Shown: in pieces, positions 1 through 64,000 of the stretch
Layout: each line of letters starts with the position of its first letter
How positions within the stretch are numbered: the stretch's first letter is position 1
Source of the DNA: a virus
Taxonomy: Duplodnaviria; Caudoviricetes
Virus record (IMG/VR): IMGVR_UViG_2974586258_000001
Span: 58,964 to 122,963 of that record
Length of the DNA stretch: 64,000 nt
Strand: one strand, 5' to 3'
The notes under the pieces: generated by a model
Databases searched by the model: none
Seen by the model: the letters and a program-made list of their open reading frames with translations, nothing else
Told to the model about the DNA's origin: nothing
Made by a program: the position numbers and the translations under genes

Positions 1-468
1 TTTTGTTTTCAGTCTATCGGCCAATTCCCTGTATTTACATTTAGGGCAACCACTAGACCTATTAAGTACATTGTCAGCTCTTGTTATCCAAGTGTGTTTA
101 TCAATGTTGCAAAGGAGTTTAATTTTTGTGGACTTACCTTTATAATTTTCGGTGAACCCGCAAACCTGAACATCTTTTCCATTTAAATTGCGAGAGATTC
201 TTAGTAAGTATTGCCATGATTTCCACCTATGATTTTTCGCGCAGCCGCATGGTTTCTTCCCTTCTTTTAAGTGATATTTTGTACTGACGAAATAACCATC
301 TGGAAATAGCTCTCTATCCTTAGAACACTCTGTGCATGTAACTTTGAAAGTAGTTTGTTTTCCTTTAATATTCTCATGCACACCTACAACTTCTAACTTA
401 CCATCTTTGGATTTCCAACCAATAAAGGTGTTTTCCTTTTCGCTGTTAGTGATACGTCCTCCATAAAT
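1..468 (-). mobile_element. Zn-ribbon/GIY-YIG-like homing endonuclease family copy 1 (5' part, runs off the window edge)
   Basis: Manual translation gives FIGWKSKDGKLEVVG...FKVTCTECSKDRELFPDGYFVSTKYHLKEGKKPCGC, matching the other copies; no ATG/GTG/TTG start in frame (ATT at 468 or ATC at 453). Confidence 0.8.
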
Positions 469-1014
469 TTAAGTAATACTTACATCAGAGACCACTTCCA
501 CATCTTGAATGGGACCTCTTATAGTGCTGGTAAGACGAACACGAAGAAGATCTTCAAATACTCCGTAATCAGAGTCTACGAAAAGGCAGTTAAAAGTAAT
601 AACAAATCTAGACCTATCTTCATATTCTTGATAATTTAGTACTACTCGTTGTTTTATTGCATTTGTGCAAGAAGCAAAAGCGAATCTCGGATCTTTAAAA
701 TATTCATAGTTAATCCAAGGAAGATGAAGAGAATGTTTTATTTTTGCAGCATCATTTAATGTATCACCTTTGCAAACAGTAATGATAAAATTAACTTGGC
801 TATTCCAACTTTGTCTCACAAAACCATTATCATCCAATTCTTCATTGGAGTGCCAATTAGGGTCTGCAATAACCGATTGCTCAATCATTACATAGTCATC
901 AGTTTGTTTAGGGATTACAGATTCACCTACCAATATTAATTTTCTATTTGTTACGGTTTTAATAAAGAAACCTAACTTATTGGTAAGGTCTTGAATTAAT
1001 GTTTCATCATGCAC
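469..1014 (-). CDS. putative neck/tail-terminator protein
   Basis: 181 aa; position after head-completion genes in a typical myovirus gene order. Confidence 0.55.
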   Translation of the reverse strand: MHDETLIQDLTNKLGFFIKTVTNRKLILVGESVIPKQTDDYVMIEQSVIADPNWHSNEELDDNGFVRQSWNSQVNFIITVCKGDTLNDAAKIKHSLHLPWINYEYFKDPRFAFASCTNAIKQRVVLNYQEYEDRSRFVITFNCLFVDSDYGVFEDLLRVRLTSTIRGPIQDVEVVSDVSIT

Positions 1015-1023
1015 TAAAACTCC

Positions 1024-1443
1024 TTACTCAAAAGCACTTGGTTCTAAGATAACTAAATATTGATAACGCGATACGCCAGTATATGGGAAACTAAGAGCAC
1101 GTAATACAGTAAACCACAACTGTCTACCTGTAATACTATTCAATTGCACTTGGTCACTCATAATTCCTGTACCATCAATGCCAACAATCAAAGGGTCTGA
1201 TGTCCACAAATAATATGATTCATAACTCTTTAGTCCGGCTTCAGATAATTGACTTTCAAACTTCTTAACAGCATCGCCAGTCAATGGTTGAACAGAACAC
1301 TTATTAATTGTTTTGTTTGTAAAAGTTATTGTGTTATTATCATTCTCAAACGGACTACTTGGGTCTTTTACCGAGGATCTTGAACGTGCATTCAATATAA
1401 CTTGAGGTAGGAGTGAATTAGACCCAATTAATGAGTAACTCAT
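1024..1443 (-). CDS. putative head-closure/neck protein
   Basis: 139 aa, SVQP motif, synteny. Confidence 0.5.
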   Translation of the reverse strand: MSYSLIGSNSLLPQVILNARSRSSVKDPSSPFENDNNTITFTNKTINKCSVQPLTGDAVKKFESQLSEAGLKSYESYYLWTSDPLIVGIDGTGIMSDQVQLNSITGRQLWFTVLRALSFPYTGVSRYQYLVILEPSAFE

Positions 1444-1955
1444 TAGAATCTACCTCCTTTGTTGAAGTTGTATTCAGCATTCTGTGTAACTTTATATTTG
1501 CAGGAGTCACGAAGATCTCCAAAATGAATCATAGCTTCATCAAACCCTTTCTGTTTTGCCCAATCTGGACTAACCTTCGGATTAGAGAAAGTTCCTGCAT
1601 CAATAGTAAATTGGATAGACTCAACATACTTCTGACCTACAACCTTCAATGCAGTTTCTGGCATCTTTCCTGCAACCACAATACTTCTGTAAACATTCTT
1701 AATTAATCTGGGAAGTTCATACTTGAAAGATAAAGAGCTTGTTAACATCACATTACGTTGAGGAAGGTTCCCGTAACCAAATTCATGGATGTTCATCAAC
1801 TGTGCTGTGGTCATTCCAGAATAATGTGGATCATCATAGAAACCAGCTTCAACTTGTGTTTTAACTAGTTGTTCTAATCGTTTCTCAAATCTTCGTAAAC
1901 CTGACATATCCATTTTTGTTGTAGCTTTCATTTTAATCATAAAATATAACTCCAA
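1443..1955 (-). CDS. putative tail-completion/neck protein
   Basis: HEFG..NLPQR motif and K.KGFD..MI..G.L C-terminus typical of neck proteins; true start may be slightly downstream. Confidence 0.6.
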   Translation of the reverse strand: MELYFMIKMKATTKMDMSGLRRFEKRLEQLVKTQVEAGFYDDPHYSGMTTAQLMNIHEFGYGNLPQRNVMLTSSLSFKYELPRLIKNVYRSIVVAGKMPETALKVVGQKYVESIQFTIDAGTFSNPKVSPDWAKQKGFDEAMIHFGDLRDSCKYKVTQNAEYNFNKGGRF

Positions 1956-1966
1956 GCTACATAAGT

Positions 1967-2470
1967 TTAGTCTTCATAAACAAAAGGGTTTTTAGGGTTT
2001 CGATATCGTGAGGTGTAGTCAACAACACCATCAACACTATAAGCACCTTTGCTGTTTGGATCTTTACGAACTTCTTCAAATTTATCTTTGCGTACACCGC
2101 CGATGATAATGAGGTTATCAAAACCACCAAGGCTTGGGTCAATGAAGTCTGGATTCTCTGTGATATATTGCAGCAAATCTTTCCAAGCTTGTAATTGTGA
2201 TCCACCAGTAACAGATATCTGTTCTTGTCCTATCTTTTCAGTGCGACCTGTTCCTACATTACCAGAACTAACTGTTTTGGATATTAGATACTGAAGACAT
2301 GAAACTGTGGTGTTCCAAAGGACAAGAGGTTCGTTCTCAGGTTTATTGTCCACATCGAATTGCAATTCCCACCGAGATAAAAACAAATCAATCGTGGCAG
2401 TAGGTAAAAGTTGTTCAGAGATATCCCCGAGGATAACTCTAATATAAGCGATTCTTTCCTCGTGAGTCAT
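1967..2470 (-). CDS. putative head-tail adaptor
   Basis: 167 aa with an EKIG..QIS motif; follows the capsid cluster. Confidence 0.55.
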   Translation of the reverse strand: MTHEERIAYIRVILGDISEQLLPTATIDLFLSRWELQFDVDNKPENEPLVLWNTTVSCLQYLISKTVSSGNVGTGRTEKIGQEQISVTGGSQLQAWKDLLQYITENPDFIDPSLGGFDNLIIIGGVRKDKFEEVRKDPNSKGAYSVDGVVDYTSRYRNPKNPFVYED

Positions 2471-2644
2471 ATTATCCTCAGAACTTAAATAGTATTAGAT
2501 ATTTCATATCTGTTGCAAAAATTAATAATTAAATAGTTTTGGTTCATTAACAAATCTTACCACAAATATATAAAATTTTCAATCTGTTAAAGAACTTTAT
2601 TATTTAAAACTACTAAATATTTACAACTTATAACACCTAGCCTA

Positions 2645-2959
2645 TTATTTTGCTTTAGTACGACCGCGAGGTTTTGGGGCTTCTTCAGCTTTAACTACTT
2701 CTGTTTCAGTTTGTTTTTCTTCTTGGAAACCAAGCAGTGTTACAAACGGAAGTTCAAAACATTCTTCAACATTTAATTTGGCATTTGCATGTTCAATCAG
2801 AGCACGAATAAAGAAGTGGAAGTTAGGGGTCTGATACTCATGGCCATCTTTTGTTACAAAACAATAATCAAAAGAAACTAATGTCTTTTCATAATCAATA
2901 TCAGAGACTTTGGAAATTGCTGACAATACCTCAGCTTTAGTTACATATTCTTGCTGCAT
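2645..2959 (-). CDS. hypothetical virion-associated protein
   Basis: 104-aa ORF downstream of MCP; basic C-terminus KPRGRTKAK. Confidence 0.6.
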   Translation of the reverse strand: MQQEYVTKAEVLSAISKVSDIDYEKTLVSFDYCFVTKDGHEYQTPNFHFFIRALIEHANAKLNVEECFELPFVTLLGFQEEKQTETEVVKAEEAPKPRGRTKAK

Positions 2960-2989
2960 TATTAATCCTATTTGCTATGCTATATCATA

Positions 2990-3022
2990 AACAAAGGCCG
3001 CCACCCTTAACGGGGGCAGCCT
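2990..3022 (-). terminator. intrinsic terminator after major capsid gene
   Basis: Minus-strand hairpin AGGCTGCC-CCCGTTAAGGGT-GGCGGCCT followed by TTGTTT. Confidence 0.75.
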
Positions 3023-3042
3023 AAGAGCTTACTTACAAATTA

Positions 3043-4032
3043 TTATACAGAAGTCATCTTGATGACAAGTTCAGGACGAGAGTTTACACACAGTACAGAA
3101 CTTTCAGTCTCAAGCATCTGGCTACGACCATTCTTAACTTCGTTAAGGAACAGGTATGCCTCACGAGCAGTGGTGTTAGCAAATGCAACATGGTCAGCAG
3201 GAGCAAAGTGCATGGTGAACATACCTTCAATGCCACGGGGGAACATGTACGCTTCACCAGTGGGGATATAACCAGAAATATCTTCCATGAAGGTGTAACC
3301 CTTGTGGACGAAGTAACGGTTGTTCAGATCACCACCAAGGCGCTCACGCAGAGGTTCTTGAGTAGAAGCGTAACGATCATATGCTTGCTTAACAAACGGG
3401 TTGTCAATCAGCTTTTGGAACCAAGTACGAGAACACAGAACTACAATGCTATAACCATCAGCACCATTACCAGCTTTATCGATAATAACAGAACGACCTT
3501 GTTCTTCGATAGTGGTCAGGGGGTCGATAGTGGTAGAGGCAAATGCAACAGGAACAGTAGTCTGAGTTTGACCCCAAACAGTGAAATAGTTGTAAGTGCC
3601 AGTAGAAGCATCACCACCAGTACCCATGATAGCTTGAACCATCAGTTTCTCACGTTGTTCTTGGTGAGTCTTTTGGATCATAGAGGTACGGCGCATAACT
3701 ACATCTTCTACGGTCTTAGGTGCATTGGGGTCTGCATAAGAAACAAAGTTCTGCACATCACCAGCTTGAATAGCGCCATCCAGAGGATAGAATGGGATCT
3801 TGAACTGTTTAGCTACAGCGTCTTCGCTTTGAATGAAGTTACGCTCGCCACCACGCAGGCGACCGGGAATAGCACCACGGTTCCAAGAAACTTTCTTAAC
3901 TTCACAAATATCAGACTGGTGATATTCTGGAACGAAAAGCTCCATGTTGGTAACAAGGGTATTCTGACGAGGTGCAACCTCAAGCAGATGGGAAAAATCT
4001 AGAAAAGTAAAACCAGTATTAACTACGCTCAT
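3043..4032 (-). CDS. major capsid protein (HK97 fold)
   Basis: 329 aa with strongly biased codons; C-terminal E-S--LCVNSRPEL; lies after scaffold and decoration genes, followed by a terminator. Confidence 0.88.
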   Translation of the reverse strand: MSVVNTGFTFLDFSHLLEVAPRQNTLVTNMELFVPEYHQSDICEVKKVSWNRGAIPGRLRGGERNFIQSEDAVAKQFKIPFYPLDGAIQAGDVQNFVSYADPNAPKTVEDVVMRRTSMIQKTHQEQREKLMVQAIMGTGGDASTGTYNYFTVWGQTQTTVPVAFASTTIDPLTTIEEQGRSVIIDKAGNGADGYSIVVLCSRTWFQKLIDNPFVKQAYDRYASTQEPLRERLGGDLNNRYFVHKGYTFMEDISGYIPTGEAYMFPRGIEGMFTMHFAPADHVAFANTTAREAYLFLNEVKNGRSQMLETESSVLCVNSRPELVIKMTSV

Positions 4033-4059
4033 TTATTTTAACTCCGAATTATTAAATTA

Positions 4060-4440
4060 TTAACCGACTACTTTATCAGTAACTTTAATGCCTTTTGCTT
4101 CCAGTGCAGTAACACCAGCAGCATTGATAGCACCATCGCTAAATTTCAGCAGATTCTTATTCAGAGTCAGAGCACGTTTAGCAACGACCAGTTTGTACTG
4201 AGTACCAACTACAAAATCTTGTGCTTCACGAGTTACACGAGCATCGATAAGAACAGAAGCTACGTTGGCAGCATCTGCAATTGCAGCCCAAGTGCCATCA
4301 GCTTTAAGCAGAGCACCAGCAGCCATACTTGCAGCCCAAGTAACAGAAACTTCTTCTACAGAGTAACCAATGTCAGATGCTTCAACAACACCAAGAACTA
4401 GGTCAGAGTAGAACTGGGAAATAGATTCAAGACGATTCAT
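4060..4440 (-). CDS. head decoration protein
   Basis: 126 aa, Ala-rich, between scaffold and MCP, ends ALEAKGIKV. Confidence 0.7.
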   Translation of the reverse strand: MNRLESISQFYSDLVLGVVEASDIGYSVEEVSVTWAASMAAGALLKADGTWAAIADAANVASVLIDARVTREAQDFVVGTQYKLVVAKRALTLNKNLLKFSDGAINAAGVTALEAKGIKVTDKVVG

Positions 4441-4454
4441 TATTTTAACTCCGA

Positions 4455-5555
4455 TTATTTAGATTTGTTTTCAGCAGCCCATTTGGCAGCTTTAGCTTTG
4501 ATAACTTCTTGGGGGTCTTGGGCATCAACAACTACTTTGCCATCTTTACCAACTTCGGTAATAGCAAATTGTTCTTTAGTCTTATTGACCTCTTCTTTCA
4601 TTGCTTCAATTTGTTCTTTAGCAGATTTAAGAATATCTTGAATCATATCGAACTCAGCAGTCTTACGAGATTTCATCAGGAAATCAACAACTGCATCAGT
4701 CTTCTCTTCAACAACAATACCAGTAGATTTTACAAACTCAGTAAATTCGTTCTTTTGTACTTGTTCAGCAGCTTTCAGAATTTCTTCTGCTTCAGCAGCC
4801 TTGGCTTTTGCTTTTTCAAGTTCTTCTTTCAGCGGTGCTTGAGCTGCCTCAAGTTGGGCCTTCAGAATATCTTGGAACTCAGCAGATTTCATTAGTTCTT
4901 GGATATCCAATGGTTTCTCCGTTTTATCTTTAGTTTTATTAACGTTAATAGTACTATCATCAGAAACAGCAACAGGAGTTGAAGCTTTTTCCAAGGATTC
5001 TGTTACAGCTTTGAACAATTTAAGTTGTGTGTCAGCTTTATTAATAGATTTTGAAACAATTTCATATAAACCTGTTTCAAGTTTGTCTTCGGCCTCTTCA
5101 GAGAGCTTGACCTTACCCTCAACAATCATGTAATCTGTAATCTGTACAACAGGACTTGCTGTATCGCCAACCGTTACTGAACCGTCTTCTGTCATAGTGA
5201 AAGTAGTGACCATGAAATCCCAGCCTTCGCAGTAGTCGCCTGTGGTGAAATAGACTTGACCATCTTTCCAGTCTTCAACACAGAGCCACTCATCTTTACC
5301 ACAGTAAGCTTCTTTAAGTGCATTCTCCAAAAGCATTTTGGAATTACGCATACTCATTGCTTTCTGGATTTCTTCTGGGAAATTCTCGACACCAAACTTT
5401 TCAATTGATTTCATGATTTCATCAGTCAATTCAATAGTGTCAGATTTCATAAGCAAAGAGATATGGCGGTTGTTTGCACTTCCACCTTGCCCTTCATGAC
5501 AAATAGCAAGATGAGGTGTCTTTTTATCACCATCTTTTTTAATATCTAGTTTCAT
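4455..5555 (-). CDS. scaffolding protein
   Basis: Long coiled-coil acidic C-terminus; between protease and decoration genes. Confidence 0.7.
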   Translation of the reverse strand: MKLDIKKDGDKKTPHLAICHEGQGGSANNRHISLLMKSDTIELTDEIMKSIEKFGVENFPEEIQKAMSMRNSKMLLENALKEAYCGKDEWLCVEDWKDGQVYFTTGDYCEGWDFMVTTFTMTEDGSVTVGDTASPVVQITDYMIVEGKVKLSEEAEDKLETGLYEIVSKSINKADTQLKLFKAVTESLEKASTPVAVSDDSTINVNKTKDKTEKPLDIQELMKSAEFQDILKAQLEAAQAPLKEELEKAKAKAAEAEEILKAAEQVQKNEFTEFVKSTGIVVEEKTDAVVDFLMKSRKTAEFDMIQDILKSAKEQIEAMKEEVNKTKEQFAITEVGKDGKVVVDAQDPQEVIKAKAAKWAAENKSK

Positions 5556-6478
5556 TATTCCTCATCATAAGGGTCGAAAGTCACATCTGTAATTTCACCT
5601 GTTTCTTTATTGATAGAGCCACGAGCACCAATACTAACTCCTTGGATAACCCCAGCTTTCTTTAAGAGCCACAAATCAGGGTCATTGTATTTTGTCTTGA
5701 CTACCCATGTACCAGCTTTAATAGGCTGATTAGTAGCCTCAACAACTACATCAATTTCTTGTTGGATCCACGATTTTTCAATAGAAAACAAATCTGTATT
5801 AGCAAAATGGAACAAATTGGGTTTGACATTACCAAGTTCAAGGTTTTTGTTGAAATTCTCGCAAGCCTTAAGTATAGTCTCTTGTGTCATCCACTCACCG
5901 TGAGCGTCTTTGGTATCAGGCTCATAGACCACTTCATATGCAATCATTTCTTCTATGATTTGTGGTTCAGAGGACTTCTTCAAAGTATGGAATTCTTTCG
6001 GGCCTTTACCTTTCAACTTACCTTTAGGCCATAACCACTTGTGACTCCAGTATTTTGCACTGAAAATATCTGACTCTTCGCCGTGACGAGCATAATAAGC
6101 ATCATTCGCTTCGGCAGAATAATTATCTTCCATACTAGGATCACCAAAGTGAACTACTTTGATTTCTTCACCTTTCTTAGCTAGTACCATACCTTGCTTT
6201 CCGTCCCTGTTAGAACGGATTGGTTTATTGTATCCGGGGAATTTTGTGCCTCGATAAACCAGATTACCTTTGTCATCTTTTTCAACAGAATCGGTTGTAG
6301 CTTTGGAAATAGTTTTCTTTGTTCTGGTTTTGGCCTGCTTCAATGCAATAGCTACGGCCCTGCTTTCTTCCATTCCGTCTGAAACTAAAGGATTAAAGAC
6401 TTCCATGAATTTCTGTTTTTGTTTAATAGTAAGGGATTTTGTAGATGGGGGTAGGTCTTTAATGCTAGAATATGGCAT
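5555..6478 (-). CDS. prohead protease (XkdF-like) with N-terminal ChaB-like and extra middle domain
   Basis: C-terminal VVYEPD..DAHGEW...GTW...W...K.G...GVSIG; N-terminal MPYSS..DLP. Confidence 0.75.
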   Translation of the reverse strand: MPYSSIKDLPPSTKSLTIKQKQKFMEVFNPLVSDGMEESRAVAIALKQAKTRTKKTISKATTDSVEKDDKGNLVYRGTKFPGYNKPIRSNRDGKQGMVLAKKGEEIKVVHFGDPSMEDNYSAEANDAYYARHGEESDIFSAKYWSHKWLWPKGKLKGKGPKEFHTLKKSSEPQIIEEMIAYEVVYEPDTKDAHGEWMTQETILKACENFNKNLELGNVKPNLFHFANTDLFSIEKSWIQQEIDVVVEATNQPIKAGTWVVKTKYNDPDLWLLKKAGVIQGVSIGARGSINKETGEITDVTFDPYDEE

Positions 6479-6642
6479 CTATACCTCATTAATTAAATTG
6501 TTAACTTTGTATTAAATACATAACATGAAATTAATATTAACACAAAAAATAAAAATTTTCAAGAACTTTTTAAAAGAATATGTAAATATTACAAGGATTT
6601 AATTAAATTGTACAGAGAAAGAGGCCATTTCTGACCCTAATT

Positions 6643-7665
6643 TTAAACTTTCTTCTTTGTTAAGATATACAGAGCGTCGGTAATAAGGTTTTCCAAAACA
6701 ACTAGATTATTAATGTAGGATGTTTCTGTAAATCCATCTTGGAACTCTTCTTTGGATACAACACCAATTTCAATTTCAGAGTTTTTAATGAAGTTTTCAA
6801 TGTACAATGGAATAGATCCATCTTCAAGAGTAGCAGACCAGATTCTTTTATATCCGTATTCTGTTTCACGTTTCTGCTTTTTAATTCTTGCAAGTTCTTT
6901 TTGGTTTGTTATTCCGAATTTTATAAAACTATGACTGTCTTTTGTCCACTGATAAACATAGAAAGTTCCATGTTTGCTGGTAGAATACCCATTAATAGCG
7001 CAACCATTACAACGACTTCCTTGATTTACAAAACTGTGATAACTGACATTTTGTTTTCCATGAGTTTTACAGATGTACTCAAACCTAGTTTTGTGGGTAG
7101 TTCTATACTTATCAACAAAACCTACAACATCATAATCCATTTCTTTGCAGATGTCAATGCATTTTTGTAGTGCTTCTTGTTCCGTTGGTTTATAAACGCC
7201 CGAGCACTTAGGGCAACCCTTGTCACTATTAATAATGTCATTAATTCTTGCAATCCATTTATGCCCATCTTTTAAACATTCAAGGTTTAGTTTGGTGTTT
7301 TGATTTTTAAACTCTTCTGTAAAACCGTGGACGATGAACCCTTTCTTTTCTCCTGCTCTACGAGCTAATATTAAATACTGCCAGTCAAACCACCTTACAT
7401 TCTTGCCACAACCGCATGGTTTTAAATCATTAACCAAATTACTTTTGACACTAACAAAATAGCCATCAGGGAATAATTCAGGATCTTTGGAACATTCAGT
7501 ACAGGCAACTCTGAATGTAGTATGTGTACCTTGTTTTCCATCGATACCAATAACTTCTAATCTCCCATCTGGACTTTTCCAACCAATAAAATCTTCTGGT
7601 TTTTGTCGTTTTGCTCTCTTCTTCTTTTCTGTCATATTTAAATTACCTCTTGAAATTATGTCCAC
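6643..7665 (-). mobile_element. homing endonuclease family copy 2 (divergent C-terminal nuclease)
   Basis: Family N-terminus FIGWKSPDG..CTECSKD.ELFPDGYF..KPCGC; C-terminus FYVY..FIKFGIT..RI; own promoter near 7672-7699; likely start is the later ATG (MTEKK). Confidence 0.75.
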
Positions 7666-7712
7666 TTTATTATTTTACTACTTATAGTCGTAAAGTCAAG
7701 AGGTTTTGTTAC

Positions 7713-9281
7713 TTATGCTGTAGTTTGGGCATTATTGGAAACCGAGGTATCCGAATCTGATACACCATCACCAGTTCCATTATTCAGTCCAGATTCCATA
7801 CCATCACCAGATCTAGTGGTTGGTTTACCTACAAGAGCTAGAACCTCCTCTGGGGTTTCATCTGTCAACTTCCAATCAACACCAAGCACACTGAGAATGT
7901 GGTTGATCACTTCCTTGTTGCGAGGGATAAAACCAGTAGCCCCCATACGTTGAACCGCAGCAGAGAAAGCATTCAAATCAACTTCATCGGTTTCATCAAA
8001 CCCGAGCGTTGGCATTTCGTCATCTTCTAGATAAATTTCATTTAATGCTAAAAGTTGAGGGATGATGTCTGTGTTGAATGTCTCTAAAATGATATTAACG
8101 TTTCGTTCAACAAATAATGAGTGAAGGTTTTGTTTGCCTTCAGAAAGAGCATATGAACCAACTCCTTCGTTGCCGAGATTGATGAACCCACAACCGAATA
8201 GATCAAGAATGACTTTCTTACGCTCATTAATGAGTGTTGTGGTGTTCTTGTCTCCACTACCACCATCTACTCCTTTAAGAGTCATCTTGTACTGCTCTTG
8301 GCCTCCGGGCTGTGTATCAGAAGGAAGGATAAAGAAGCTTTGTTCACCAGCAGCAGAGTTAGCAGCATCTTGCATCAATTGATTTAGGAATTGTGCTTCT
8401 TTGCCGCTTGGGTCAAGTGCTGCCTTTTGCAGGATCATTGAAGGAATCTTAAGTTCAAGAACACCAGATAGGTTTTTGTTAGCACCTACAATTTCAAGAT
8501 TCTCAATGACAACCTTCTCACGATATGCCTTATATGCAGCATTTAAAGGACTAACACCTGTTGGGTTAGCACTACTAGCGTTCATGGCAAACAATGCAAT
8601 CTTGTTAATGGGGATGAAAACACTACCAACTTGAGGATCTTGATTCTTCAGATAATCAACATAGAAAACGCCATTCATTGTATCGAAAGCATTATTGTTT
8701 TGCCAAAGACCTACAAGTTCTCTTGAATCATCTGAAAATTTAAATGGCTGACGGATATCCAATGAACCTTGTGGTCTAAAAGCTAATTTACTAAGACGAT
8801 ATTGGTATTTATCTTTGTACTTACCTCGTGTTATCTTGCTGAATACTTTTTCAAATGCGGCAAAACCATATTCATTCATTGTAGCTGCTGAACGTGCTAC
8901 TTGACGCAAGGTTTGATTGTCAAGGTTTTTAAAGCAATATTCAATGAATTCTGCTGCTTCTTTTGATCTAGCAGAACCTTTTTTATGGCGAATAAAGAAA
9001 TCGTTAAACGGTTTCTCAACCAGCATATAAGTTGTATTTAGAGCGGTAGCAACCGTAGCATCTAATTTCATACTTTCATATGTCATGATGCAATTAGGCC
9101 ACTTCAGCTCTTTGTTTTTCATCCTCTCGCTATCATCACGGATCCTTTGGAGAGCAAGTGAACCTATCTCCCCCATCCTTAGTCGAGAAACAGCAAGCCC
9201 TTCCGAGCTTGCCTTTTCAAGATCAACTTGTTGATTTTTTCTTGGGCGGCCCCTTGGACGCTTAACTGTTTGCTCTGTCAA
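7713..9281 (-). CDS. portal protein
   Basis: 522 aa between TerL and protease; GSYALSE and NPTGVSPL motifs. Confidence 0.85.
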   Translation of the reverse strand: MTEQTVKRPRGRPRKNQQVDLEKASSEGLAVSRLRMGEIGSLALQRIRDDSERMKNKELKWPNCIMTYESMKLDATVATALNTTYMLVEKPFNDFFIRHKKGSARSKEAAEFIEYCFKNLDNQTLRQVARSAATMNEYGFAAFEKVFSKITRGKYKDKYQYRLSKLAFRPQGSLDIRQPFKFSDDSRELVGLWQNNNAFDTMNGVFYVDYLKNQDPQVGSVFIPINKIALFAMNASSANPTGVSPLNAAYKAYREKVVIENLEIVGANKNLSGVLELKIPSMILQKAALDPSGKEAQFLNQLMQDAANSAAGEQSFFILPSDTQPGGQEQYKMTLKGVDGGSGDKNTTTLINERKKVILDLFGCGFINLGNEGVGSYALSEGKQNLHSLFVERNVNIILETFNTDIIPQLLALNEIYLEDDEMPTLGFDETDEVDLNAFSAAVQRMGATGFIPRNKEVINHILSVLGVDWKLTDETPEEVLALVGKPTTRSGDGMESGLNNGTGDGVSDSDTSVSNNAQTTA

Positions 9282-9304
9282 TTTATCTCCGAATATTCTT
9301 TATA

Positions 9305-10473
9305 TTAAAAGTAGCGACTTTTATTTAAACCTGATATCATTGTAGGTGCATTGATTGTTGGCATTGTTACTGCTGAAACACTCATTGTTTTAGCAAGATA
9401 GGAGAAAACTGAAGCACAAGCATCAGGCCAGTCATCTTTTCTGTCTGCCGTGGACCTTTCTCCATCGAAACTTTCAAGCTCTTTATAGAAAGCTGCAAGT
9501 GTTGCAGGTTCAAAAGTATCTTCAACAATTGATACTAACCCATTCTGGCAAGCAGAACTGAACGCCTCAAACCGTTTTAGTTTTGATTTATTAGATGGAT
9601 TGGGGTCTTCTTTTACAATAAAACCCTCATTAGTAAACATTTTAGCCATCTCGTTAAACGCAAACGCACCAGCTTGTCCTGGATCTTTAGGTAAAACCAC
9701 AATAGTATCTGAGCCATCATGTTTGGCCTGTAACAACATCAAAGTATCACGAACACCGGGGCGTTTTCTAAACCTACCGTTCTGTCTAGTTAATTCATCA
9801 AGAGTCTCTTGAATATAATCCCCAACAATAATATAAGTATCTTGATTTGTTTTTAGCATTTTGATACTTGCAGTATAGTCAGGATATCTATTCTTATCAG
9901 ATGGTTCAGCCGAAGCTAAGTCCCATCCTCGTGCTTCTGTACAGTTCAATGGTACTTTGTCTAGTTTATTTAACCAACTTCGCTGGAAATAGTTAGAACC
10001 TTCTGGACGAGCATACCAGTTACCGTCCAATAGTCTGGCGCGGTTAATTGGTGACTGAGCTTTCAGTGCAGACAAATACTTTGGGTTAGATTTTATTAGT
10101 GCTGGGTTATCGAAGATAGTTCCGCTGATAAAAGTAAATGACATAGGGGGAATATAAATTCTTTCACCATCATTTTCTTGATAACAAATATCAGGGTACG
10201 CTTCTGCTAACTCTTCCTCTGTATTAGCAAAAATAGGTTTATCATCAACAATAACGAAGTACCTAATAACTCCGTCTTTACTCTGGTCTGGATAGCCTTC
10301 TGGATCCAAATACCACTCAACGAACGATAACACCCAACTGTCCGGTGATGGATTACAAGTACCCATACAGAAACTATCGCATTCTGCTTCAGAACGGAGA
10401 CGACCTATTAGATATAAAAATTGAGATTGTGAGAAATGTGTTAATTCGTCGAAACCAACAAAAGAATATTGTA
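9305..10473 (-). CDS. terL: terminase large subunit, exon 2
   Basis: Walker B FVGFDE, coupling motif GTCNP, nuclease WDLA and DDWPDA. Confidence 0.9.
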
Positions 10474-10773
10474 CTTTTATGTTCGGAAAGGCTCGCTAGA
10501 CCTATCCCGCATCACTTATGTTTATCAACATTAGCTGCTGCTCTATGTCTCCATAGAAGTTCAGACTATATCATCCACAACAATATGTTGCGGCCTACCG
10601 TTTCGAACACCATTAGCTTGTGTCCTACACCGCTACATTCATCACGGCTAGTCGTTGGGCATTTAGAAACAAATGTTTCATTTAGCACAGGATTGTCCTT
10701 AACTTAATACTAGGAGTTTCCCTGTTTAGGTAGGTTTGCTACACTAATCACTTAATGTAGGGGCTACAATTTA
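10474..10773 (-). mobile_element. group I intron without ORF in terL (300 nt)
   Basis: Exon 1 ends in U with P1 GGGU/GCCC; intron ends in G; P7 elements AACGACUAG and GAUAUAGUCU; P10 UUGUA/UACAA; splicing restores HQG-LQYSFVGFDE. Confidence 0.92.
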
Positions 10774-11146
10774 ACCCTTGATGGTTGGCCTCGGCTGTAT
10801 CTTCGTGCTCTAAGTGGGTGTATTTAAGGTTCCCACCACCTGTTCCTTCGAAAATAATCTCCATGTCTTTTTCACGGATTCTCGGATTAAGTGGTCTGAA
10901 AAGTTTCTTGCTTTCTGTAAACAATCCTCCGGCACCTTTAAGGGGGCCAGTTGTTCTTCGAAACATTACACCTTCAAAATTAGGGTCTTGATATGCGTGT
11001 TTTAATGCTTTTATTAACAGAAGTCTCGACTTGCCACTACCTGCGGCACCGCCGTATATCATTACATCTACTTTTGTATCAAAAGCTTTTCGTTGTTTTC
11101 CCTCTTGAGGGGCTAAATTAACAACATTATTTTGTTTAGTTGCCAA
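10774..11146 (-). CDS. terL: terminase large subunit, exon 1
   Basis: PQEGKQ adenine-binding motif and Walker A GGAAGSGKS; spliced product is 513 aa. Confidence 0.9.
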
Positions 11147-11494
11147 TTAACCTCCAAAATTAACTACAATACCTTTCTCTTGTTCATTTTCTTCAATTTT
11201 ATCTTCGGTTACTTCAACAGATTCTTCCAACTCTGCTGCCTCAGACTCGATTAGTTGTTTGTGAAGTTCAGCGGCCATCTCCAAGACCATGCGTGCTGAC
11301 GCATTTTGGACCTGAGGGGGTGCGCTTTTATCTGTCATCAATCTGTAGACAGTTTCTAATGCTTCCTCAGATATATTGATTATCTTGCTTTTTAAACGGA
11401 ACTGTGCTCGCTCAGAGTCGATTAACAACTTATCTTCTGATTTGGGGCGACCTCTCCCACGTTTCTTAGTTTTGTTTATTGCTACTGTACTCAT
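11147..11494 (-). CDS. putative terminase small subunit
   Basis: 115-aa helical protein immediately upstream of terL. Confidence 0.6.
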   Translation of the reverse strand: MSTVAINKTKKRGRGRPKSEDKLLIDSERAQFRLKSKIINISEEALETVYRLMTDKSAPPQVQNASARMVLEMAAELHKQLIESEAAELEESVEVTEDKIEENEQEKGIVVNFGG

Positions 11495-11607
11495 GTTTAT
11501 TTCCTTTTAGAAATATAAAAATGAGGAATTAACAAACGTCAATTCCTCTGATTACTATAAAATATATTACCATATTTTTGTAAAAATATCAAATAAAAAT
11601 TTAAATA

Positions 11608-12846
11608 TTAATATTTACTATGTAAATCAACCTCTTGGAATTCACAATTATCTAATAATTTATTTAAAATATATAAAGAATCATTTTCAAAACACTCTGT
11701 TGACCAACCTACAGGATATTGGAAGTTGCGTTCACGAAGTTCTTTATGCAATTCTTGCTCATAATCGTAGATTTCCTGATGTGTTGCAGTAAAGATCCGT
11801 AACTTCTTGATATTCCTGATTCCAGACATAGATGGTATCCTCAAATCTTTAATTCTCTCATCTACATCAAAAGATCTTCCCACCTTAATAAACCTATTAT
11901 TGAAATTTAAAACGTAAAGGAAATCTTGTTCATCTTTTCTTTCTGGAAAATAACCATTACCATTTCTCAACTCCCTGTGTCTATCTTTAGAACAACCCAT
12001 ACAACGGTTGCCGTTATGCACAAAGTTACTATAAGATATAGACTGCTTACCATGGACAGGACAAATATATTCGAAATAAGATTTTTGAGTTTTGTACCCG
12101 TCAGGAAACCCTTGTGGTTCGTAATTCATTTCTCTACAAATGACTATACAACGTTCTAATGCAATGCCCTCTGGTAATCTGTACAACGCAGCTATCCTAT
12201 CTTTAGAGCAATAATTGCATCTACTACCTTTGTAGAAAAAATCAGCATATTTTACATTTTGCTTCCCGTGTTTTGGGCAAACATATTCAAAACGAGACTT
12301 GGCATTTTTATACCCTCCAACAAAACCAATCGCAATATAACCCATCTCTTGGCATATTAAACTGCAATTATTCATTGCTATTGCGTTATCCAACTTACAC
12401 CTTTTAGCAGTACTACTATTTTTACACTCTGGGCAACCACTCTTACCATTAATAACAGATGTAATAGATGTAGATTGCCATCTGTTCCCATCTTTCAGAC
12501 ACTCCAGATCCAATTTCGTATCTTGTCCTTGATAATCCTCTGCAAATCCGTGAACTATAAATCGACCTACTCCTAATCTCTCAACTATAATTATATATTG
12601 CCAATCTTCCCATTTATAAACAGAGCACCCGCAAGGCTTTTTATCGGCCTTTAAATTATACTTAGTACTAACAAAATAGCCATCTGGAAATAGTTCTTTA
12701 TCTTTGGAACATTCAGTGCAAGTAACTTTATACTTTATTGACTCATTTTTATTGATTGAGTAAACATCAACAACCTCCAACTTCCCGTCTCCAGATTTCC
12801 AACCTATGAACTCTTTTGCTTTTTCTAGTTTACCACTATTTTCCAA
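11608..12846 (-). mobile_element. homing endonuclease family copy 3 (duplicated central Zn repeat)
   Basis: Family N-terminus; two FEY.CP.HGKQ repeats; C-terminal FLYVLNF..FIKVGRSFDVDERIK. Confidence 0.8.
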
Positions 12847-12912
12847 CTATCCCTCCTCTCAAAAGCAATAACAGCCAGATACCTTTGAAAGATATCCAGC
12901 CAATAATTAAAT

Positions 12913-13278
12913 TTAAATATTTAAACTACTGACTCTTCCTGTCTCTCTATCAATTACTAATCCGTATTTCGCAAAGACAGCATCAATTTCTTCGTCTGTG
13001 CAAGGTTTTCTGTTAATTTGCTCTAGATAACCTAACCAACGTTCTTCAAGAAACACATCAGGTGTATCATCGAACTTCTTATGAGCTTCTTGGCAGATTT
13101 CACAATCGCAATGAGGATGTAAAGCATCTTGTTCCATTCTATATCTCAAATCTTCTTTGAATTCTTGTTCTGTCACATTATTTTCATAATCCTCTCGGCG
13201 TTGCTTGGCAACTAATCTTTCCTCTTCTGTCATTTTACTTCGTGGTTTTCTAATTTCTAATTTATTTTCAGTCAACAT
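12913..13278 (-). CDS. hypothetical protein
   Basis: 121-aa ORF with SD AAGGAGA; contains HCDCEIC. Confidence 0.6.
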   Translation of the reverse strand: MLTENKLEIRKPRSKMTEEERLVAKQRREDYENNVTEQEFKEDLRYRMEQDALHPHCDCEICQEAHKKFDDTPDVFLEERWLGYLEQINRKPCTDEEIDAVFAKYGLVIDRETGRVSSLNI

Positions 13279-13382
13279 AGTCTCCTTTTGCGCCCTCTTT
13301 ATAAAACCAACAATCTCTGTTCACCGAGTAAACCATATCTTTATAAATATAATCGTGAATTTTCATAAATAAATTAAACATA

Positions 13383-13706
13383 TCACTCTTCCTTGTTATT
13401 ATAATTCAATAGCCATTCCATAATCTCTCCTTTTTCTTTTATTCCTTTAGGAAGATAAACTGTCTCAGATTCTACAGCTTGTTTCATACGTTCAAGATCG
13501 TAGTTGAATTCATAATCGGGTTCAAGTTTAATTTCTTCATCTGATGTATAACCTGTTATTTCTTTATCATTAACAACCAACCTATATTTGTCTGGACTGT
13601 ATTCCAATTTATTTCTCCTTCTTTTTCTTGACTCTTCTATTGTCATAAACACACCTTGTCGTTCTTCCTTTGTAAAAGGACTTTTAACTTCTCTTCTTTG
13701 TATCAT
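13383..13706 (-). CDS. hypothetical protein (YDLERM...EW motif)
   Basis: 107-aa ORF overlapping the upstream gene. Confidence 0.6.
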   Translation of the reverse strand: MIQRREVKSPFTKEERQGVFMTIEESRKRRRNKLEYSPDKYRLVVNDKEITGYTSDEEIKLEPDYEFNYDLERMKQAVESETVYLPKGIKEKGEIMEWLLNYNNKEE

Positions 13707-14055
13707 AATTCATAATCCACTCACAAAACTCTTCTGGTGTCTTAATATATTCAGGAACAGCAATAGGATTTTCATGTGCATTCTTGATTCGTCTATCCAT
13801 TTCTTCAATATCATAATAGAAACCTGAATCTTCCTCAAGATCATCTTCATAATCTTCTATATGATTATCCCAGAACTCTCTATGGTTACTTCCATCACCA
13901 TACAACCTCATACTGCAAACTGGGCACTTCTCATAGTACACCCATCCACCATTAAGATAAATAAAGTTTTTGAAGTCTTCATTTTTAACTTTACAATGAT
14001 TCACTTCCAGAGCCCTCAAAAGAGACCTTATTCGGCTTATAATTGAATGTTCCAA
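13684..14055 (-). CDS. hypothetical protein (CPVC; YDIEEM...EW motif)
   Basis: 123-aa ORF. Confidence 0.55.
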   Translation of the reverse strand: MEHSIISRIRSLLRALEVNHCKVKNEDFKNFIYLNGGWVYYEKCPVCSMRLYGDGSNHREFWDNHIEDYEDDLEEDSGFYYDIEEMDRRIKNAHENPIAVPEYIKTPEEFCEWIMNYDTKKRS

Positions 14056-14213
14056 AACCTAGAACTCTGAACAATGAAGGGTCATTATTTACCAACTCCA
14101 TAATTTTGTCATTCTGTTCTTTATACTTCACTAAAGGACCTCTACCTTCTGCATACTCTGTTACTATTGCTAACAGGGCTTTATAGATATCATTTTTCAT
14201 GTTAACCTCATTA

Positions 14214-14564
14214 TTATCTGAATTTTACAAACTCTGTATATGGTGGTACAACAGGATCTTCTATAATCTTTTCTATAACATCCTTATTAGAATATGTACT
14301 AACAACTTGATTCTCTCCCCAACGTTCAATTTGTTCTTGTGTCATCTCTTTAGGGCAGAACTCTAGCATAAGGCTATCAATCTTAGCTTGTAATGCACAA
14401 TTGCGTTTAGCGAGGTCAACAATAGTCTCGTTGGTTTTCCTTGTTGCAAATTGAACACCTACCCTAAATGTGTCACTTAATTGGCTGGGTTTTCCGATAG
14501 GTAATCTATGTAATTCAAGACCTTCTCGTTCCCATTCTGTCAACTCAATCTTGTGCATACTCAT
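14214..14564 (-). CDS. hypothetical protein
   Basis: 116-aa ORF with SD AGGAGA. Confidence 0.6.
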   Translation of the reverse strand: MSMHKIELTEWEREGLELHRLPIGKPSQLSDTFRVGVQFATRKTNETIVDLAKRNCALQAKIDSLMLEFCPKEMTQEQIERWGENQVVSTYSNKDVIEKIIEDPVVPPYTEFVKFR

Positions 14565-14577
14565 AACAATCTCCTAA

Positions 14578-14922
14578 TTATTCACTACAACCATTCAATG
14601 CTTTCTCAAGCACCCCAATATAATTACTCTGCTGTTGTGTCAGTTTATCAAGTTTACGCACCTTCACAACAGGGTTGTCATTCTTCTTGATATTGATAGT
14701 AACATAATCTGTTCTGACAGGCAAACCCTTTTTACTGAGACAAGGCATGTAAACTGGCACTTTTACTTCCTGCGTTACTACCTTGATAGCAGGTTCAGGT
14801 TTATATGAACATCCTGACAAAATCAACAGAGCAAGTAGCAAGACAACAACAATATTAACTGGTGTCAGTAGATACCTCACCCACATACCTATACCCTTTA
14901 AAATTTCCATTAAATCTTTCAT
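14578..14922 (-). CDS. o-spanin (Rz1-like lipoprotein)
   Basis: Lipobox LILSG-C after a hydrophobic stretch, Pro-rich segment, adjacent to i-spanin. Confidence 0.75.
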   Translation of the reverse strand: MKDLMEILKGIGMWVRYLLTPVNIVVVLLLALLILSGCSYKPEPAIKVVTQEVKVPVYMPCLSKKGLPVRTDYVTINIKKNDNPVVKVRKLDKLTQQQSNYIGVLEKALNGCSE

Positions 14923-15014
14923 ATTTTAATCCTTGTAAAAGTAACCAACATTACACTTTTTGTATATAAACTAATCACATTTAATTAAATGTGTAGCATT
15001 GTACACTATAATCC

Positions 15015-15419
15015 CTACTCTCCAATCTTACCTAGTTCATTAAGAGTATCAACGCACACATCATTTGTCAACCCTGCTTTTGAATTTATATACTCTTCCA
15101 GATTTTGATTTGCAATGTCAGCTTTTTGTTTTTCTTTATCAAGCAACTCTTTCAGTGATTCTTGTTTTTCTTTTGATTTGTCGGACAACTCTTGTAGTCT
15201 AATATTCTGTTCATTTAATTTAATCTGAAGTTGTTCAATAGAAGCATTGCTAACTTTAAGGCGTTCTTCAACCTGAACATTCTTCTGCTCTGCAAGAGCT
15301 AGTTCTGATTCAAGGAGACTGGTACTGACATTTAGATAAAATATTGTGGCTATCAAGATTGCAATCAAAGATTGAACCCAGTATTTTTTAATAAATTCAA
15401 GTACAAGTTTTAGTTCCAT
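15015..15419 (-). CDS. i-spanin (Rz-like)
   Basis: N-terminal TM helix, long coiled coil, C-terminal Cys. Confidence 0.75.
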   Translation of the reverse strand: MELKLVLEFIKKYWVQSLIAILIATIFYLNVSTSLLESELALAEQKNVQVEERLKVSNASIEQLQIKLNEQNIRLQELSDKSKEKQESLKELLDKEKQKADIANQNLEEYINSKAGLTNDVCVDTLNELGKIGE

Positions 15420-15441
15420 ATGCTTTCCTTGTGTTGTGGGT

Positions 15442-15478
15442 AAAATAAAAGCCCCGAATCACGAGGAAACGAGGCTTG
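15442..15478 (-). terminator. intrinsic terminator after tRNA
   Basis: AAGCCTCG...CGGGGCTT followed by TTATTTTT. Confidence 0.7.
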
Positions 15479-15494
15479 TTGGTTAAATTTGAAT

Positions 15495-15584
15495 TGGTAG
15501 CCCTGTTCGGTAACGATCCGAAGTAACCCACTTATCTGGTGTACGAGTTTATAAATCTCGGTACTTTCCTTAAGCTACAGGGCC
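15495..15584 (-). tRNA. atypical tRNA with UAU anticodon (Ile) and long variable arm
   Basis: Acceptor GGCCCUG/CAGGGCU + ACCA, D stem GCUU/AAGU, anticodon loop UUUAUAA, T stem UUCGG/CCGAA. Confidence 0.75.
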
Positions 15585-15599
15585 ATTAAATTAATATAA

Positions 15600-15920
15600 A
15601 AACAAAGGATGGTAGGCCATCACCCCGCAACAAAGACAGGAATCAAAAGATTATGTGTCTACGCCCTAGTTGTGTTATATCCGCATGATTTCTCAGAGGG
15701 AGATATAACAAATGATAATAATTCACTTAGACGGATCACTCTTCCTTGTCTCTTGGCTTTCAGTGATCGATTAAAGAGACAGCAGTCTACATTTTATGCC
15801 GATAATAGATATGCAACCTTTCTTTATTCTTGTAAGGCTCAAGTTTACCAGTCTCTCTTTTATCTTGCAGAGACCAACAAGAACCTATTCTTAGCAAGGT
15901 CATAGGATTTTAAAACCTAT
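15600..15920 (-). ncRNA. putative structured ncRNA with several pseudoknots
   Basis: Many 5-9 bp helices with G-U pairs favouring the minus strand; own promoter; no credible ORF. Confidence 0.65.
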
Positions 15921-15926
15921 ATGTTT

Positions 15927-15955
15927 ATATTATCAAAATTATCTTGAAATTTCAA
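15927..15955 (-). promoter_or_regulatory. sigma70-like promoter for ncRNA/tRNA
   Basis: TTGAAA-17 nt-TAATAT; palindrome CTTGAAATTTCAAG overlaps the -35. Confidence 0.65.
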
Positions 15956-15991
15956 GTACAAAATTAAATATCAATACAAATACCCTACATA

Positions 15992-16414
15992 TTACCACCA
16001 AAGATTATTGTAATGTTTTGCAAACAAATCTAAACCTTCTCGTTTCTTTTTATCCCAATCTTCCATATCTTTACGATATTTATCGTACCCTTCTTGATTT
16101 GAAACTAAACAAAAACCCTCTGACTTATCAGATGACAACTCAAATCCAATTTTGTATGATGAAACGTCTGGTTCATTTTTATCATCAAATGCAAAAATCA
16201 TCTTATCCAAGATTTCAAACCATTTATCTGATTGTGGTCCATCATCGTAATTATCATCAAAAATAGGAACACCGTAAGCCTTTCCGTTAATATCCCGCTC
16301 TTTCAGTGTATCCCGAAACTTTACAAGTCCAGCAAGGATAATCGTGGAAAGTGTGTTATCAAGAGAGTAAGTATCTTTATAACTAAAAACTGGCTTACCT
16401 TTGTGGATACGCAT
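15992..16414 (-). CDS. conserved phage hypothetical protein
   Basis: D.YSLD.TL..II...L..F and GL.LF...Y..LWW motifs. Confidence 0.7.
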   Translation of the reverse strand: MRIHKGKPVFSYKDTYSLDNTLSTIILAGLVKFRDTLKERDINGKAYGVPIFDDNYDDGPQSDKWFEILDKMIFAFDDKNEPDVSSYKIGFELSSDKSEGFCLVSNQEGYDKYRKDMEDWDKKKREGLDLFAKHYNNLWW

Positions 16415-16437
16415 TCAATATTCTCCTTAAATTAAAA

Positions 16438-17079
16438 CTATTTAACATCTCTATCAAACAATTGAAAATCTACTTCATCGCAGTCATTAAGATCATAATA
16501 TACTGGTCCGAATTTGTAAAGTGCCTTGCAAACAATTTGGGCAATTTCTTTGTTAGAACCCCAGCAACCCCAGCTAAAAATAATCTTGTTTCCTTCGATA
16601 ATTTCTTTGTAATCACAACTGTTTTGTGAGCACCAGACTATCCGATCATTATTGTCACCACAACCAAATACAATTTGGAAGGATGGGCAATCAGCAAGGA
16701 AACTTACATAGGTGTTCTTGACACCATTGGAAAAACTAACCTCATGGTCTTCTTTACAGTTCCTTATTGCATTAAATAGGTTATTGTATCCCTTATCTTC
16801 CACAAATGCATCAAGATTGGTGCGAATAAAAATATCCAAATGTTTATTGACTTCCCCAACAACTTCAAGAAGTTTAGATTTGTCAGCAACTACAAAAACT
16901 TTAGTGTCTACGCCCATTTTATTTACCTCCTTAAAATTAAAACTATTTCCAACCCATCTCACTATAAAATTTATGAAGATAGTTTTCAAACTCTTGTTTG
17001 TATTCCTTTTCTTCAGTTCCAGTAGTTTGAACCAAATCATTGAGCTTGTCAACAACAAAGTGTAGTTCTTGCGGAACAT
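16438..17079 (-). CDS. hypothetical protein
   Basis: ORF; the true start is probably MGVDTK after SD AAGGAGG. Confidence 0.55.
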   Translation of the reverse strand: MFRKNYTLLLTSSMIWFKLLELKKRNTNKSLKTIFINFIVRWVGNSFNFKEVNKMGVDTKVFVVADKSKLLEVVGEVNKHLDIFIRTNLDAFVEDKGYNNLFNAIRNCKEDHEVSFSNGVKNTYVSFLADCPSFQIVFGCGDNNDRIVWCSQNSCDYKEIIEGNKIIFSWGCWGSNKEIAQIVCKALYKFGPVYYDLNDCDEVDFQLFDRDVK

Positions 17080-17314
17080 CGATATTTACTGTTGTGTTGG
17101 CTGAAATTGGGTATGCCATATAAGTTCGGTTTTTAGAGGATGTATATTCTTTCATACAATCAATAACCTTATGAACCCATATCTTGTATTCAAAACCGTT
17201 AGCATAGATAACAGATACCGAGGCTTATTTTGTTGTCATCCCTGATACTTTAACTTCAGGGATAGCCTCTTGAAAACGTTTAATTAGCTGTTTTGTGATC
17301 TTGTATTCTGGCAT
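16943..17314 (-). pseudogene. hypothetical gene interrupted by an in-frame TAA
   Basis: MPEYKITK...MTTK*ASVS...MKEYTSS in one frame; stop at 17225-17227. Confidence 0.5.
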
Positions 17315-17323
17315 AGTTCATCC

Positions 17324-17728
17324 TTACTGAAATTTAATTCTCAAATTAATAGCCTGTTGTTCAATTTGGCTACAGAATGTTTTAAGCACCTCTACTTGCA
17401 ATGGATTATTGCGGTCAGGAGCTTTATTGTAAACTTGAACGCCTTCGTCTACATAAGAGTAATAGTGTTCACTTGTAATATAATGCTTCTTGCCATCTAC
17501 AATAAAATACAACTTGCTAATAGTAGATTTATACAATTCAGAATCTTCTGACGTTGTAAAACCAAGGATATTGCAATAATCTCGCTTGCTACTAACTCCA
17601 CCTAGAAGTTCCATTTGATGCGTAGATATTTCTTTATGTGCAAATTTAGATTGATAATTAGCATAACCACCAACCACACAAACAACAAGTGCCAAGAATG
17701 CACCAATAATCAAAATTTTATTTTTCAT
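17324..17728 (-). CDS. hypothetical membrane-anchored or secreted protein
   Basis: N-terminal hydrophobic segment; SD AAGGAGA. Confidence 0.6.
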   Translation of the reverse strand: MKNKILIIGAFLALVVCVVGGYANYQSKFAHKEISTHQMELLGGVSSKRDYCNILGFTTSEDSELYKSTISKLYFIVDGKKHYITSEHYYSYVDEGVQVYNKAPDRNNPLQVEVLKTFCSQIEQQAINLRIKFQ

Positions 17729-18112
17729 TTGTTTTCTCCTTCAACATTAAAACCATTGTCTTTCAAAAGTGAAAGTGCAACAGCATAGCTTGTATAATCA
17801 GCAGGAGGAACATTCTTGTTATCTTTATGTTTCTCCTTCCATTGCTTCATGTTTTCTACAATGCTAATTGCTTTAGTAATTGTCAAGTGTTTTCCATATT
17901 TCATTTAAGTTCTCCTTCTCTTATTAATTTAAGATATTGTACAACAGCCTCTAACTGAAAGTCAAGTGCTTTCTTTACTTCTTTCCTGTGCTCATGTTCA
18001 ACAGACCCCATATAATATCCTTGGTACTTCTTAAGTTCAGTGATAAACATTTTATCACGAAGATCTTTATCCCAGCAATAGACATAGTTGAAGTCAAGAT
18101 TTAACATTAGAG

Positions 18113-18385
18113 TTATTCCTCCACAAAACCACAAACTGTAACAGTTCCTTCTGGAACCTCTGTCAAACCATCATCAACTTGAAACCAAACAAGATTGTCT
18201 GAGTATATTAACTCATCAACTTTTTCTTTAAACTTTGTTGCACTTAATCCAAGAACAATAATCATATCTTCTTGTGGAATAGATTCGGTCATTCTACCAA
18301 ATTCTTTGCTAATATGTGCAACTTGAGCTGCAAGTTTACCTTCTGACATTTTCAAATTCTTGTTGTAGTAAATTTTAAATTTCAC
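18113..18385 (-). CDS. peptidyl-tRNA hydrolase Pth2-like
   Basis: KMSEGKLAAQVAH and D.GLTEV..GTVTV.G are PTH2-family motifs. Confidence 0.8.
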   Translation of the reverse strand: MKFKIYYNKNLKMSEGKLAAQVAHISKEFGRMTESIPQEDMIIVLGLSATKFKEKVDELIYSDNLVWFQVDDGLTEVPEGTVTVCGFVEE

Positions 18386-18616
18386 TATCTACCCCTTTAA
18401 AATGATTAACAATCAACTCTTCATTGTCAAGATAGTAATGAATATAATCATAAAATCCTTTACAATAGTCTTTTCCATCATAGTAATATGAAGGTTCACT
18501 TCCTGAGCGAATACCCTGACGAAATCTTTCAGAAGGATCTTCTCCTGCTTCTAAAGATTTTTCCAGTAAGCTTTCGGCATATTTTACTCCTTGGATATAA
18601 GTACCTTTGCTGCGAT

Positions 18617-19087
18617 TCATTTTATTTCCTCCTCAAATACCCTAAAACTCGAATGCAAGTACACATTATCAGGAATCTTGTATGATGTCAACATCTCAAA
18701 CATTTCTTTTGATGAATAACCATTTAGATTTTTGCTATCAGCTTTATTATAAGCAACAAAGAACTTCAAATGCTTGTTTTGTTCAGCACAATCATAAAAC
18801 TCTTTGATATTATCAATCAAATCTTCTTTGCTGATGCTACGATAACCTGCTTTAGGGTAAGTTTTAGTTGTTCCGTCTGATAATTTCTCAACAAAACCTT
18901 CTTTCAGATTCTTTGTCACAAGAGCATAAGTTTGTCCTTGGAGTCCTCTACCAACACCGTATTTTGCACCAAATTTCAATGCTGCTAAAGCAGCGCCTGC
19001 TCCATGCCTTCCTTCTGGGTTAGAACCGAACACAAAAATATAATCAGGTTCAAGTTTTGTTATTGTTTCACCAGTCCAACACCGCAT
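18617..19087 (-). CDS. conserved phage protein (FVFGSN..G.HG.GAA family, possibly macrodomain-related)
   Basis: Motif IFVFGSNPEGRHGAGAA...G.QGQTYA. Confidence 0.55.
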   Translation of the reverse strand: MRCWTGETITKLEPDYIFVFGSNPEGRHGAGAALAALKFGAKYGVGRGLQGQTYALVTKNLKEGFVEKLSDGTTKTYPKAGYRSISKEDLIDNIKEFYDCAEQNKHLKFFVAYNKADSKNLNGYSSKEMFEMLTSYKIPDNVYLHSSFRVFEEEIK

Positions 19088-19275
19088 ATAACTTCCTTAG
19101 CGTTTCTTCCCAATTCGTCTTGTTCGTTCAACAATCAATTCTGCATAATGATTTTTAAACTTATGTGTAAAACTAAAATTATGAGTATCTATAAAATCCT
19201 TCATACTGATAATGCTTTCTTCTAGTTCTTTCATAGTCCACTCGGATATTGGATAATTATATTTCCAACGTTTTT

Positions 19276-19703
19276 TCACATTCCCTCCTTCATTTCACAA
19301 AGCATTTCTATTGTCTCTTTATTGTAACTCAGACAATAACCATCCAATTGTTCACTCTTACAAGCTTCTTCATCTCCTTCGCAAACTAAGTACACACTAA
19401 GAACTTCGTACTCATTGCTTAGTGGATTTTCATAGAAGTTACCATTTTTGTATTCATAATGCAAGTACTCCTGAACTTGTTTTAGAATCCCTTTCTCACA
19501 AATTGGGCAAACAGTTCCTTCTGTATCTTCACAAATAGATGGATGTTCTAGTCCAATATTATCAGCATGAAGCCTAGCTTTGATAGTTTTTAATCCTAAG
19601 TCCTTGTTTTGTGCATGTACCTTGAACTATCGCAAATAACTTCGTGTCCTGAAGGAAGATGTTTTACTCTTACACAATTTTTAGAATAACAGGATGTGGA
19701 CAT
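19276..19703 (-). pseudogene. frameshifted gene: release-factor (RF-1)-like fragment + YgiT/MqsA-like Zn finger
   Basis: VRVKHLPSGHEVICDSSRYMHK, then after a 1-nt shift NKDLGLKTIKARL...CPICEKG..YEYKNG. Confidence 0.55.
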
Positions 19704-19714
19704 ACTTTATCTCC

Positions 19715-21109
19715 CTAGTATTTCTTATCGATCTTGCAATTCATGTTTGAACCAACAACATGAGTATAAGCTTTGTTCATTGAAGTTTCAAGCTTTTCTT
19801 CAAGAGACTTTTTAACAATAAAGCTGTCATGGTACGGCAGCAACACTTCATCATCAGCAATAAAATCTTGAATAATCAAATCAGCCATCTTGCTATCGAG
19901 ATTCTGCAACACAACGCCAGAGTCACTAAAGAAGAAGTGTGCAATTTTATAGTTATGGTCACACAATGCTTGGCACAATTGCTTTGCTGGGAACGGTCTT
20001 TCAATACCGACATATTTCTTTTTGATTTCCGGACGTTTAAGGTCTGTTGCCAACTCATGGGCTACAGCCATAAATGCAGCTTCAATGTTTTTAGCATTAA
20101 TCGAACACAACAAAGCTTGTTTACATATTGAGCGGACTGGTTCATATTTACCCATCCCAAACTTAATTTTATGTTCTTTAATTGCTTTTTCATTAATGTT
20201 CAAGAAACTGGTATCACATTCATAGGGTTTGAATCCGTCTTCCATCTCTTCTCCACTAACGGCATAACAAATAGCAGGGTGAAGGCTACTGTAGTCAAGT
20301 TCCACAACTGGCTCATTATCAATGAACAGATGCTTACGGATATTCTGACTAACACACTGATATCTTCCGTCAACTGAGTAGTAACGGCCGCCGAAATCTA
20401 AAGAGTCAGTAAAAACACGTTTATAAATTGGGGGTGGAAGTGGGGTTCCGTTTAGATGAAAGACTGTCTGAGCTAGACGTTTGTTAAACTGCATCAAATC
20501 TTTCTTTATATTTGCTACACCGTTCACTCTTCTAGTCTCCTTCTTGATACGTTGCTTAAGCTCTTTTGTTTTAGCTCTGTCAATAATATCTACAATATCG
20601 CCGTCACCGTATTTGACATTCTCAAAACCATTCTTATTGAACAAATTGATAAACTCTTGTTTAAAAATGATAAATGAACGGATAGACTCTAAATATTCAT
20701 CGTTGTCATCAAGTTTCATATAACCAATATATATATCAATCAAACCTGCTTGTTCTAACGAGTCTAAAACTGACCACACACTATCTTTACTAATATCTTG
20801 TTTATTTTTAGAGTAATGTGAAGGTTTACGGTAAACAAACATACCTGTAGCATTGTATTTCACAGCTCTATCTACATTTGTTACTATGCACCTAATACCT
20901 CTTACAATACTATCATTTATATCTATATAATTACTAACTATGTTTTCTATGTATCTCTCTATTCCAACAAATCTTTTAAGTTTATTATAATAGATATTAG
21001 TATGAGTTAGAGATTGTATCATTAATCTAATGTTATCTTCTTCTAAATCTTCAATCAAATAAATCAAGACAATACTCCTTACTCTAGATAGGGAAAAATT
21101 ACAGTCCAA
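19715..21109 (-). CDS. Pol A/T7-RNAP superfamily palm-domain protein
   Basis: GRYY...RK.L.ID.EP.VELDYSSLHP (motif A), LQ..DS, YHDS (motif C); start uncertain. Confidence 0.6.
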   Translation of the reverse strand: MDCNFSLSRVRSIVLIYLIEDLEEDNIRLMIQSLTHTNIYYNKLKRFVGIERYIENIVSNYIDINDSIVRGIRCIVTNVDRAVKYNATGMFVYRKPSHYSKNKQDISKDSVWSVLDSLEQAGLIDIYIGYMKLDDNDEYLESIRSFIIFKQEFINLFNKNGFENVKYGDGDIVDIIDRAKTKELKQRIKKETRRVNGVANIKKDLMQFNKRLAQTVFHLNGTPLPPPIYKRVFTDSLDFGGRYYSVDGRYQCVSQNIRKHLFIDNEPVVELDYSSLHPAICYAVSGEEMEDGFKPYECDTSFLNINEKAIKEHKIKFGMGKYEPVRSICKQALLCSINAKNIEAAFMAVAHELATDLKRPEIKKKYVGIERPFPAKQLCQALCDHNYKIAHFFFSDSGVVLQNLDSKMADLIIQDFIADDEVLLPYHDSFIVKKSLEEKLETSMNKAYTHVVGSNMNCKIDKKY

Positions 21110-21633
21110 GTCTCCAAGGAAATCAAGGGATACATTGAAATTTAACCCTACCCTACTAGCTTACTTAGCCTGTGGATAACTTTATGATCCACCCCATTGT
21201 TCTTTTAGTTTCTCAAGTGACAAAATGAAGATCGCTTGTCTATACAATTCAGTACGTGGCTGCTCTTTCTTTTCTGAAGCATAGTACATTCGCTTCAGAT
21301 TGTCGATAGTTAAGATGCCAGTTTTCACAGCATTAACCAAATCTTCTACAGCCTCATATTTAACCTTAGCCATTTTTACCTCGCTAATACATATATTACC
21401 ATATATTCATAAAATTTTCAAGGTTTAATAGCAAATAACCTATCAAACCTTAAAACACTCATAGAAAGCTCTATAATCAATTCTACCTTCTCTAGGCTAC
21501 CAACATACTCCTATTCTCAAACTATTCAACAGAGAGCTTCTGGTAGCCCTTAAAATTGATATTCAGAGTTTAATAATGTTTAATATAAGTTAACAACAGA
21601 CACATTTTGTGTCAGAGCCCGCAAGGGGTTCAG

Positions 21634-23072
21634 TTAACACCCCAATTCAGATTGAGATTTAGTCGTATCAATACTCTTTTGCATTTGAAGCCTCTCCAAC
21701 TCGGCTTGGATAACTTTATGGGCAGCAAGGTAGTCTTCAAACATCTGATTCAAGTTTTCATACTTTTCTTTCAGTTCTTCTAGTTCCTGTTTTTCTTGCA
21801 AGTACATTTTTGCAATTTTATAACCTGTGCTGATAACTGATAGGTTCATAGCTTCTTCATGCAGTTCAAAATTGTTGAGTTTATTCATAGTTCATACTCC
21901 TTTTGTCAGTTTTTCGTAGAGTTCCCAAGCTTCTGTAATTTCAGTTGGTTGTTCATAAGGGACAAAACCACCTTCATCGTCTGCCCATTTCCTTCCACAT
22001 TGAGAGCAAATTGTCCAAATTGCACCGCCTCGATAAGTATCTTCATGTTCGCATTGATACATTTCTGCAAAATTTGTAATCTTTTTAATAGTTTGTTTAA
22101 CCTGTTCCGTGGTAACTCCTACTGGAAGTTTATCCTCGTTGCTTTTAGAGCTGATTAGCATTTCTGCAAGTTCAAAGCTCGTATACTGTTTAGCAAGGTT
22201 TGTAATTTCATTTTGATTATTCATTTGTTTTCTCCTAAATATTTAAACAATGGGTCGTTCATATATGACTCTAACATGGTAGTTGCCTCATGTAAAGCAT
22301 CTTTAAACAGGAAAGATTTTCCTGATTTCATTACTAAATGTCCAGCATAAATAGTCCAAGTAACATCCTCAAGAATACCATATCTGGTAACTTTTGCACT
22401 CCATCTTGTTTCTGTTGATATTGTTGCAAGTTTAGTAATTTTACTATTCTTTTCAAGTTTTGTTTTAATCTCTATATTTAACATGCTCATCACTTATTAA
22501 ACCAATGAACATGGGTTGCTTCTTCCGGGGCGGGTTTAAAAGCTGTAAAATCATAAGAATAGTGTGTTTCTGTTCCCCAATACCCACACCCATCACTTGG
22601 GACGAATGCTCCAATTTTTACACAATAGAGCCATTCTTGTTTCATCATGACTTCACCATAGCTAGTTCTTTCAATATCAAATTTCATACTTTTCTCCTTT
22701 GTTTACATATAGTTTACAATATTCATATAACTCTGGTTTGACTATTTTAATAAGTTGTAAATCTTCTGGTAGAAGGTTATGAGGATCTTCTACCAAATCA
22801 CTAACGAGGTTAATATAATCTATTTTCTTTATTTCGTCAACAACATATTGAGGTGGATTCAAACCGAGACAGTGATAATCAAACATTTCCAGTTGTCTAC
22901 AGTATTGGCAGTACCTTAATCCGTCTCCTTTAAAATAGAATGGTGTTTCATACTTATAGGTTCCAGGTGTAGGTTCCTTAATAATTACAAACTCGTGTTT
23001 GTGTACAATCTTACACCTTTGTAAACCAATAAAATCTTTAACTTTATTTAATAGTTTAATAATCACATTCAA
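21634..23072 (-). other. cluster of five small hypothetical genes
   Basis: Abutting ORFs 21634-21888, 21892-22224, 22221-22493, 22490-22687, 22677-23072 with SD sites. Confidence 0.6.
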
Positions 23073-23249
23073 AACCTCCGTTAAACGAACTGTATAGCAC
23101 TTTAAATCAATTCTGTTAGCTTGTCAATACCATCGTGGCACTAATGCTGTAAAATTGCTTAGAAACGACTATAAGAGCTTTTGTGTATTGTAATATAGCT
23201 TTGTGTGAATGTCAAGAGTAAATTTTCACTGAGTTTTATGTAATATGTG

Positions 23250-23278
23250 TTGACAATAGGTTGTTACCTATTTACTAT
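23250..23278 (+). promoter_or_regulatory. sigma70 promoter
   Basis: TTGACA-17 nt-TACTAT; spacer holds the inverted repeat AATAGG-N6-CCTATT. Confidence 0.75.
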
Positions 23279-23310
23279 GATCCAAGTTAACCAAACAAGA
23301 GGTAAAGTGT

Positions 23311-23865
23311 ATGACAACAATTATCATTGATGAAAAGACAAAGGCAATTTATGCAGACAGTCAAACCACCACAACAGAAACAGCTTCAAACTCTAGTATT
23401 ATTTTTCCTAAGAATGAGTTTAAAGTAATAACACTTCAACCAGATGCTGAGAAAGTTTTCTATATTTCTAAAGAGGTGGGTTGGATTACCGCTACAGGTT
23501 GCGTAAAAATGCTGAATGAGTGTGTACAATTAAGTGCAAGGAACAATGAATTTACCTTACCTGATATTTCTAAAGGTTACAATGATGTTAAAATTATCAA
23601 TGTGAATTACGGCATAGGTAGTAAAATTGATGTTATGGTGTATCAACCAAAGACAAAGAAAATTTATTGTCTCTTTGAAAAACATTATTGGAAAGATTCT
23701 TGGACTCGACTTGGCACAGACTCTATTCTGTTTTATGGAAGCGGGTCACTGTATGCCGAAGGTGCTTACCGAGCTTGTAACGATCCTGTTCAATCTATTA
23801 TTGCAGCTTCAAAGTGTGACTTATATACAAACGCAAACGTTAAAGTTCATAAACTAGAAGATTAA
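23311..23865 (+). CDS. HslV/proteasome-beta-like Ntn hydrolase
   Basis: N-terminal TT, ADSQ.T, GSG..YA.GA, A...D.YT. Confidence 0.65.
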   Translation: MTTIIIDEKTKAIYADSQTTTTETASNSSIIFPKNEFKVITLQPDAEKVFYISKEVGWITATGCVKMLNECVQLSARNNEFTLPDISKGYNDVKIINVNYGIGSKIDVMVYQPKTKKIYCLFEKHYWKDSWTRLGTDSILFYGSGSLYAEGAYRACNDPVQSIIAASKCDLYTNANVKVHKLED

Positions 23866-23871
23866 AATTCA

Positions 23872-24060
23872 GGTAAAAGAAAAGCCACAACCTTTCGGAA
23901 GTAGCTTTAATTGTGTTAAGAGAGGAGAGGCTATGAAAGAAAATAGAAATAAGTTATATTGCATAACTAAAGAGCAAGGAGAGGATAGGGTGGATGTACA
24001 ACTAGAGAAGGAGGACTCATGATCATTGTACATCACTTGTGGCTCACAGAGCCTAATCTT
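23872..24060 (-). ncRNA. putative CU-rich small RNA downstream of tRNA-Pro, ending in a terminator
   Basis: Hairpins with anti-SD tracts; GAAA-capped terminator stem with a U tract. Confidence 0.5.
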
Positions 24061-24064
24061 AAAT

Positions 24065-24139
24065 TGGTTCGAGTGTGGTGAATCGAACACCAGAATTTTC
24101 CGCCCCAAACGGAACGACATACCACTTGCCTACACTCGG
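24065..24139 (-). tRNA. tRNA-Pro(UGG)
   Basis: Cloverleaf with anticodon loop UUUGGGG, T loop UUCGAUU and encoded CCA; C1:A72 mismatch. Confidence 0.9.
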
Positions 24140-24206
24140 AATATTTTTGCTAATCTATAAACAATATTAACATGGAAATTATAAAATGTCAAGGTAGTTT
24201 ATAAAA

Positions 24207-24554
24207 TTATTTTAAATTTTTAGGATATATTGTAATCCTAAACATGGTATTTGGATTATCAGGGTCTGTTAGCGAGTAATATACCGCAATATCACTGGTA
24301 GATACACTCCAGAAGTCAAGAGGCAACCCACTCACTGTTGTAGCCAGTGTCCGTGAAAACATATCTGCTTCATCTTCCGATACGAATGTCGTATCTTGTT
24401 TGTCTATCACAACACCGTTCTTAATCACATTTAAAACTACATGAAGGTTTGTTGGGACAGACTTGAAGTATTCTACTTCTTCGTGGGATAAAAGAGCAGC
24501 TTCCTTGCTGAGGTTTTCCGTACCAATCGGTTTGTTGTTGTTTTGTTGTTCCAT
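24207..24554 (-). CDS. hypothetical protein
   Basis: 115-aa ORF with upstream promoter-like motif. Confidence 0.55.
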   Translation of the reverse strand: MEQQNNNKPIGTENLSKEAALLSHEEVEYFKSVPTNLHVVLNVIKNGVVIDKQDTTFVSEDEADMFSRTLATTVSGLPLDFWSVSTSDIAVYYSLTDPDNPNTMFRITIYPKNLK

Positions 24555-24645
24555 AATTAATAGTTCTTGTTAATAAATTAGTATATGATTTAACTTTATC
24601 ATAAATATTTTAATTATTCAAGAACTTTATCATGCAAGTATTCTA

Positions 24646-25218
24646 TTACAGTGGTAAATCTAACAATCCATTATACATTTCTAATCTAGCACTTATATTT
24701 TGTGCCGCTTCTAATGATTCTATTTCCAACAATATCTCTTGATTCGGCTCTATAATCCAACCTGAACCATAAGAAGTTCCGACAGAACCTTTTGATTGAT
24801 TAGAGGCATTGCCTTCTGCAAATATATCCGCCGCCCATTTTGTTCCAAGACTAGCAGGAGCAACAGGGATTGTATAAATATCAAAATCTCTAAATGCTGG
24901 TTGACCATGTCTTAATGAGTATACAGGGTCTGGTGTTGGAAGAGTAACAGGGGTGAATCCAACATAGAACCTAGCAATTACTCCAGCACCTGTAAAAGTA
25001 AAGAATCTTGATTTTAAATCGATAGGTAGTGTTCTTGTTTTAATAATAGAATAAAATTTCTGATTAAGGCCAACATTAATTAATCTCCTACTAGCCTCCC
25101 ATTGTGAACCTAACTTCTTATTAGATTCCTCATAGAATTGAATATTAATAGCTCTGTTACCAGAGAATACTTCAGGAGGTATAATAGTAGATGATTGAGA
25201 GGATGATAAAATAGCCAT
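24646..25218 (-). CDS. hypothetical, possibly virion protein
   Basis: 190 aa, beta-rich, coupled to the upstream ORF. Confidence 0.55.
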   Translation of the reverse strand: MAILSSSQSSTIIPPEVFSGNRAINIQFYEESNKKLGSQWEASRRLINVGLNQKFYSIIKTRTLPIDLKSRFFTFTGAGVIARFYVGFTPVTLPTPDPVYSLRHGQPAFRDFDIYTIPVAPASLGTKWAADIFAEGNASNQSKGSVGTSYGSGWIIEPNQEILLEIESLEAAQNISARLEMYNGLLDLPL

Positions 25219-25559
25219 TATATTCCACCGACTTCTTGTATGTTAATTATTGCATTATCATAGTCATTAGCACATTTGGCCCAAATCTCTAGGCTGTTTG
25301 CTGTAATAATTTTAGTAGAATCTTCATTGAATATATTTGAAACTAAAACGCCGTCTTTAGATTGTGCTGATGGTTTGGTATTAGATTCAAAGAGGAGGAT
25401 CATTGCATTTGTTTTTAATTGGATCGCCATTGGTGTTCCTATTGGCAATCCTGATAAAACATTAACCGAAGACCAATCTGTACCATTTATATTCTTGTCT
25501 GGTATTCCCATAATATGCCTTTTAGTTTGTTTAAATATAATAAAACCCCATTCTGCCAC
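25218..25559 (-). CDS. hypothetical, possibly virion protein
   Basis: ORF; the true start is likely MGIPDK. Confidence 0.5.
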   Translation of the reverse strand: MAEWGFIIFKQTKRHIMGIPDKNINGTDWSSVNVLSGLPIGTPMAIQLKTNAMILLFESNTKPSAQSKDGVLVSNIFNEDSTKIITANSLEIWAKCANDYDNAIINIQEVGGI

Positions 25560-25644
25560 AAGAGCAAAATAGGGTTAATAGTTATTTGATAAACTTATAT
25601 TATCATATTTCCATAAAATTTTCAATATGTTAACAATTTATATT

Positions 25645-27036
25645 TTACAGGATAAGATTTTTAAATTTAATCTTCTGTTGTCCTTTATCTTTGTACCAGA
25701 CTTCAAGAGACAAAACAGTTTTATCTTGTTTGATATTCAAATCATGAACAACAATTTTATCAGCCTTGTAACAGAAACAAGAAAGTGAGTGTTCCAATAG
25801 TTTCTCAAGGTTCCTACTTGTTTTCATTACTTATTGTACTCCAAAATAAACATTGAACCAATGTGCTCATCTTTCATCAATTCAATCACATCTTCTTTTG
25901 CCGAGGTTGTTGGATCTGAGAGCATATCGTAAACAAGATTTGTAAGATCTTCATCATAGAGATTGACAACATCGTCAACAATGAGAGCAAAGATCCTACT
26001 CCATGCCACAGAAGTATCAAATACCTCAGTATGGGTGTAATCATTAATGCGAGATAGTGTGATTTTATTAACCATTATATTTCCTCCTTATCAACTCTTT
26101 TAAGTTTATCTTCTATAATTCCAATCCAATGTGTACCACCATGATAACTGATTATGTCAAAATCAATAGACATATCTTTGTTAATTGCTGCATGATACAT
26201 AGATATACCGTCAAATTCTTCATTTTCAATTTCAAACTCAACCCTATAAAGCCTATTATTGATTTCAACATAATCAGGGAACCATTCATCAAATTCATGA
26301 TTAATCACATAAGGTTGTTTAGCAACAAAGATCAATTTACCTTTATTACGTTTAGTGCAGCCCATTACCTACCTCCCCCCTGATATTTAATAATCATTTA
26401 TTCCCTCTACTTAATTATAAATAAATTTAGTAATATACTGAATTACAAAATCAAAAGCTTGAAATGAATAATACCAGAACACAAATGAAAATGCAAGCAA
26501 CATGGCCCATACTACACGAATTGTTACTGGATTCCATTTAAACTTAGATTTAAGATATTGATACATTATTGTTTCTCCTTTTATTCATCTTGATTAATCA
26601 ACTGCTTTAGAATAGTGTTGCTCAGTCCGTTTGTCAATACCTCAAAGCATTCTTTCATCATCTTTTCAACTGGATGATCAACAACAATTGTACTTTTAGA
26701 GATGCTTTCAAACTTAATCTTTTCTTCTTGCAACTCCAACATGAACATCAGACTCGCAAAGTCCTCTGGGAGAAGTAGTAGTTGTGTCTCTTTCTTGTTT
26801 TCTGGAATCCAAGCTGGATAATCGGCATACGTAAACTGTTTGTATTGATCATCTTTATACCAGCTACTAAAGTCATGACCTTCAGGATAGCCTCCGTAAT
26901 CATTCCATTCATATCCAAAGTTATCATCATCTGATTTCAGAACAAAACCATTGAGTTTCAACAGGTTGCGAAAGCTATCATTAATTTTGTTGTCCCAGAT
27001 ACCTTTCAATGATACCTTATAAAGCGTTACATTCAT
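25645..27036 (-). other. small hypothetical genes
   Basis: ORFs 25645-25827, 25827-26075, 26075-26365, 26581-27036. Confidence 0.55.
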
Positions 27037-27071
27037 TGCTATATACTCTCCTTTCTTGATTAGATGGGAGC

Positions 27072-27172
27072 ATAGTAGGCCACAACTCTCATGGTGTCAA
27101 GAGCGCAATGAAAAACTTTTGAAAGATTTTTGACATGTTAACTGTTGACATACTTTTCTTACGTGATATACT
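27072..27172. promoter_or_regulatory. divergent sigma70 promoters at the strand switch
   Basis: Minus: TTGACA(27100-27095)-17-TACTAT; plus: TTGACA(27145)-16-TATACT with extended TG. Confidence 0.75.
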
Positions 27173-27764
27173 AACAGCAATCAAAGACAAACAGGACAAT
27201 ACTACAAAAATGAAATCGCAGCTAAGGGGGAATAATGTATGAGTTATCATAAATACCAAACTTATCGGTATAAAAGTTCAAGTGCATACTACATAAGAAA
27301 CACCATTGTAACTATGAGATTAACTGTCACAATAGACACAAAAGGACAGAAGCAGTATAATTGGGAACGGGCAAGAACATGTGTAGTTGTCAGGGATAGA
27401 CGGAACAATGATAAAGTAGCTTGGAAATATTCTATAAATACTTTATTAAACATCAGATGTGGAGACAATTTGAACTATGATTGATAAATTTGAAGATTCA
27501 TTTAGTGAATTCAGCAAAGATGAAGATATGATGTTCTGCAAGGATGTGATTCTTAGCCAAGCAGGTGAGTTGCATGATACTTACAAGTACATTTATGACT
27601 TTCATCGTCAGCATCCTTGTGAAGAGTTAGCTGTTGTACTAAGATATGTAGAGCTTGCACGTATTGGGCTTGAAAATGCATATGATGTTTTAGATAATAA
27701 ATTGTTTGACAAATCAGAAGCCCAAGATTATACTTGGATCCCGAGTAAAGATTAAGGAGAAAGA

Positions 27765-28472
27765 ATGGATAAAACGAGTCTAGGTGATCGTATGAAGAAG
27801 TACGAAAAGGTAGCAAAAACTAATTTGATGCAAAGAACACCTGTAATTATCAGGTTAGATGGTAAAGCATTCCATACTTATACTAAAAATTGCGATAAAC
27901 CTTTTGACCAAGATTTGCATAAAATCAGAAAAGAGGTTCTTGAGTATCTTTGTGAAAATATCCAAGGTTGTGTTCTAGGTTATAGTCAATCTGATGAGAT
28001 TACACTGGTTCTTAAAGATTGGCACACGTATAGTAGTCAAGCGTGGTTCGACAACAGTGTACAAAAACTATGTTCTATTAGTGCCAGTATGACTACTGCT
28101 ATGTGGAACAGTTTAGTTTACAAGTATAACCTACAAGACAAGTTTTCAGGACTGGCAGTATTTGATGCTAGGTGTTTTAACATTACAATCAACGAGGTTG
28201 TTAATTGTTTGATTTGGAGACAGCAAGATTGGGAACGAAACTCTGTACAAATGTTAGCAAGATCCTTTTATTCACAGAAGCAATGCCACGGTAAGAGCTG
28301 TAAAGACTTGGTAACAAAAATAGAAGAAGAACAAGGGGTTGTATGGGGAAATCTCGCTACTTGGCAGAAGAGAGGTGAGTTTTGGTTTGATGAAATATAC
28401 GAAGAGACTCCTAAATTTAAAGATGTTCGTCAAGTTATTGAGGAACTTTTGTATCTACAAAATGATAACTAA
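27765..28472 (+). CDS. tRNA-His guanylyltransferase / Thg1-like 3'-5' polymerase
   Basis: RMK.YE, IIRLDGKAFH.YT, Y.QSDEI, FDAR, WRQ.D..RNS. Confidence 0.92.
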   Translation: MDKTSLGDRMKKYEKVAKTNLMQRTPVIIRLDGKAFHTYTKNCDKPFDQDLHKIRKEVLEYLCENIQGCVLGYSQSDEITLVLKDWHTYSSQAWFDNSVQKLCSISASMTTAMWNSLVYKYNLQDKFSGLAVFDARCFNITINEVVNCLIWRQQDWERNSVQMLARSFYSQKQCHGKSCKDLVTKIEEEQGVVWGNLATWQKRGEFWFDEIYEETPKFKDVRQVIEELLYLQNDN

Positions 28473-29566
28473 TTAGGTAAAGGGGAGTGACAAATGGATA
28501 AAGTACGAGAAGAATTTGAAATGTGGTTGCGATCAACAACCGATTTTTATACATATAGGACTAATTACGCTATGACAAAACCCGAAGATCAGCAGTACAT
28601 GTGTCACAGAACAAACCTAGCTTGGTTCGCATGGAAAGCATCTCGCGAATCTGTTGTTGTAGATCTTCCTGAACACTGCAAAGGAAATGCTTTGACAGTT
28701 TCAGAACTTAAAGAACAGCTTGATAAAGAAGGAATTAAATATGACTTTTAAAGATAAACCAAAACAACTGTTTTCTGCAAAACAACTACTGGAAATTAAC
28801 AGTGCCGCTACTAATTTGGCAAATACCTCAATATTTGAGGCGGGGATCTTATCTCTCGGAGGAGATCGTTATGTAGGGCAGGAGGAAGGTGCATTACTAC
28901 CTCACATGAAACAACTTCTAAGGACACTACCTTTGAAATTAATTTTTGAAGTTATGTCAGAACAGGAAAACAAGGAGAAAGTTAGTGGAAAAGAAAGCAA
29001 CGCAGAAAAAGACAGCAACTAAAAACACAGCATCAAAACCTAAAAAGACAACCAAGAAGAAGTCTGACTTTGATGTTGATGCATTTGTTTTTGAAGTGGA
29101 TATATCTAAAATTGAAGATTGGGTAAAAGGTATGTGTATTGAACTTGATGACCCAGAATTTGAATGGCCATCTTATGATGAACAATATTGGCTAGGTCGT
29201 TGGTTGACAGACTTACCTTATTATCGGGCACATAATATCCAGAAAACACTTGTTTCTGCACGAGAAAGCGCTATACTTGGACTGTATGATAAAACACAAA
29301 AGAAAAAAGAAAGGAGATAAGAAATGAAAAAATCGATTAAGGGTTTGACAATTCTTATTATTGTCAGTAGTATTATGATTGCAGGTACATTTGCACCTAG
29401 TGTCAATTCTAGTGAATCTAAGGCATACTCACGATACAAACTTGTTTCTGAAAGCATTTCAGGAACATATAAGACTTGTTTGTACCGCAATGTTCGAGGT
29501 GAGACCAAGAGTACAAGTATTAACAAAGGTAAGCGTTGTCCAAGTACATATTGATTAAGAGGTATT

Positions 29567-30196
29567 ATGAGAGGTGTTAAATTATTTGGTGTAGGAATAA
29601 AGGATAATGATGATATAACCCAACTAGAGAATAAGGATAGAAGTTCTGGCAGAAAGGTTGTATGGAGATGTCCTTATTATCAGACATGGATGAGTCTTCT
29701 CAGAAGGTCTTATTCTGATATATTTAAAAATAAAAGTAAAACTTATGTTGGAGTGGTTGCCGACGAAAGATGGCACTATTTTTCAAGCTTTAAGGAGTGG
29801 ATGCAACAACAAGACTGGGAAGGAAAAGATTTAGATAAAGACTTGATAGTCAGAGGTAACAAAATATATGGACCAGATACCTGCTGTTTTATAACAGAGA
29901 GATTAAATACAGAAATAACTCATCTAAAGAGGAAAGATAAAGGGTTACTCGGTGCATCTTTCAAGAAAAAGAATAGAAAATATCAAAGTCAAATACTAAT
30001 AGAAGGTAAGAAGATATACCTAGGATTATATGATAGTGAGTTAGATGCACACTTAAAGTGGTTGGATGAAAAGATCAAGAGAATCCTAGAAATAAAACAA
30101 TATGAAAATAAGGAAGTACACAAGCATGTGGATAAGTTGCTAGAAGAAATGCAAAGATGTTTGGATAACAAAATTGAATTTTATTGGTATGAATAA
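29567..30196 (+). mobile_element. HNH-type homing endonuclease with AP2-like C-terminus
   Basis: GVG..D, CPYYQTW, W..FS.F..W, LDKD....N.IYGP.TC, YLG.YD. Confidence 0.75.
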
Positions 30197-30211
30197 ATAA
30201 GGAGAAATAAA

Positions 30212-30889
30212 TTGGATACAATAGTTTTAACATTTCTAGGCATGTGGTGGGTTCCTGCTGTACTGTTTATGTTTGCAGGGTTGGTGTTGGTGTACACAAA
30301 AGGGTATAATACTTCTTTAGACCCAGAGTTTATCCAAAGAAAATCTGTTAAAGGTGAAGATTCAACAGGACTACTATTTTTGTTAAGCTTTATGTTTCCG
30401 TGTCTTGCTCTAGTATTTTATGGGTTTGTTCTGAAACAACCAATCTCTTTTGTTGGAGGTGTTGTTTATGTCCTATTTGAGACTTGCGGTAGTTGGTTGA
30501 TGTATGGAATCTTTACACAATCAGGAACACATTCTTGGTTCAAAGTTAAAGAAAAACATTTCCGTCAACAATATAGTTTCAATATTAATTTTGATGATGT
30601 AGAGATAGGTCAATATGTAGTGCGTACCTTAAAAGATGATTGGTATGATTCAAGCACCTATCGTCTACAATTGAAACAAGTACACATGGAAAAAGATTTG
30701 ACAGGTGAGTATAAGGTACTTCAAAATGTAGAAGAATGGGGAAATTCTGAGTTCTGGACAGAAGATCAAATTAAAGATAAATTGAAGGAATATTTTAAAG
30801 CACGAAATTTATTTTATATTGACAATGAAAGTGGTTTTAGTATTCTTAAAGTAGAGAAGAACAAACCTAAAATTATTGTTATTGAATAA
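30212..30889 (+). CDS. membrane protein
   Basis: Three hydrophobic segments in the N-terminal half. Confidence 0.6.
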   Translation: MDTIVLTFLGMWWVPAVLFMFAGLVLVYTKGYNTSLDPEFIQRKSVKGEDSTGLLFLLSFMFPCLALVFYGFVLKQPISFVGGVVYVLFETCGSWLMYGIFTQSGTHSWFKVKEKHFRQQYSFNINFDDVEIGQYVVRTLKDDWYDSSTYRLQLKQVHMEKDLTGEYKVLQNVEEWGNSEFWTEDQIKDKLKEYFKARNLFYIDNESGFSILKVEKNKPKIIVIE

Positions 30890-31127
30890 TCAAGGAAAAA
30901 ACAATGGAAATTCTAAATGTTTTGCAACAACTATACCTATTTGATATCTGGGTATTCAGTCAGTGGTGGTTGTATGCACCATTGCTTATTCCGGCTATGT
31001 TTTACTTTGCATTCTTTGTTGTTAAGTGGGCAGTATTAACGTTGCCTGTATGGTGGCCTATTATTGCAATCATCAAAGCAATGAAGACTAAAACAGTTAT
31101 CCATGTTAAAGAAAAGAAGGAGAAAGA

Positions 31128-32501
31128 ATGAAAAAGGTTGTAGATATTATTAAAGAACTTCGTTCGACTTCTTCTCGTAATGAGAAGGAAGCAATCTTGA
31201 CTACAAATAAAGACAATGAAACCCTAAAGAAAGTTTTCTACCTTGCTTATGACCCGAGTATCAACTTTTATATTAAAAGTATTCCATATGAAGATAATTG
31301 GAAACACGGGGAATATTTTGAGTATGATGAGAATGATGAGTTTGAGATTTTGTTTGATGTTCTTGAAACAATTTACTCTCGTGAACTGACAGGGAATAAA
31401 GCAATTTCTTTTTTGACTGGTGTTTTGTCAGAACTGTCAACTGAGATGCAAGAACTAATTTGCAATATTGTCAAGAAAGATTTGGATTGTGGTGTCCAGA
31501 CAACTACAATTAATAAAATATGGAAAGGCTTGATTACCGATCCGCCATATATGGGTTATCAGTTGTTCAGTGAAAAACTAATTAAAAGTTTCAAACTTCC
31601 GTGTTACTCACAAATTAAACTTGATGGTCTGTATGCTGACGTATTTGTAATGAAAGATTCTGTTAGTTATCGTTCACGAAGTGGTATTAATTGCAAGTTC
31701 AAACTTCCAGATAATGTAGAAGAAAAACTTCTTAATTTGTCACAGTTCAGCGATGTTGAATTTGTCCTACACTGCGAGGCTCTTGTCCGCAAAGGTGAGA
31801 GTTTTACAGAGTTTGAGGAACGCAAAATTGGCAATGGATACTTGAATAGTGATGAATCTGATTCAGAGAAAGTTGTTATTGTTATCTGGGATGTTGTCGG
31901 CATTGATGAATATAACAATCGTAAATCAACAGAAGACTATATTGAACGCTTTAATCTCGTAGAAAAGATTGTAGAATATGTTGACACACCACACATTCAA
32001 ATGGTAGAGTCTCGTTTCTGTAATGCAACACAAGAGGTCATAGACCATTTCGTAGAAGCACGTTCTAAAGGACTGGAAGGAACTGTAGTCAAATCACCTA
32101 AACTTAAATGGAAAGATGGTAAAGTCAAAGATGGTTTGAAGCTCAAAAATGAATTCGAATGTGAAATGAAAATTATTGGTTTCCAAGAACACAGCAAAAA
32201 GTCTGGACAAATTGGTGCAATCTTTGTAGAATCTGAAGATGGTTTCGTGAAGTGCAAAGTTGGCAGTGGTTTGACTGATGCACAACGCAAGAAATTCTTC
32301 TTGACACAAGATGAAATGATTAGTAAGATTGTTACAGTAAAAGGAAATGATCTTGTAACCAACGAATTGAAACAAGACCAATATAGCATTTTCTTGCCAC
32401 GATTTATTGAAGTACGAGATGATAAGACTGTTGCTGATACTTTTGAAAAGATTTTATCAACAAAAGATAGTATCATTGATTTACTAAAACAAATCAAATA
32501 A
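31128..32501 (+). CDS. ATP-dependent DNA ligase
   Basis: KLDG, EG.VVK, K.K, VGSG, FLPRF..VR.DK. Confidence 0.93.
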   Translation: MKKVVDIIKELRSTSSRNEKEAILTTNKDNETLKKVFYLAYDPSINFYIKSIPYEDNWKHGEYFEYDENDEFEILFDVLETIYSRELTGNKAISFLTGVLSELSTEMQELICNIVKKDLDCGVQTTTINKIWKGLITDPPYMGYQLFSEKLIKSFKLPCYSQIKLDGLYADVFVMKDSVSYRSRSGINCKFKLPDNVEEKLLNLSQFSDVEFVLHCEALVRKGESFTEFEERKIGNGYLNSDESDSEKVVIVIWDVVGIDEYNNRKSTEDYIERFNLVEKIVEYVDTPHIQMVESRFCNATQEVIDHFVEARSKGLEGTVVKSPKLKWKDGKVKDGLKLKNEFECEMKIIGFQEHSKKSGQIGAIFVESEDGFVKCKVGSGLTDAQRKKFFLTQDEMISKIVTVKGNDLVTNELKQDQYSIFLPRFIEVRDDKTVADTFEKILSTKDSIIDLLKQIK

Positions 32502-32510
32502 GGAGAACAA

Positions 32511-32888
32511 ATGATTAAACGACAAACTAAATATTCCGCTGGTGCAGACCTGACTTGTTCAAAGCAGACAACTATTGAACCAAATCAAACTGTGCTTGTA
32601 CCTACAGACTATTACATTGACAATCATGAGTACCACATGTTTTATATGCTTTGTGCCCGCAGTTCAATCGCACTCAAAAAGAACTTGATTTTAATGAATG
32701 GGGTTGGTATCATTGATTCAGACTACAAAGACGAAGTAAAAGTGATGTATCGCAATGTTGGCACTGAACATGTTACCCTTGAAAAAGGTGAACGAATTGC
32801 ACAAATTATTCCTCTTTCATATCTTCCGTTGTTTGAAGCATTAGACAATAAACGAGAAGGCGGTTTTGGTTCAAGTGGGACAACATAA
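32511..32888 (+). CDS. dut: dUTPase
   Basis: SAGADL, RSS, G.IDSDY, RIAQ, R..GFGSSG. Confidence 0.95.
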   Translation: MIKRQTKYSAGADLTCSKQTTIEPNQTVLVPTDYYIDNHEYHMFYMLCARSSIALKKNLILMNGVGIIDSDYKDEVKVMYRNVGTEHVTLEKGERIAQIIPLSYLPLFEALDNKREGGFGSSGTT

Positions 32889-33150
32889 AAGGAGACTCTT
32901 AATATGCAGAGAAGCTTCATCCCACAAGTGGACAAAAGGAGAATTAATTTATGGATCTAGGAACAATTTACAACCTACTTCAGAAAGCACAGACATTTGA
33001 TGAGTTCATGACGTACAACAACGTAATAGTTCAAATCGAAGAAGAAAACCTCTTGACTAATTACCGAAACGGTAGTAAAATAGATGAAGTGAAATCAGGA
33101 AAAAACAAGATTCTTGGTTTTATTAATAGGAATACAAAGGAGGATAAATA

Positions 33151-33746
33151 GTGAAACTTAAGAAAATTAATAAAGAAGGTGATTATGTAGTTAAGATGTC
33201 ACAGGCTGAAATCAATCTTCTCCATGAACTGCTTGGCTATGTATCTTTTAAGGGAATTAAACATTACCCTTTGATGGAAAAGACAGTGAAAAATATGTTG
33301 GATTTTACAGACGATAATGCTTCAATTGTAGATGTCTATGAGTGTTTTAAGTTTGTAAAAGATAAAACATTTAAAGATCATGGTTCACTTGAAGTTATTA
33401 AAGACCTAAAGACACAGTAAGTTAAATAGTTAATATAATTTATCAAATAAACACAAAGGAGAAATAAATGAAAGTAAAGAAAGTAACCACATCAGGTAAG
33501 TATACTGTTCAGATGGATCAACTGGAAGTAGATGCAATTGGTGAAATGCTTGCATATGTAAATGTGGTTGAAGATAGTGGATATAAACTTACGGATAAAG
33601 TTTTTAATCAACTAAAAGATTTTGCTGCCATGTATGCAGCACTCCACACAGAAGGTGTTCTTCAAATGCAAGAAGCTGGTATTTGTGAGTGTTGTGATTG
33701 TCCAATCTATGAACTTGTCCCATGTAAAGATTTTAAGAAAGTTTAA
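33151..33746 (+). other. tandem paralogous small genes (33151-33420, 33468-33746)
   Basis: Shared MK.KK....G.Y.V.M.Q.E......E.L.YV. Confidence 0.65.
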
Positions 33747-33786
33747 TTAATTTAATAACTTAATAATTTAAAAGGAGAAATAAAAT

Positions 33787-34098
33787 ATGACCAACTCAAA
33801 TCTAATTTCGATTGTACCGTCCGATCAGGCTGCCCGAGAAGATCTGGTAAAAGGGCTGAATGAGTATATTAAATTAGAAGAAATTATCGAATCATCAAAG
33901 GAAGCTATGAAAAACATTGTAACTTCTCAGTATGAAAAACATTCTGAACAATTTAGTGAGCCACTTAAAAAGGGAAAATTTTCTAAACAATTTAAACTTG
34001 TCGTTAAAGAACATCTCGCTGCGAAAGCTAGTGAAGCTATTCAGGAGAACGACGAAGCAATTGGTGCTTATGAGGTGATTAAAAATAAACTGATCTAA
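33787..34098 (+). CDS. small helical protein, possibly DNA-binding (T4 DsbA/GapR-like)
   Basis: 103-aa amphipathic helices; followed by a hairpin terminator at 34116-34142. Confidence 0.4.
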   Translation: MTNSNLISIVPSDQAAREDLVKGLNEYIKLEEIIESSKEAMKNIVTSQYEKHSEQFSEPLKKGKFSKQFKLVVKEHLAAKASEAIQENDEAIGAYEVIKNKLI

Positions 34099-34152
34099 AC
34101 TTAATTATGATGTGTGAGCCTCTTAACTGAGGCTCTATTTTTAGGAGGAATA

Positions 34153-35208
34153 TTGACACAAAAATATAAAATGTGCCACGTAGATTTCGATACATGTTTG
34201 TTCAGAGCTGCTAAATCTTGCCAGAAAGATTATATTATTGTTACTCACAAAGAGACAGGATGGAAACAACGTTTTGATGGTGTATCTAAATTCTATGGAC
34301 TTGGTAAACAGAAAAATAAAGGTTGGATTGGTGAACAAAATGCAATCAGAGAAAAACAAAAGAAACCTCTAATTTCCGCTGATGATTTTATTATTGAAGA
34401 ATGTGCAGAACTTGTTGATATAGAAGAAGTTGTTTTGAAACAAGCACTAGATTTGATTGATTTCACAGTAGGTCGTATTAAGAAAGCTTCTGAAGCTGAA
34501 GATTATAGACTGTACATAGCAGGAACAGGCAACTGGCGGTATGATGCTGCTAATATCCTGCCATATAAAGGAAACCGCAAACCAAAGCCCATATTCTTCC
34601 TCGAAGTCAAAGAAGCACTGATACAAAAATATAAAAATAAAATTGTTATAGTAGATAATGCAGAAGTTGATGACAAAATTGGTGAAATTGGCTGGCAAAA
34701 TTATTTAAACTTCAGAAAAACTGGAAAGTGGGAACATGTTCTTTCTTATATTGATAAAGATTTAAAGATGATTATTTCTCCACACTTCAATTATGATAAA
34801 TGTGATGAAGGTGTTGAAATAAATACACCAGAGGAAGCCGCTAAGTGGTTCTGTTTGCAATTGTTGGTCGGGGATAAAACTACAGACAATATTCAAGGTC
34901 TTCCTAACCTATCTCCAGAGTTTCAAGAGAAATATGAACTCCGTAAGTGTCGTGGTTTAGGAAAAGAAACAGCACTAAAGATTCTAGAAGGTAAAAACAT
35001 CAAAGAGTCTTTTGAAGTTGTTGTTGAAGCTTACAAATCATACTATGGAGAAGATAAGAAAAAACTCTTGACTTTCCGTGGAGAAGAGTTAGAATACAAC
35101 TGGCTAGATTATTTAAAGGAAAATGGACTACTCTTATGGATGAGGAGAGAGCCAGATGAGATGTACAATATTGAAGATACTTTAAAACGGTTAGGTATTG
35201 AATATTAA
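34153..35208 (+). CDS. 5'-3' exonuclease (RNase H/flap family)
   Basis: D.D, YKGNR, E.DD, DKDL, GD..DNI.G; TTG start after AGGAGG. Confidence 0.85.
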   Translation: MTQKYKMCHVDFDTCLFRAAKSCQKDYIIVTHKETGWKQRFDGVSKFYGLGKQKNKGWIGEQNAIREKQKKPLISADDFIIEECAELVDIEEVVLKQALDLIDFTVGRIKKASEAEDYRLYIAGTGNWRYDAANILPYKGNRKPKPIFFLEVKEALIQKYKNKIVIVDNAEVDDKIGEIGWQNYLNFRKTGKWEHVLSYIDKDLKMIISPHFNYDKCDEGVEINTPEEAAKWFCLQLLVGDKTTDNIQGLPNLSPEFQEKYELRKCRGLGKETALKILEGKNIKESFEVVVEAYKSYYGEDKKKLLTFRGEELEYNWLDYLKENGLLLWMRREPDEMYNIEDTLKRLGIEY

Positions 35209-35619
35209 CAAAAGGAGAATAGATGATGGCACATTTCTTTAGTGAGTGTGGTTATACTGTTATTCAACTATTTGGATATAGGTTTCAAATTGTAGATCGC
35301 AAACGCAATCCAATTCTTAGTAGCTCTGAACTTCCTGTATTTAATCAAAAAGAACTTAGAGTCTGGAGATATGGTATGAGTATTAATAAAGTTTAAACAA
35401 GGAGACAAATATGAATCAAGAACAACTCAAACAACAAGAAGAGAAAGTAGTAGAATTTATCCAGAATACAATTCCGGTATTTAGATATGATAAACTGAAA
35501 GTCAAACGACTCAAGAAATATGATGGTGAACAGCTTTCACAGGAACTGATGGATGATTTGAAGGAATGTCTTATGAGTAGTGTTGAGTATAAAACTGTTA
35601 CCAAAACAAAAGAGGTTGA

Positions 35620-36219
35620 ATGAGAAATGTATTAAGCATTGATCAAAGCCTTGCAAAATGTGCGGTTGTTGTTTGGAATGATAATGTACCCGTTTTCTGG
35701 GATGTTTTTAAGTCAGGTGGCATTGAGTGCAAGAAGAAACTTAAAAGTGTCACTTATTTTGAAAAAGAAGTTGACAAGATTGACTTTATATCTGATAATA
35801 TTATATCGATTGTACACAAATACAATATAGAAAAAGTCATACTTGAAGGGCTTGCATTAAATGCTGTTGGTAATGCAACAAGGTCTCTTGCTGGGTTGTA
35901 TTATGTTTTGTTGTATAAATTGAAACAATTAGATTTAGTTGAACCAGAAGATATAGTCGTTATATCGCCTACGCAAGTTAAAAGCAAAGCTAGATTATTG
36001 ATGGAAAACAACGGTGAACTTGAAACAATTAACGACAAAGGTAAGGCTAAGAAGTCTAAGATAAAAATGGATAAGCAAATTATGACTTCCATTGCAGAGC
36101 AATATTGGCCTCAAGTTCTTGACGGATACAAGAATAGTGGTGAAAATGCAGGAAAAGAAGATTTGTCCGATGCCTGTCTGATTTATAATGCTTACTTGCA
36201 ATTACAAAAGGAAAATTAA
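35620..36219 (+). CDS. RuvC-like Holliday junction resolvase
   Basis: LSIDQS, ILEG, P.Q.K, D..DA. Confidence 0.8.
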   Translation: MRNVLSIDQSLAKCAVVVWNDNVPVFWDVFKSGGIECKKKLKSVTYFEKEVDKIDFISDNIISIVHKYNIEKVILEGLALNAVGNATRSLAGLYYVLLYKLKQLDLVEPEDIVVISPTQVKSKARLLMENNGELETINDKGKAKKSKIKMDKQIMTSIAEQYWPQVLDGYKNSGENAGKEDLSDACLIYNAYLQLQKEN

Positions 36220-36577
36220 TGAAACTTCAATATGATGTTAGTGGTTCAAACAATTGCATTGATCTTGTGTTATTGAATCATGCAACTTCTGACGCAATCC
36301 GTTATGCAGATGAAGGGAACTATGATATCATTAACACTAAGATTGTGCAGACAACAGCAAGCCATGAGTTTGTTATTCTATTCCGAATGGAAGTTTTGTT
36401 AAAGGAGAAATAAGTGAAACTAGTTAAATTAGGAGATGACAGTATTTTATTTATTCCAGTCACAAAACTAGAAGTTTTAAGCCTTTGGTTCCTGTCGTGG
36501 TTTGTCGGCGATTATGGCAAGTGTTGGAATCCTGAATCATACCCTATGAATCGAAGATTAAAACTTGAGGGGATTAA

Positions 36578-37153
36578 GTGACAAGAAAATGTAAAAAGAA
36601 GACTACAGCAAAAAGAACAACAAACAGGAGAAGAATAGTTTATAATTTTGTCTACGATAAAGATAAATGGATTAAAGGTTCTGCTCAAATAAAGAAACAT
36701 CGTGAGATGCTTATTGAAAATACCTCTGAAAGCTCCTGTATGGCCTCTGGATTGCATTTCAGTAGTGAAGGGTTACAAGGGTACACCCTCGATCATTGCC
36801 ACGCTACAGGACTGATTAGGGGCGTTTTACGAGCAGACATTAACATCTTCCTTGGACGTATTGAGAAATACTTCAATAAAATCTTAGGTAAAACTGGATT
36901 ATCTTTGACAGAAGTTCTTGAAGGATTGTTAAGTTACTTAAAATCAACAGAAGAAGCTAGACAAACTGGAAACTATGCGTTAGACTTCCGTATTGTTGAT
37001 GCTGAACTCAAGCGAATAAGTAGGTGGAAAACAGAAACCCTCTTCAACAAACTTAAAAATAAACTTGAACTTTTACCAATAGAAGAGTACAATCGTCAAC
37101 AAATAGTAGAAATGTATATCAATCAATTCATAAAAGAAAAGGAGAACAACTAA
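36578..37153 (+). CDS. endonuclease VII-like protein
   Basis: LDHCH.TG.IRGVL...N..LG. Confidence 0.75.
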   Translation: MTRKCKKKTTAKRTTNRRRIVYNFVYDKDKWIKGSAQIKKHREMLIENTSESSCMASGLHFSSEGLQGYTLDHCHATGLIRGVLRADINIFLGRIEKYFNKILGKTGLSLTEVLEGLLSYLKSTEEARQTGNYALDFRIVDAELKRISRWKTETLFNKLKNKLELLPIEEYNRQQIVEMYINQFIKEKENN

Positions 37154-37701
37154 TATGTATGAATCTCAGTATAACTCTAACCCAACCCTGACTCTTAACC
37201 CATTCACCGATAGCATTGAAGCTATTGCTGTCTTCAAATCAAACAAAGAGTTTCTTGATAGTCTGAATAAAGCTATTGTTGATGCAGGTGGAACTCCAGA
37301 ATCTGTTGTTCGTCCTGAAGTAACTCTAACTGAACTGATGAACACCCTATCTCTTTCTGGTATTCGTTTTACTTTTGATCCAACCTTGAAGAAAGGTAGC
37401 AATAGTAGTATCCCTGAGACCAATACTGATGTTCCTGTGAGTAATAGTGAGACACAAAGTACACCAAATGAAGTAGTTATCCAGATTACTGGTGATATAG
37501 ATACTGTTGTAAGTGAATAAGGAGAATATCTTATGGTTCAGTTGACAAAGTTGGCCGGGAAGGTTAAAATTCATCTTGATGATAGATATTGTCTGGTATC
37601 TAGCACCTTGCATAACAAGATTGAGTTGTTTAAGGAGGAACACTTCGTCAGGGATTTTACCAACTTGTATGCTGCGATTAAATATTATGAGGAAGTAACT
37701 A

Positions 37702-38202
37702 TTGATTCTTGAAAGTATTCTAACTTATCATCTAATTGTTGGGGCCATCTTACATGGCCCTCCTTTTAAGATTAGAGAAAATATAGTTGTTAATAACAAC
37801 GAGTATAGGTGTGCCGTGCGCAACTTGTATTATGAAGGTCGCGGAGAGGGATTAATAGGACAAGCTTACATTGTTAAGACTGTTCTAAATAGAGTACGTG
37901 ATACAAAACACCCGCATTCAGTGTGTGGCGTAATTTATCAGAGTAAGCAATTCTCTTGGACACATCAGATTCCAAAGAATAAACATAAAGTTCCAAATAA
38001 GACAACATCAGAGAAAGAACTTTTAAAACAACTTGAGGCTCTTTCAACTGTTGTTATCTTGTTAGACCGTGTTGGAATTGATTTTACACAAGGGAGTCAG
38101 TTTTACCACTCAGTTAAAGTCCAGCCAAATTGGGATTATAATAAATTAGAAAAGGTAAAAATTGTGGGAAACCACGTGTTCTACAAAAGAAAGGGGAGAT
38201 GA
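37702..38202 (+). CDS. cell wall hydrolase (SleB/Hydrolase_2)
   Basis: C...N.YYE.RGE, V.NRV, VC.V.YQ..QFSW, G.H.FY. Confidence 0.88.
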   Translation: MILESILTYHLIVGAILHGPPFKIRENIVVNNNEYRCAVRNLYYEGRGEGLIGQAYIVKTVLNRVRDTKHPHSVCGVIYQSKQFSWTHQIPKNKHKVPNKTTSEKELLKQLEALSTVVILLDRVGIDFTQGSQFYHSVKVQPNWDYNKLEKVKIVGNHVFYKRKGR

Positions 38203-38587
38203 TGAACAAATGGCGAAGACGTAACTGGATTAGAAGTGCAAAACATTACTATATTATTTTGTTCCATCAAACAGAAGCTGAAGCAAATTATCATGCTAAC
38301 AGGCTTTCAGAAGACATGGAGAAAGAGTATGGAAAAAAGGTGAAACACTGGCCTTTACCTAGAGGTATCGTAGAAGAAGATGTTTCTTATTGGGAGAGAT
38401 GATGAACCTAGTTGACGCAGTTGTTACAAAAGTTCTGAGTGAACCTTACCCACTCTTTAATAAGTATTGGGTAGATGTTGAGTATAATTGTTACGGGCAG
38501 GTGTCCGAGACTAATATTAGGTGTTCAACGGAAGAAACTGCTAAAGCAATTAAAGTTGGGTATACATTTCAAGTTTAAGGAGAATAA

Positions 38588-39844
38588 ATGAATTTTAAAT
38601 ATTACAACGAAATTATAGACAAAATTGTAGCTCTAAAACAACAAGGCATCGGCTCTCGCCAGATTGCAAAACAACTGAATATTGGGAAATCAACTGTAAA
38701 CCAATATTACTCTGCATGGATTGAACTTGAAGATTCAAATAAAGAGATTATTACAGATACAGAACAAGAAGATAAAACTTTTGAAGATAATCTAAATGTT
38801 CTTTGTGAGCATCCAGACTATTCGGTTTCTAACCTTGCAAAGCGTTTACGTCATGCACACAGAGCTAATAATCAACTTCGTAAAATCCAACGGGAAATTG
38901 CAGATACTGATTTTAATTTTAAAGAGATGCTTGTTGGTATTGAGAAAGCTGTAGATAAAGTACAAGTTTCAAAGTACTCTCCACGAGTTTATCCCGCTGT
39001 TGCATCTAAACAGAATGGTGCTGTTGAGGTATTGTTTTCTGATTGGCAAATTGGTAAAGTAGCACAACACTACAATACAGAAATCGGTATTCGTGCATTG
39101 GAGGATTACGGCCAACAAGTCAGGACTTTTATACTAGATAAACAACGGACTAAAAATGTAGATAAAGTTGTATTTGCAAGTCTTGGCGATATTGTAGAAG
39201 ATCATATGAAGCATGGTATCCAATCAGCCGTTGCGTGTGATACAGGGCTTTCTGAGCAGATTTCTAATGCTATTGTTTACATTTGGGAATACGTTCTCGA
39301 ACCTATTTTACAACTTGGCGTTCCTGTGGAGTTTGTAGGTATTGCAGGTAATCATGGTTCTAGTCAGCACAAAGGTATGGATATTTATAAGGCTGGTTTG
39401 TATTCTTACGATTATGCAATCTACACTGCACTAAAACAACTTGCAAAAGTAGGTAAGTATGATAATATTACCTTCAACATCCCACATGGTGCTTTCGGTC
39501 ATGTGGAGATTTATGGTAACACTGTGATTTATGAACATGGATATTTTAACAGTGCAACAGAGAAAAGTATGTCTGACCAAATGAAAAAACGTGGGCAACA
39601 AATTAAAAAGCACGTAGAATATTTCCGTATCGGTGACATGCATCATGTATGCTCTTATGATTGCCATAAGATGGTACTTAATGGGGCGTTTTTCGGCGTA
39701 GATACAGCAGCTACCGAATATTCTGGTGTGCTTGGGTTTAGTTCTATACCAGCACAAGTAATTATGTGGCATGAACCAGAAGATAATATTGGTAAAAGTT
39801 CAGTTAAAGAGTTTAAGACAATTCAACTTGCAATTGTAGAATAA
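38588..39844 (+). CDS. HTH + calcineurin-like metallophosphoesterase
   Basis: N-terminal SRQIAKQLNIGKSTVN; SD.Q.G, GD, GNHG, HG, GD.HH. Confidence 0.8.
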   Translation: MNFKYYNEIIDKIVALKQQGIGSRQIAKQLNIGKSTVNQYYSAWIELEDSNKEIITDTEQEDKTFEDNLNVLCEHPDYSVSNLAKRLRHAHRANNQLRKIQREIADTDFNFKEMLVGIEKAVDKVQVSKYSPRVYPAVASKQNGAVEVLFSDWQIGKVAQHYNTEIGIRALEDYGQQVRTFILDKQRTKNVDKVVFASLGDIVEDHMKHGIQSAVACDTGLSEQISNAIVYIWEYVLEPILQLGVPVEFVGIAGNHGSSQHKGMDIYKAGLYSYDYAIYTALKQLAKVGKYDNITFNIPHGAFGHVEIYGNTVIYEHGYFNSATEKSMSDQMKKRGQQIKKHVEYFRIGDMHHVCSYDCHKMVLNGAFFGVDTAATEYSGVLGFSSIPAQVIMWHEPEDNIGKSSVKEFKTIQLAIVE

Positions 39845-39869
39845 CTCAAGTATACTTATTTAAAGCCGC

Positions 39870-40508
39870 TTGAGAAATCGGCGACTTTTGTTTTATAAAG
39901 GAGGAAATATGGAATATAAAGCAGGTGATATAGTGGTTGCTAGAAATATTCATAATGAAAATAAGGAATTTATTTTCGAGGTTGACGATATTGTTGTACA
40001 AGATGGGGTACAACTTCTTTATGGTAAAGATGTTTTTAGCGGAAAAAATGTGTATGCTGTACATGGACGGTATTGTAAATTGTACAGTAGAAGTGTAAAA
40101 GTTTCTGATGTAGAACGGTTATCAGAACTTACAAAAGAGGAACACCACAGAATGCCTCAAGGTTTGGATAGAGATTCACGCCACAAGTGGGCCAAGGAAA
40201 CATTAAGTGCTATTGAAAAACAGAATAACGAACCAATTGAATCAGATGGCAAATCTTCTAGTTACTATGACCTAAAACTTAGGCAGAAAACAATTGATTT
40301 TATTAAAGAAAACGACTATGTTAAGACAGAAATGCTGATTTATGATATTTTCGATAACGACTTTGATTTCTCTAATGCTTTTAAGTCACTTGTCCGTGCA
40401 TGGGGAACTGTGAATGGCGCAGGAAAGAAGGGTAACAGTCTTGATTATGAACTTAACAAAATTGATTATAGTGTAAATAAAATTCGAGAATATCGAGGTA
40501 ATGAATAA
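39870..40508 (+). CDS. conserved phage hypothetical protein
   Basis: SDG.SSSYY and F...NAFK...R motifs; likely start ATG near 39909. Confidence 0.6.
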   Translation: MRNRRLLFYKGGNMEYKAGDIVVARNIHNENKEFIFEVDDIVVQDGVQLLYGKDVFSGKNVYAVHGRYCKLYSRSVKVSDVERLSELTKEEHHRMPQGLDRDSRHKWAKETLSAIEKQNNEPIESDGKSSSYYDLKLRQKTIDFIKENDYVKTEMLIYDIFDNDFDFSNAFKSLVRAWGTVNGAGKKGNSLDYELNKIDYSVNKIREYRGNE

Positions 40509-41175
40509 TATGTGTATGTCTGAAGCCGCATATTTTTCGGAATATTTAAGGAAAAATTTTCCAACAAACAACCTAAGTGGGATAAGAAGATCCTTAGTTC
40601 GGGGAGTTGGATTAAATGATGCTGATTATATAATAAAGCATAAAACTAAAGGTAGACAGTTAGATTGTCCTGCATATCACGCATGGAGATTGATGTTATG
40701 TAGAGCACATAATGAAAAGTTTCATGCGAAACACGAAACATATAAGGATGTTCTTGTTTGTGATGAGTGGTTAATATTTAGTAATTTCAGAAAGTGGTTC
40801 ATATATAATCATGTAGATGGTTACCAACTTGATAAAGATTTGCTTAGTGAGAAAAGTGTTAAAATTTACTCACCAGAAACATGTATATATGTTCCTGCGT
40901 GGATAAACACCTTTATTACAGATAGCAAAGCGTCAAGAGGTAAGTATAAAATAGGCACGCACTGGAGAAAGGACAAGAATAAGTTTGCAGCAGAGTGTAG
41001 ACATCCGATGAAGCACGGTGGTAAATTTATAGGATATTTTGATAGTGAAGATGATGCATATGAAGCGTGGCTAAATAGAAAATTAGAAATTGCATTTGAA
41101 TTAAAACCAGAGATGGATAAAATAGATATAAGAATTTATCAATGTGTGATTAATATAATAAGGAACCTAGTATGA
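40501..41175 (+). mobile_element. HNH-type homing endonuclease with AP2-like C-terminus
   Basis: GVG.ND, CPAY..W..ML.R, EW..FSNF..W, LDKD, IYSPETC; related to 29567-30196. Confidence 0.78.
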
Positions 41176-41744
41176 ACATTGGAATTGATTTTGATTTGAC
41201 AGTTGTTGATTGCATATTCCAAGACGGCGCATGGATAGACCACCTAAATGCAATGTCTTATCGCTATATTTCAAAAGAACAATTTGCAGATATGGACAAA
41301 ATTGATTATAATCTTGGTAAATATTACCCAGACTTGACTGAATCAGAAAGCTTTAGTTTCTGGAAAGATACTTCACTATATCAAAAACTGAAACCATATA
41401 AAGCTGCTGTTGAAGTCATCAATAATATTGCAAAGAAAGGACACAAAATTGTGTTTATTAGCCACTGCCAGCAGAACCACTTCAAGAGTAAGGTAGTTGC
41501 AGCAAAAGAGTGGTTTGATATTCCAAAAGATTCCTTTGGTTTTATTGCAACAAAAGAGAAACATTTTGTTAATGTTGATGTAATGATTGATGACCGTAAT
41601 CTGTTCTTAAATTCTTTTGGTGATAAAGTTATTAAAATTAAATTCGATACCCCATTCACTCAGTGTGCGGAATTAAAAGTATCACTTGACTTTCACAGTA
41701 ATAGTTGGGAAGATATTGGAAGTTTTATTGAAAGTACTTTATAA
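41172..41744 (+). CDS. HAD-family 5'(3')-deoxyribonucleotidase
   Basis: IGIDFD.T.VD, K..W, MIDD. Confidence 0.8.
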   Translation: MNIGIDFDLTVVDCIFQDGAWIDHLNAMSYRYISKEQFADMDKIDYNLGKYYPDLTESESFSFWKDTSLYQKLKPYKAAVEVINNIAKKGHKIVFISHCQQNHFKSKVVAAKEWFDIPKDSFGFIATKEKHFVNVDVMIDDRNLFLNSFGDKVIKIKFDTPFTQCAELKVSLDFHSNSWEDIGSFIESTL

Positions 41745-41755
41745 ACAGGTAAACA

Positions 41756-42755
41756 ATGCAATTAAAAAATGAAAAATTAGATGATTTTATAGGTTGGGTT
41801 AGTCCTGATGGTAATTTAAAAGTGGTAGGGATTGCAGGTAAGAAAGGTAGGGGCCACAACATATAAAGTAACATGTAAAATCTGTTCACAAGATCCTGAA
41901 CTGTTTCCTCTAGGCTATTTTATTAGCACAAAATATAACTTAAAGAAAGGAAAGAAACCATGTGGTTGTGCGAAGAGTTGTCGATGGAGTGAAGAACAAT
42001 ATTTAGTTAGGGTTAGAAGGGTGGCAGAAACTAAATTTATCAAAGTTAATGGTTTTGCCGAAGAATTTAAAGGAAATAATACAAGAATAAATTGTGAATG
42101 TTTGAAAGATGGGTATAAATGGAAACCTATCATAAACACCATCTTAAGGAAATCCCACGGGTGCCCAAAATGCGCTAACCATGTGATAATAACAGAACAA
42201 GAAGCCTTATCTACATGCAAAAAGCTTTGTGAAGAAATGAATTATGAATTTTTAGGGTTTCCGGGAGGATATAAAACACAAGAATCACGGTTTGAATATA
42301 AATGCCCAAAACACGGATTACAAAATGTGATGTATGAGCCTTTTGTAAAAAGAGGATACCGCTGTTGGGGATGTGCAAAAGAAATGACAAATGGAAATGG
42401 TTTTTATCCAGAAAGAGCTGAAGAACAAGATTTTCTATATGTCTTGAATTTTGATGATAAGTTTATAAAAGTTGGTAGATCTTTTGATGTGGACGAAAGG
42501 ATTAAAGACCTTAAAAAACCTTCTGTTTCTGGAATTAAAAATATTGTAAAACTTAGAATCTTTACTGCTACACATCAAGAAATCTATGATTATGAACAAG
42601 AACTACATAATGAACTTCGTGAACGAAACTTTCAACACTATGTTGATTGGAGTACAGAGTGCTTTGAGAATGATTGTCGGTTTATTTTGAATAAACTTCT
42701 TGACCAGTGTAGTTTGGAGGAGGTGTATTGTGAGCAAAGACGCAGAAATTTATAA
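41756..42755 (+). pseudogene. homing endonuclease family copy 4, frameshifted
   Basis: MQLKNEKLDDFIGWVSPDG... is out of frame with ATTYKVTC... by one extra G in the run at 41850-41853. Confidence 0.75.
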
Positions 42756-42987
42756 ACTAAAACCTTGCGTAAAATGTGGTAGTTACAACCTAGAAGCAGA
42801 TTCTACAGGTTGTCTTGAAATAAGAGGTATTTGTTATCAGAGTGGTTGGGTATTATGTAAAGATTGTGGTAACGAAATTTGCGTAGAGTTTGATGACAGT
42901 GGAAGTAATTTGATAGAGTGGCAAGACATGCTTGATATATGGAATGCCGGAGTTGTTTATGAAGGAGATATTTCATGTGACAAATAA
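42730..42987 (+). CDS. Lar-like Zn-finger protein
   Basis: LKPC..CGS ... V.C..CG ... WN. Confidence 0.5.
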   Translation: MSKDAEIYKLKPCVKCGSYNLEADSTGCLEIRGICYQSGWVLCKDCGNEICVEFDDSGSNLIEWQDMLDIWNAGVVYEGDISCDK

Positions 42988-43193
42988 GAAATACTACGCA
43001 CAACGAGGGCAGTATTTGGTCGTGATTGATGCATTAGGTAATAGACTGGTAGAAGTCATCCTGAAACACAATAAGTGTAGAAAACAATTTGACACGGATT
43101 TGGTTTTGTTGTATGATGTACCAATGGAAATTATAAACAATGTTCAGATTTATCTGGATGGTGTTAGAATTAGATAATAAATAAGGAGAATAA

Positions 43194-43904
43194 ATGAAAG
43201 GTATTAGTATTAAACTTGTAGACCACATGGGAGATGACTTTCGAGTGTTTGAGGCAGCTAAAGCAACTCTTGGCGGTAGTGAAGAATCTCAATTTAAACG
43301 TGGTGAGACTGACCCAACCCGGTTGATTAACTTCCTTGCTCGTGAGAAACATGTAACACCATTTCGTCACCCACAAGTAACGTTTGAGTGTGAAGCACCA
43401 ATTGCAATTGCTCGTCAACTTGGTAAACATCAGTCTGGGTTTTCATGGAATGAACGGTCTATGCGGTACAAAGATTCTGTCATTGATATTTTTGTTCCAG
43501 ACATGTTCCGTGGACGTCCTGATAAATTGCATGATGGTTCTACTGAGGTGGATGTAAGTGAAAAATATGCATGGGAGACATATAACACCTATGAGGACGA
43601 TTATACGAATATCACTGTGGCTGAAACTTACAATCTTGCAGTTGAGCAATCCGTAACTTTTTATGAGGCCCTTGTTGAAGCTGGACTTGCTCCTGAACAA
43701 GCCCGATTTATCCTTCCACAAGGTATGATTACACGGTGGGTATGGACAGGTTCACTTTATGGGTGGTATAGTGTTTACAAACAACGCTCTAGTGAACACG
43801 CACAATACGAAGTTCGTGAATTTGCTCGACAACTAGATGATCATATGTCAAAATTATTCCCAATTGCTTGGCAAGCACTTAAAGATTCAGATAATATTAA
43901 ATAA
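43194..43904 (+). CDS. thyX: flavin-dependent thymidylate synthase
   Basis: H.TPF.H, ARQ..KH...FSWNE.S.RY, EQAR..LP, R...HAQ.E. Confidence 0.92.
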   Translation: MKGISIKLVDHMGDDFRVFEAAKATLGGSEESQFKRGETDPTRLINFLAREKHVTPFRHPQVTFECEAPIAIARQLGKHQSGFSWNERSMRYKDSVIDIFVPDMFRGRPDKLHDGSTEVDVSEKYAWETYNTYEDDYTNITVAETYNLAVEQSVTFYEALVEAGLAPEQARFILPQGMITRWVWTGSLYGWYSVYKQRSSEHAQYEVREFARQLDDHMSKLFPIAWQALKDSDNIK

Positions 43905-44360
43905 GGAGAAATAGTATGGGTGTTGATTATAATGGTGTAGGTGGTATTGGTGTTCGTCTTAGTCCTGAAATGGTAAAAACTGCAATCGAAAAGAATATGT
44001 TTACAGAAGAAGATTGGGAAGAAGATCCTATTGCGAGTGTAGAAGTTTTTCAGATTCTATATGCACAAGCTGGAAGTGCATATTCTGGAAAAGAATGGTT
44101 TTATTTATTCGTGGACGGAAATAACCTAGAGGAAATTAATAATAACAGTAAAGATTTCCTAGATAAAGTTAATAAGATGTTTGATTTGAAGTATACAGAA
44201 AAAGATTTGAAAGTTATTAGTGATTTGTACATTTGGTAATATAAAATATCTATAAAGAGAACTTGATTTTCTAATTTAAATCAGTATAATCGTACAAACA
44301 AAATAACAAAAGGCATTAATCATAAGAGCTGTAGATTAATGCCTTAACAAGGAGAGATTA

Positions 44361-44933
44361 ATGATTAAAGAAAATAACAAAGTAATTAATAAATCACTGA
44401 CTACTGTATCACCAGAAGATCGTTTTCAAAGTGTCACACTTGATTTTCTTCGTTCACTTCCTGAACTTGATGTAGATAACAATAAAAATCATTTGATGGC
44501 AGCCCTCTATGCCGTAGGTTTTGATGTTGAAAAGAAAATTGATCGTGTAGACAATGTTAATATTCGTTATCGTCATAGTCCAATGCATGTTCGTGAAACA
44601 ACTATCTTCCAAGGTCAACTGCGAAGTGATTATCCATACAAATCAATCTATAAGAATCATGACGTACTTGATGTAAATGCTAAAGACCCTAAGACAGACA
44701 AAGAATTTGATGTTATTGTAGAAATGCTTCAAGCTGAAAGCAAGAAAATTGTAACTGATCTTCCTTTTGATGTACCCGACTATGAAGGCGTTAATGGTGT
44801 CAGTGAGAAAAACTACAATCGCAGCCAAGAAGAGAAATCACGATATAAAATTATCAACCCGCAAGATTTGAGTCTGAGTGAGTTGATGAAAAAAGATGAA
44901 CTTTTTGAATCACCTTTTGAAGAGGATAAGTAA
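44361..44933 (+). CDS. hypothetical protein with its own promoter
   Basis: 190 aa; TTGATT...TATAAT promoter and a 12-bp leader hairpin. Confidence 0.65.
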   Translation: MIKENNKVINKSLTTVSPEDRFQSVTLDFLRSLPELDVDNNKNHLMAALYAVGFDVEKKIDRVDNVNIRYRHSPMHVRETTIFQGQLRSDYPYKSIYKNHDVLDVNAKDPKTDKEFDVIVEMLQAESKKIVTDLPFDVPDYEGVNGVSEKNYNRSQEEKSRYKIINPQDLSLSELMKKDELFESPFEEDK

Positions 44934-45233
44934 TATGATTTACGTAAGCTTAGTTTGTTTTGTTCTGGGTTTAATTCTCGTTTTCCGTTCGATACTCGGT
45001 TATGAGGAAATCAAAGCAGATAATATGTGGGATCGTGGATTGTTGGCCCTTCTTTGGTTGAATATTACTCTTGATTTTCTAAAAGATATTGCAAACTACA
45101 TGAGTAACTAATATGAAATGTAAATATAATGATTGTGGTTGGTGCTATTGCAAATCAGGTAAATCTAATGATGAAAATGGACAATGTAATAAACCAGAAG
45201 ATTGTGAAGAAAATAAAGAAAAGGGGACAATTA

Positions 45234-45785
45234 ATGGCTTCACCCAATAGTCGTAGGGACAAAAGCAAAGATTATTCAGATTTATATTCAACACCAGAAA
45301 TTGCATTAGATAAATTATTTGATATTGTAGATTTCAGCAAAGATAAAAAGTATTTTGAACCTTGTGCAGGTATAGGTATTGTTAGTGAGTATCTTCGTAA
45401 TAAAGGTTTGTATGTTGTAACTAATGAAATGTTTAATCATGGTTATACGACAGAATACAACGAAGATTTCTTGAACACAGATATTGAGTTTGATTATGAT
45501 GCTATTATTTCAAACCCACCATATAAATTGGCAAATGAATTTGTCAACAAAGGTTTTGAGTGTGCAAAAGAACAATACTTACTTCTTCGACTTCAATTTC
45601 TTGAAAGCAAGAAACGCTATGAACAACTATTCAGTAAAGGGCATCTGAAGAATGTTTATGTGTTTGTTAGTCGTATCAGTTGCACTGAAGGTATTGAACA
45701 AAAAGAAACAGCTAATAGTGTAACATACTGTTGGTGTCATTTTGATAGGGATTATGTGGGACAACCAACACTCCATTGGATTTAG
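45234..45785 (+). CDS. DNA amino (N6-adenine) methyltransferase
   Basis: Y.TP, EPCAG.G (motif I), NPPY (motif IV). Confidence 0.85.
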   Translation: MASPNSRRDKSKDYSDLYSTPEIALDKLFDIVDFSKDKKYFEPCAGIGIVSEYLRNKGLYVVTNEMFNHGYTTEYNEDFLNTDIEFDYDAIISNPPYKLANEFVNKGFECAKEQYLLLRLQFLESKKRYEQLFSKGHLKNVYVFVSRISCTEGIEQKETANSVTYCWCHFDRDYVGQPTLHWI

Positions 45786-46007
45786 ATAAGAGGCATAAAT
45801 GGGTAAGAAAGAAAAAGAAGAAGGAAAGATTCCAGCATGGCAAGCAAAAGGTTTTGATTCAGTCATTCACTATCGCTCTTGGCTACACTTTAACGGTCTT
45901 GTATCAGAAGAAATAATGTATGACCATGTTTACCAAGACCAATTTACTGGAAAGACAGTTAACATCGAAGATTACTGATTTAGCATAATACAAATAATAA
46001 AATTGTA

Positions 46008-48281
46008 ATGGAGGAAGAATTGATTAAGAGTGTAATCAAACGTAATGGTGAAGTTGTTGAGTTCGATCCAAACAAACTAAATAAGTGGGCTGAATGGGCC
46101 AGTGAATCTAAAGTATCTTGGTCAGAAATTGTAATGAGTGCAACTAAGAAACTATCTGATATGTGCTCCACCAAAGATATTCACAAAGCTCTTATTGATA
46201 CATGCCTTGAAAAGGCGACATACCAACACGCAGATGTTGCAGCACGACTCCTTGTTGGTGATATTTATAAAGAAGTATTTGGTGATTTTGTAGAACCTCC
46301 TTCTCTTTTTGAGTTCTATACAAAAATGGTAGAATCGGAAAAGTGGATTGACATGGAGTATGTCGAAGAAGAACTTGATGAGATTGACTCTTTTGTTATC
46401 CATAATAAAGATTTCGGATACCAATACTCAAGCCTTCGTCAAATGTGTGACAAATATATGCTTAAAAACAAGCATACTGGACAACTGTTTGAATCGCCCC
46501 AGTTTATGTATGTGGGTATTGCTCTGGCTGCTATGCAGAATCAACCACAAGAGCGGAGAGTTGAAGACGTAATCAAACTGTACACCTATCTGTCAGATTT
46601 GAAGATTAATGTCCCAACGCCTACACTTTCTGGTATGAGAACCAAGTTTAAAGGCTATGCAAGTTGCTGTTTGTTTACTACGCAAGATACAGCAGAGAGT
46701 ATTGAAGTAGGCAGCCACGTTGCTTATATGATGACTTGTGCTTCAGCGGGGATTGGTGGTTATATGCATACTCGTTCAGTAAAAGACCCTGTTCGTGGTG
46801 GTGACATTGTACACTATGGTAAACTACCTTACCTTCGTTATTACGAAAGTGCTGTCAAATCTACAAAGCAAGCAGTACGTGGCGGAAGTGCAACAATGCA
46901 CATTAATATTCTAGACCCTGAAATTGAAGATTTGATTCGTCTAAAACATCCGACTACACCGACACAAAAGCAGATTCGTGGTTTGGATTATAGTAATAGT
47001 ATGAATAAATTGTTTATTCAGAAAGTTGCCAAGAATGAGCAGTGGATGCTGATTAGTCCATATTACGCTCAAGATTTGTATGATAAGTTTTATAGTTCAG
47101 ATTATGAAGGTTTTGTTGAACTATATGATAAATATGACAAATCTGATATTAAAGAAAAGAAGTATATCAATGCTCGTGAATTGGCAATTGATATTCAAAA
47201 GAACTGGCGTGAATCTGGTAGAACATACAAGACCTTTATTGACGAGATTAATCGACATACTCCATTTAAAGAGCCAATCTACAGCTCAAATTTATGTCAA
47301 GAGATCACACTACCTACAAAAGGATTCAATAGCATTGTAGATTTGTATGGAACAGATGGGGACGCTGGTGAAGTTGCATTGTGTTTCATTGGGGCAATTG
47401 TAGCAGGACGTGTTACACCAGAAGAGTATGAAGATGTTGCTTATTATACAACCTTACTAATTGATAACACTATTGATTTGATGGAATACCCATTCCCTCA
47501 AATGGAAGTCACGGCAAAAGCACGTAGAAGTATCGGTGTTGGTATTGTTAACCTAGCTAATTATTTGGCATCGCAGAATGCAGGGTATACAAACAAGAAA
47601 GGTAAGCGTCTAATCCACGAACTTGCTGAAATGCACAGCTACTACATGCACAAAGCTTCTCTTCGTCTTGCAAAGGAGAAAGTTAATGCAGAGTGGATTG
47701 ATAAAACTAAGTACCCAGAAGGTTGGTTGCCTATTGACACATACAATAAAAATGTAGATGATGTTGTTGATAGTTCATTGGTGTTTGATTGGGAACAATT
47801 GCGCCAAGAGATTATTGAACAAGGTGGTTTGCGTAATAGCGTTCTTGAAGCACACATGCCCGGAGAAAGCAGTTCTCTAGCATCAAACACAACTAATGGT
47901 CTGTATCCAATTCGTAGCGAGTTGATTATTAAATCGTCTGACATCAACCAAATTCCAGTATTTGTGCCAGACTATGATAATTTGATTACACGATATAGTT
48001 ACGAGAAATGTTGGGATGTTCCGTTTAAAGATATGGTGGATATGTACGCAATTGTGCAGAAATTCTGTGGGCAAAGTATTAGCGCTGACTTTTATTTCGA
48101 TACATCTAAATATGAAGGGGGTAAAATTGGCGTAAGGGAAGACCTTGGGAACCTTATTTACATGTGTAAGATGGGATTAAAGACGCACTATTATTCAAAT
48201 ACCAAGTCAAAATCAGATGAAGAAATTGAGCAGATTACTTCGCAAGATTCTGGTTGTGCTAGTGGTGGATGCAGTCTGTAA
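46008..48281 (+). CDS. nrdA: ribonucleotide reductase class Ia alpha subunit
   Basis: ATP cone IKRNG, PTP, SCC, SNLCQE, LKTHYY, C-terminal C.SG.C. Confidence 0.96.
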   Translation: MEEELIKSVIKRNGEVVEFDPNKLNKWAEWASESKVSWSEIVMSATKKLSDMCSTKDIHKALIDTCLEKATYQHADVAARLLVGDIYKEVFGDFVEPPSLFEFYTKMVESEKWIDMEYVEEELDEIDSFVIHNKDFGYQYSSLRQMCDKYMLKNKHTGQLFESPQFMYVGIALAAMQNQPQERRVEDVIKLYTYLSDLKINVPTPTLSGMRTKFKGYASCCLFTTQDTAESIEVGSHVAYMMTCASAGIGGYMHTRSVKDPVRGGDIVHYGKLPYLRYYESAVKSTKQAVRGGSATMHINILDPEIEDLIRLKHPTTPTQKQIRGLDYSNSMNKLFIQKVAKNEQWMLISPYYAQDLYDKFYSSDYEGFVELYDKYDKSDIKEKKYINARELAIDIQKNWRESGRTYKTFIDEINRHTPFKEPIYSSNLCQEITLPTKGFNSIVDLYGTDGDAGEVALCFIGAIVAGRVTPEEYEDVAYYTTLLIDNTIDLMEYPFPQMEVTAKARRSIGVGIVNLANYLASQNAGYTNKKGKRLIHELAEMHSYYMHKASLRLAKEKVNAEWIDKTKYPEGWLPIDTYNKNVDDVVDSSLVFDWEQLRQEIIEQGGLRNSVLEAHMPGESSSLASNTTNGLYPIRSELIIKSSDINQIPVFVPDYDNLITRYSYEKCWDVPFKDMVDMYAIVQKFCGQSISADFYFDTSKYEGGKIGVREDLGNLIYMCKMGLKTHYYSNTKSKSDEEIEQITSQDSGCASGGCSL

Positions 48282-48302
48282 TAACTGAAATTTAAGCAAT
48301 TT

Positions 48303-48367
48303 GGGCTTGTAACGAGCCCACTTTATTATGGATTTGTATTGACATCTTCAAAATAAGGCAGTACAAT
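48303..48367 (+). promoter_or_regulatory. nrdA terminator followed by a sigma70 promoter for the endonuclease
   Basis: Hairpin GGGCTTG-TAA-CGAGCCC; TTGACA(48339)-17-TACAAT. Confidence 0.7.
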
Positions 48368-48398
48368 GTAAGTTCATAGTAAAAGGAGGCAGATTTAA

Positions 48399-49397
48399 TT
48401 GGTTGAAAACAAAAATAAAAGAGAAAAACCAGAAGATCTTATAGGCTGGAAAAGCCTTGACGGAAGGTTAGAAGTTGTAGGAATTCATGGCAAGCAAGGA
48501 ACAAATGCACTATTTAAAGTAACTTGCACTGAGTGCTCTAAAGATAAAGAGCTATTTCCAGACGGATATTTTATTATTACAAAACGGGATTTAGTTAAAG
48601 GTAAAAAACCTTGTGGTTGCTCTAAGAAACCTGAATGGGAAGATTGGCAGTATTTGATTCTTGCTCGTAGAGCGGGAGAAAAGAAAGGTTTTATTGTCCA
48701 CGGTTTTGCTGAAGAATTTAAAAATTCATATACAAAACTAAACCTTGAATGTTTGAAAGATGGATATAAGTGGACTGCAAGTATCAATAATGTTATTAAT
48801 AAGAGGAGGGGTTGTTCTAAATGTAAAGGCATAACCTTAGCAGAACAACATAAAACCCCAGAACATATTGCATTACAGAAATGTGGTGACATCTGCAAAG
48901 AAATGAATTATGATGTTATAGGTTTTCCAGATTGTTATAAAAACAACCGTTCTCGTTTTGAATATGTCTGCAAAATTCATGGAAAACAAAATGTAAGTTA
49001 TCATAATTTTGTAAACCAAGGAACACGTTGTGGTGGTTGTGCTAAAGATTTAGGAAACGGCAACGGATACTACCCTGAAAGAAAAGATGAAATTGATTTT
49101 CTTTATGTTTTGAATTTTGATAACAAGTTTATCAAAGTAGGTAGATCTTTTGATGTTGATGAAAGAATTAAAGGGTTGCGTACGCTATCTAAAGTTCCAA
49201 AGAAAAAGATTCACAAACTTCGTATCTTTACAGCTACACACCAAGAGATTTATGACTATGAACAAGAACTACATAATGAACTTCGTGAACGTAACTTCCA
49301 ACATTATGTAGATTGGTCAACAGAGTGTTTTGAGAATGATTGTCAGTTTATTTTGAATAAACTACTTGACAATTGTGGATTAGAAGAAGTAAAATAA
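48399..49397 (+). mobile_element. homing endonuclease family copy 5, between nrdA and nrdB
   Basis: Family N- and C-terminal motifs intact. Confidence 0.82.
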
Positions 49398-49423
49398 CAT
49401 AAATTGAATAAAGGAGGAAATAT

Positions 49424-50512
49424 ATGGCAGTTTTTAATTATGAAAATACTCAACGACACGAAGGGCACTACCCCCTATTCCTTGGGCAGCAACCTGCACT
49501 TCACGATAGCATCAACACAACATATCCACAGATCTTTAAACTTTACAAGAAGCTGAAGTCTGTTGACTGGAGCGAAGATGAGGTTGACCTCCAACAATCC
49601 CGCTTCGATTTCGAGAATTGCCCCAAGAACCAATATGAAGTAATGGTTAAAACTTTGGCGTACCAATGGGAGCTTGACAGCATTGCTTCTCGTTCTATTG
49701 CACCACTTCTTGCACCATTTATTTCAAATAGCGAATATTGGGCAGCAATCTCTTATGTATCTCAAAATGAAGTACTCCATAGTTTGACGTACTCTGAGAT
49801 TGGTCGTCAGTGCTTCAAGAATCCAGAAGTGTTGTTTGCTGAAGTAGAGCGAAATGAAGTGACTGAACGTGGGTATGATTTTGGTATTGTATTTAAAGAA
49901 CTTGAACAACTCGGCGCAAAATACAATCTTGGCCTTGTAGATAAAAATGATCCAATTGTCAAAGAAACTATTGCAAAAACACTAGTAGCGTTATATGCTC
50001 TTGAAGGTATTAGTTTTATGGCTTCATTTGCTTGTACATTTGCCCTTGCACAACAAGATTTGTTTATCGGTGTTGCCAAGCTAGTTCAGAAAATCATGAT
50101 TGATGAACAATACCATACTCAGCTTGATAAAATTGTGATTGATATTTTGCAAAATGGCCCTGAATGGAAACAAACCTTCAAAAATATTAAACCTTGGGCA
50201 AAAGAATATCTTGATAAAGTAGTACAACGGGAGTTAAACTGGAATGAATACTTGTTCTCCGAGGGTAGAAGCATCCTTGGACTCAATAAGCAATTACTTG
50301 ATGAATGGGTTGTTTGGTCTGCAAATCCACTGTATAGTGTATTGAATGTGCAGAATGATAATAAAATGCCAGATTCACATCCAATTCCTTGGTTGAATGG
50401 TTGGATTGATATTGATTCACATCAAGTAGCAGCCCAAGAGGCTACTATTGTCAATTATGTTTTGAATGCAACCAAAGATGACCTTGGTGATGATGAGCTA
50501 GATTTCGACTAA
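49424..50512 (+). CDS. nrdB: ribonucleotide reductase beta subunit
   Basis: W...E, D, E..H..TY, LEG..F..SF, DE..H, A.QE....Y. Confidence 0.95.
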   Translation: MAVFNYENTQRHEGHYPLFLGQQPALHDSINTTYPQIFKLYKKLKSVDWSEDEVDLQQSRFDFENCPKNQYEVMVKTLAYQWELDSIASRSIAPLLAPFISNSEYWAAISYVSQNEVLHSLTYSEIGRQCFKNPEVLFAEVERNEVTERGYDFGIVFKELEQLGAKYNLGLVDKNDPIVKETIAKTLVALYALEGISFMASFACTFALAQQDLFIGVAKLVQKIMIDEQYHTQLDKIVIDILQNGPEWKQTFKNIKPWAKEYLDKVVQRELNWNEYLFSEGRSILGLNKQLLDEWVVWSANPLYSVLNVQNDNKMPDSHPIPWLNGWIDIDSHQVAAQEATIVNYVLNATKDDLGDDELDFD

Positions 50513-50515
50513 GAC

Positions 50516-50544
50516 TTGACAAAGCACATGGAAGTGCTTATAAT
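50516..50544 (+). promoter_or_regulatory. consensus sigma70 promoter
   Basis: TTGACA-17-TATAAT; spacer holds AAGCAC-N6-GTGCTT. Confidence 0.8.
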
Positions 50545-51193
50545 TAATTTAATACTTCCAACATCAAATATTAAGAGGTTGTATTATGAAAGATAAAACA
50601 ATAACTAAAGCAGATTATGGTACTTTTATGTACGAATCAGATTGGGGAGAAGAACCTTACCCTGAACTTGTCCAAATCTGGACAGATTTAGTTGCAAAGG
50701 ATCATGATATAGACAAGAAGTGCATTAAAATTTGGTGGTGTGCTCCTGTAGCCGAATATTGCATTGATATTGACGGGAAGTGGACAGGTTATTTTGAAGT
50801 CGATAACTATTTCCGTGGTGGGCATTGGAGTGGTTGGGATAAATTTGAAAACGGGAAAGGAGAAAATTATGAGTACATATAAAGTAAAAGAAGTTCAGCA
50901 ATGGGACACCTTAGTGAAAACCAAAGAAGGTAACTGGATTCCTGCCAGACCTGTAAACCACAAAGTCCGTAGTTTTTCTGAAAAACTAAAAGAATCATGG
51001 TTAGTTTTCATAGGAAAACTGGATACTTTGAAGTGGGAAGATCAGTAGGGTAAAATTATGAAAGATAAAGAGCTGTTACAGTGGATTCACGACAGGTTCG
51101 TGATTGTTTATGAAGAAAATAAAAATGTGGATTTTCTAAGAGCCTTGCGCGCCATAATTGCTCGAACTGATGATGACAAACAAAGCTCTCTAA

Positions 51194-51574
51194 TTGGAAT
51201 TTGTGATTGTGAAAATAAACCTAAAGGGTAGCACAAGAATTGTTTTTATGTTTAATAAAGTAGTTGTAAAAATGCCAACACTTAAATCTTGGAGACTATT
51301 TCTAAATGGGTTGTTAGCAAACTTACAAGAAAGACAGTTCTCAAAAATCAACAATAAAAATCTGGCTCGTGTATTATTCTCTGATCCTATTGGGTTAGTT
51401 ATAGTGATGGAAAGACTCAAAGAGGTGAGACATCGTGGACTATTCTTTGTAGAAGTACAAAAGATATGTTGTGAATCTGATCTGCATATTGATTTTTGGA
51501 TGTCCGATTGTAAGCCAGAAAATTATGGGTACAATAACAAAGGCAAACTTGTTAAATTGGATTTTGGCAATTAA
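51194..51574 (+). CDS. miniature protein-kinase-like protein
   Basis: G.TR.V, VVK, E, VME, DCKPEN, DFG. Confidence 0.6.
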   Translation: MEFVIVKINLKGSTRIVFMFNKVVVKMPTLKSWRLFLNGLLANLQERQFSKINNKNLARVLFSDPIGLVIVMERLKEVRHRGLFFVEVQKICCESDLHIDFWMSDCKPENYGYNNKGKLVKLDFGN

Positions 51575-52120
51575 GGGAGAAATTATGAACATTAAATCCA
51601 TTACTTTAGTCCTTGAAAATTGTGAAGAAATTACTTTTAAGTATCCTTCTGAGGTTTATATGTTGGAAACTGGCGACATTAAAGAACGGTATGTTTCTTA
51701 TTGTAATACTATTTGCAAACAGAAATACGTAGATGGTTTTTCTGTTGTTTTTGGCAAGGATTGTGGGGAGCTAGGCTCATTCTCCCCTGATGAAAATGAT
51801 CTTCCACTTAAACGCCTGAATCAGTACAAAGATGTTACTGGACTCTATATTGAGTACGATAATATGGAAGAAGATTTCGTAGGTGTTTCTTGGGAAGGCG
51901 TAGACAGTGAAACTCATCATTCAGGTCAAGGTTTAGTATTGACAGAAGAAGGCAATGTGTTATACTATTCTGAAACTGGCAACTACCAATGCAAATTGAA
52001 ACAAGAACCAGAATCAGTTGATATGTGGGCCTATATGGTAAAAGATTAAGGAGAAAATTATGTTTTGAAACATGTTGGTTGGTTGACGGAATCAGCAAAG
52101 CATTTTTAGGGGGGGATTAG

Positions 52121-53134
52121 TTGACTGAAAATAAGAAGAAACAACAAAAAGCAGAAGATTTTATTGGCTGGAAAAGCCCAGATGGGAAACTGGAAGTTGT
52201 CGGAATTGCAGGTAAGCAAGGAAATATCACAACATTCAAAGTAACTTGCACTGAGTGCTCCAAAGATAAAGAGTTATTTCCAGACGGATATTTTGTTAGC
52301 ACAAAAGGTAATTTAATAAAAGGAGTAAAACCTTGCGGCTGCTCTAAAAGTCCAAAGTGGAAAGCCTTTCAATTTTTAATCCTTGCAAGCAGAGCAGGAG
52401 AAAAGAAAAATTTTATTGTTCATGGTTTTGCAGAAGAATTTAAAAATCAAAAAACAAAATTAAATCTTGAGTGCTTAAAAGATGGTAATAGGTGGACGAC
52501 AAGCATCGCCAGCATTATTAATAGTGGAAATGGGTGCCCTAAGTGTAAAGGAGTTAACTTAGCAGAACAAAAGAAAACACCAGAACACACTGCACTACAA
52601 AAATGTATTGACATCTGCAAAGAAATGAATTATGATGTTATCGGTTTTCCAGACGGCTATAAAAACGCAAAGTCGCACTTTGAATATCTCTGCCCAGTAC
52701 ATGGAAAACAGATTGTTGGTTACAATAGCTTTGTAAATAATGGCAACCGTTGCATGTATTGCTGGAAAGACAGACAAGTTGAGTTAGGTAATGGTAACGG
52801 CTATTATCCAGAAAGAAAAGATGAAATTGATTTTCTTTATGTCTTGAATTTCAATGATAAATTCATTAAAGTTGGTAGAAGTTTTGATGTTGATGAAAGG
52901 ATTAAAGGTTTAAAATATGAATCTGGTGTCCCAAAGAATAAAATCCACAAACTTAGAATGCTCACAGCAACACATCAAGAAATATATAACTATGAACAAG
53001 AACTACATAGCGAACTTCGTGAACGTAAATTTCAATATTATGTAGATTGGTCAACAGAGTGTTTTGAGATTGAATCTATGTTTATTTTAAATAAATTATT
53101 AAATATTTGCGATATTGAAGAAGTCTCGTTTTAA
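52121..53134 (+). mobile_element. homing endonuclease family copy 6
   Basis: Very similar to copy 5 in both protein and DNA. Confidence 0.82.
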
Positions 53135-53159
53135 AGGTAATACATTAATAGGAGGTAAA

Positions 53160-53426
53160 TTGAATAATATTGGGGTAAATAAGGATCTGTTTTTGATTTA
53201 TGGGGCAAGTTCATGCCCTAATTGTGAAGCAGTTAAGAAACTATTGAATTCTAAAGATATGCAATTTGTATACAAATCCTTCGGGCAGGATTATGAACTT
53301 CAAGAATTGACTGATCTTGGTGTGACCTCCAGGAGTATCCCGCAAGTATTCGTCATGGGAGAAGGAAATGTCCTGAAACATATTGGTGGTTTGATGGAAG
53401 TTGTTCGTTTTCTGAAAGATAGTTGA
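53160..53426 (+). CDS. glutaredoxin
   Basis: CPNC, RS.PQVF, HIGG. Confidence 0.88.
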   Translation: MNNIGVNKDLFLIYGASSCPNCEAVKKLLNSKDMQFVYKSFGQDYELQELTDLGVTSRSIPQVFVMGEGNVLKHIGGLMEVVRFLKDS

Positions 53427-53502
53427 TTTGAATCAATGTCAAAACATGGAAATGTGATAAAATAGATGTCCACATACAATAATAAAGAGGAAAATATTTT
53501 AG

Positions 53503-55281
53503 ATGTTCACTAAATTAACAGAGCAACAACTTGATAATAAAATAAAATATATCCATCAATATATTGATGCAGAGAATGCCGCAACAGGTAGTAAATTTAA
53601 CAGTAACTCAAATGTAACCATGAAGAATGTTACAACACTGCAAGGTTCGCTGTACGAGGATTTTGGTATCCAACTGCATCGTAAAACTACCTACGATAAA
53701 ATTGAAGAAATGTTTGGTAAAGACCTTGCAGAGCAATATATTAAGGATTTAGAAGAACATAGCATTTATGTGCATGATGAAACTAATCCAGTTTTTGGGT
53801 ATTGCGCTTCAATCTCTATTTTTCCGATGGTAACAGAAGGGTTGAAAAGCCTTGGTGGTATGAGCAACGCACCAAGGAATATCTTTAGTTTTATCGACCA
53901 ACTGTGTTCAACTATTTATCTAGTTAGTGCCCAAATTGCAGGTGCTGTAGGTGTTCCAGAGGCTTTGGTTTATGCAGATTACTATTTCCGTAAATCTTTC
54001 GGTGAGGATTATCACGAAAATAATTTGACTAAACAACTGTTGCAAGGACTAATCTATAAGCTTAACGAGCCATCGGGTGCGAGATCATATCAATCCCCAT
54101 TTACTAACTTTTTGATTTATGACCAGTATTATTTTGAAGCAGTGTTTGGTCAAATGGTTTATCCTGATTTTACACAACCAGTTTGGGATAGTATTAACAA
54201 ACTACAAAAATTGTTTGTGGAGACTCTAGATAAAGAGCGTGATAACGGTATTATTACTTTCCCTGTTGTAACATTCAGCATGTTGACAGAGAATGGCAGT
54301 CCGAAAGATAAAGAATATCATGAATATGCAGCACAACAGTTACACAAAGGAAATAGTTTCTTTATTTATTTGAGTGACAATCCTGATAGTATCTCAAGTT
54401 GTTGTCGCCTAGCTAACAAAACCAATTTCAAAGAGTTTGCAAATAGTTCTGGTGTAGGTGGTGTTAAAGTTGGAAGTGTTGGTGTGATTACTATTGATTT
54501 CAATAGACTCTATCAGACAATGAATGAGCAGGAAATTAAAGAGCAAATTAAACGTGTTCACAAATATCTTGCAGCTCGCCGTGCTTTTATTGCAGAGCTT
54601 GACGATAAGGGTATGATTCCCATTTATAAAGCTGGATATATTGAAATTGATAAACTGTATTCAACAGTAGGTCTTGGTGGGCTAGTAGAGGCAGCAGAAT
54701 ATCATGGATACACACCAGTACATAGAGATGAAGATTATATGAACTTTATGGAGAATGTATTGGTTATGGTTGAAGAACTTAATTCTAAAGCACAACAACA
54801 GTTTGGTTTCAAAATCAATGCAGAGCAAGCACCATTGGAGTCGGCTGGATATAAACTGGCTCAATGGGCAAAAGAAGATGGTCTAAAAGTTAATCGTGAT
54901 GTTTATACAAGCTATATGTATGTTCCGTCTGATAATACTAATTTTATGGACAAACTTATTGCTCACGGAAAGCGCTTGACTAGAAAAACATCTGGAGGCA
55001 GTGCAGCACACATTAATCTTGAAGATTTGTTGACAGAGCAACAATACTATGCAATTATTGAAGCATCAGCTCAACTGGGTGTACCTTACTTCTGCTTTAA
55101 TACTAAAATGACAATTTGTAATGACTGTGAAAACATTGAGCGAACAACAGAACGTTACTGCAAGAAGTGTGGCTCCTCTGATGTTTCAGGAGCTACACGT
55201 GTAGTTGGGTACTTAAAACGAGTTGACAACTTCTCTGCTGCAAGACAACAAGAAGAGTCTACACGATACTATGCAAAATAA
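53503..55281 (+). CDS. nrdD: anaerobic ribonucleoside-triphosphate reductase
   Basis: YC, TFPV, SCCRL, P.ES, SGG, CxxC...CxxC, RVVGYL glycyl-radical motif. Confidence 0.93.
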   Translation: MFTKLTEQQLDNKIKYIHQYIDAENAATGSKFNSNSNVTMKNVTTLQGSLYEDFGIQLHRKTTYDKIEEMFGKDLAEQYIKDLEEHSIYVHDETNPVFGYCASISIFPMVTEGLKSLGGMSNAPRNIFSFIDQLCSTIYLVSAQIAGAVGVPEALVYADYYFRKSFGEDYHENNLTKQLLQGLIYKLNEPSGARSYQSPFTNFLIYDQYYFEAVFGQMVYPDFTQPVWDSINKLQKLFVETLDKERDNGIITFPVVTFSMLTENGSPKDKEYHEYAAQQLHKGNSFFIYLSDNPDSISSCCRLANKTNFKEFANSSGVGGVKVGSVGVITIDFNRLYQTMNEQEIKEQIKRVHKYLAARRAFIAELDDKGMIPIYKAGYIEIDKLYSTVGLGGLVEAAEYHGYTPVHRDEDYMNFMENVLVMVEELNSKAQQQFGFKINAEQAPLESAGYKLAQWAKEDGLKVNRDVYTSYMYVPSDNTNFMDKLIAHGKRLTRKTSGGSAAHINLEDLLTEQQYYAIIEASAQLGVPYFCFNTKMTICNDCENIERTTERYCKKCGSSDVSGATRVVGYLKRVDNFSAARQQEESTRYYAK

Positions 55282-56170
55282 CTTATAGTTTTGCTTGAAT
55301 CTTTAGACCTAAATTGATAACATCACTTATGGCTTGTTAATTCCTAGCAAGCCATCTACAAACAAGGAGAAAACATATGAGTACACGCAAACAAGCACGC
55401 AAAACAATGCAAAGAGAATTACAGAAATCTCTTCGTCAGAATACAAAGAAAACTAAGCAGCAACGTCAACCATCACAAGAACACCAGTTGTTTAGTGAAA
55501 TTGACAATAATTTTAAGGAGTGAATTTATGGACTTTAACAGGGAAGAGGTTATCTTATGGTGTAAAGAGTTTGGTATAGACTTTGTAACAGTTAAACAGC
55601 CCGCGCCAGAGGGCTGGATGTGGGCGAGAAGCGGAGAAGACTTAATTTTAACAGCTATCTTCACCAACACGGATGATGCGGATGTTACAAAAGAAGATAT
55701 ATACTGACTGTAATTACTTTATGAACTAAGGAGAAAATAATTGCAAGAACAAAATAATATTGAGGACGTCAAGTCCTCTCTCATCTCTCAATATGTGGAA
55801 GAGTTTGCACCAGATTATATTGAGCAACAGCTCGATTCAGAAAATGCAATTCTAGAAGTTTTTGAACAGTTGATGAAAACTAACCATAAAAATTCAAATG
55901 AATATAAAAATGCAAAAGTTGAATTTGATAAACAAACAAAGGTACTTGATTATTTCGGTTCTGAGGCTTTTAAAGAGTTGTACAAACAAAGCTATAAAGA
56001 AAAACTTGATGTTCTGACCTTGGAAGAAGTAGAATATCTTTATATGCAACAACGACTCATTAAAAAAGTGCGCGATGTTAGTATTGAAATGAATGAAATG
56101 GTTTGTACACTTGCTGAAAATGTAGGTGGTGATACTGTGCTGAATGCCTAATTAACTTGAGAGGTATATT

Positions 56171-56719
56171 TTGCTAGTTACACTAGAACAACTAAAACAA
56201 ATTTACCCTGTTGCTGCAAAAGCAGGACGTTGTGAGAAGTATATAGAGGGTCTGAATAAGACCCTAAAACAGTTCAATATCTCAGAGCCAATCCAAATTG
56301 CTGCTTTCCTGAGCCAAGTTGCTGTAGAGTCAGCAGAGTTACGATATGTTCGTGAATTAGGTGATGACAAATACCTAAGTAAATATGACACAGGCAACCT
56401 TGCAAAACGTCTTGGCAACACACCAGAAGCAGATGGAGATGGTCAGAAGTATAAAGGCCGTGGTTTTATTCAATGTACTGGACGTTACAACTACGAGCAA
56501 TGTGGGAAAGCACTAGGTCTTGATTTAATCAACAAGCCTGAATTGCTTGAACAACCAGAATATGCTTGGAGTAGTGCAGGTTGGTATTGGAACTTGCGTA
56601 AAATTAACAATCATGCTGATGATATTGTTAAGGTTACAAAGTTAGTCAACGGAGGAACTAATCACCTGAAAGAACGAACAGAATACTATGAACGCGCAAA
56701 GAAAGTATTAGGCTTATAA
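56171..56719 (+). CDS. endolysin, glycoside hydrolase family 19
   Basis: AAFL.Q...ES, LGN....DG..YKGRG.IQ.TGR.NY, T..VNGG.N....R. Confidence 0.9.
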   Translation: MLVTLEQLKQIYPVAAKAGRCEKYIEGLNKTLKQFNISEPIQIAAFLSQVAVESAELRYVRELGDDKYLSKYDTGNLAKRLGNTPEADGDGQKYKGRGFIQCTGRYNYEQCGKALGLDLINKPELLEQPEYAWSSAGWYWNLRKINNHADDIVKVTKLVNGGTNHLKERTEYYERAKKVLGL

Positions 56720-57187
56720 TATGACAAAACATCTTGATAAAATTGTATCTAGTATGACAGATGCAGATTGGTTACAAGTACATGTAATATCACAAGCTAA
56801 TCTCTTCGAGACAAAATTCAATACTCGAATTGATTCACAAGAAATCGAAGATGTTTGCAAAACTGTTGCTGATATGAAACTTCCAGAAGGTGTTGATACA
56901 TATATTGCAATGTTGTTTTTGTTACCGTCTATTCATAATGATTATGTTTATACAGATATTGCTAAACTAAAGATGCAGGGGTTGACATTAGGTTTAGATA
57001 TGTTAATATACGTGTATAGTCAATTTTGTATTACGGATGGTTATGATGAACAAGTAGCTTTTATCTTTAAGAATTGTATTCAGTATACAATTCCATTCTA
57101 AAGAATGGTGTTAAACACGCAATTCCGTTTTAAGGAAGTCGTTGTAACATACAACTATATTTTAATCAACACCAAGGAGGTGTTATA

Positions 57188-57973
57188 GTGTACGAACGTC
57201 ACAATAATCGCAAAAACAAAAATTCTCGTCGTGAAAAACAAGTGGACAATCAAGAGGGCCGTCAAATTAAACCTAAGTTTACAGAAGAACGTAAAAATCA
57301 ACCAGTTAAGCCGTTGACACCGAAACAGGCTGAGTACATGCGACTTCTAGAGACTTGCAACATTGTCGTTGTAACAGGGTTGTTTGGTACAGGTAAGACT
57401 TATATTGCGTCTGCAATGGCTGCTGACAAATTTAAACAAAATGAAATTCATAAGATTATTGTAGCGCGACCTTATGTTGAGGTAGGTAAATCATCAGGCA
57501 GTAAACCTGGATCAACTTTAGAGAAACTGTACCCACTTGTACGTAATACTCTTGATACCATCCAACAACGTCTAGGGTATCAGATGTACCAAAATGCACT
57601 TAAGGACGGTCTAACTGGCAGTATTGAAGTTCAGGAGGTAGCAAGCATCCGTGGTCGATCTTTTGATGAACATAGTTGGCTGATTCTTGATGAAGCTCAA
57701 TTAACAGACGAAGCGGAAATGCTGGCAATCGTATCTCGTGTGAGTGATAATTGTAAACTTATCCTGTGCGGTGACTTGAAACAGCGGGATAATAAAGGAA
57801 CATCTGGACTTGCTTGGTTTATGGAGTTTGTCAAACGGAACAATATTCGTGGTGTTGGTCACATTGATTTCGACTCTACTGACGATATTGTACGAGGGGG
57901 TGTGGTTCGAGATATTGCTATCGGCCTACATCGGGACAAACAACGTGGGATTAAGACCCCAGAGTCTTGTTGA
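57188..57973 (+). CDS. phoH: PhoH-like ATPase
   Basis: G..GTGKT, RP, RGRSF, DEAQ, GD..Q.D, DIVR. Confidence 0.92.
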   Translation: MYERHNNRKNKNSRREKQVDNQEGRQIKPKFTEERKNQPVKPLTPKQAEYMRLLETCNIVVVTGLFGTGKTYIASAMAADKFKQNEIHKIIVARPYVEVGKSSGSKPGSTLEKLYPLVRNTLDTIQQRLGYQMYQNALKDGLTGSIEVQEVASIRGRSFDEHSWLILDEAQLTDEAEMLAIVSRVSDNCKLILCGDLKQRDNKGTSGLAWFMEFVKRNNIRGVGHIDFDSTDDIVRGGVVRDIAIGLHRDKQRGIKTPESC

Positions 57974-57982
57974 GTCATATTA

Positions 57983-58008
57983 GAGCGGCCTCAGGGTCGC
58001 TTTTTCTT
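57983..58008 (+). terminator. intrinsic terminator
   Basis: AGCGGCC-TCAG-GGTCGCT followed by TTTTCTTT. Confidence 0.7.
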
Positions 58009-58077
58009 TAAATGTCTATTGACAACTTCAGAATCTTATGAGAGAATGTAATTACTGATTGAGAAAGGAGAAATTGA

Positions 58078-60045
58078 ATGAATCTATTTAAAAACGATGG
58101 TCAAATCAATTATGAAGATTTGGGAGATATTATATGGACATTAAGAAACCACAGCATCAATAAACGACCACCAAACGATAACATTCCGAATCACATGATG
58201 GTGGCTCATGAAAGGCACCTTGCCTTGCTTAAACAAGCTATTGAAATGATACGTTTTGATTATCAGAGAGAAAGTTATTTGTGGTACAAACTAAATAGAG
58301 AAGAAAATAGAAATGACAAACTAGAAGAAATAATTAAAGACCTAACCGAGGACAAAGACAAACTTAAATCAGAAGTTAAGACACTAAAAGAAAAGATTCA
58401 AGAAGCACAAGTAACAGCAGGATTGTTTATTCAGAGTGTCAAAGATAAACTACCAAGTTGGTTTAGTAAGGAGAAATAGTATGAGTTGGAATTGGTATGT
58501 TAATAGAGATACCATCAAAATTAAAGTAGAAGAACGCTCTTGGGAACAACCAGAAGAAGTATATAACGAAGATGTTGACAATTATGAAGAAACAGATAAT
58601 AATGTAACAAAGTATGATATTGAGTGCAAAGTTGAAATTAACGGAAAAGAGATTAAGCACTATACTAAATTGTCTGCTTTTCTTCGTGAGTTTGTAAATA
58701 AAAGTGTTGTATCAAACTATGCTGATTGGTATGGCGAAAGCTATAAAGATACAGGAATAAAGTATATTGCAATCACAAAATCTTGGCATTATAACCTAAC
58801 AGATTTCTACCCATTTACCTGCTCTTGCGGTGTTGCAGGATGTTCTTCAATCTGGGACGGTATCCATGTCAAATGGCGTAAGAACAGTATCGAGTGGAGG
58901 ATCAAAGATAAGCGTGATGGATATGAAAAGATTCTAGATAAAATGTTTTATTCTTTTGATCGAGAACAATATGAACAAGAAGTCTTGACAGCATACCAAA
59001 CATTGTATAAACTTGTTGAAAATAATCCAGAAAACGAAAGTGCTTGGATTGTTGAGGAGTTTAAAAGTAAGATTTAAGGAGGAATAATGATGAATTTTGT
59101 AGTTTGGTTAATTTTATGTATTGGGCTTTATATTCTGCCCGCAGGTATAGGTGCTTTTATTAATCTAGATTGGTCATATTTAGATTTTACAACATGGTCT
59201 ATTGAAGCGCGTGTCATATACATTGCTGTGGTTATTGGCTGCACAGTAATATGTGCAACTGATGGAGTGTAAACACAATGACAAAACATTATAATCCTAA
59301 TGACTACTGTTTCCTCTGCCAAACAGATGAAGGTTATGTCTTGGCACACAATGAAGTTTCTGATATAATTACTAGTGTCCAGAATCCAGATAAAGTTCTT
59401 GGGTATACAAAAGATTTCAACGAGATTTGCAAACTGTTTACTGAATGTCTTGACATCAAAATCAAAGGCTACTATAATGTAGGAGACAAGGTTAGTTATG
59501 GTAATTGTCAATATTTTGTTCTTGAAGTTGGGCAAAATGCTGAAGGTAATTTGCAAGAGTTAATTGTCGGTCGATAAATAAAGGAGGAAAATGATATGCA
59601 AACAAGTATGAGTTGTGTTAAGATTAATACACTTATGGACACACAATTGGTATATCCGGAAGTCATTCGTGAACATCTTGAAAGACTTTATGAAGTAGCT
59701 AAGAGTAACTATGTTTACAAGAACCGAAAGAAGTTCAATTTTATGAAATTTGGGTATGATTCAGAAAAAGTCTTGAAACAACAGTTTGAATCTATCTTCA
59801 AAGATTATCGTGAACTTCATAAGGACATTGATTCACTAAAACATTTGCATTGTCTTGAGCCATGGCAGGTGTCAGAAATGAAACGACTAATGAAAATCTA
59901 CAATTGCCTTGTTGCATTACAGAAAATTATCCGGTTGTACTTGTTCTCTGATAATCCGGTACAAGTAGATTACAATACTGTGTCTTGGTTAAACTTCTTT
60001 TATAAAAACGAAGGAGAGATTCGTAGTTATATCAAGAATGTTTAA
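58078..60045 (+). other. cluster of hypothetical genes
   Basis: ORFs 58078-58479, 58436-59077, 59087-59272, 59278-59577, 59596-60045 behind a TTGACA promoter at about 58019. Confidence 0.6.
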
Positions 60046-60078
60046 ACATTAAATATCAATAACAGAAGGAGAGTTAAT

Positions 60079-60630
60079 TTGACTTGTATTATTGCACTAC
60101 GAGATAAAGAAACTGGTACAGTTTATTTGGCAGGAGACAAACTAGGTAGTAATGGCTCAACCAAAGCTATCTACAAAGATCCTAAAGTATTCCAAATTGG
60201 TCATTTCTATTTCGGATATACAACCAGCTTCTACATGGGACAACTATTGAAATATGTTTGGAAACAACCATGTAAAACAATGCACCAAGATGAAGATGAG
60301 TACCTATTTCGAGATGTTGTATATTCTTTAAAGAAAGTGTTCACTGAGAATAAGTTTGGTAAAGACCAAAATGGGCACGAACCTGACTTCGGACAGTTTA
60401 TTATGGTGTACAAAGGTCGTATTTTTAAAGTGCAAGATAATATGAGCTTATTGGAATCAGAGGATTTTGTATCGGTAGGTTGTGGTGAATACCATGCTGC
60501 TGGCGCAGTAGAAGCATTAGTTAACCATACAAACCTGCCGCCATCAGACATTCTAAGAGAATCGATTAAAATTGTCAGTAAGTTTAGTTGTGGCGTGTCA
60601 GAAGAGTGTGATATTATTAAATGTATTTAA
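60079..60630 (+). CDS. HslV-like Ntn hydrolase
   Basis: MTCI, GD..GS, K.F, SVGCG...A.GA. Confidence 0.7.
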   Translation: MTCIIALRDKETGTVYLAGDKLGSNGSTKAIYKDPKVFQIGHFYFGYTTSFYMGQLLKYVWKQPCKTMHQDEDEYLFRDVVYSLKKVFTENKFGKDQNGHEPDFGQFIMVYKGRIFKVQDNMSLLESEDFVSVGCGEYHAAGAVEALVNHTNLPPSDILRESIKIVSKFSCGVSEECDIIKCI

Positions 60631-60647
60631 TATAAGGAGAACAGAGA

Positions 60648-61532
60648 GTGACCACAATCGCATATAAAAATGGTGTTATGGTATCTGATGGACGCATGTC
60701 TCTTGGGGATATGATTATCAAAGATGACACAGAGAAAGTATTCTGGGTAAACAACCATCTAGTGGGAGTGTGCGGGAGGGCACGTGCAATCAATACATTC
60801 GTAACTTGGCTCCAGAAAATGACGGACTACCATATTGTAAACCAAGAGGTTGGAGAACTTGTTGATTTAGTTCCACCTGCTCTTGAGGACGACGAAGGGT
60901 ATAGTGCATTGGTGGTGACTCCTTCACGGCAAGTTTTGATGTACGAAGGAAACACACCAATCGATATGGGTTCAGATGTTCCAATGAGTGTTGGTAGTGG
61001 CTCTTGCTTCGCCCTTGCTGCTATGAAAGCTGGTGCAACTGCGGAAGAAGCTGTTAAAGTTGCTTGTGAACTTGATGTCTATTCAGGAGGTGAAATCACT
61101 ATCGTCCAACTAGAAGAAGAACCTGAACCACTGACACGAGAGGTTGCAGAGAATCTGTCGAAGAAAGAACTAATTAACATGATGTTTGGTGAAGAAGAAA
61201 ATAATGAAATTGCAGAGGTCACTGTTTCAGCACCGGAGGAGGGAGAACAAGAAGATAAGGTTGTTTGGGGCGATAACAAAGTAACACTATATTTCCCAGA
61301 CGAAAATTATCCAGAATATTTTGTTAGTTTTGAAGTAGAGAAAAATAAAATGTATGCCGAGTGTGACCTCGATGAGCTGGATGTTACAGTCATGGAAGAA
61401 TGGTTCTATGATATTGAAGATTTGCGGAACTACTGTGAATATATGAGTATTAAGCATAAACCTTCCAATACATATAAACAACTTGCTAAAAAGATTATTG
61501 AAGAAATTAAATCTAAAGTTCCACAACAATAA
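60648..61532 (+). CDS. HslV-like Ntn hydrolase with acidic C-terminal extension
   Basis: MTTIAY, SDGR, K.F, GSGS.FA.AA, A...D.YSGG. Confidence 0.75.
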   Translation: MTTIAYKNGVMVSDGRMSLGDMIIKDDTEKVFWVNNHLVGVCGRARAINTFVTWLQKMTDYHIVNQEVGELVDLVPPALEDDEGYSALVVTPSRQVLMYEGNTPIDMGSDVPMSVGSGSCFALAAMKAGATAEEAVKVACELDVYSGGEITIVQLEEEPEPLTREVAENLSKKELINMMFGEEENNEIAEVTVSAPEEGEQEDKVVWGDNKVTLYFPDENYPEYFVSFEVEKNKMYAECDLDELDVTVMEEWFYDIEDLRNYCEYMSIKHKPSNTYKQLAKKIIEEIKSKVPQQ

Positions 61533-61544
61533 CATAAAGCATTT

Positions 61545-61575
61545 AGGAGTCCAACAAGGACTCCTTTTATTTTAT
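61545..61575 (+). terminator. intrinsic terminator
   Basis: AGGAGTCC-AACAA-GGACTCCT followed by TTTATTTT. Confidence 0.75.
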
Positions 61576-62852
61576 TTGAAATTTCTTATTGACACTTTAA
61601 GAATCCTGTTGTAATATACAAATATAAACTAAAACAAGGAGAAATATATTAATGGCACTAAAACCTAAGAAGAAAGTAGACGTTTATTGCGAGTTTGAGA
61701 ATATTGAATTTCCATGCAATGTGCTTGCAGTAGGTCAGCCAAATCGCGTAGAAATCTGTGAAGGAGAACAATATGTTTGTGTTGACAAGTGCCACAATAA
61801 TCTAGTAATCTTGGATTCAAGAGGACGTGAGCTTCTATTTGACAAGAAGTGGTTTGTATTAGTTAACGAATAAGGAGAACACAAATGAAATGTTACAAAT
61901 ACTCTAATTGTAAAGTATTGCCTCTAAATTTAACAGATGAAATGAGGTTTGCGTGGGATACTAGCCCTAATAACAATGAAGATGACGATATCAATATGAG
62001 AGAAGCATATTATGCGATGTTTGATGCTACCAAGACAGAAACTGTTGGAGAGATTTGCACAGAATTACTAGAGAGTGTAATATCCTCTTATAAGACGTAT
62101 CATGGAGAATCTAACAACAGCTATATAAAAATGTTGCAAAATACAATTAATACTTTAAAAGGAGAGTGTTAAAATGAATAAGGATAAAGTATACGAAACA
62201 CTGATGAACCAATCATCTTCTTGCTCATATTACTTACGTTGCGTTGTTGAATGTGTTGAACAAATCAAACACACAAAGACAAAACTTGAAAATATGGTTA
62301 GACACCAAGAAACTTATGAAAACAAATCATATATCCTCCACCATAAAGGTCTTTGGGATAATTATACTTTAGATTTGGACACTCTTACAGAGTTGACACT
62401 GGAATTCAAAACACAATTCGATAAAGCTGTAGAATCTGGAAAGTATTTAGACGTTAATTTCTGTAAAATCAAACACAAAGACGAATGCCCAGAATCAGAT
62501 GTTGACCAATTTGGTTGGGATGAAGAGAATAACGACATATATGTTTACGAATGGGACTGTTACGAGGGTTTTCACCATTATGGTGAACTGTGGGCGATTG
62601 TTGTTACTGATAAAATGACAGGAAATGTTGAAGATACTTTAACATACAAGACTCTTCAAAAACAACTAGAACATCTTGAGCGCGACCTCAAGAATAATAT
62701 CGAATATTGTAAATTGTTTGAATAAGGAAATTATTATGGATATGTACAGTGGCACACCTACAATTATTGTTGGAATGTTTTGTATTATTTTAACTATTGT
62801 ATTTGGACTAGGTTGTCTTGCTGGTTGGTTATTGTTTTAAGGAGAAACACAA

Positions 62853-63431
62853 TTGAAATATTATACTGGAGTTGGTAGTCGAGAGACACCAGAACATATT
62901 CTAAAATTTATTGAAGAAGTTGCATATTGGTTAGCAGGACGAGGTTATACTGGTCGTTCTGGAAGTGCAGCAGGAGCCGATACTGCTTTTGAACAAGGCT
63001 TTAATCATCATGAAATTGTCAATGGTGTTTCAGACCATGTTAGTTTTGAAGCATATCTTCCTTGGAAAGGTTTCTCGGATATTCGTGAAGATAGTACACA
63101 CATTGTTACACCAGAGTTGCCAAATTATAATGAAGCTTTAGAAATTGCATCAACTATTCATCCAGCTTGGAATCGTCTAAGTCGTGGAGCAAAAGCTCTA
63201 CATACACGAAATGTTTATCAAGTTCTAGGGCTTGACTTGAACACACCAAGTTGTGTGTTATTCTGTTATGCACAACCAACATACAATAAACATAAAGAAT
63301 TGACAGGCGTTAAAGGTGGCACCAACACAGCGGTTCAATTAGCAATGAAACACAATATTCCAATTTACAACTTTTATTTGCAAGAAGATATCGATAAAGT
63401 TAAAAGTATGATGGAGAAGTATAAGGCTTAA
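62853..63431 (+). CDS. DprA/SLOG-family nucleotide-binding protein
   Basis: Y.GVGSRETP, RSG.A.GAD.AFE, RN..Q.LG, GGT..A. Confidence 0.75.
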   Translation: MKYYTGVGSRETPEHILKFIEEVAYWLAGRGYTGRSGSAAGADTAFEQGFNHHEIVNGVSDHVSFEAYLPWKGFSDIREDSTHIVTPELPNYNEALEIASTIHPAWNRLSRGAKALHTRNVYQVLGLDLNTPSCVLFCYAQPTYNKHKELTGVKGGTNTAVQLAMKHNIPIYNFYLQEDIDKVKSMMEKYKA

Positions 63432-64000
63432 TATTTTAGTTATATTGATACTTAAAGTTTTAAATTTAAGCAGAATATAAACCAAGGAGAATACAATGAT
63501 AGATGAGTATGAATATACAATAATTAAAACACTAATAAAGAAGGTTGCAACTGATATAGTTAATTTTACCACAATAGATGACACAACAGTAATGGATATT
63601 AATGGGTACATGTCGATACACCCTATTTGTATCAAAGATAAGACAACTAGAACTGAGATCTATAAGCGCGACCTCGTGCAATTTAATAACTACAAAATAT
63701 TAAACAGAGCCTTCTCATATTTATATTATGAAATAGCAGAGAAAGATGTACGAGAGGCACTAATAGCTATAAGTAAAGAGCAAGAGGAGTGTAGGAATTC
63801 GGTTATTAATTATTTGAACAATTAACTTAAAATATGGTTTGAACAAACATATTGATGATATATCAGAAGGATACTAAATGAAAATACCACTATCAATACT
63901 AAAAGAGTATGTTGAGACATTGGAGAAGTTAGAAATTGACAATTTAAATCTAGAAATCATGGATAACCGTATTGGCCCCGATTACTGTCTAGTTATATCT

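Follow-up and report, generated by a model that had tools for sequence, protein, structure and literature searches.

Why does one phage genome hold nine related genes that join DNA-binding repeats to a nuclease, each beside essential phage genes, and are these genes mobile? The 64,000-nt stretch analyzed here (the window) makes up the right half of an Aeromonas Plateaulakevirus genome of 122,963 bp. Its six stretches of interest (c1 to c6) all yield paralogous proteins on translation, in keeping with the six-copy family of the initial annotation, but the whole genome holds nine members, three of them outside the window. All are intergenic, and family copies match PHROG 681, “endonuclease” (E values of 1e-72 to 1e-82). 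With a probability of roughly 0.85, the nine constitute a family of free-standing homing endonuclease genes (HEGs), combining a CapR array with a nuclease of the GIY-YIG superfamily and acting by homing.

Free-standing HEGs of T4-like phages include mobE, located between nrdA and nrdB, and the seg genes; they are polymorphic among relatives, and flanking markers are co-converted. Seg and I-TevI have an N-terminal GIY-YIG domain and a C-terminal DNA-binding part, and MobE is an HNH enzyme. The genes described here resemble mobE and seg in their intergenic position by essential genes, including nrdA/nrdB, and share the GIY-YIG core of Seg and I-TevI, but their domain order (N-terminal DNA-binding array, C-terminal nuclease) is the reverse of the I-TevI/Seg type. 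A closer parallel is provided by the T5orf172 HEGs of ICP1 and other phages, which carry repeated N-terminal CapR/DUF723/DUF4379 zinc fingers and a C-terminal T5orf172 domain, lie near terminase, ribonucleotide reductase, and structural genes, and vary through repeat number and domain swapping (PMC10448857). Plateaulakeviruses are named there as a lineage rich in such HEGs, and the family, its expansion in the genus, its placement by essential genes, and domain shuffling were all described by Barth, Dunham and Seed 2023 (PMC10448857).

Architecture and genomic setting

Every copy joins an array of three or four CapR-type zinc-finger repeats to a nuclease at the C terminus (Table 1). Pfam detected the CapR homology domain (PF21817) in all six stretches (E values of 1.8e-28 to 2.9e-52), with three occurrences each in c2, c4, c5, and c6, four in c3, and two in the window part of c1, which bears out the earlier reading that repeat number varies and that c3 has an extra unit; DUF4379 and DUF723 were matched more weakly. 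Cys/His zinc ligands are intact in 9/9 copies. The repeats belong to the same Pfam family as those of CapR from the Vibrio cholerae satellite PLE (Netter et al. 2021, PMC8096241), and repeat 1 shares its CxxC, 24 to 26 residues, CxC arrangement; in c6 the cysteines fall at 43/46/72/74, the positions required for DNA binding by CapR (PMC8096241).

Table 1. Positions of family members and associated features within the window
Feature	Position	Strand	Content
c1	1..468	-	N-terminal 156 codons of a 334-codon member, CapR repeats
c2	6643..7665	-	Three CapR repeats and B-type GIY-YIG-like tail
Group I intron splitting terL	10541..10783	-	Rfam
c3	11608..12846	-	Four CapR repeats and T5orf172 tail
HNH-type endonuclease gene, other HEG class	40501..41175	+	One gene upstream of c4
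c4	41756..42755	+	CapR repeats and T5orf172 tail; frameshifted in this record
nrdA 3′ end	48046..48281	+	Putative co-conversion tract, candidate c5 target region
c5	48399..49397	+	Three CapR repeats and T5orf172 tail; TTG start
c6	52121..53134	+	Three CapR repeats and T5orf172 tail; TTG start

The FLYVLNF..FIKVGRSFDVDERIK tail ascribed to four copies is that of c3 to c6, each of which matches T5orf172 (PF10544) at 22.8 to 24.3 bits against a cutoff of 20. This tail A is found in seven of the nine copies and tail B in the other two; the distinct tail noted for c2 is B type but is not unique, as the part of c1 beyond the window ends in the same type. Lys, Gly, Arg, and Glu are invariant in 36/36 tails from six genomes, and all nine copies lie in the phage genome with a nuclease tail present and its catalytic core intact. 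T5orf172 nuclease activity has been demonstrated for Odn of ICP1 (PMC8263062). A sequence profile search of solved structures gave no match for the tail and only weak DUF4379-type zinc-ribbon matches for the repeats, and PF01541 was absent from every copy (Pfam, E≤0.1). A T5orf172/MUG113 domain, a zinc-finger array, an Arg/Glu core, and presence/absence polymorphism support assignment of the family to the T5orf172-type homing endonucleases, as distinct from the canonical GIY-YIG HEG type (I-TevI/Seg), CapR-type domesticated repressors, and intron-encoded HEGs.

Most of the neighbors initially assigned were recovered. c1, which extends left of the window to genome position 58427, is flanked by the neck terminator and Neck1 genes; its reading frame opens immediately behind the neck-terminator stop codon, and no ATG, GTG, or TTG start lies upstream of FIGWKS. 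c2 adjoins the XkdF-type protease and portal genes and probably starts at the ATG at 7635, giving a protein of 330 aa. c3 has a TTG start preceded by a strong Shine-Dalgarno sequence and is located upstream of terL, which stands in place of the terS gene initially proposed; no terS was identified beside c3. The gene is free-standing and 825 bp from the terL intron, the sole Rfam group I intron in the window, which contains no family ORF. c4 lies by the NT5C nucleotidase gene and thyX, c5 fills the space between nrdA and nrdB, and c6 is upstream of nrdD and of a thioredoxin-like gene. The HNH gene near c4 and the gene filling the nrdA/nrdB site in phage PAc share 71% DNA identity.

c4 is not a single reading frame, as the frame shifts within a GGGG run at 41850-41853. 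The shift is private to this record, and the in-frame form in 4/4 environmental runs rules out programmed 5′ frame disruption in c4. The missing canonical start of c1 and the frameshift in c4 mean that at least these two copies may be inactive in this record. The whole 2-kb stretch was found in no sequencing run (best share, 0.61).

Relationship of tail B to GIY-YIG nucleases

Tail B of c2 (6646-6990) gave no nuclease match in Pfam. Its homologs form 368 clusters at 50% identity (exhaustive phmmer), and among the 150 clusters listed the match nearly always extends to the C-terminal end of the protein. Pfam analysis of 141 tail-B carriers detected MUG113 (PF13455) in 34 and T5orf172 (PF10544) in 18. 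Tyr, Lys, Gly, Arg, Gly, and Glu are invariant across 141 to 142 sequences and coincide with GIY-YIG core positions. Structure comparison of a tail-only model (pLDDT, 94.7) retrieved 3 of 48,161 chains at Z≥5, all GIY-YIG nucleases, namely At-HIGLE (Z 6.6, rmsd 2.8, 88 aligned) and Slx1 chains (Z 6.0 and 5.6); these scores are middling, and values of <8 can reflect a common arrangement according to the tool's own warning. Lower scores were obtained for the AtGRXS16 N-domain (Z 3.9), the UvrC GIY-YIG domain (Z 3.2), and, in a second structure search with an identical top three, I-TevI (Z 3.6).

It is extremely improbable that tail B is a structural or regulatory domain with a common alpha/beta arrangement, through which c1 and c2 would bind DNA without cleaving it. 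Such a role would fit the missing Pfam match of c2, the limited Z scores, the weak alignment of tail A with tail B (hhalign probability, 29%; E 5.8e-4), and Foldseek searches of the PDB at E≤0.001, which gave zero matches for both the full c2 model and the tail-only model. Against it, MUG113 or T5orf172 accounts for the 52 Pfam matches of the 141 homologous tails, the only chains at Z≥5 are GIY-YIG nucleases, the invariant residues occupy the GIY-YIG core, and, at shared loci, tail B stands in for tail A behind equivalent arrays. At the protease/portal site, tail B is found in this phage and three relatives, but in TS9 an array with 66% identity is joined to tail A; tail B is likewise found at the terL site of four relatives, where this phage and phage phiA047 have tail A.

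On the grounds of sequence bridging, the invariant residues, and a confidently predicted fold, tail B is placed in the GIY-YIG group, and we infer from sequence and model that it is a divergent sister branch. The first refuting outcome initially named, C termini lacking a nuclease fold, did not occur: tail A has T5orf172 and tail B a GIY-YIG fold. Assignment of c1 and c2 to the T5orf172 type is through homolog bridging and fold, as c2 has no direct match and the window part of c1 has no tail. A bolder proposal, that tail B is a distinct and unnamed GIY-YIG branch that has replaced T5orf172 in place, is unlikely.

Locus polymorphism and evidence for homing

Loci were compared with those of five relatives (six genomes with this phage), and junctions were defined by BLAST boundaries because MAFFT global alignment misplaced large gaps. 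Occupancy varies at 9/9 loci, which may be empty or hold an ortholog or a different member, and copies do not occupy the same loci in all relatives. The c1 site is empty in 5/5 relatives, c1 being unique to this phage among the six genomes, and c6 has a counterpart at its place in 0/5. The c2 site is filled in 4/5 and empty in 1/5, the c4 site is filled in 1/5 and empty in 4/5, and the c3 site is filled in all five, with an ortholog in only one. At the c5 site, one relative has an ortholog, two are empty, one has an HNH gene, and one was not assessable. The same sites in different phages host unrelated members or another HEG class. Both alleles of the c4 locus coexist in one metagenome, environmental run X1, in which a contig skipping the cassette at 41720-42727 has a depth of 187 and HEG-bearing contigs have depths of 5 to 7.

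HEGs shared with phiA047 are 96 to 100% identical, and identity declines with distance from them. c3 and c5 are 95.8% and 98.2% identical, respectively, to their phiA047 counterparts, versus 84 to 92% for their flanks. Moving away from the HEG, identity to this single relative is 98.7, 96.7, 94.0, 90.0, 86.7, and 72.6% on the terL side of c3 and 99.3, 94.7, 90.0, and 88.7% on the nrdA side of c5. The 3′ end of nrdA is 94.7 to 99.3% identical to that of HEG-carrying phiA047 versus 78 to 86% for HEG-free TS9. The identity step at the nine HEG loci was no larger than that at 142 control junctions (Mann-Whitney p=0.72), with no enrichment of exchange boundaries detected in a test of low power, because the genome is mosaic throughout (52 to 58% aligned to any relative). 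HEG flanks were also no better conserved than other junctions (p 0.48 to 0.62).

These data bear on whether the genes are ancient paralogs, inherited vertically and lost differentially, which are now immobile and whose presence/absence reflects deletions only. Several features agree with such a history: paralogs are deeply diverged without recent duplication or conversion tracts, and signs of decay include the frameshifted c4, a frameshifted copy in phiA047, the startless c1, and the absence of ~227 nt of tail from the phiA047 ortholog of c5. In addition, HEGs at the c2 locus are 74 to 78% identical among occupants and most flanks are higher (82 to 90%), a pattern that long residence and vertical inheritance would produce. 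Nevertheless, deletion alone is very unlikely given the identity of c3 and c5 to phiA047 genes relative to their flanks, the gradients away from the HEG, the unrelated members or other HEG class at the same sites, the empty and filled c4 alleles in one sample, and the retention of all catalytic and zinc-ligand residues.

Domestication of some or all copies, as CapR-like repressors or as Odn-like weapons against satellites or competing phages, is improbable to a high degree. Precedents are provided by CapR, whose repeats are of the type found here and which is itself a repressor (PMC8096241), and by Odn (Gp88) of ICP1, whose T5orf172 nuclease has been turned against a satellite (Barth et al. 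2021, PMC8263062); c1, found only in this phage, startless, and directly after a neck gene, could be seen as a candidate. The copies resemble Odn in having a T5orf172 domain at the C terminus, in conserving its catalytic Arg and Glu, and in being modular fusions with a DNA-binding part (PMC8263062). Unlike the satellite-encoded CapR (PMC8096241), they are phage encoded and every one retains a nuclease tail with the invariant Lys, Gly, Arg, and Glu. Odn functions in anti-satellite immunity through a satellite-derived RepA_N domain (PMC8263062), whereas the copies have CapR arrays and homing-like behavior, and Pfam detected no RepA_N or other satellite-derived domain in them. Intergenic location beside essential genes and polymorphism at exact junctions are likewise the pattern of free-standing HEGs.

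Homing is thus favored by domain content, intact residues, polymorphic loci, coexisting alleles, identity gradients, and incongruent domain histories. The array of three or four repeats would read a long DNA site, and the C-terminal nuclease, T5orf172 or tail B, would cut near it. During mixed infection, the enzyme would cleave the HEG-free allele of a related phage, and repair templated by the HEG-carrying genome would copy in the HEG with adjoining sequence.

Module shuffling and implications

DNA-binding arrays and tails have incongruent histories, so the second refuting outcome initially named, fixed loci in all relatives with congruent domain trees, did not occur either. Between c2 and c5, identity is 71% for the arrays and 25% for the tails; between c4 and c5, it is 53% and 83%, respectively. 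Tail type requires seven changes on the array tree (a quick IQ-TREE tree), and a single clade of B-tailed members was rejected, at modest significance (p-AU 0.029). Together with nuclease families and locus polymorphism, this incongruence upholds the initial suggestion of free-standing homing-endonuclease-type genes. The accompanying phrase “intragenomic expansion” does not hold, as long stretches of high-identity DNA are absent among the nine copies (two HSPs reach 80%, both short) and no recent gene conversion was found among them, the longest exact match being 35 nt. Judged by this divergence, the copies are old lineages circulating in the genus and not recent duplicates within this genome. 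The pattern is consistent with retargeting through shuffling, an idea already published for Plateaulakevirus HEGs (PMC10448857), with putative target sites.

Published work already covers the family, its expansion in the genus, and its modular evolution, so this genome is valuable mainly as a clean worked example, with nine loci having defined filled, empty, or replaced states over six genomes and both alleles coexisting in one natural sample. In the available text of PMC10448857, no Plateaulakevirus occupancy map by locus, same-sample empty and filled alleles, or flank gradients were seen; the loci of this genome are absent there, although related isolates may overlap, and tail B, unlike the HEGs described, falls below detection by Pfam T5orf172/MUG113. 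Since these models miss a sizeable tail-B branch, surveys using them undercount such genes. Should the tails prove to differ in cleavage chemistry, cut-site offset, or inhibitor sensitivity, HEGs would have a second axis of evolution in exchange of the nuclease with the address kept, and tail swapping, if true, could allow an incoming HEG to oust a resident one. The last ~240 bp of nrdA are a specific candidate target with which biochemical testing of Plateaulakevirus HEGs could begin.

Domains, starts and genomic neighbours

Translation shows that the six stretches in the window encode paralogous proteins, and in Pfam their shared N-terminal block and Cys/His repeats are the CapR homology domain PF21817 (E 1.8e-28 to 2.9e-52), bearing out the single family proposed in the initial annotation. 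Complete proteins have three PF21817 stretches and c3 has four, in agreement with the extra repeat unit described for that copy. The count of six holds for the window, but a whole-genome search found nine family loci, three of them (gA, gB, and gC) to its left. The tails of c3 to c6 pass the T5orf172 cutoff (20) at 22.8 to 24.3 bits, and the Pfam scan gave no nuclease match in c2. The tail of c2 does differ from this T5orf172 type (tail A) and is of a second type (tail B) but is not unique, as full-length c1 (334 codons, extending beyond the window edge) ends likewise. PHROGs family 681 “endonuclease” takes in all five complete copies. The earlier observation is confirmed with these corrections.

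The family alignment contains 37 members from six genomes, one without a tail (truncated at a record origin). The nuclease-core Lys, Gly, Arg, and Glu are invariant in 36/36 tails (24 A and 12 B), and the Cys and His ligands are kept in all nine copies of this phage. Cysteines 43, 46, 72, and 74 in repeat 1 of c6 form the arrangement CxxC, 24 to 26 residues, CxC, which is also that of CapR, where mutation of these cysteines abolishes DNA binding according to the available part of PMC8096241. A 273-codon TS9 protein (112362-113180, minus strand) has a different front end: an A-type tail follows an N terminus without a recognizable CapR array.

Translation starts at TTG, with a strong Shine-Dalgarno sequence ahead, in c3, c5, and c6, at GTG in gC, and at ATG in the remaining copies except c1, in which no ATG, GTG, or TTG was found upstream of the first conserved motif and an ATG at 464-462 is out of frame. 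The reading frame of c4 is split in two at a GGGG run (41850-41853). Environmental contigs from four independent studies (4/4 sets) have one letter fewer at 41850/41851, placing c4 in one frame; the frameshift is therefore private to this record and is a homopolymer error or recent mutation. A phiA047 member (76541-77579) is similarly split over two frames near its 5' end.

The neighbors named in the initial annotation stand for the neck, portal/protease, nucleotidase/thyX, nrdA/nrdB, and nrdD genes (see table), but terS was not identifiable beside c3, where the neighbor is an intron-split terL. At the terL intron site, TS9 has ~1.07 kb extra, phiA047 has ~1.18 kb between homologous parts, and phiA009 has a nonhomologous ~300 bp; intron-like sequence, 71 to 79% identical, is found at other places in four relatives. 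The stop of the 115-codon open reading frame (ORF) upstream directly abuts the TTG of the middle terL piece in the same frame; this arrangement could reflect two separate genes, another interruption, or an in-frame stop codon. phiA047 has no counterpart of the 121-codon ORF that lies immediately upstream of c3 (an indel of ~440 bp), although both sides are 93 to 99% identical.

Family copies and other features of the phage genome (window numbering), with the state of the corresponding place in the relatives PAc, phiA009, TS9, phiA047, and PhAER-4
Feature	Position (strand)	Tail	Neighbors or content	Relatives
c1	1-468 (-)	B	After neck terminator and Neck1 genes	Flanks abut in 5/5
c2	6643-7665 (-)	B	Between XkdF-type protease and portal genes	Filled in 4/5; empty in PAc
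terL	9305-11494 (-)		In pieces: C-terminal 9305-10366, middle 10748-11146, intron between
Group I intron	10541-10783		In terL; Rfam RF00028, 85.3 bits
115-codon ORF	11147-11494 (-)		No Pfam match; PHROG 3330 (unknown function) only
c3	11608-12846 (-)	A	terL split by group I intron	Filled in 5/5; ortholog (95.8%) in phiA047 only; different members (345-430 residues, all B tailed) in other four
121-codon ORF	12913-13278 (-)		No PHROG or Pfam match
tRNA-Ile	15495-15584 (-)		Anticodon TAT; 90 nt (ARAGORN)
tRNA-Pro	24065-24139 (-)		Anticodon TGG
HNH-type gene	40501-41175 (+)		PHROG 953; one gene upstream of c4
c4	41756-42755 (+)	A	Between NT5C nucleotidase gene and thyX	Filled in phiA009 only (67% DNA identity); flanks abut (28-nt gap) in TS9, phiA047, PhAER-4; no member in PAc, each flank aligned only in part
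nrdA insertion site	47291-47296			~237 bp in PAc, phiA009, phiA047; absent from TS9
c5	48399-49397 (+)	A	Between nrdA and nrdB	98% ortholog in phiA047; HNH-type gene in PAc; empty in phiA009 and TS9 (41-nt nrdA/nrdB spacer); PhAER-4 not assessable
~2.7-kb segment	50578-53265		c6 and four small ORFs without Pfam family (50586-50882, 50764-51048, 51194-51574, 51471-52049)	Absent from phiA047 (123 bp instead)
c6	52121-53134 (+)	A	Ahead of thioredoxin-like gene and nrdD	Member in 0/5; right flank alone recognizable in PhAER-4 and TS9
nrdD	53476-55295		592 codons	DNA likeness to phiA047 only (91.8%)
182-codon ORF	56171-56719 (+)		Glyco_hydro_19 (chitinase class I, E 1.1e-11); possibly endolysin
gA		A	HNH endonuclease gene	Different member adjacent in PhAER-4; none in phiA009; others not assessable
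gB		A	Gp2.5-like single-strand-binding protein gene	Empty in 3; 2 not assessable
gC		A	Tail fiber or spike gene	Empty in 3; different member in 2

Locus occupancy and signs of movement

The window covers bases 58,964-122,963 of a 122,963-bp genome with direct terminal repeats. Where sequence is shared, its DNA has ~90% identity to that of Aeromonas phages vB_AceP_PAc, phiA009, phiA019, phiA047, and vB_AdhM_TS9, and the records of PAc, phiA009, TS9, and phiA047 place these four in Plateaulakevirus. These four and PhAER-4 were the five relatives studied; nucleotide alignment to any single one covers just 52 to 58% of the genome. They carry about two (PAc), four (phiA009), nine (TS9), seven (phiA047), and six (PhAER-4) members. 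Occupancy, read from BLAST coordinates of 1.5-kb flanks and from the annotations of the relatives, shows that the copies are not at the same loci across the five. One contig of sequencing run X1 (depth 187) lacks the c4 cassette: 41719 is followed by 19 other letters and then by 42728. Contigs with the cassette in this run have depths of 5 to 7; empty and filled c4 alleles therefore coexist in one sample.

Homing endonuclease genes (HEGs) common to this phage and phiA047 are more alike than the surrounding essential genes. Identity is 95.8% for c3 versus 84 to 89% for terL, and 98.2% for c5 (over 732 nt aligned by BLAST; 96 to 100% per 150-nt bin) versus 88 to 92% for nrdA/nrdB. Per 150 nt away from the HEG, it falls on the terL side of c3 through 98.7, 96.7, 94.0, 90.0, 86.7, and 72.6%, and moving away from c5 on the nrdA side it falls through 99.3, 94.7, 90.0, and 88.7%. 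Compared with the HEG-free TS9 locus, the most divergent bin of nrdA is 48046-48195 (78%, versus 87 to 97% in the rest of the gene). These gradients and the divergent bin are the pattern expected of co-conversion and target-site divergence, and one or two comparisons point to the nrdA 3' end as a candidate target of c5. In the phiA047 ortholog of c5, ~227 nt of the nuclease tail are missing precisely where the circular record starts and ends; the gap may be an artifact of assembly.

Compared with 142 other gene junctions, HEG loci showed no enrichment at identity breakpoints (P = 0.72), and their flanks were no better conserved than those of other junctions (P = 0.48 to 0.62), although both tests are weak given nine loci and the strong mosaicism of the genome. 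The junction tests lend no support here to a placement of HEGs at boundaries of exchange or to a measurable effect of conserved neighbors.

HEGs of different classes occupy the same sites. The HNH-type gene near c4 has 71% DNA identity to the 654-bp gene filling the nrdA/nrdB spacer of PAc, and its own place is occupied in PhAER-4 by a B-tailed CapR-family member. The ~237-bp insertion, also absent from nrdA of this phage, is probably another intron; nrdA is annotated in two parts in the relatives that have it. In the four relatives other than phiA047, nrdD is a different allele without a nucleotide match across this stretch (gene length, 2,091 bp in phiA009 and TS9).

Modularity and the identity of tail B

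DNA-binding arrays and tails differ in history. For c2 and c5, array identity is 71% and tail identity 25%, whereas c4 and gA resemble c5 less in the array (53 and 56%) than in the tail (83 and 82%); the occupant of the c2 site in TS9 combines a 66%-identical array with an A tail. A quick maximum-likelihood phylogeny of 36 arrays requires seven changes of tail type, at least two of them forced by well-supported branches, and constraining the 12 B-tailed members to one group lowers the log likelihood by 59 units (p-AU 0.029), an incongruence consistent with the proposed domain shuffling. The nine copies are not recent duplicates: no exact DNA match between any two exceeds 35 nt, and 80% identity is reached in just two short high-scoring segment pairs.

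By word-indexed search, tail B has 36 close relatives (58 to 100% identity); every one is fused to CapR repeats, and no named nuclease domain is assigned to any of them. Exhaustive phmmer with the 119-residue tail alone found homologues in 368 clusters at an E value of ≤0.001 (70 at ≤1e-10), the match nearly always extending to the C terminus of proteins ~200 to 500 residues long among the 150 matches listed. Pfam domains in 141 such proteins were CapR (90), DUF4379 (58), MUG113 (34), DUF723 (28), and T5orf172 (18); MUG113 and T5orf172 are handled as one family in the available text of Barth et al. (PMC10448857). The homologous tail-B sequences show no variation at Tyr, Lys, Gly, Arg, Gly, and Glu.

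The model of full c2 (pLDDT 78) has a beta-beta-alpha-beta-alpha core in the tail, and tail B folded alone with 142 sequences reached pLDDT 94.7 and pTM 0.86. A Z of ≥5 was reached by just three of 48,161 representative solved chains, all GIY-YIG nucleases (At-HIGLE, Z 6.6, rmsd 2.8, 88 aligned; Slx1, Z 6.0 and 5.6), in keeping with the nuclease-like tail first proposed for c2, although these Z values are middling and count against the assignment, and Foldseek returned no match for tail B. The AtGRXS16 N-domain, UvrC, and I-TevI stand lower in the lists. With hhalign, tails A and B pair at only 29% probability, yet the Tyr, Lys-x-Gly, Arg, and Glu positions align. Placement of tail B as a divergent branch within the T5orf172/MUG113 group has moderate to good support.

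Relation to described T5orf172 endonucleases

In literature naming Plateaulakevirus, HEGs are treated, among the matches listed, by PMC10448857 only (Barth, Dunham and Seed 2023). The available text of that study describes HEGs that combine a T5orf172 domain with repeated zinc fingers of the CapR, DUF723, or DUF4379 type, notes that Plateaulakeviruses are rich in such genes, locates the HEGs close to genes for terminase, ribonucleotide reductase, and capsid, and documents repeat recombination and domain swapping. Its T5orf172 HEG adjoining an intron-split terL in ICP1 is mirrored by c3 and terL here. The same text, as far as available, shows no locus-by-locus occupancy map, no coexisting filled and empty alleles, and no tail B as a sister branch missed by standard profiles. 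The initial interpretation as a homing endonuclease family is supported in substance but is not a new concept, since the available text already publishes it; from the architecture, placement, and domain swapping described there, the family is therefore a member of an already described kind.

Follow-up and report, generated by a model that had tools for sequence, protein, structure and literature searches.

A nearly invariant 27-nt pseudoknot predicted within a chain of separable RNA modules ahead of a phage tRNA gene

Among the structured RNAs that accompany phage tRNA genes are T4 RNAC and RNAD, GOLLD and ROOL, and their function has so far resisted explanation. RNAC and RNAD are described as small stable RNAs transcribed from the phage tRNA region whose role is still unknown (PMC3014915, PMC9697503), and the T4 RNAs are classed as late in the second of these accounts (PMC9697503). 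The stretch considered here (positions 15600-15920, minus strand, of an analysed window of 64,000 nt) resembles them in kind, as a candidate for phage small RNAs of a tRNA region. It differs from the T4 RNAs in having a predicted promoter of the host type, and from RNAC and RNAD in that its conserved core is shared with temperate phages without tRNA arrays. GOLLD and ROOL are portrayed as structured RNAs with pseudoknots that often lie near tRNAs and in prophages and are possibly co-transcribed, ROOL averaging 581 nt (PMC5737381). Both are far larger than the present unit, which is modular and has a conserved part of 27 nt, and neither the GOLLD nor the ROOL model of Rfam matches at E up to 10 in 15350-16050 or in the loci of relatives.

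Two other kinds of element offer a functional and a structural analogy. The put sites of HK022 and the nut sites of lambda are short structured RNA hairpins near the start of early transcripts, which act in cis with the host machinery, allow terminators to be read through and occur as left and right pairs. The likeness here is one of place, since the core lies between cI and the recombination genes in both of the two annotated bacterial prophage loci. The core is a predicted pseudoknot, however, rather than a hairpin, and it is not paired: each 20-kb prophage locus has one exact copy, and the full-length module A model (R1) matches once in each of five related phage records, without paralogues elsewhere in those genomes. 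PHROG annotation of the two prophage loci revealed no N-like protein. As for the put/nut layout, a promoter is predicted in this phage and in phiA009, not in Aaphi23, and terminators follow in 21 of the 70 contexts listed. Minimal aptamers of the preQ1-I type are H-type pseudoknots of about 30 nt, in which the loop of a hairpin pairs with the 3' end of the A-rich tail that follows. The core is of similar size and of the same design, but no Rfam family matches it, it is not tied to any set of metabolic genes, and it shows no coupled expression platform.

The window, drawn from a virus record of 122,963 bp that has terminal repeats, belongs to a Plateaulakevirus-like phage of Aeromonas. A 601-base interval around the stretch matches only eight records, all of them Aeromonas phages, at 85-94% identity; six were examined, of which phiA009, TS9, phiA047 and PAc belong to Plateaulakevirus and PhAER-3 and PhAER-4 are unclassified. 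Small genes, most of them unnamed, flank it on the minus strand; the one downstream has weak matches to Rz-like spanins, and a PTH2-like protein is encoded upstream. Between an extended -10 promoter and a tRNA gene with its terminator, the stretch is regarded as non-coding because no ORF on either strand is kept in the relatives, whose reading frames are broken by indels in the alignment. In this the preliminary description, which had seen a non-coding, structured RNA on the minus strand ahead of a tRNA, is borne out. The predicted features are as follows.

15955-15927, minus strand: sigma-70-type promoter, TTGAAA-17-TAATAT with a TG extended -10, from a consensus scan; predicted start near 15920
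15850..15920, minus strand: 5' hairpin domain of module A, from alignment A6 and folding z
15843-15817, minus strand: 27-nt H-type pseudoknot core, CUUGAGCCUUNCAAG-N-AUAAAGAAAGG, from alignment A7
15730..15812, minus strand: replaceable central cassette, with a small hairpin UAGAC (15789-85) and an H-type pseudoknot
15729..15730, minus strand: deletion junction, where relatives carry about 65 nt with a second pseudoknot and an AU-rich spacer, from alignments
15585..15729, minus strand: module B, with hairpin 15710-02/15681-73, a middle hairpin, and the terminator-like hairpin 15621-15608 with its U-run
15621-15608, minus strand: terminator-like hairpin and U-run, from a scan; weak, with only 5 Watson-Crick pairs in the stem
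15495..15584, minus strand: tRNA with anticodon UAU, from ARAGORN (Rfam tRNA, 34.9 bits), with a long variable arm and an encoded CCA
15466-15443, minus strand: intrinsic terminator closing the unit (hairpin at 15466-15452), from a terminator scan, conserved in all relatives

The promoter, also proposed in the preliminary description, belongs to a class repeated in this phage: the pattern TTGA-N15-17-TGNTAWNAT has 10 copies in the window against 0.91 expected, a number that none of 100 shuffles reached. Seven copies are on the minus strand, and one lies directly ahead of the window's other tRNA (24065-24139). The promoter is conserved in relatives, its counterpart in phiA009 reading TTGACT-17-TAAGAT, likewise with the TG. 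Candidate internal promoters ahead of module B in the relatives were discarded (best match 9/12, and no more sites than in shuffles), and in Aaphi23 the consensus scan detected none of the sigma-70 type ahead of the 27-nt core.

Folding of the whole region is not exceptional. The minus strand (341 nt) has a minimum free energy (MFE) of -78.0 kcal/mol with a z score of -0.73, a stability equalled by 22 of 100 shuffles; for the plus strand the same region has an MFE of -68.7 kcal/mol and a z score of -0.54. The difference between the strands agrees with the preliminary remark that G-U pairs favour the minus strand, and the same sense is supported by wobble variants in the relatives, all of which fit the minus sense only. 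Crossing Watson-Crick helices of 8 and 7 bp arise in 41 of 500 shuffles of 341 nt, and when G-U pairs are allowed 466 of 500 shuffles do as well. As the single sequence alone does not rise above chance, any support must be sought by comparing relatives.

Such comparison singles out the 27-nt core, which by its alignment is an almost invariant H-type pseudoknot matching no described RNA family. Stem S1 is CUUG/CAAG (15843-40/15832-29), with the general form (N)CUUG/CAAG(N), and stem S2 is GCCUU/AAGGU (15838-34/15820-16), to which this window adds the pair 15839/15815. Both helices that had been drawn here, 15883-15877/15833-15827 and the helix crossing it, 15839-15834/15820-15815, are present, and the second of them corresponds to S2 in its general form GCCUU/AAGGY. 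The hairpin loop is A-GCCUU-R and is followed by an A-rich loop, NAUAAAGA in general and AAUAAAGA in the window; the loop residues are invariant. In alignment A7, which comprises 56 distinct sequences, 97.9% of 560 cells are paired, as against 32-50.5% in slid controls. Three pairs change on both sides, and the covariation score was reached by 0 of 500 shuffles, a count that is not a probability since the sequences are related. The variable columns are 6-22 (GC 20, AU 17, GU 9, CG 2, other 8), 7-21 (CG 53, GC 2, AU 1) and 12-34 (GC 45, GU 8, AU 1, other 2), and the 18 G-U cells fit the sense strand only, being mismatches on the other. The alignment leaves out phiA047 and PhAER-3/4, each of which has, by eye, one mismatch at the end of S2. 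We assign the core to the H-type class on the crossing helices kept by this covariation.

Searches of Rfam gave no family for the stretch apart from tRNA, as might be expected of the uncharacterised RNA initially proposed. With Rfam 15 at the gathering threshold, the whole window yielded nothing but a group I intron, which lies elsewhere; with the limit relaxed to E 10, the interval 15350-16050 yielded the tRNA and CRISPR-DR34 at 18.4 bits (gathering 35; E 1.2). The loci of six relatives gave tRNAs and sub-threshold matches only, and three bacterial loci and the Aaphi23 core gave no relevant match. ARAGORN finds just two tRNAs in the window, and the absence of a tmRNA or small ribozyme noted at the outset holds. 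Neither the core sequence nor the element was found in the literature searched. Hairpin 15709-15674 was tried as a CRISPR-repeat mimic or RNA anti-CRISPR and rejected: its pattern has a single match in each of 32 genome and 7 viral stretches, none labelled Aeromonas and none an array.

Around the core, the relatives show that the stretch is built of folded-RNA modules that can be separated and does not form one conserved RNA of 320 nt, as had been supposed from this sequence; in the relatives, modules are found separate, truncated or swapped. Module A (15920-15730) and module B (15729-15585) are parted by at least about 65 nt in phiA009, TS9 and phiA047. Two further loci, L005 and L017, have module A and a second pseudoknot without module B or the tRNA, whereas in PAc and L013 module A is cut down to roughly its first 75 nt, after which come other tRNAs. 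A different tRNA follows module B in TS9, and PhAER-3/4 lack the inner hairpin and have a 23-codon ORF between promoter and module. The modules are 90-98% identical to those of relatives, compared with 87-92% for those neighbouring genes that can be aligned over their whole length (in phiA009 and PAc the alignment of the upstream gene is partial).

The second compact pseudoknot of the relatives, CAGG-A-GCCUG-N-CCUG-NNAA-CAGGC, was equalled by 0/500, 0/500, 2/500 and 7/500 shuffles. Its pattern occurs in four of five records searched and nowhere in the genome of this phage. Here module A has been fused to module B by the loss of about 65 nt, and the 320-nt unit is therefore a fusion found in this genome alone. 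The junction also explains the fate of the helix 15789-85/15732-28, which had been thought to enclose the cassette pseudoknot: it is perfect in this window only, where it straddles the junction, and the relatives have a mismatch or no partner.

The 5' domain of module A can be drawn in two ways. One model has hairpin GACCU/AGGUU (15901-15897/15886-15882), or alternatively CCUAU/AUAGG (15906-02/15888-84), and an inner hairpin GGUCUCU/AGAGACU (15875-69/15856-50). In alignment A6 (7 sequences) one such model pairs all 136 of 136 cells, with one compensatory pair (C-G in four, U-A in three) and two wobble pairs, and 17 of 500 shuffles score as high; the z score is -1.74 for the minus strand and -0.47 for the plus strand. 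A competing hairpin, GAACCU/AGGUUC, fits the data too. The two models may both be compatible with the alignment, and neither is preferred, as a GAACC..GGUUC hairpin recurs in AhSzw-1. Of the hairpins placed at the ends of the RNA in the preliminary description, the 5'-terminal one (15920-16/15906-02, minus strand) is not conserved in phiA009, phiA047, L005 or PhAER-4.

The cassette contains the other H-type pseudoknot proposed at the outset (15781-15734), which is real. Its helices, S1 15781-74/15754-47 (8 bp) and S2 15768-62/15740-34 (7 bp), are wholly Watson-Crick, and their summed energy within their own domain of 64-75 nt was equalled by 0 of 300 local shuffles. In phiA009 and L005 one pair of the 8-bp helix has turned from U-A into C-G, a compensatory change, and the assignment of the pseudoknot to the H-type class follows from this pair and the shuffle test. 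In phiA047 and PhAER-3/4 the 85-93 nt between conserved flanks are replaced by unrelated sequence: the flanks are identical at 101/106 and 28/32 positions, and the similarity of the middle is no better than that of 178 of 500 shuffles. The alternative sequence also forms two crossing helices in the same place (5/300 shuffles each). The comparison relies on shuffle tests, because aligning the two cassettes by a model shifted the helix of the second by one base, and no joint pair count is given. We read this swap of sequence under a constant topology as that of a replaceable pseudoknot cassette.

Module B is predicted to fold with a z score of -2.23 (4 of 200 shuffles as stable), the plus strand also reaching -2.01. 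Its 9-bp hairpin 15710-15702/15681-15673 is present as described initially (9-10 bp), but the pairing proposed between the loop CCCU and 15667-64 fails in phiA047, which has CCAU with an unchanged partner. Five phage records carry the module at 92-97% identity, so that it hardly varies, and it is absent from L005/L017, PAc, L013 and PhAER-3/4. Covariation among homologues, which the preliminary description had proposed to look for, is seen in the core and, as one compensatory pair each, in the cassette and the 5' domain.

Of all these parts only the 27-nt core is widely conserved, and on the sequences collected it is common to all these phages. The R1 model gave no matches beyond close relatives and none on AhSzw-1, Lahexavirus, phage 1233 or Aaphi23; its best match on locus L058 (16.7 bits, E 0.0039) was rejected as mainly a terminator hairpin by eye. 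Exact-pattern scans of IMG/VR and metagenomes for the whole module returned only L005, L013, L017 and chance matches, and none of seven loci found via the upstream protein has the module. A whole-module search of 401 sampled genomes of one order gave only 20-50-nt matches, one class of which fell on the 27-mer, the rest being AT-rich chance matches. The pattern CTTGARCCTTNCAAGNATAAAGAAAGG, with up to 2 mismatches, was then found at 29 places in 23 of 151 genomes (about 2 Mb each) of one bacterial family, in which a reversed control pattern had zero matches. The core is present in four groups of lytic Aeromonas phages, including AhSzw-1 (Shenzhenvirus, Demerecviridae), 4_4572 and LAh_6/8/9 (Lahexavirus), and phage 1233, and in temperate Pasteurellaceae phages, including Aaphi23 and S1249 of Aggregatibacter. 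At least 55 IMG/VR contigs have it, and the collected set contains at least 83 instances, with at least 59 distinct 50-nt cores or contexts. At the sensitivity used, neither 5,426 complete E. coli genomes nor the PLSDB plasmids contain it, which fits a narrow partner better than a universal one.

The contexts of the core are diverse. In AhSzw-1 it falls within a tRNA array of 14 genes, and in both annotated bacterial prophage loci it heads the early-left side, the lambdoid order being cI, two or three ORFs, the core next to a divergent small gene, and the recombination genes. Among the 70 distinct contexts listed, a perfect-stem terminator lies within 250 nt downstream in 21 (median 49 nt), a same-strand tRNA within 1 kb downstream in 8, and a -10-like hexamer at -50 to -15 in 52, the last being a count without a control. 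In the prophage loci a pair of direct repeats brackets TATATT just upstream of the core; the repeats were considered as CI operators and rejected, being missing from the cI-cro intergenic regions of L102 and L103. The adjoining genes vary widely (Cas2-like small proteins, a protein kinase, unknowns), and the prophage loci also carry tRNA-Lys or tRNA-Arg. Immediately downstream of the core, similarity is lost in almost all contexts, and the distance to the terminator and the sequence between vary freely. No protein is shared between the prophage core loci and this phage; as no phage protein travels with the core, any partner should come from the host.

The placement of the core ahead of terminators, small non-coding stretches and tRNAs leads us to infer that it serves untranslated early transcripts. 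We would give an even chance to the reading that it is a cis-acting handle for a host factor in such transcripts of a modular locus. In this phage a short early transcription unit on the minus strand would start near 15920 from the promoter at 15955-15927 and comprise, in order, the 5' hairpin domain, the 27-nt pseudoknot, the replaceable cassette of about 85 nt (15812-15730) and module B; it would pass the weak terminator-like hairpin at 15621-15608 and the tRNA at 15584-15495 and stop at the terminator at 15466-15452. The conserved pseudoknot could bind RNA polymerase, the termination machinery or the decay machinery. Acting in the way that put or nut sites do, it would carry transcription past terminators or stabilise the RNA, so that phages could use early promoters for cargo that is not translated, namely tRNAs and small RNAs. 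The remaining modules would themselves be cargo, excised by the same processing as tRNAs. Some observations speak against such a handle. Aaphi23 has no called promoter and each prophage locus a single copy, which weakens the parallel with put, and in AhSzw-1 the core is in the middle of the array with no obvious promoter beside it. Module A is truncated in PAc and L013 and hence dispensable there. Nevertheless, a cis-acting role in read-through or stability is our best guess among the readings considered.

A bolder version of the handle reading, which we hold only tentatively and think rather unlikely, is that the core is a new RNA element, either independent of proteins or dependent on a host factor, with which lytic and temperate phages of Aeromonas and Pasteurellaceae head untranslated units, and which makes polymerase ignore terminators or Rho, or shields the transcript from decay. 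If this were true, the locus in this window would be a plug-in bay from which tRNAs and interchangeable pseudoknot RNAs are expressed. The core is very small, easily mutated and clear in its covariation, it occurs in many natural contexts (lytic and temperate phages, with and without tRNAs and terminators), and the locus supplies natural deletion and swap variants. Its function could be tested directly in culturable phages, for example TS9 and phiA009 of Aeromonas and Aaphi23 of Aggregatibacter. For annotators the locus is a warning that large gaps in such phage genomes are not empty.

It is also conceivable, if doubtful, that the products are trans-acting small RNAs, in this phage modules A and B, with the pseudoknot as a 5' scaffold for Hfq, ProQ or a similar protein and the variable 3' parts giving specificity. 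The contexts in which an intrinsic terminator follows the core within 250 nt (the 21 of 70 listed) have the layout of short-RNA genes, module B ends in a terminator-like hairpin with a U-run, and the purine-rich tract AAUAAAGAAAGG is a possible binding site, although in the pseudoknot it is engaged in S2 and the loop. Moreover, small RNAs usually conserve the seed and not the scaffold. In LAh_6 a ProQ-like RNA chaperone is encoded about 1.2 kb upstream of the core, but this link rests on the depositors' label only.

Still less probable is an anti-defence decoy, in which the pseudoknot RNAs would capture and inactivate some host defence protein that binds RNA, the cassette swap being the mark of an arms race. 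Consistent with this, module A behaves as an accessory that is lost or truncated in PAc and L013, the cassette is exchanged for unrelated sequence with the same fold, expression is predicted to be early, and the prophage loci with the core have variable cargo (protein kinase, Cas2-like small proteins, tRNA-Lys or tRNA-Arg). The invariant core, however, argues against an arms race at the core itself; no likeness to a known RNA antitoxin or repeat was found, a match to abiF RNA was sub-threshold and in another module, and the CRISPR-repeat idea failed.

We consider it improbable that the core is a small-molecule aptamer whose A-rich loop binds a metabolite and controls the terminator that follows. 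The hairpin and A-rich tail with a 3' end pairing to the hairpin loop, the invariant loop residues and the close terminators in 21 of the 70 contexts listed would suit such a function. On the other hand, searches at E up to 10 yielded no riboswitch family, the cargo has no tie to any one pathway, and the free variation between core and terminator leaves no coupled expression platform visible.

Very little weight can be given to the view that the 27-mer is a recombination scar or linker, a DNA-level junction for module shuffling within otherwise drifting spacer: the locus is mosaic as a whole and sequence diverges directly after the core in nearly every context, but covariation and one-strand wobble pairs point to selection on RNA, and the modules are conserved at least as well as the neighbouring genes. 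Equally remote is a single folded 320-nt multi-pseudoknot RNA, for which the predicted promoter at 15955-15927 and the terminator-like site at 15621-15608 bracket about 320 nt in this window, against a whole-region z score of only -0.73, halves that lie apart in phiA009, TS9 and phiA047 or alone in other relatives, and an A-B fusion specific to this genome.

Parts of the stretch are also present in 20 of 24 listed public sequencing runs. Contigs from three wastewater metatranscriptomes and one run labelled RNA-Seq span the region and both flanks with no ends, and are uninformative on transcription. Several of these run contigs skip 15584-15816, as PAc-like variants do.

The tRNA gene that follows the non-coding RNA in the window carries several unusual features, and related phages encode a tRNA of comparable build:

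window 15495–15584, minus strand: tRNA with anticodon UAU and a long variable arm
L003 1780–1863 and L004 1606–1689 (relatives): 84-nt tRNA with anticodon UGU, also with a long arm

In the window tRNA, the anticodon stem is closed by an A.A mismatch, the T-loop reads AUCGUUA, position G1 faces U72, the discriminator base is A, and CCA is encoded. A long variable arm is the usual mark of Leu, Ser and Tyr tRNAs, and for this reason the anticodon does not settle which amino acid the long-arm UAU and UGU tRNAs carry.

The modules of the unit are arranged differently in some relatives:

L007 1638–1709 and 1998–2237, and likewise in L008 (PhAER-3/4): a 23-codon ORF and a 79-aa ORF
L005 approximately 4400–4480, minus strand, and L013 approximately 1250–1330 (related loci): an additional shared non-coding module (..AACUCAACAUACU.UCUAAGCCUCUAUUUAUAAGCUCAAAUUAGGUAG..)

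In PhAER-3 and PhAER-4, the 23-codon ORF separates the shared promoter from module A (15920–15730 in the window), which is followed by the 79-aa ORF and then by two tRNAs. With ORFs on both sides of module A, the RNA module in these phages is therefore embedded in an mRNA. The additional module lies immediately ahead of the common terminator in L005, the related locus L017 and L013, and its L013 copy gave a sub-threshold match to abiF RNA in Rfam (25.4 bits, E 1.1).

The 27-nt pseudoknot core was also found near tRNA-related sequences in other Aeromonas phages:

L104 (AhSzw-1) 903–976: tRNA-like gene in the tRNA array, with the two-base anticodon 'ca' (ARAGORN)
L107 (Aeromonas phage 1233) approximately 1235–1345: core and downstream stretch

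The 'ca' gene of AhSzw-1 lies just upstream of the core. In phage 1233, the core bears a covarying G-C stem pair, and the sequence after it contains a T-arm resembling that of a tRNA (GGTTCGAGTCC), although ARAGORN called no tRNA there; nadR-like and pnuC-like genes precede this core, which lies approximately 250 nt further on.

Some prophages have a same-strand tRNA gene 200–700 nt downstream of the core, and some have divergent, adjoining genes for 88-aa proteins matching Cas2:

L085 1755–1831, core strand: tRNA-Lys(UUU) downstream of the core
L094 1246–1322, core strand: tRNA-Arg(UCU) downstream of the core
L090 1165–1431, minus strand, and L091 1596–1862, plus strand: Cas2 matches (PF09827, 30.6 bits and 23.6 bits, the latter against a cut-off of 23.8)

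A tRNA-Arg likewise lies downstream of the core in L144 and L153, and no CRISPR array was in view at L090 or L091. Across loci L084–L099, TATATT is flanked by paired 10-nt direct repeats that lie 30–90 nt ahead of the core. The repeats fall into at least three sequence types (e.g., TGTAGTCGCA and TTGTGAGAGA) and were not found in the cI-cro region.

In the window, three further features were recorded:

2554–25625, minus strand, and 32685–57009, plus strand: copies of an extended -10 promoter (TTGA-N15-17-TGNTAWNAT)
18113–18385, minus strand: 90-aa match to PTH2, peptidyl-tRNA hydrolase (PF01981, 30.7 bits; cut-off 23)
10541–10783, minus strand: group I intron (Intron_gpI, 85.3 bits, over the full-length model)

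The promoter class occurs in 10 copies against 0.91 expected, and the copy at 24164–24192 directly precedes tRNA-Pro (24065–24139). Approximately 2.5 kb separates the tRNA unit from the PTH2-matching gene upstream, and the intron was the sole gathering-level match when the whole window was searched against Rfam.

Follow-up and report, generated by a model that had tools for sequence, protein, structure and literature searches.

A putative non-coding transcription unit of exchangeable RNA cassettes beside a tRNA gene in Aeromonas phages

Positions 15444-15955 of the window (the whole 64,000-nucleotide stretch of phage DNA that we analysed) are best explained jointly as a single non-coding unit on the minus strand, consisting of an early-class promoter, an RNA of ∼335 nt, a tRNA(UAU) gene and a terminator, a reading to which we assign a probability of about one half. 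The RNA is a real, unnamed element of narrow distribution, belonging to one small phage group, and comparison of its relatives indicates that it is a chain of separable, exchangeable cassettes that have been gained, lost or replaced by tRNAs, and not one fold. The original prediction was of a structured phage RNA of ∼320 nt holding several pseudoknots. Its observation is partly confirmed and its interpretation partly supported, in that a non-coding, promoter-driven RNA of the minus strand with one comparatively supported pseudoknot survives our analysis, while one large multi-pseudoknot RNA does not. Compared with what was proposed, the element is smaller and more modular, and its distribution is much narrower.

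The transcription unit and its strand

The source phage genome is 122,963 bases long and carries direct terminal repeats. Genes around the locus lie on the minus strand, and the structured RNA is flanked by a 140-aa gene (15992-16414) on one side and a tRNA gene (15495-15584) on the other, beyond which is an Rz-like spanin gene (15015-15419); the other neighbours belong to PHROGs of no assigned role. A consensus scan found the promoter that had been proposed directly upstream of the RNA, a sigma-70-type promoter at 15955-15927 on the minus strand with an extended -10 element (TTGAAA-17-TAATAT, TG upstream), and the transcript probably starts near 15920. The -35 element CTTGA and the -10 element TGATAaGAT are invariant in five phages despite diverged flanks, the upstream flank being unrelated in some. 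This promoter is one of ∼8 similar minus-strand promoters in the early region of the genome, and one of the same family stands directly before tRNA-Pro. The tRNA(UAU) of the unit (15495-15584, minus strand) is 90 nt long with a long variable arm, was found by ARAGORN and scores 34.9 bits against the Rfam tRNA model. The unit is closed by an intrinsic terminator at 15444-15477 on the minus strand, identified by a terminator scan, the sequence of which is kept in 8 of 8 distinct sequences. Matches from RNA libraries (four sequencing runs, all of them contigs) span the flanking genes as well.

No open reading frame of at least 30 aa is shared in frame, on either strand, among the eight sequences. 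The window's 98-aa antisense and 38-aa sense reading frames are broken in relatives, and the antisense frame is lost in every one of them. With no frame kept among the eight sequences, we dropped the protein-coding reading; the stretch 15600-15920 is, as judged by these comparisons, non-coding. The direction of the RNA can be read from the way its helices change. One-sided substitutions in the hairpin at 15850-15875, in hairpin H (a module of the relatives described below) and at the tip of the leader hairpin convert pairs to G.U on the minus-strand RNA, and never to A.C. The minus-strand RNA fits because these changes yield G.U on that strand only, which bears out the earlier claim that G-U pairing favours the minus strand.

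The same substitutions weigh against an element that acts as DNA, namely a replication origin, a recombination or homing site, or a set of protein-binding inverted repeats. Such an element would suit the inverted repeats in this AT-rich intergenic region, the recurrence of the word GTCTCT/AGAGAC in two helices (by direct reading) and the fact that the locus is a site of exchange. However, the changes give G.U on one strand only, the repeated word is not kept in the second version of the pseudoknot, the unit has both a promoter and a terminator, and the switch between minus- and plus-strand promoters lies near 26-27 kb of the window, away from the RNA locus. We consider a DNA-level role highly improbable.

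Cassettes exchanged among relatives

The stretch matches eight GenBank records, which are solely Aeromonas phages of or near the genus Plateaulakevirus, seven of the eight at 90-95% identity. Other routes to relatives led back to the same small group. Of the 28 stretches that a 16-mer picked out of viral contigs, one was a true relative and the others were chance matches or unrelated repetitive coding sequence; an 18-mer gave 38 stretches, only the already-known contig being true, and a 17-mer from module B gave 11, none of them true (0). Searching viral contigs for the flanking proteins again brought up that one contig, and six more distant loci reached by flanking proteins held no homolog of the RNA. 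The pattern of hairpin H matched one viral sequence, already known, together with one Lachnospiraceae contig without further likeness, while the leader pattern found nine stretches in metagenomes, of which two were true and one of these identical to the IMG/VR contig. The phage collection yielded eight records, and querying it separately for module B and for pseudoknot version 2 brought no more. BLAST with four query regions against 108 loci (810,732 bases) returned known relatives only, plasmids held no similar sequence, and the phage's own genome contains no paralog beyond likeness of the promoters. A model (R1) found one copy per relative genome and none in PAc save for a 16-bit match elsewhere. 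Over titles and the beginnings of abstracts, a literature search found no paper on this RNA.

At gathering thresholds, Rfam 15 reports in the whole window only a group I intron at 10541-10783; this is the only such match and lies outside the RNA, and the group I intron reading was rejected. When the E-value limit was relaxed to 10 over 15300-16100, tRNA and CRISPR-DR34 alone appeared. Neither version 1 nor version 2 of the pseudoknot, searched by itself against Rfam 15, gave a match (0 in each case), and the units of the relatives contain above threshold only tRNAs. Thus the proposal that the RNA is uncharacterised holds against Rfam, where it has no match above threshold. In the window ARAGORN detects two tRNAs but no tmRNA, in agreement with the earlier reading of the sequence, and the tmRNA reading was dropped. 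Given that there are no tandem or direct repeats in 15400-16000 and no toxin gene among the neighbours, a type III toxin-antitoxin RNA, or tandem-repeat antitoxin, was rejected also.

The comparison set consists of the window and seven other distinct relatives, drawn from Plateaulakevirus-like Aeromonas phages and environmental contigs, with identical copies merged (phiA019 with phiA009, DL with TS9, PhAER-3 with PhAER-4 at this locus, and L063 with the IMG/VR contig). In the window the promoter is followed by the leader, version 1 of the pseudoknot, module B and tRNA(UAU). The unit of phiA009 has promoter, leader, pseudoknot version 1, hairpin H, module B and tRNA(UAU), and that of TS9 has the same order ending in tRNA(CAU). 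In the IMG/VR contig (L044), promoter, leader, pseudoknot version 1 and hairpin H are followed by an abiF-like hairpin and a terminator, and the unit contains no tRNA, no reading frame longer than 36 aa and no module B. Version 2 of the pseudoknot occurs in phiA047, which reads promoter, leader, pseudoknot, hairpin H, tRNA-Thr, module B and tRNA(UAU), and in PhAER-3/4, where the promoter is followed by a 27-aa micro-ORF, a shortened leader, the pseudoknot, hairpin H, a 79-aa gene and tRNAs. Finally, PAc and the metagenome contig L056 have promoter, leader and three tRNAs, with an abiF-like hairpin in addition in L056, and both lack the pseudoknot and module B alike. Contigs from wastewater bridge yet other junctions, one joining 15584 to 15816 and another 15717 to 15730 with 159 letters between.

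Since leader, pseudoknot and module B occur independently in the relatives, the notion of a single RNA of ∼320 nt gives way to one of separable modules. The cassettes are dispensable, because PAc and L056 do without them. In phiA047 a homing-endonuclease-like gene lies directly beside the promoter, which suits a site of frequent exchange. Between the window and the IMG/VR contig the RNA is 86% identical, as against only 47% identity for the upstream protein.

The pseudoknot and what it may do

All seven of the pairings listed in the original prediction can be formed by the minus-strand RNA at the positions given for them. The one structure of that set that has real support, judging from the compared sequences, is a probable H-type pseudoknot of ∼48 nt at 15734-15781 on the minus strand. 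Its stem S1 (15781-74/15754-47) consists of 8 Watson-Crick pairs and is crossed by the 7 pairs of stem S2 (15768-62/15740-34), with loops of 5, 7 and 6 nt; the sequence thus has the interleaved order 5'S1, 5'S2, 3'S1, 3'S2, with loops long enough for a predicted H-type pseudoknot. In dinucleotide shuffles of a 63-nt segment of the window, 3 of 1000 equal the crossing stems of 8 and 7 bp, and 1 of 500 does so when bulges are permitted. Across the four sequences that carry version 1 (the window, phiA009, TS9 and the IMG/VR contig) such stems are reached by 0-3 of 1000 shuffles. Within version 1 the closing pair of S1 varies: the window and TS9 have U-A, phiA009 and the IMG/VR contig have C-G. 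This amounts to one compensatory pair, and the same substitution disrupts a competing long-range pairing. S2 is invariant within version 1. The nested minimum free energy (MFE) of the pseudoknot segments is unremarkable, with z-scores of -0.1 to -1.4.

Version 2, carried by phiA047 and PhAER-3/4, pairs GGUUGC/GCAACC across GUGGAUCU/AGAUaCCAC in the same order as version 1, yet its stems share almost no sequence with those of version 1. In the position of S2 is a different, bulged helix of 8 bp, with a local chance of 599 in 20000, the corresponding test for S1 giving 2261 in 20000. By itself the version 2 pseudoknot is ordinary, its score being reached by 77 and 59 of 500 shuffles. What is common to both versions is a series of loop words, TAGAC...TAA(G)TYGA...GAAGA, a combination not seen again in the genome or among the compared loci. 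When a covariance model was trained on version 1 only, it aligned GGUUGC/GCAACC of version 2 with the columns of S1. On the resulting model-fitted alignment of both versions every S1 pair is kept (100% paired), 4 of the 8 having changed on both sides. The covariation score of S1 there is 0.326, compared with 0.137 in shuffles, 0 of 500 of which attain it, and with 0.03-0.07 in slid controls (maximum 0.067); these figures assume homology of the two versions and an alignment fitted to structure. A model that included S2 left S2 of version 2 unaligned and scored the same as the S1 model (46.9/44.1 versus 46.3/43.6 bits); scores of S1, S2 and sequence-only models do not discriminate between the structures.

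With rarity in shuffles, one compensatory pair and the same topology in version 2, the 8 x 7 bp pseudoknot is the part of the originally predicted structure that is supported. Covariation among homologs is present at the closing pair of S1 and at the tip of the leader hairpin, but S2 is invariant in version 1 and RNAalifold reports no net covariation (+0.31 kcal/mol). As there are only eight distinct sequences, from a single narrow phage group, the covariation rests on very few events. We read the changes in S1 and the leader tip as selection-like support for these two helices.

Statistics over the whole region are less striking. On the minus strand the MFE z-score of -1.95 is matched by 1 of 100 shuffles, and on the plus strand that of -1.32 by 8 of 100; there are four perfect stems of at least 7 bp against 1.24 ± 1.10 in shuffles, 23 of 500 of which reach four. 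The region overall is only mildly unusual in its fold statistics. Such values would be expected if the locus were a non-functional mosaic spacer, that is, recombination debris between swappable tRNA cassettes in which the stems are incidental or relics of junctions, and the dispensable, shuffled nature of the cassettes, the homing-endonuclease-like gene adjoining the locus in phiA047 and the absence of net covariation by RNAalifold are all in keeping with this. Debris would not be expected, however, to be better conserved than the gene upstream of it, to show compensatory pairs in S1 and the leader tip, to present two versions of a pseudoknot with common topology and loop words, or, as in the IMG/VR unit, to keep a promoter, an RNA and a terminator with nothing else to express. 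We regard the spacer reading as unlikely, though a serious contender; should the cassettes prove to be inert leader pieces, the locus would be an ordinary mosaic intergenic region.

The IMG/VR unit, a promoter, an RNA and a terminator without tRNA or reading frame, leads us to favour a role for the RNA in its own right: here the RNA itself looks like the product, and not like a leader for a tRNA or gene. A course of events can be suggested on this basis. The unit would be transcribed early. RNase P cleaves tRNAs at their 5' end, and its cut at the tRNA would free the RNA upstream, while some transcripts could stop at the weak terminator at 15621-15598. Small stable RNAs made of the pseudoknot and of module B might then be left, as cargo in themselves, and the cassettes may act as decoys that bind an RNA-binding protein of the host, for example one with a defence or toxin function. 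This last step is a guess, and while we consider it the most likely mode of action, it is held tentatively and is more probably wrong than right. We lean towards it because the cassettes and tRNAs move together in an accessory hot spot, because the pseudoknot has two sequence versions of one topology, and because the units of two relatives hold a hairpin in which the words conserved in the abiF antitoxin motif occur, albeit with a sub-threshold score.

Type III antitoxins of the ToxI type are pseudoknots. RNA antitoxins and their phage mimics are likewise small, compact, protein-binding and often pseudoknotted; the window nevertheless differs from them in having no abiF-like match, no tandem repeats and no adjacent toxin gene, and in that its pseudoknot matches no antitoxin family of Rfam. 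In one case a phage reportedly escaped ToxIN by RNA mimicry (PMC3475682), and the abiF-motif RNA is described as an antitoxin that neutralises the AbiF toxin by direct binding (PMC12373285). Its Rfam family, RF03085, is recognised by a hairpin with the conserved words AAGCCUCU...GCUCAAAU and a score of at least 37 bits. There is no abiF-motif match in the window or in its own genome at E up to 10, and none in the unit of five GenBank relatives. In L056 and L044 a hairpin of this kind occupies the slot before the terminator with its conserved words intact, at scores of 25.4 and 20.3 bits that lie below the cut-off of 37; an Abi_2 gene was not found in the 13.4-kb fragment.

A more elaborate form of the decoy proposal would make the locus a set of swappable RNA decoys against host RNA-binding proteins of abortive infection, with the two pseudoknot versions as alleles imitating different antitoxin RNAs of hosts, the abiF-like hairpin of two relatives as an orphan mimic of the AbiF antitoxin, and the tRNAs, the odd long-armed tRNA(UAU) among them, as replacements for, or decoys of, tRNAs under attack from host defences. 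It is a doubtful construction, to be given little weight at present; if true, the phage tRNA locus would be an RNA-only counter-defence island. More generally, if the cassettes bind host defence proteins, they would link phage tRNA arrays with RNA-based counter-defence in a simple, testable system.

Two further comparisons concern RNAs of phage tRNA loci. The small RNAs C and D of the T4 tRNA region, the roles of which are still not known (PMC3014915), are nearest in kind to the present RNA, being small non-coding RNAs within a phage tRNA transcription unit; the likeness is one of genomic setting only, and phage group and host differ. At this locus, small RNAs of a phage tRNA region would be exchangeable cassettes alongside the tRNAs, and provide a small, genetically tractable example. 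The HDV fold includes a P3 hairpin in its layout, for which the loop of 7 nt between S2 and S1 is too short. Theta ribozymes, which are minimal HDV-like ribozymes, resemble the present case as crossing-helix RNA folds in a phage tRNA locus, and cleave within 5 nt of a tRNA 3' end (PMC10879173); the window's pseudoknot, by comparison, lies ∼150 nt upstream of the tRNA and is preceded by none. An HDV-like or theta ribozyme was ruled out by this loop length and position, there being no tRNA upstream of the pseudoknot.

Helices elsewhere in the unit

Two of the three proposed pseudoknots, together with the helix proposed to enclose the first, are without comparative support or are contradicted by the relatives' sequences. 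The enclosing helix (15789-85/15732-28) has five pairs and is found in the window only, the relatives reading GTCCA. At 15727-15733, on the minus strand, the window has a junction at which ∼60-70 nt present in relatives are missing, comprising hairpin H (GCCUGN-7 nt-ACAGGC) and a spacer; hairpin H is present in five of the seven other distinct relatives and absent from the window. The enclosing helix is specific to the window because it is built from bases created at this deletion junction, and the claim that it encloses the pseudoknot finds no confirmation in the relatives.

Module B consists of three hairpins on the minus strand. The first, at 15673-15710, has 9 perfect pairs (15710-02/15681-73) and a loop of 20 nt. 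In the window the loop word CCCU complements AGGG at 15667-64, from which the second pseudoknot was proposed, but in phiA047 the word is CCAU and the pairing is broken without compensation. The second hairpin, at 15634-15660 (AGACA..AAUC-UUUU-GAUU..UGUCU), comes from the MFE fold and has invariant stems. The third, at 15598-15621, forms together with a U-run a weak terminator-like site before the tRNA, which the scan reads as five pairs followed by CTTTGTTTTT; its stem is weakened in TS9. The stem of hairpin 1 is invariant in all four distinct sequences that carry it. Invariant stems in module B therefore provide no test of structure, for or against.

It is the 9-bp hairpin at 15673-15710 that gives the CRISPR-DR34 match, its best in Rfam, and one might suppose it to be a solitary mimic of a CRISPR repeat, or RNA anti-CRISPR (Racr). 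The setting is that described for the Racrs (PMC10651486), a solitary hairpin downstream of a phage promoter in a non-coding unit with no cas genes nearby. The likeness to this one repeat family is nevertheless weak: it reaches 18.4 bits where the cut-off is 35, and its E-value is 1.3 although only 801 bases were searched. Neither a second copy of the hairpin nor an array occurs in 15400-16000, which led us to reject a CRISPR mini-array as well, and 'Aeromonas' and 'II-C' each occur 0 times in the accessible text of PMC10651486. Of the readings considered here this mimicry is the least probable, and extremely so.

Towards the 5' end, the leader hairpin CCUAU...AUAGG (15884-15906, minus strand) has two forms of tip, CUU-NNU-AAG or CC-UUCN-GG. 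It is present in 8 of 8 sequences (six distinct rows), with 97.9% of cells paired, and one pair at its tip covaries, being C-G in three and U-A in three, a result reached by 24 of 500 shuffles. A competing helix, GAACC/GGUUC, is equally compatible with the leader sequences. RNAalifold also gives a 5'-terminal hairpin, UAGGUUUU/AAAAUCCUA, at 15903-15921 on the minus strand; this overlaps the leader hairpin and is not conserved, being broken in the IMG/VR sequence and absent in PhAER-3/4.

These foldings bring up the possibility that the RNA acts in cis as a tRNA leader, whose structures would control how much tRNA is made by shielding the 5' end, directing processing or adjusting read-through of the weak terminator at 15621-15598. 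The RNA does sit between promoter and tRNA, with a terminator-like hairpin just before the latter; the leader hairpin has two mutually exclusive foldings that both fit all sequences, and the tRNAs of PAc and L056 are preceded by no cassette other than the leader. Nonetheless, the IMG/VR unit has leader and pseudoknot with no tRNA or gene to regulate, the pseudoknot of PhAER-3/4 precedes a protein gene, and tRNA-Pro in the same genome, with the same kind of promoter ∼25 nt upstream, has no such leader. A cis-acting leader thus appears rather unlikely.

Between the leader and the pseudoknot, at 15815-15886 on the minus strand, the helices that flank an optional hairpin offer three alternative pairings. 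UUCUUGU/ACAAGAA (15883-77/15833-27) has 7 pairs, and AGCCUU/AAGGUU (15839-34/15820-15) has 6, one of them G.U; the latter was proposed to cross the former as a third pseudoknot. Both pairings exist, but RNAalifold chooses a competitor of theirs, AGGUUC/GAGCCU (15886-81/15840-35), and in TS9 two bases of AAGGUU are changed without compensation, such that the pairing 15839-34/15820-15 loses register and is partly broken. On the sequences compared, this pairing is best called ambiguous.

What these helices mean for a single large RNA of ∼320 nt with several pseudoknots, working as a unit in the manner of GOLLD and ROOL, is plain from the relatives. Every pairing listed for such an RNA is present in the window, the minus-strand MFE z-score is -1.95, and the region adjoins a phage tRNA. 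Set against this, the separate occurrence of the modules in relatives contradicts it, the enclosing helix is found in the window only, the loop-AGGG pairing does not hold in phiA047, the evidence for the third pseudoknot is ambiguous, and no Rfam family matched in a scan that included GOLLD and ROOL. We judge a single large RNA to be very unlikely. GOLLD and ROOL are themselves much larger. They are widely distributed with one conserved architecture, whereas here there are separate modules of 25-50 nt in one narrow phage group. As unexplained structured RNAs linked to phages and tRNA neighbourhoods (10.1101/2024.12.08.627333), they share with the present RNA the tRNA neighbourhood, and the analogy that was drawn goes no further.

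The optional hairpin itself, at 15850-15875 on the minus strand, was found by RNAalifold and has 7 bp, GGUCUCU/AGAGACU, the first pair being G.U. It is predicted in 4 of 4 sequences, with one change from U-A to U.G, and is precisely absent in PhAER-3/4. By direct reading, the deletion in PhAER leaves AGGUU-CUUG-AGCCU, in which the competing helix becomes a neat tetraloop hairpin.

A long-range pairing and the tRNA of the unit

In the window, 11 nt at 15854-15864 pair over a long range with 15769-15779 (91% complementary), engaging the loop and 3' strand of the hairpin at 15850-75 with the 5' strand of the pseudoknot stem S1, such that this pairing and S1 compete. The pairing is disrupted in phiA009 and in the IMG/VR contig by the same change that S1 compensates.

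The tRNA of the unit, at 15495-15584 (-), is unusual in several respects. Its anticodon is UAU, and it bears a long variable arm, a feature otherwise typical of Leu, Ser and Tyr tRNAs. Its anticodon stem is closed by an A.A mismatch, its first acceptor pair is G.U and its T loop is non-standard; it scores only 34.9 bits against the Rfam tRNA model. A 76-nt tRNA(CAU) takes its position in TS9 and DL, the first six bases being common to both tRNAs.

An abiF-like hairpin in two relatives

Immediately upstream of the unit's terminator, two relatives carry an abiF-like hairpin that the window itself lacks: a metagenome contig (L056, 1266-1303) and an IMG/VR contig (L044, 2391-2428). Against Rfam abiF RNA these score 25.4 and 20.3 bits respectively, below the cut-off of 37. 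The conserved abiF words AAGCCUCU...GCUCAAAU are preserved in both hairpins, whose AU-rich outer stem is base-paired. A search of the 13.4-kb IMG/VR fragment for an Abi_2 gene found none. The hairpin in these two contigs may be an orphan antitoxin mimic.

Genes and promoters around the unit

The RNA module also occurs as the 5' region of a protein gene, since in PhAER-3/4 pseudoknot version 2 and hairpin H are followed by a 79-aa gene of PHROG 16842, function unknown (PhAER-4, 1098-1337). Upstream of the shortened leader in these phages lies a 27-aa micro-ORF (PhAER-4, about 780-865).

In phiA047 only, a homing-endonuclease-like gene of 335 aa (439-1446), with CapR, treble-clef zinc-finger and T5orf172 domains, lies immediately 5' of the unit's promoter. 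Downstream of the unit's terminator, the window gene at 15015-15419 (-) has a weak Rz-like spanin match (phrog_739, E 3.3e-05). Between terminator and spanin gene, TS9 and phiA047 each carry an extra gene (191 aa, 2203-2778, and 96 aa, 2190-2480, respectively), whose N-terminal resemblance to P-loop proteins (terminase/UvrD-type) is weak and below thresholds.

Very similar promoters, CTTGAAAATTTTAT...TGnTAATAT, are spread across the minus-strand region of the window, at 2582, 6562, 11592, 15955, 21421, 24192 and 25625 (all -), that at 24192 lying ~25 nt upstream of tRNA-Pro; plus-strand promoters start near 27 kb. Elsewhere in the window, a group I intron at 10541-10783 (-) matches its model full-length (85.3 bits, E 2.7e-20).
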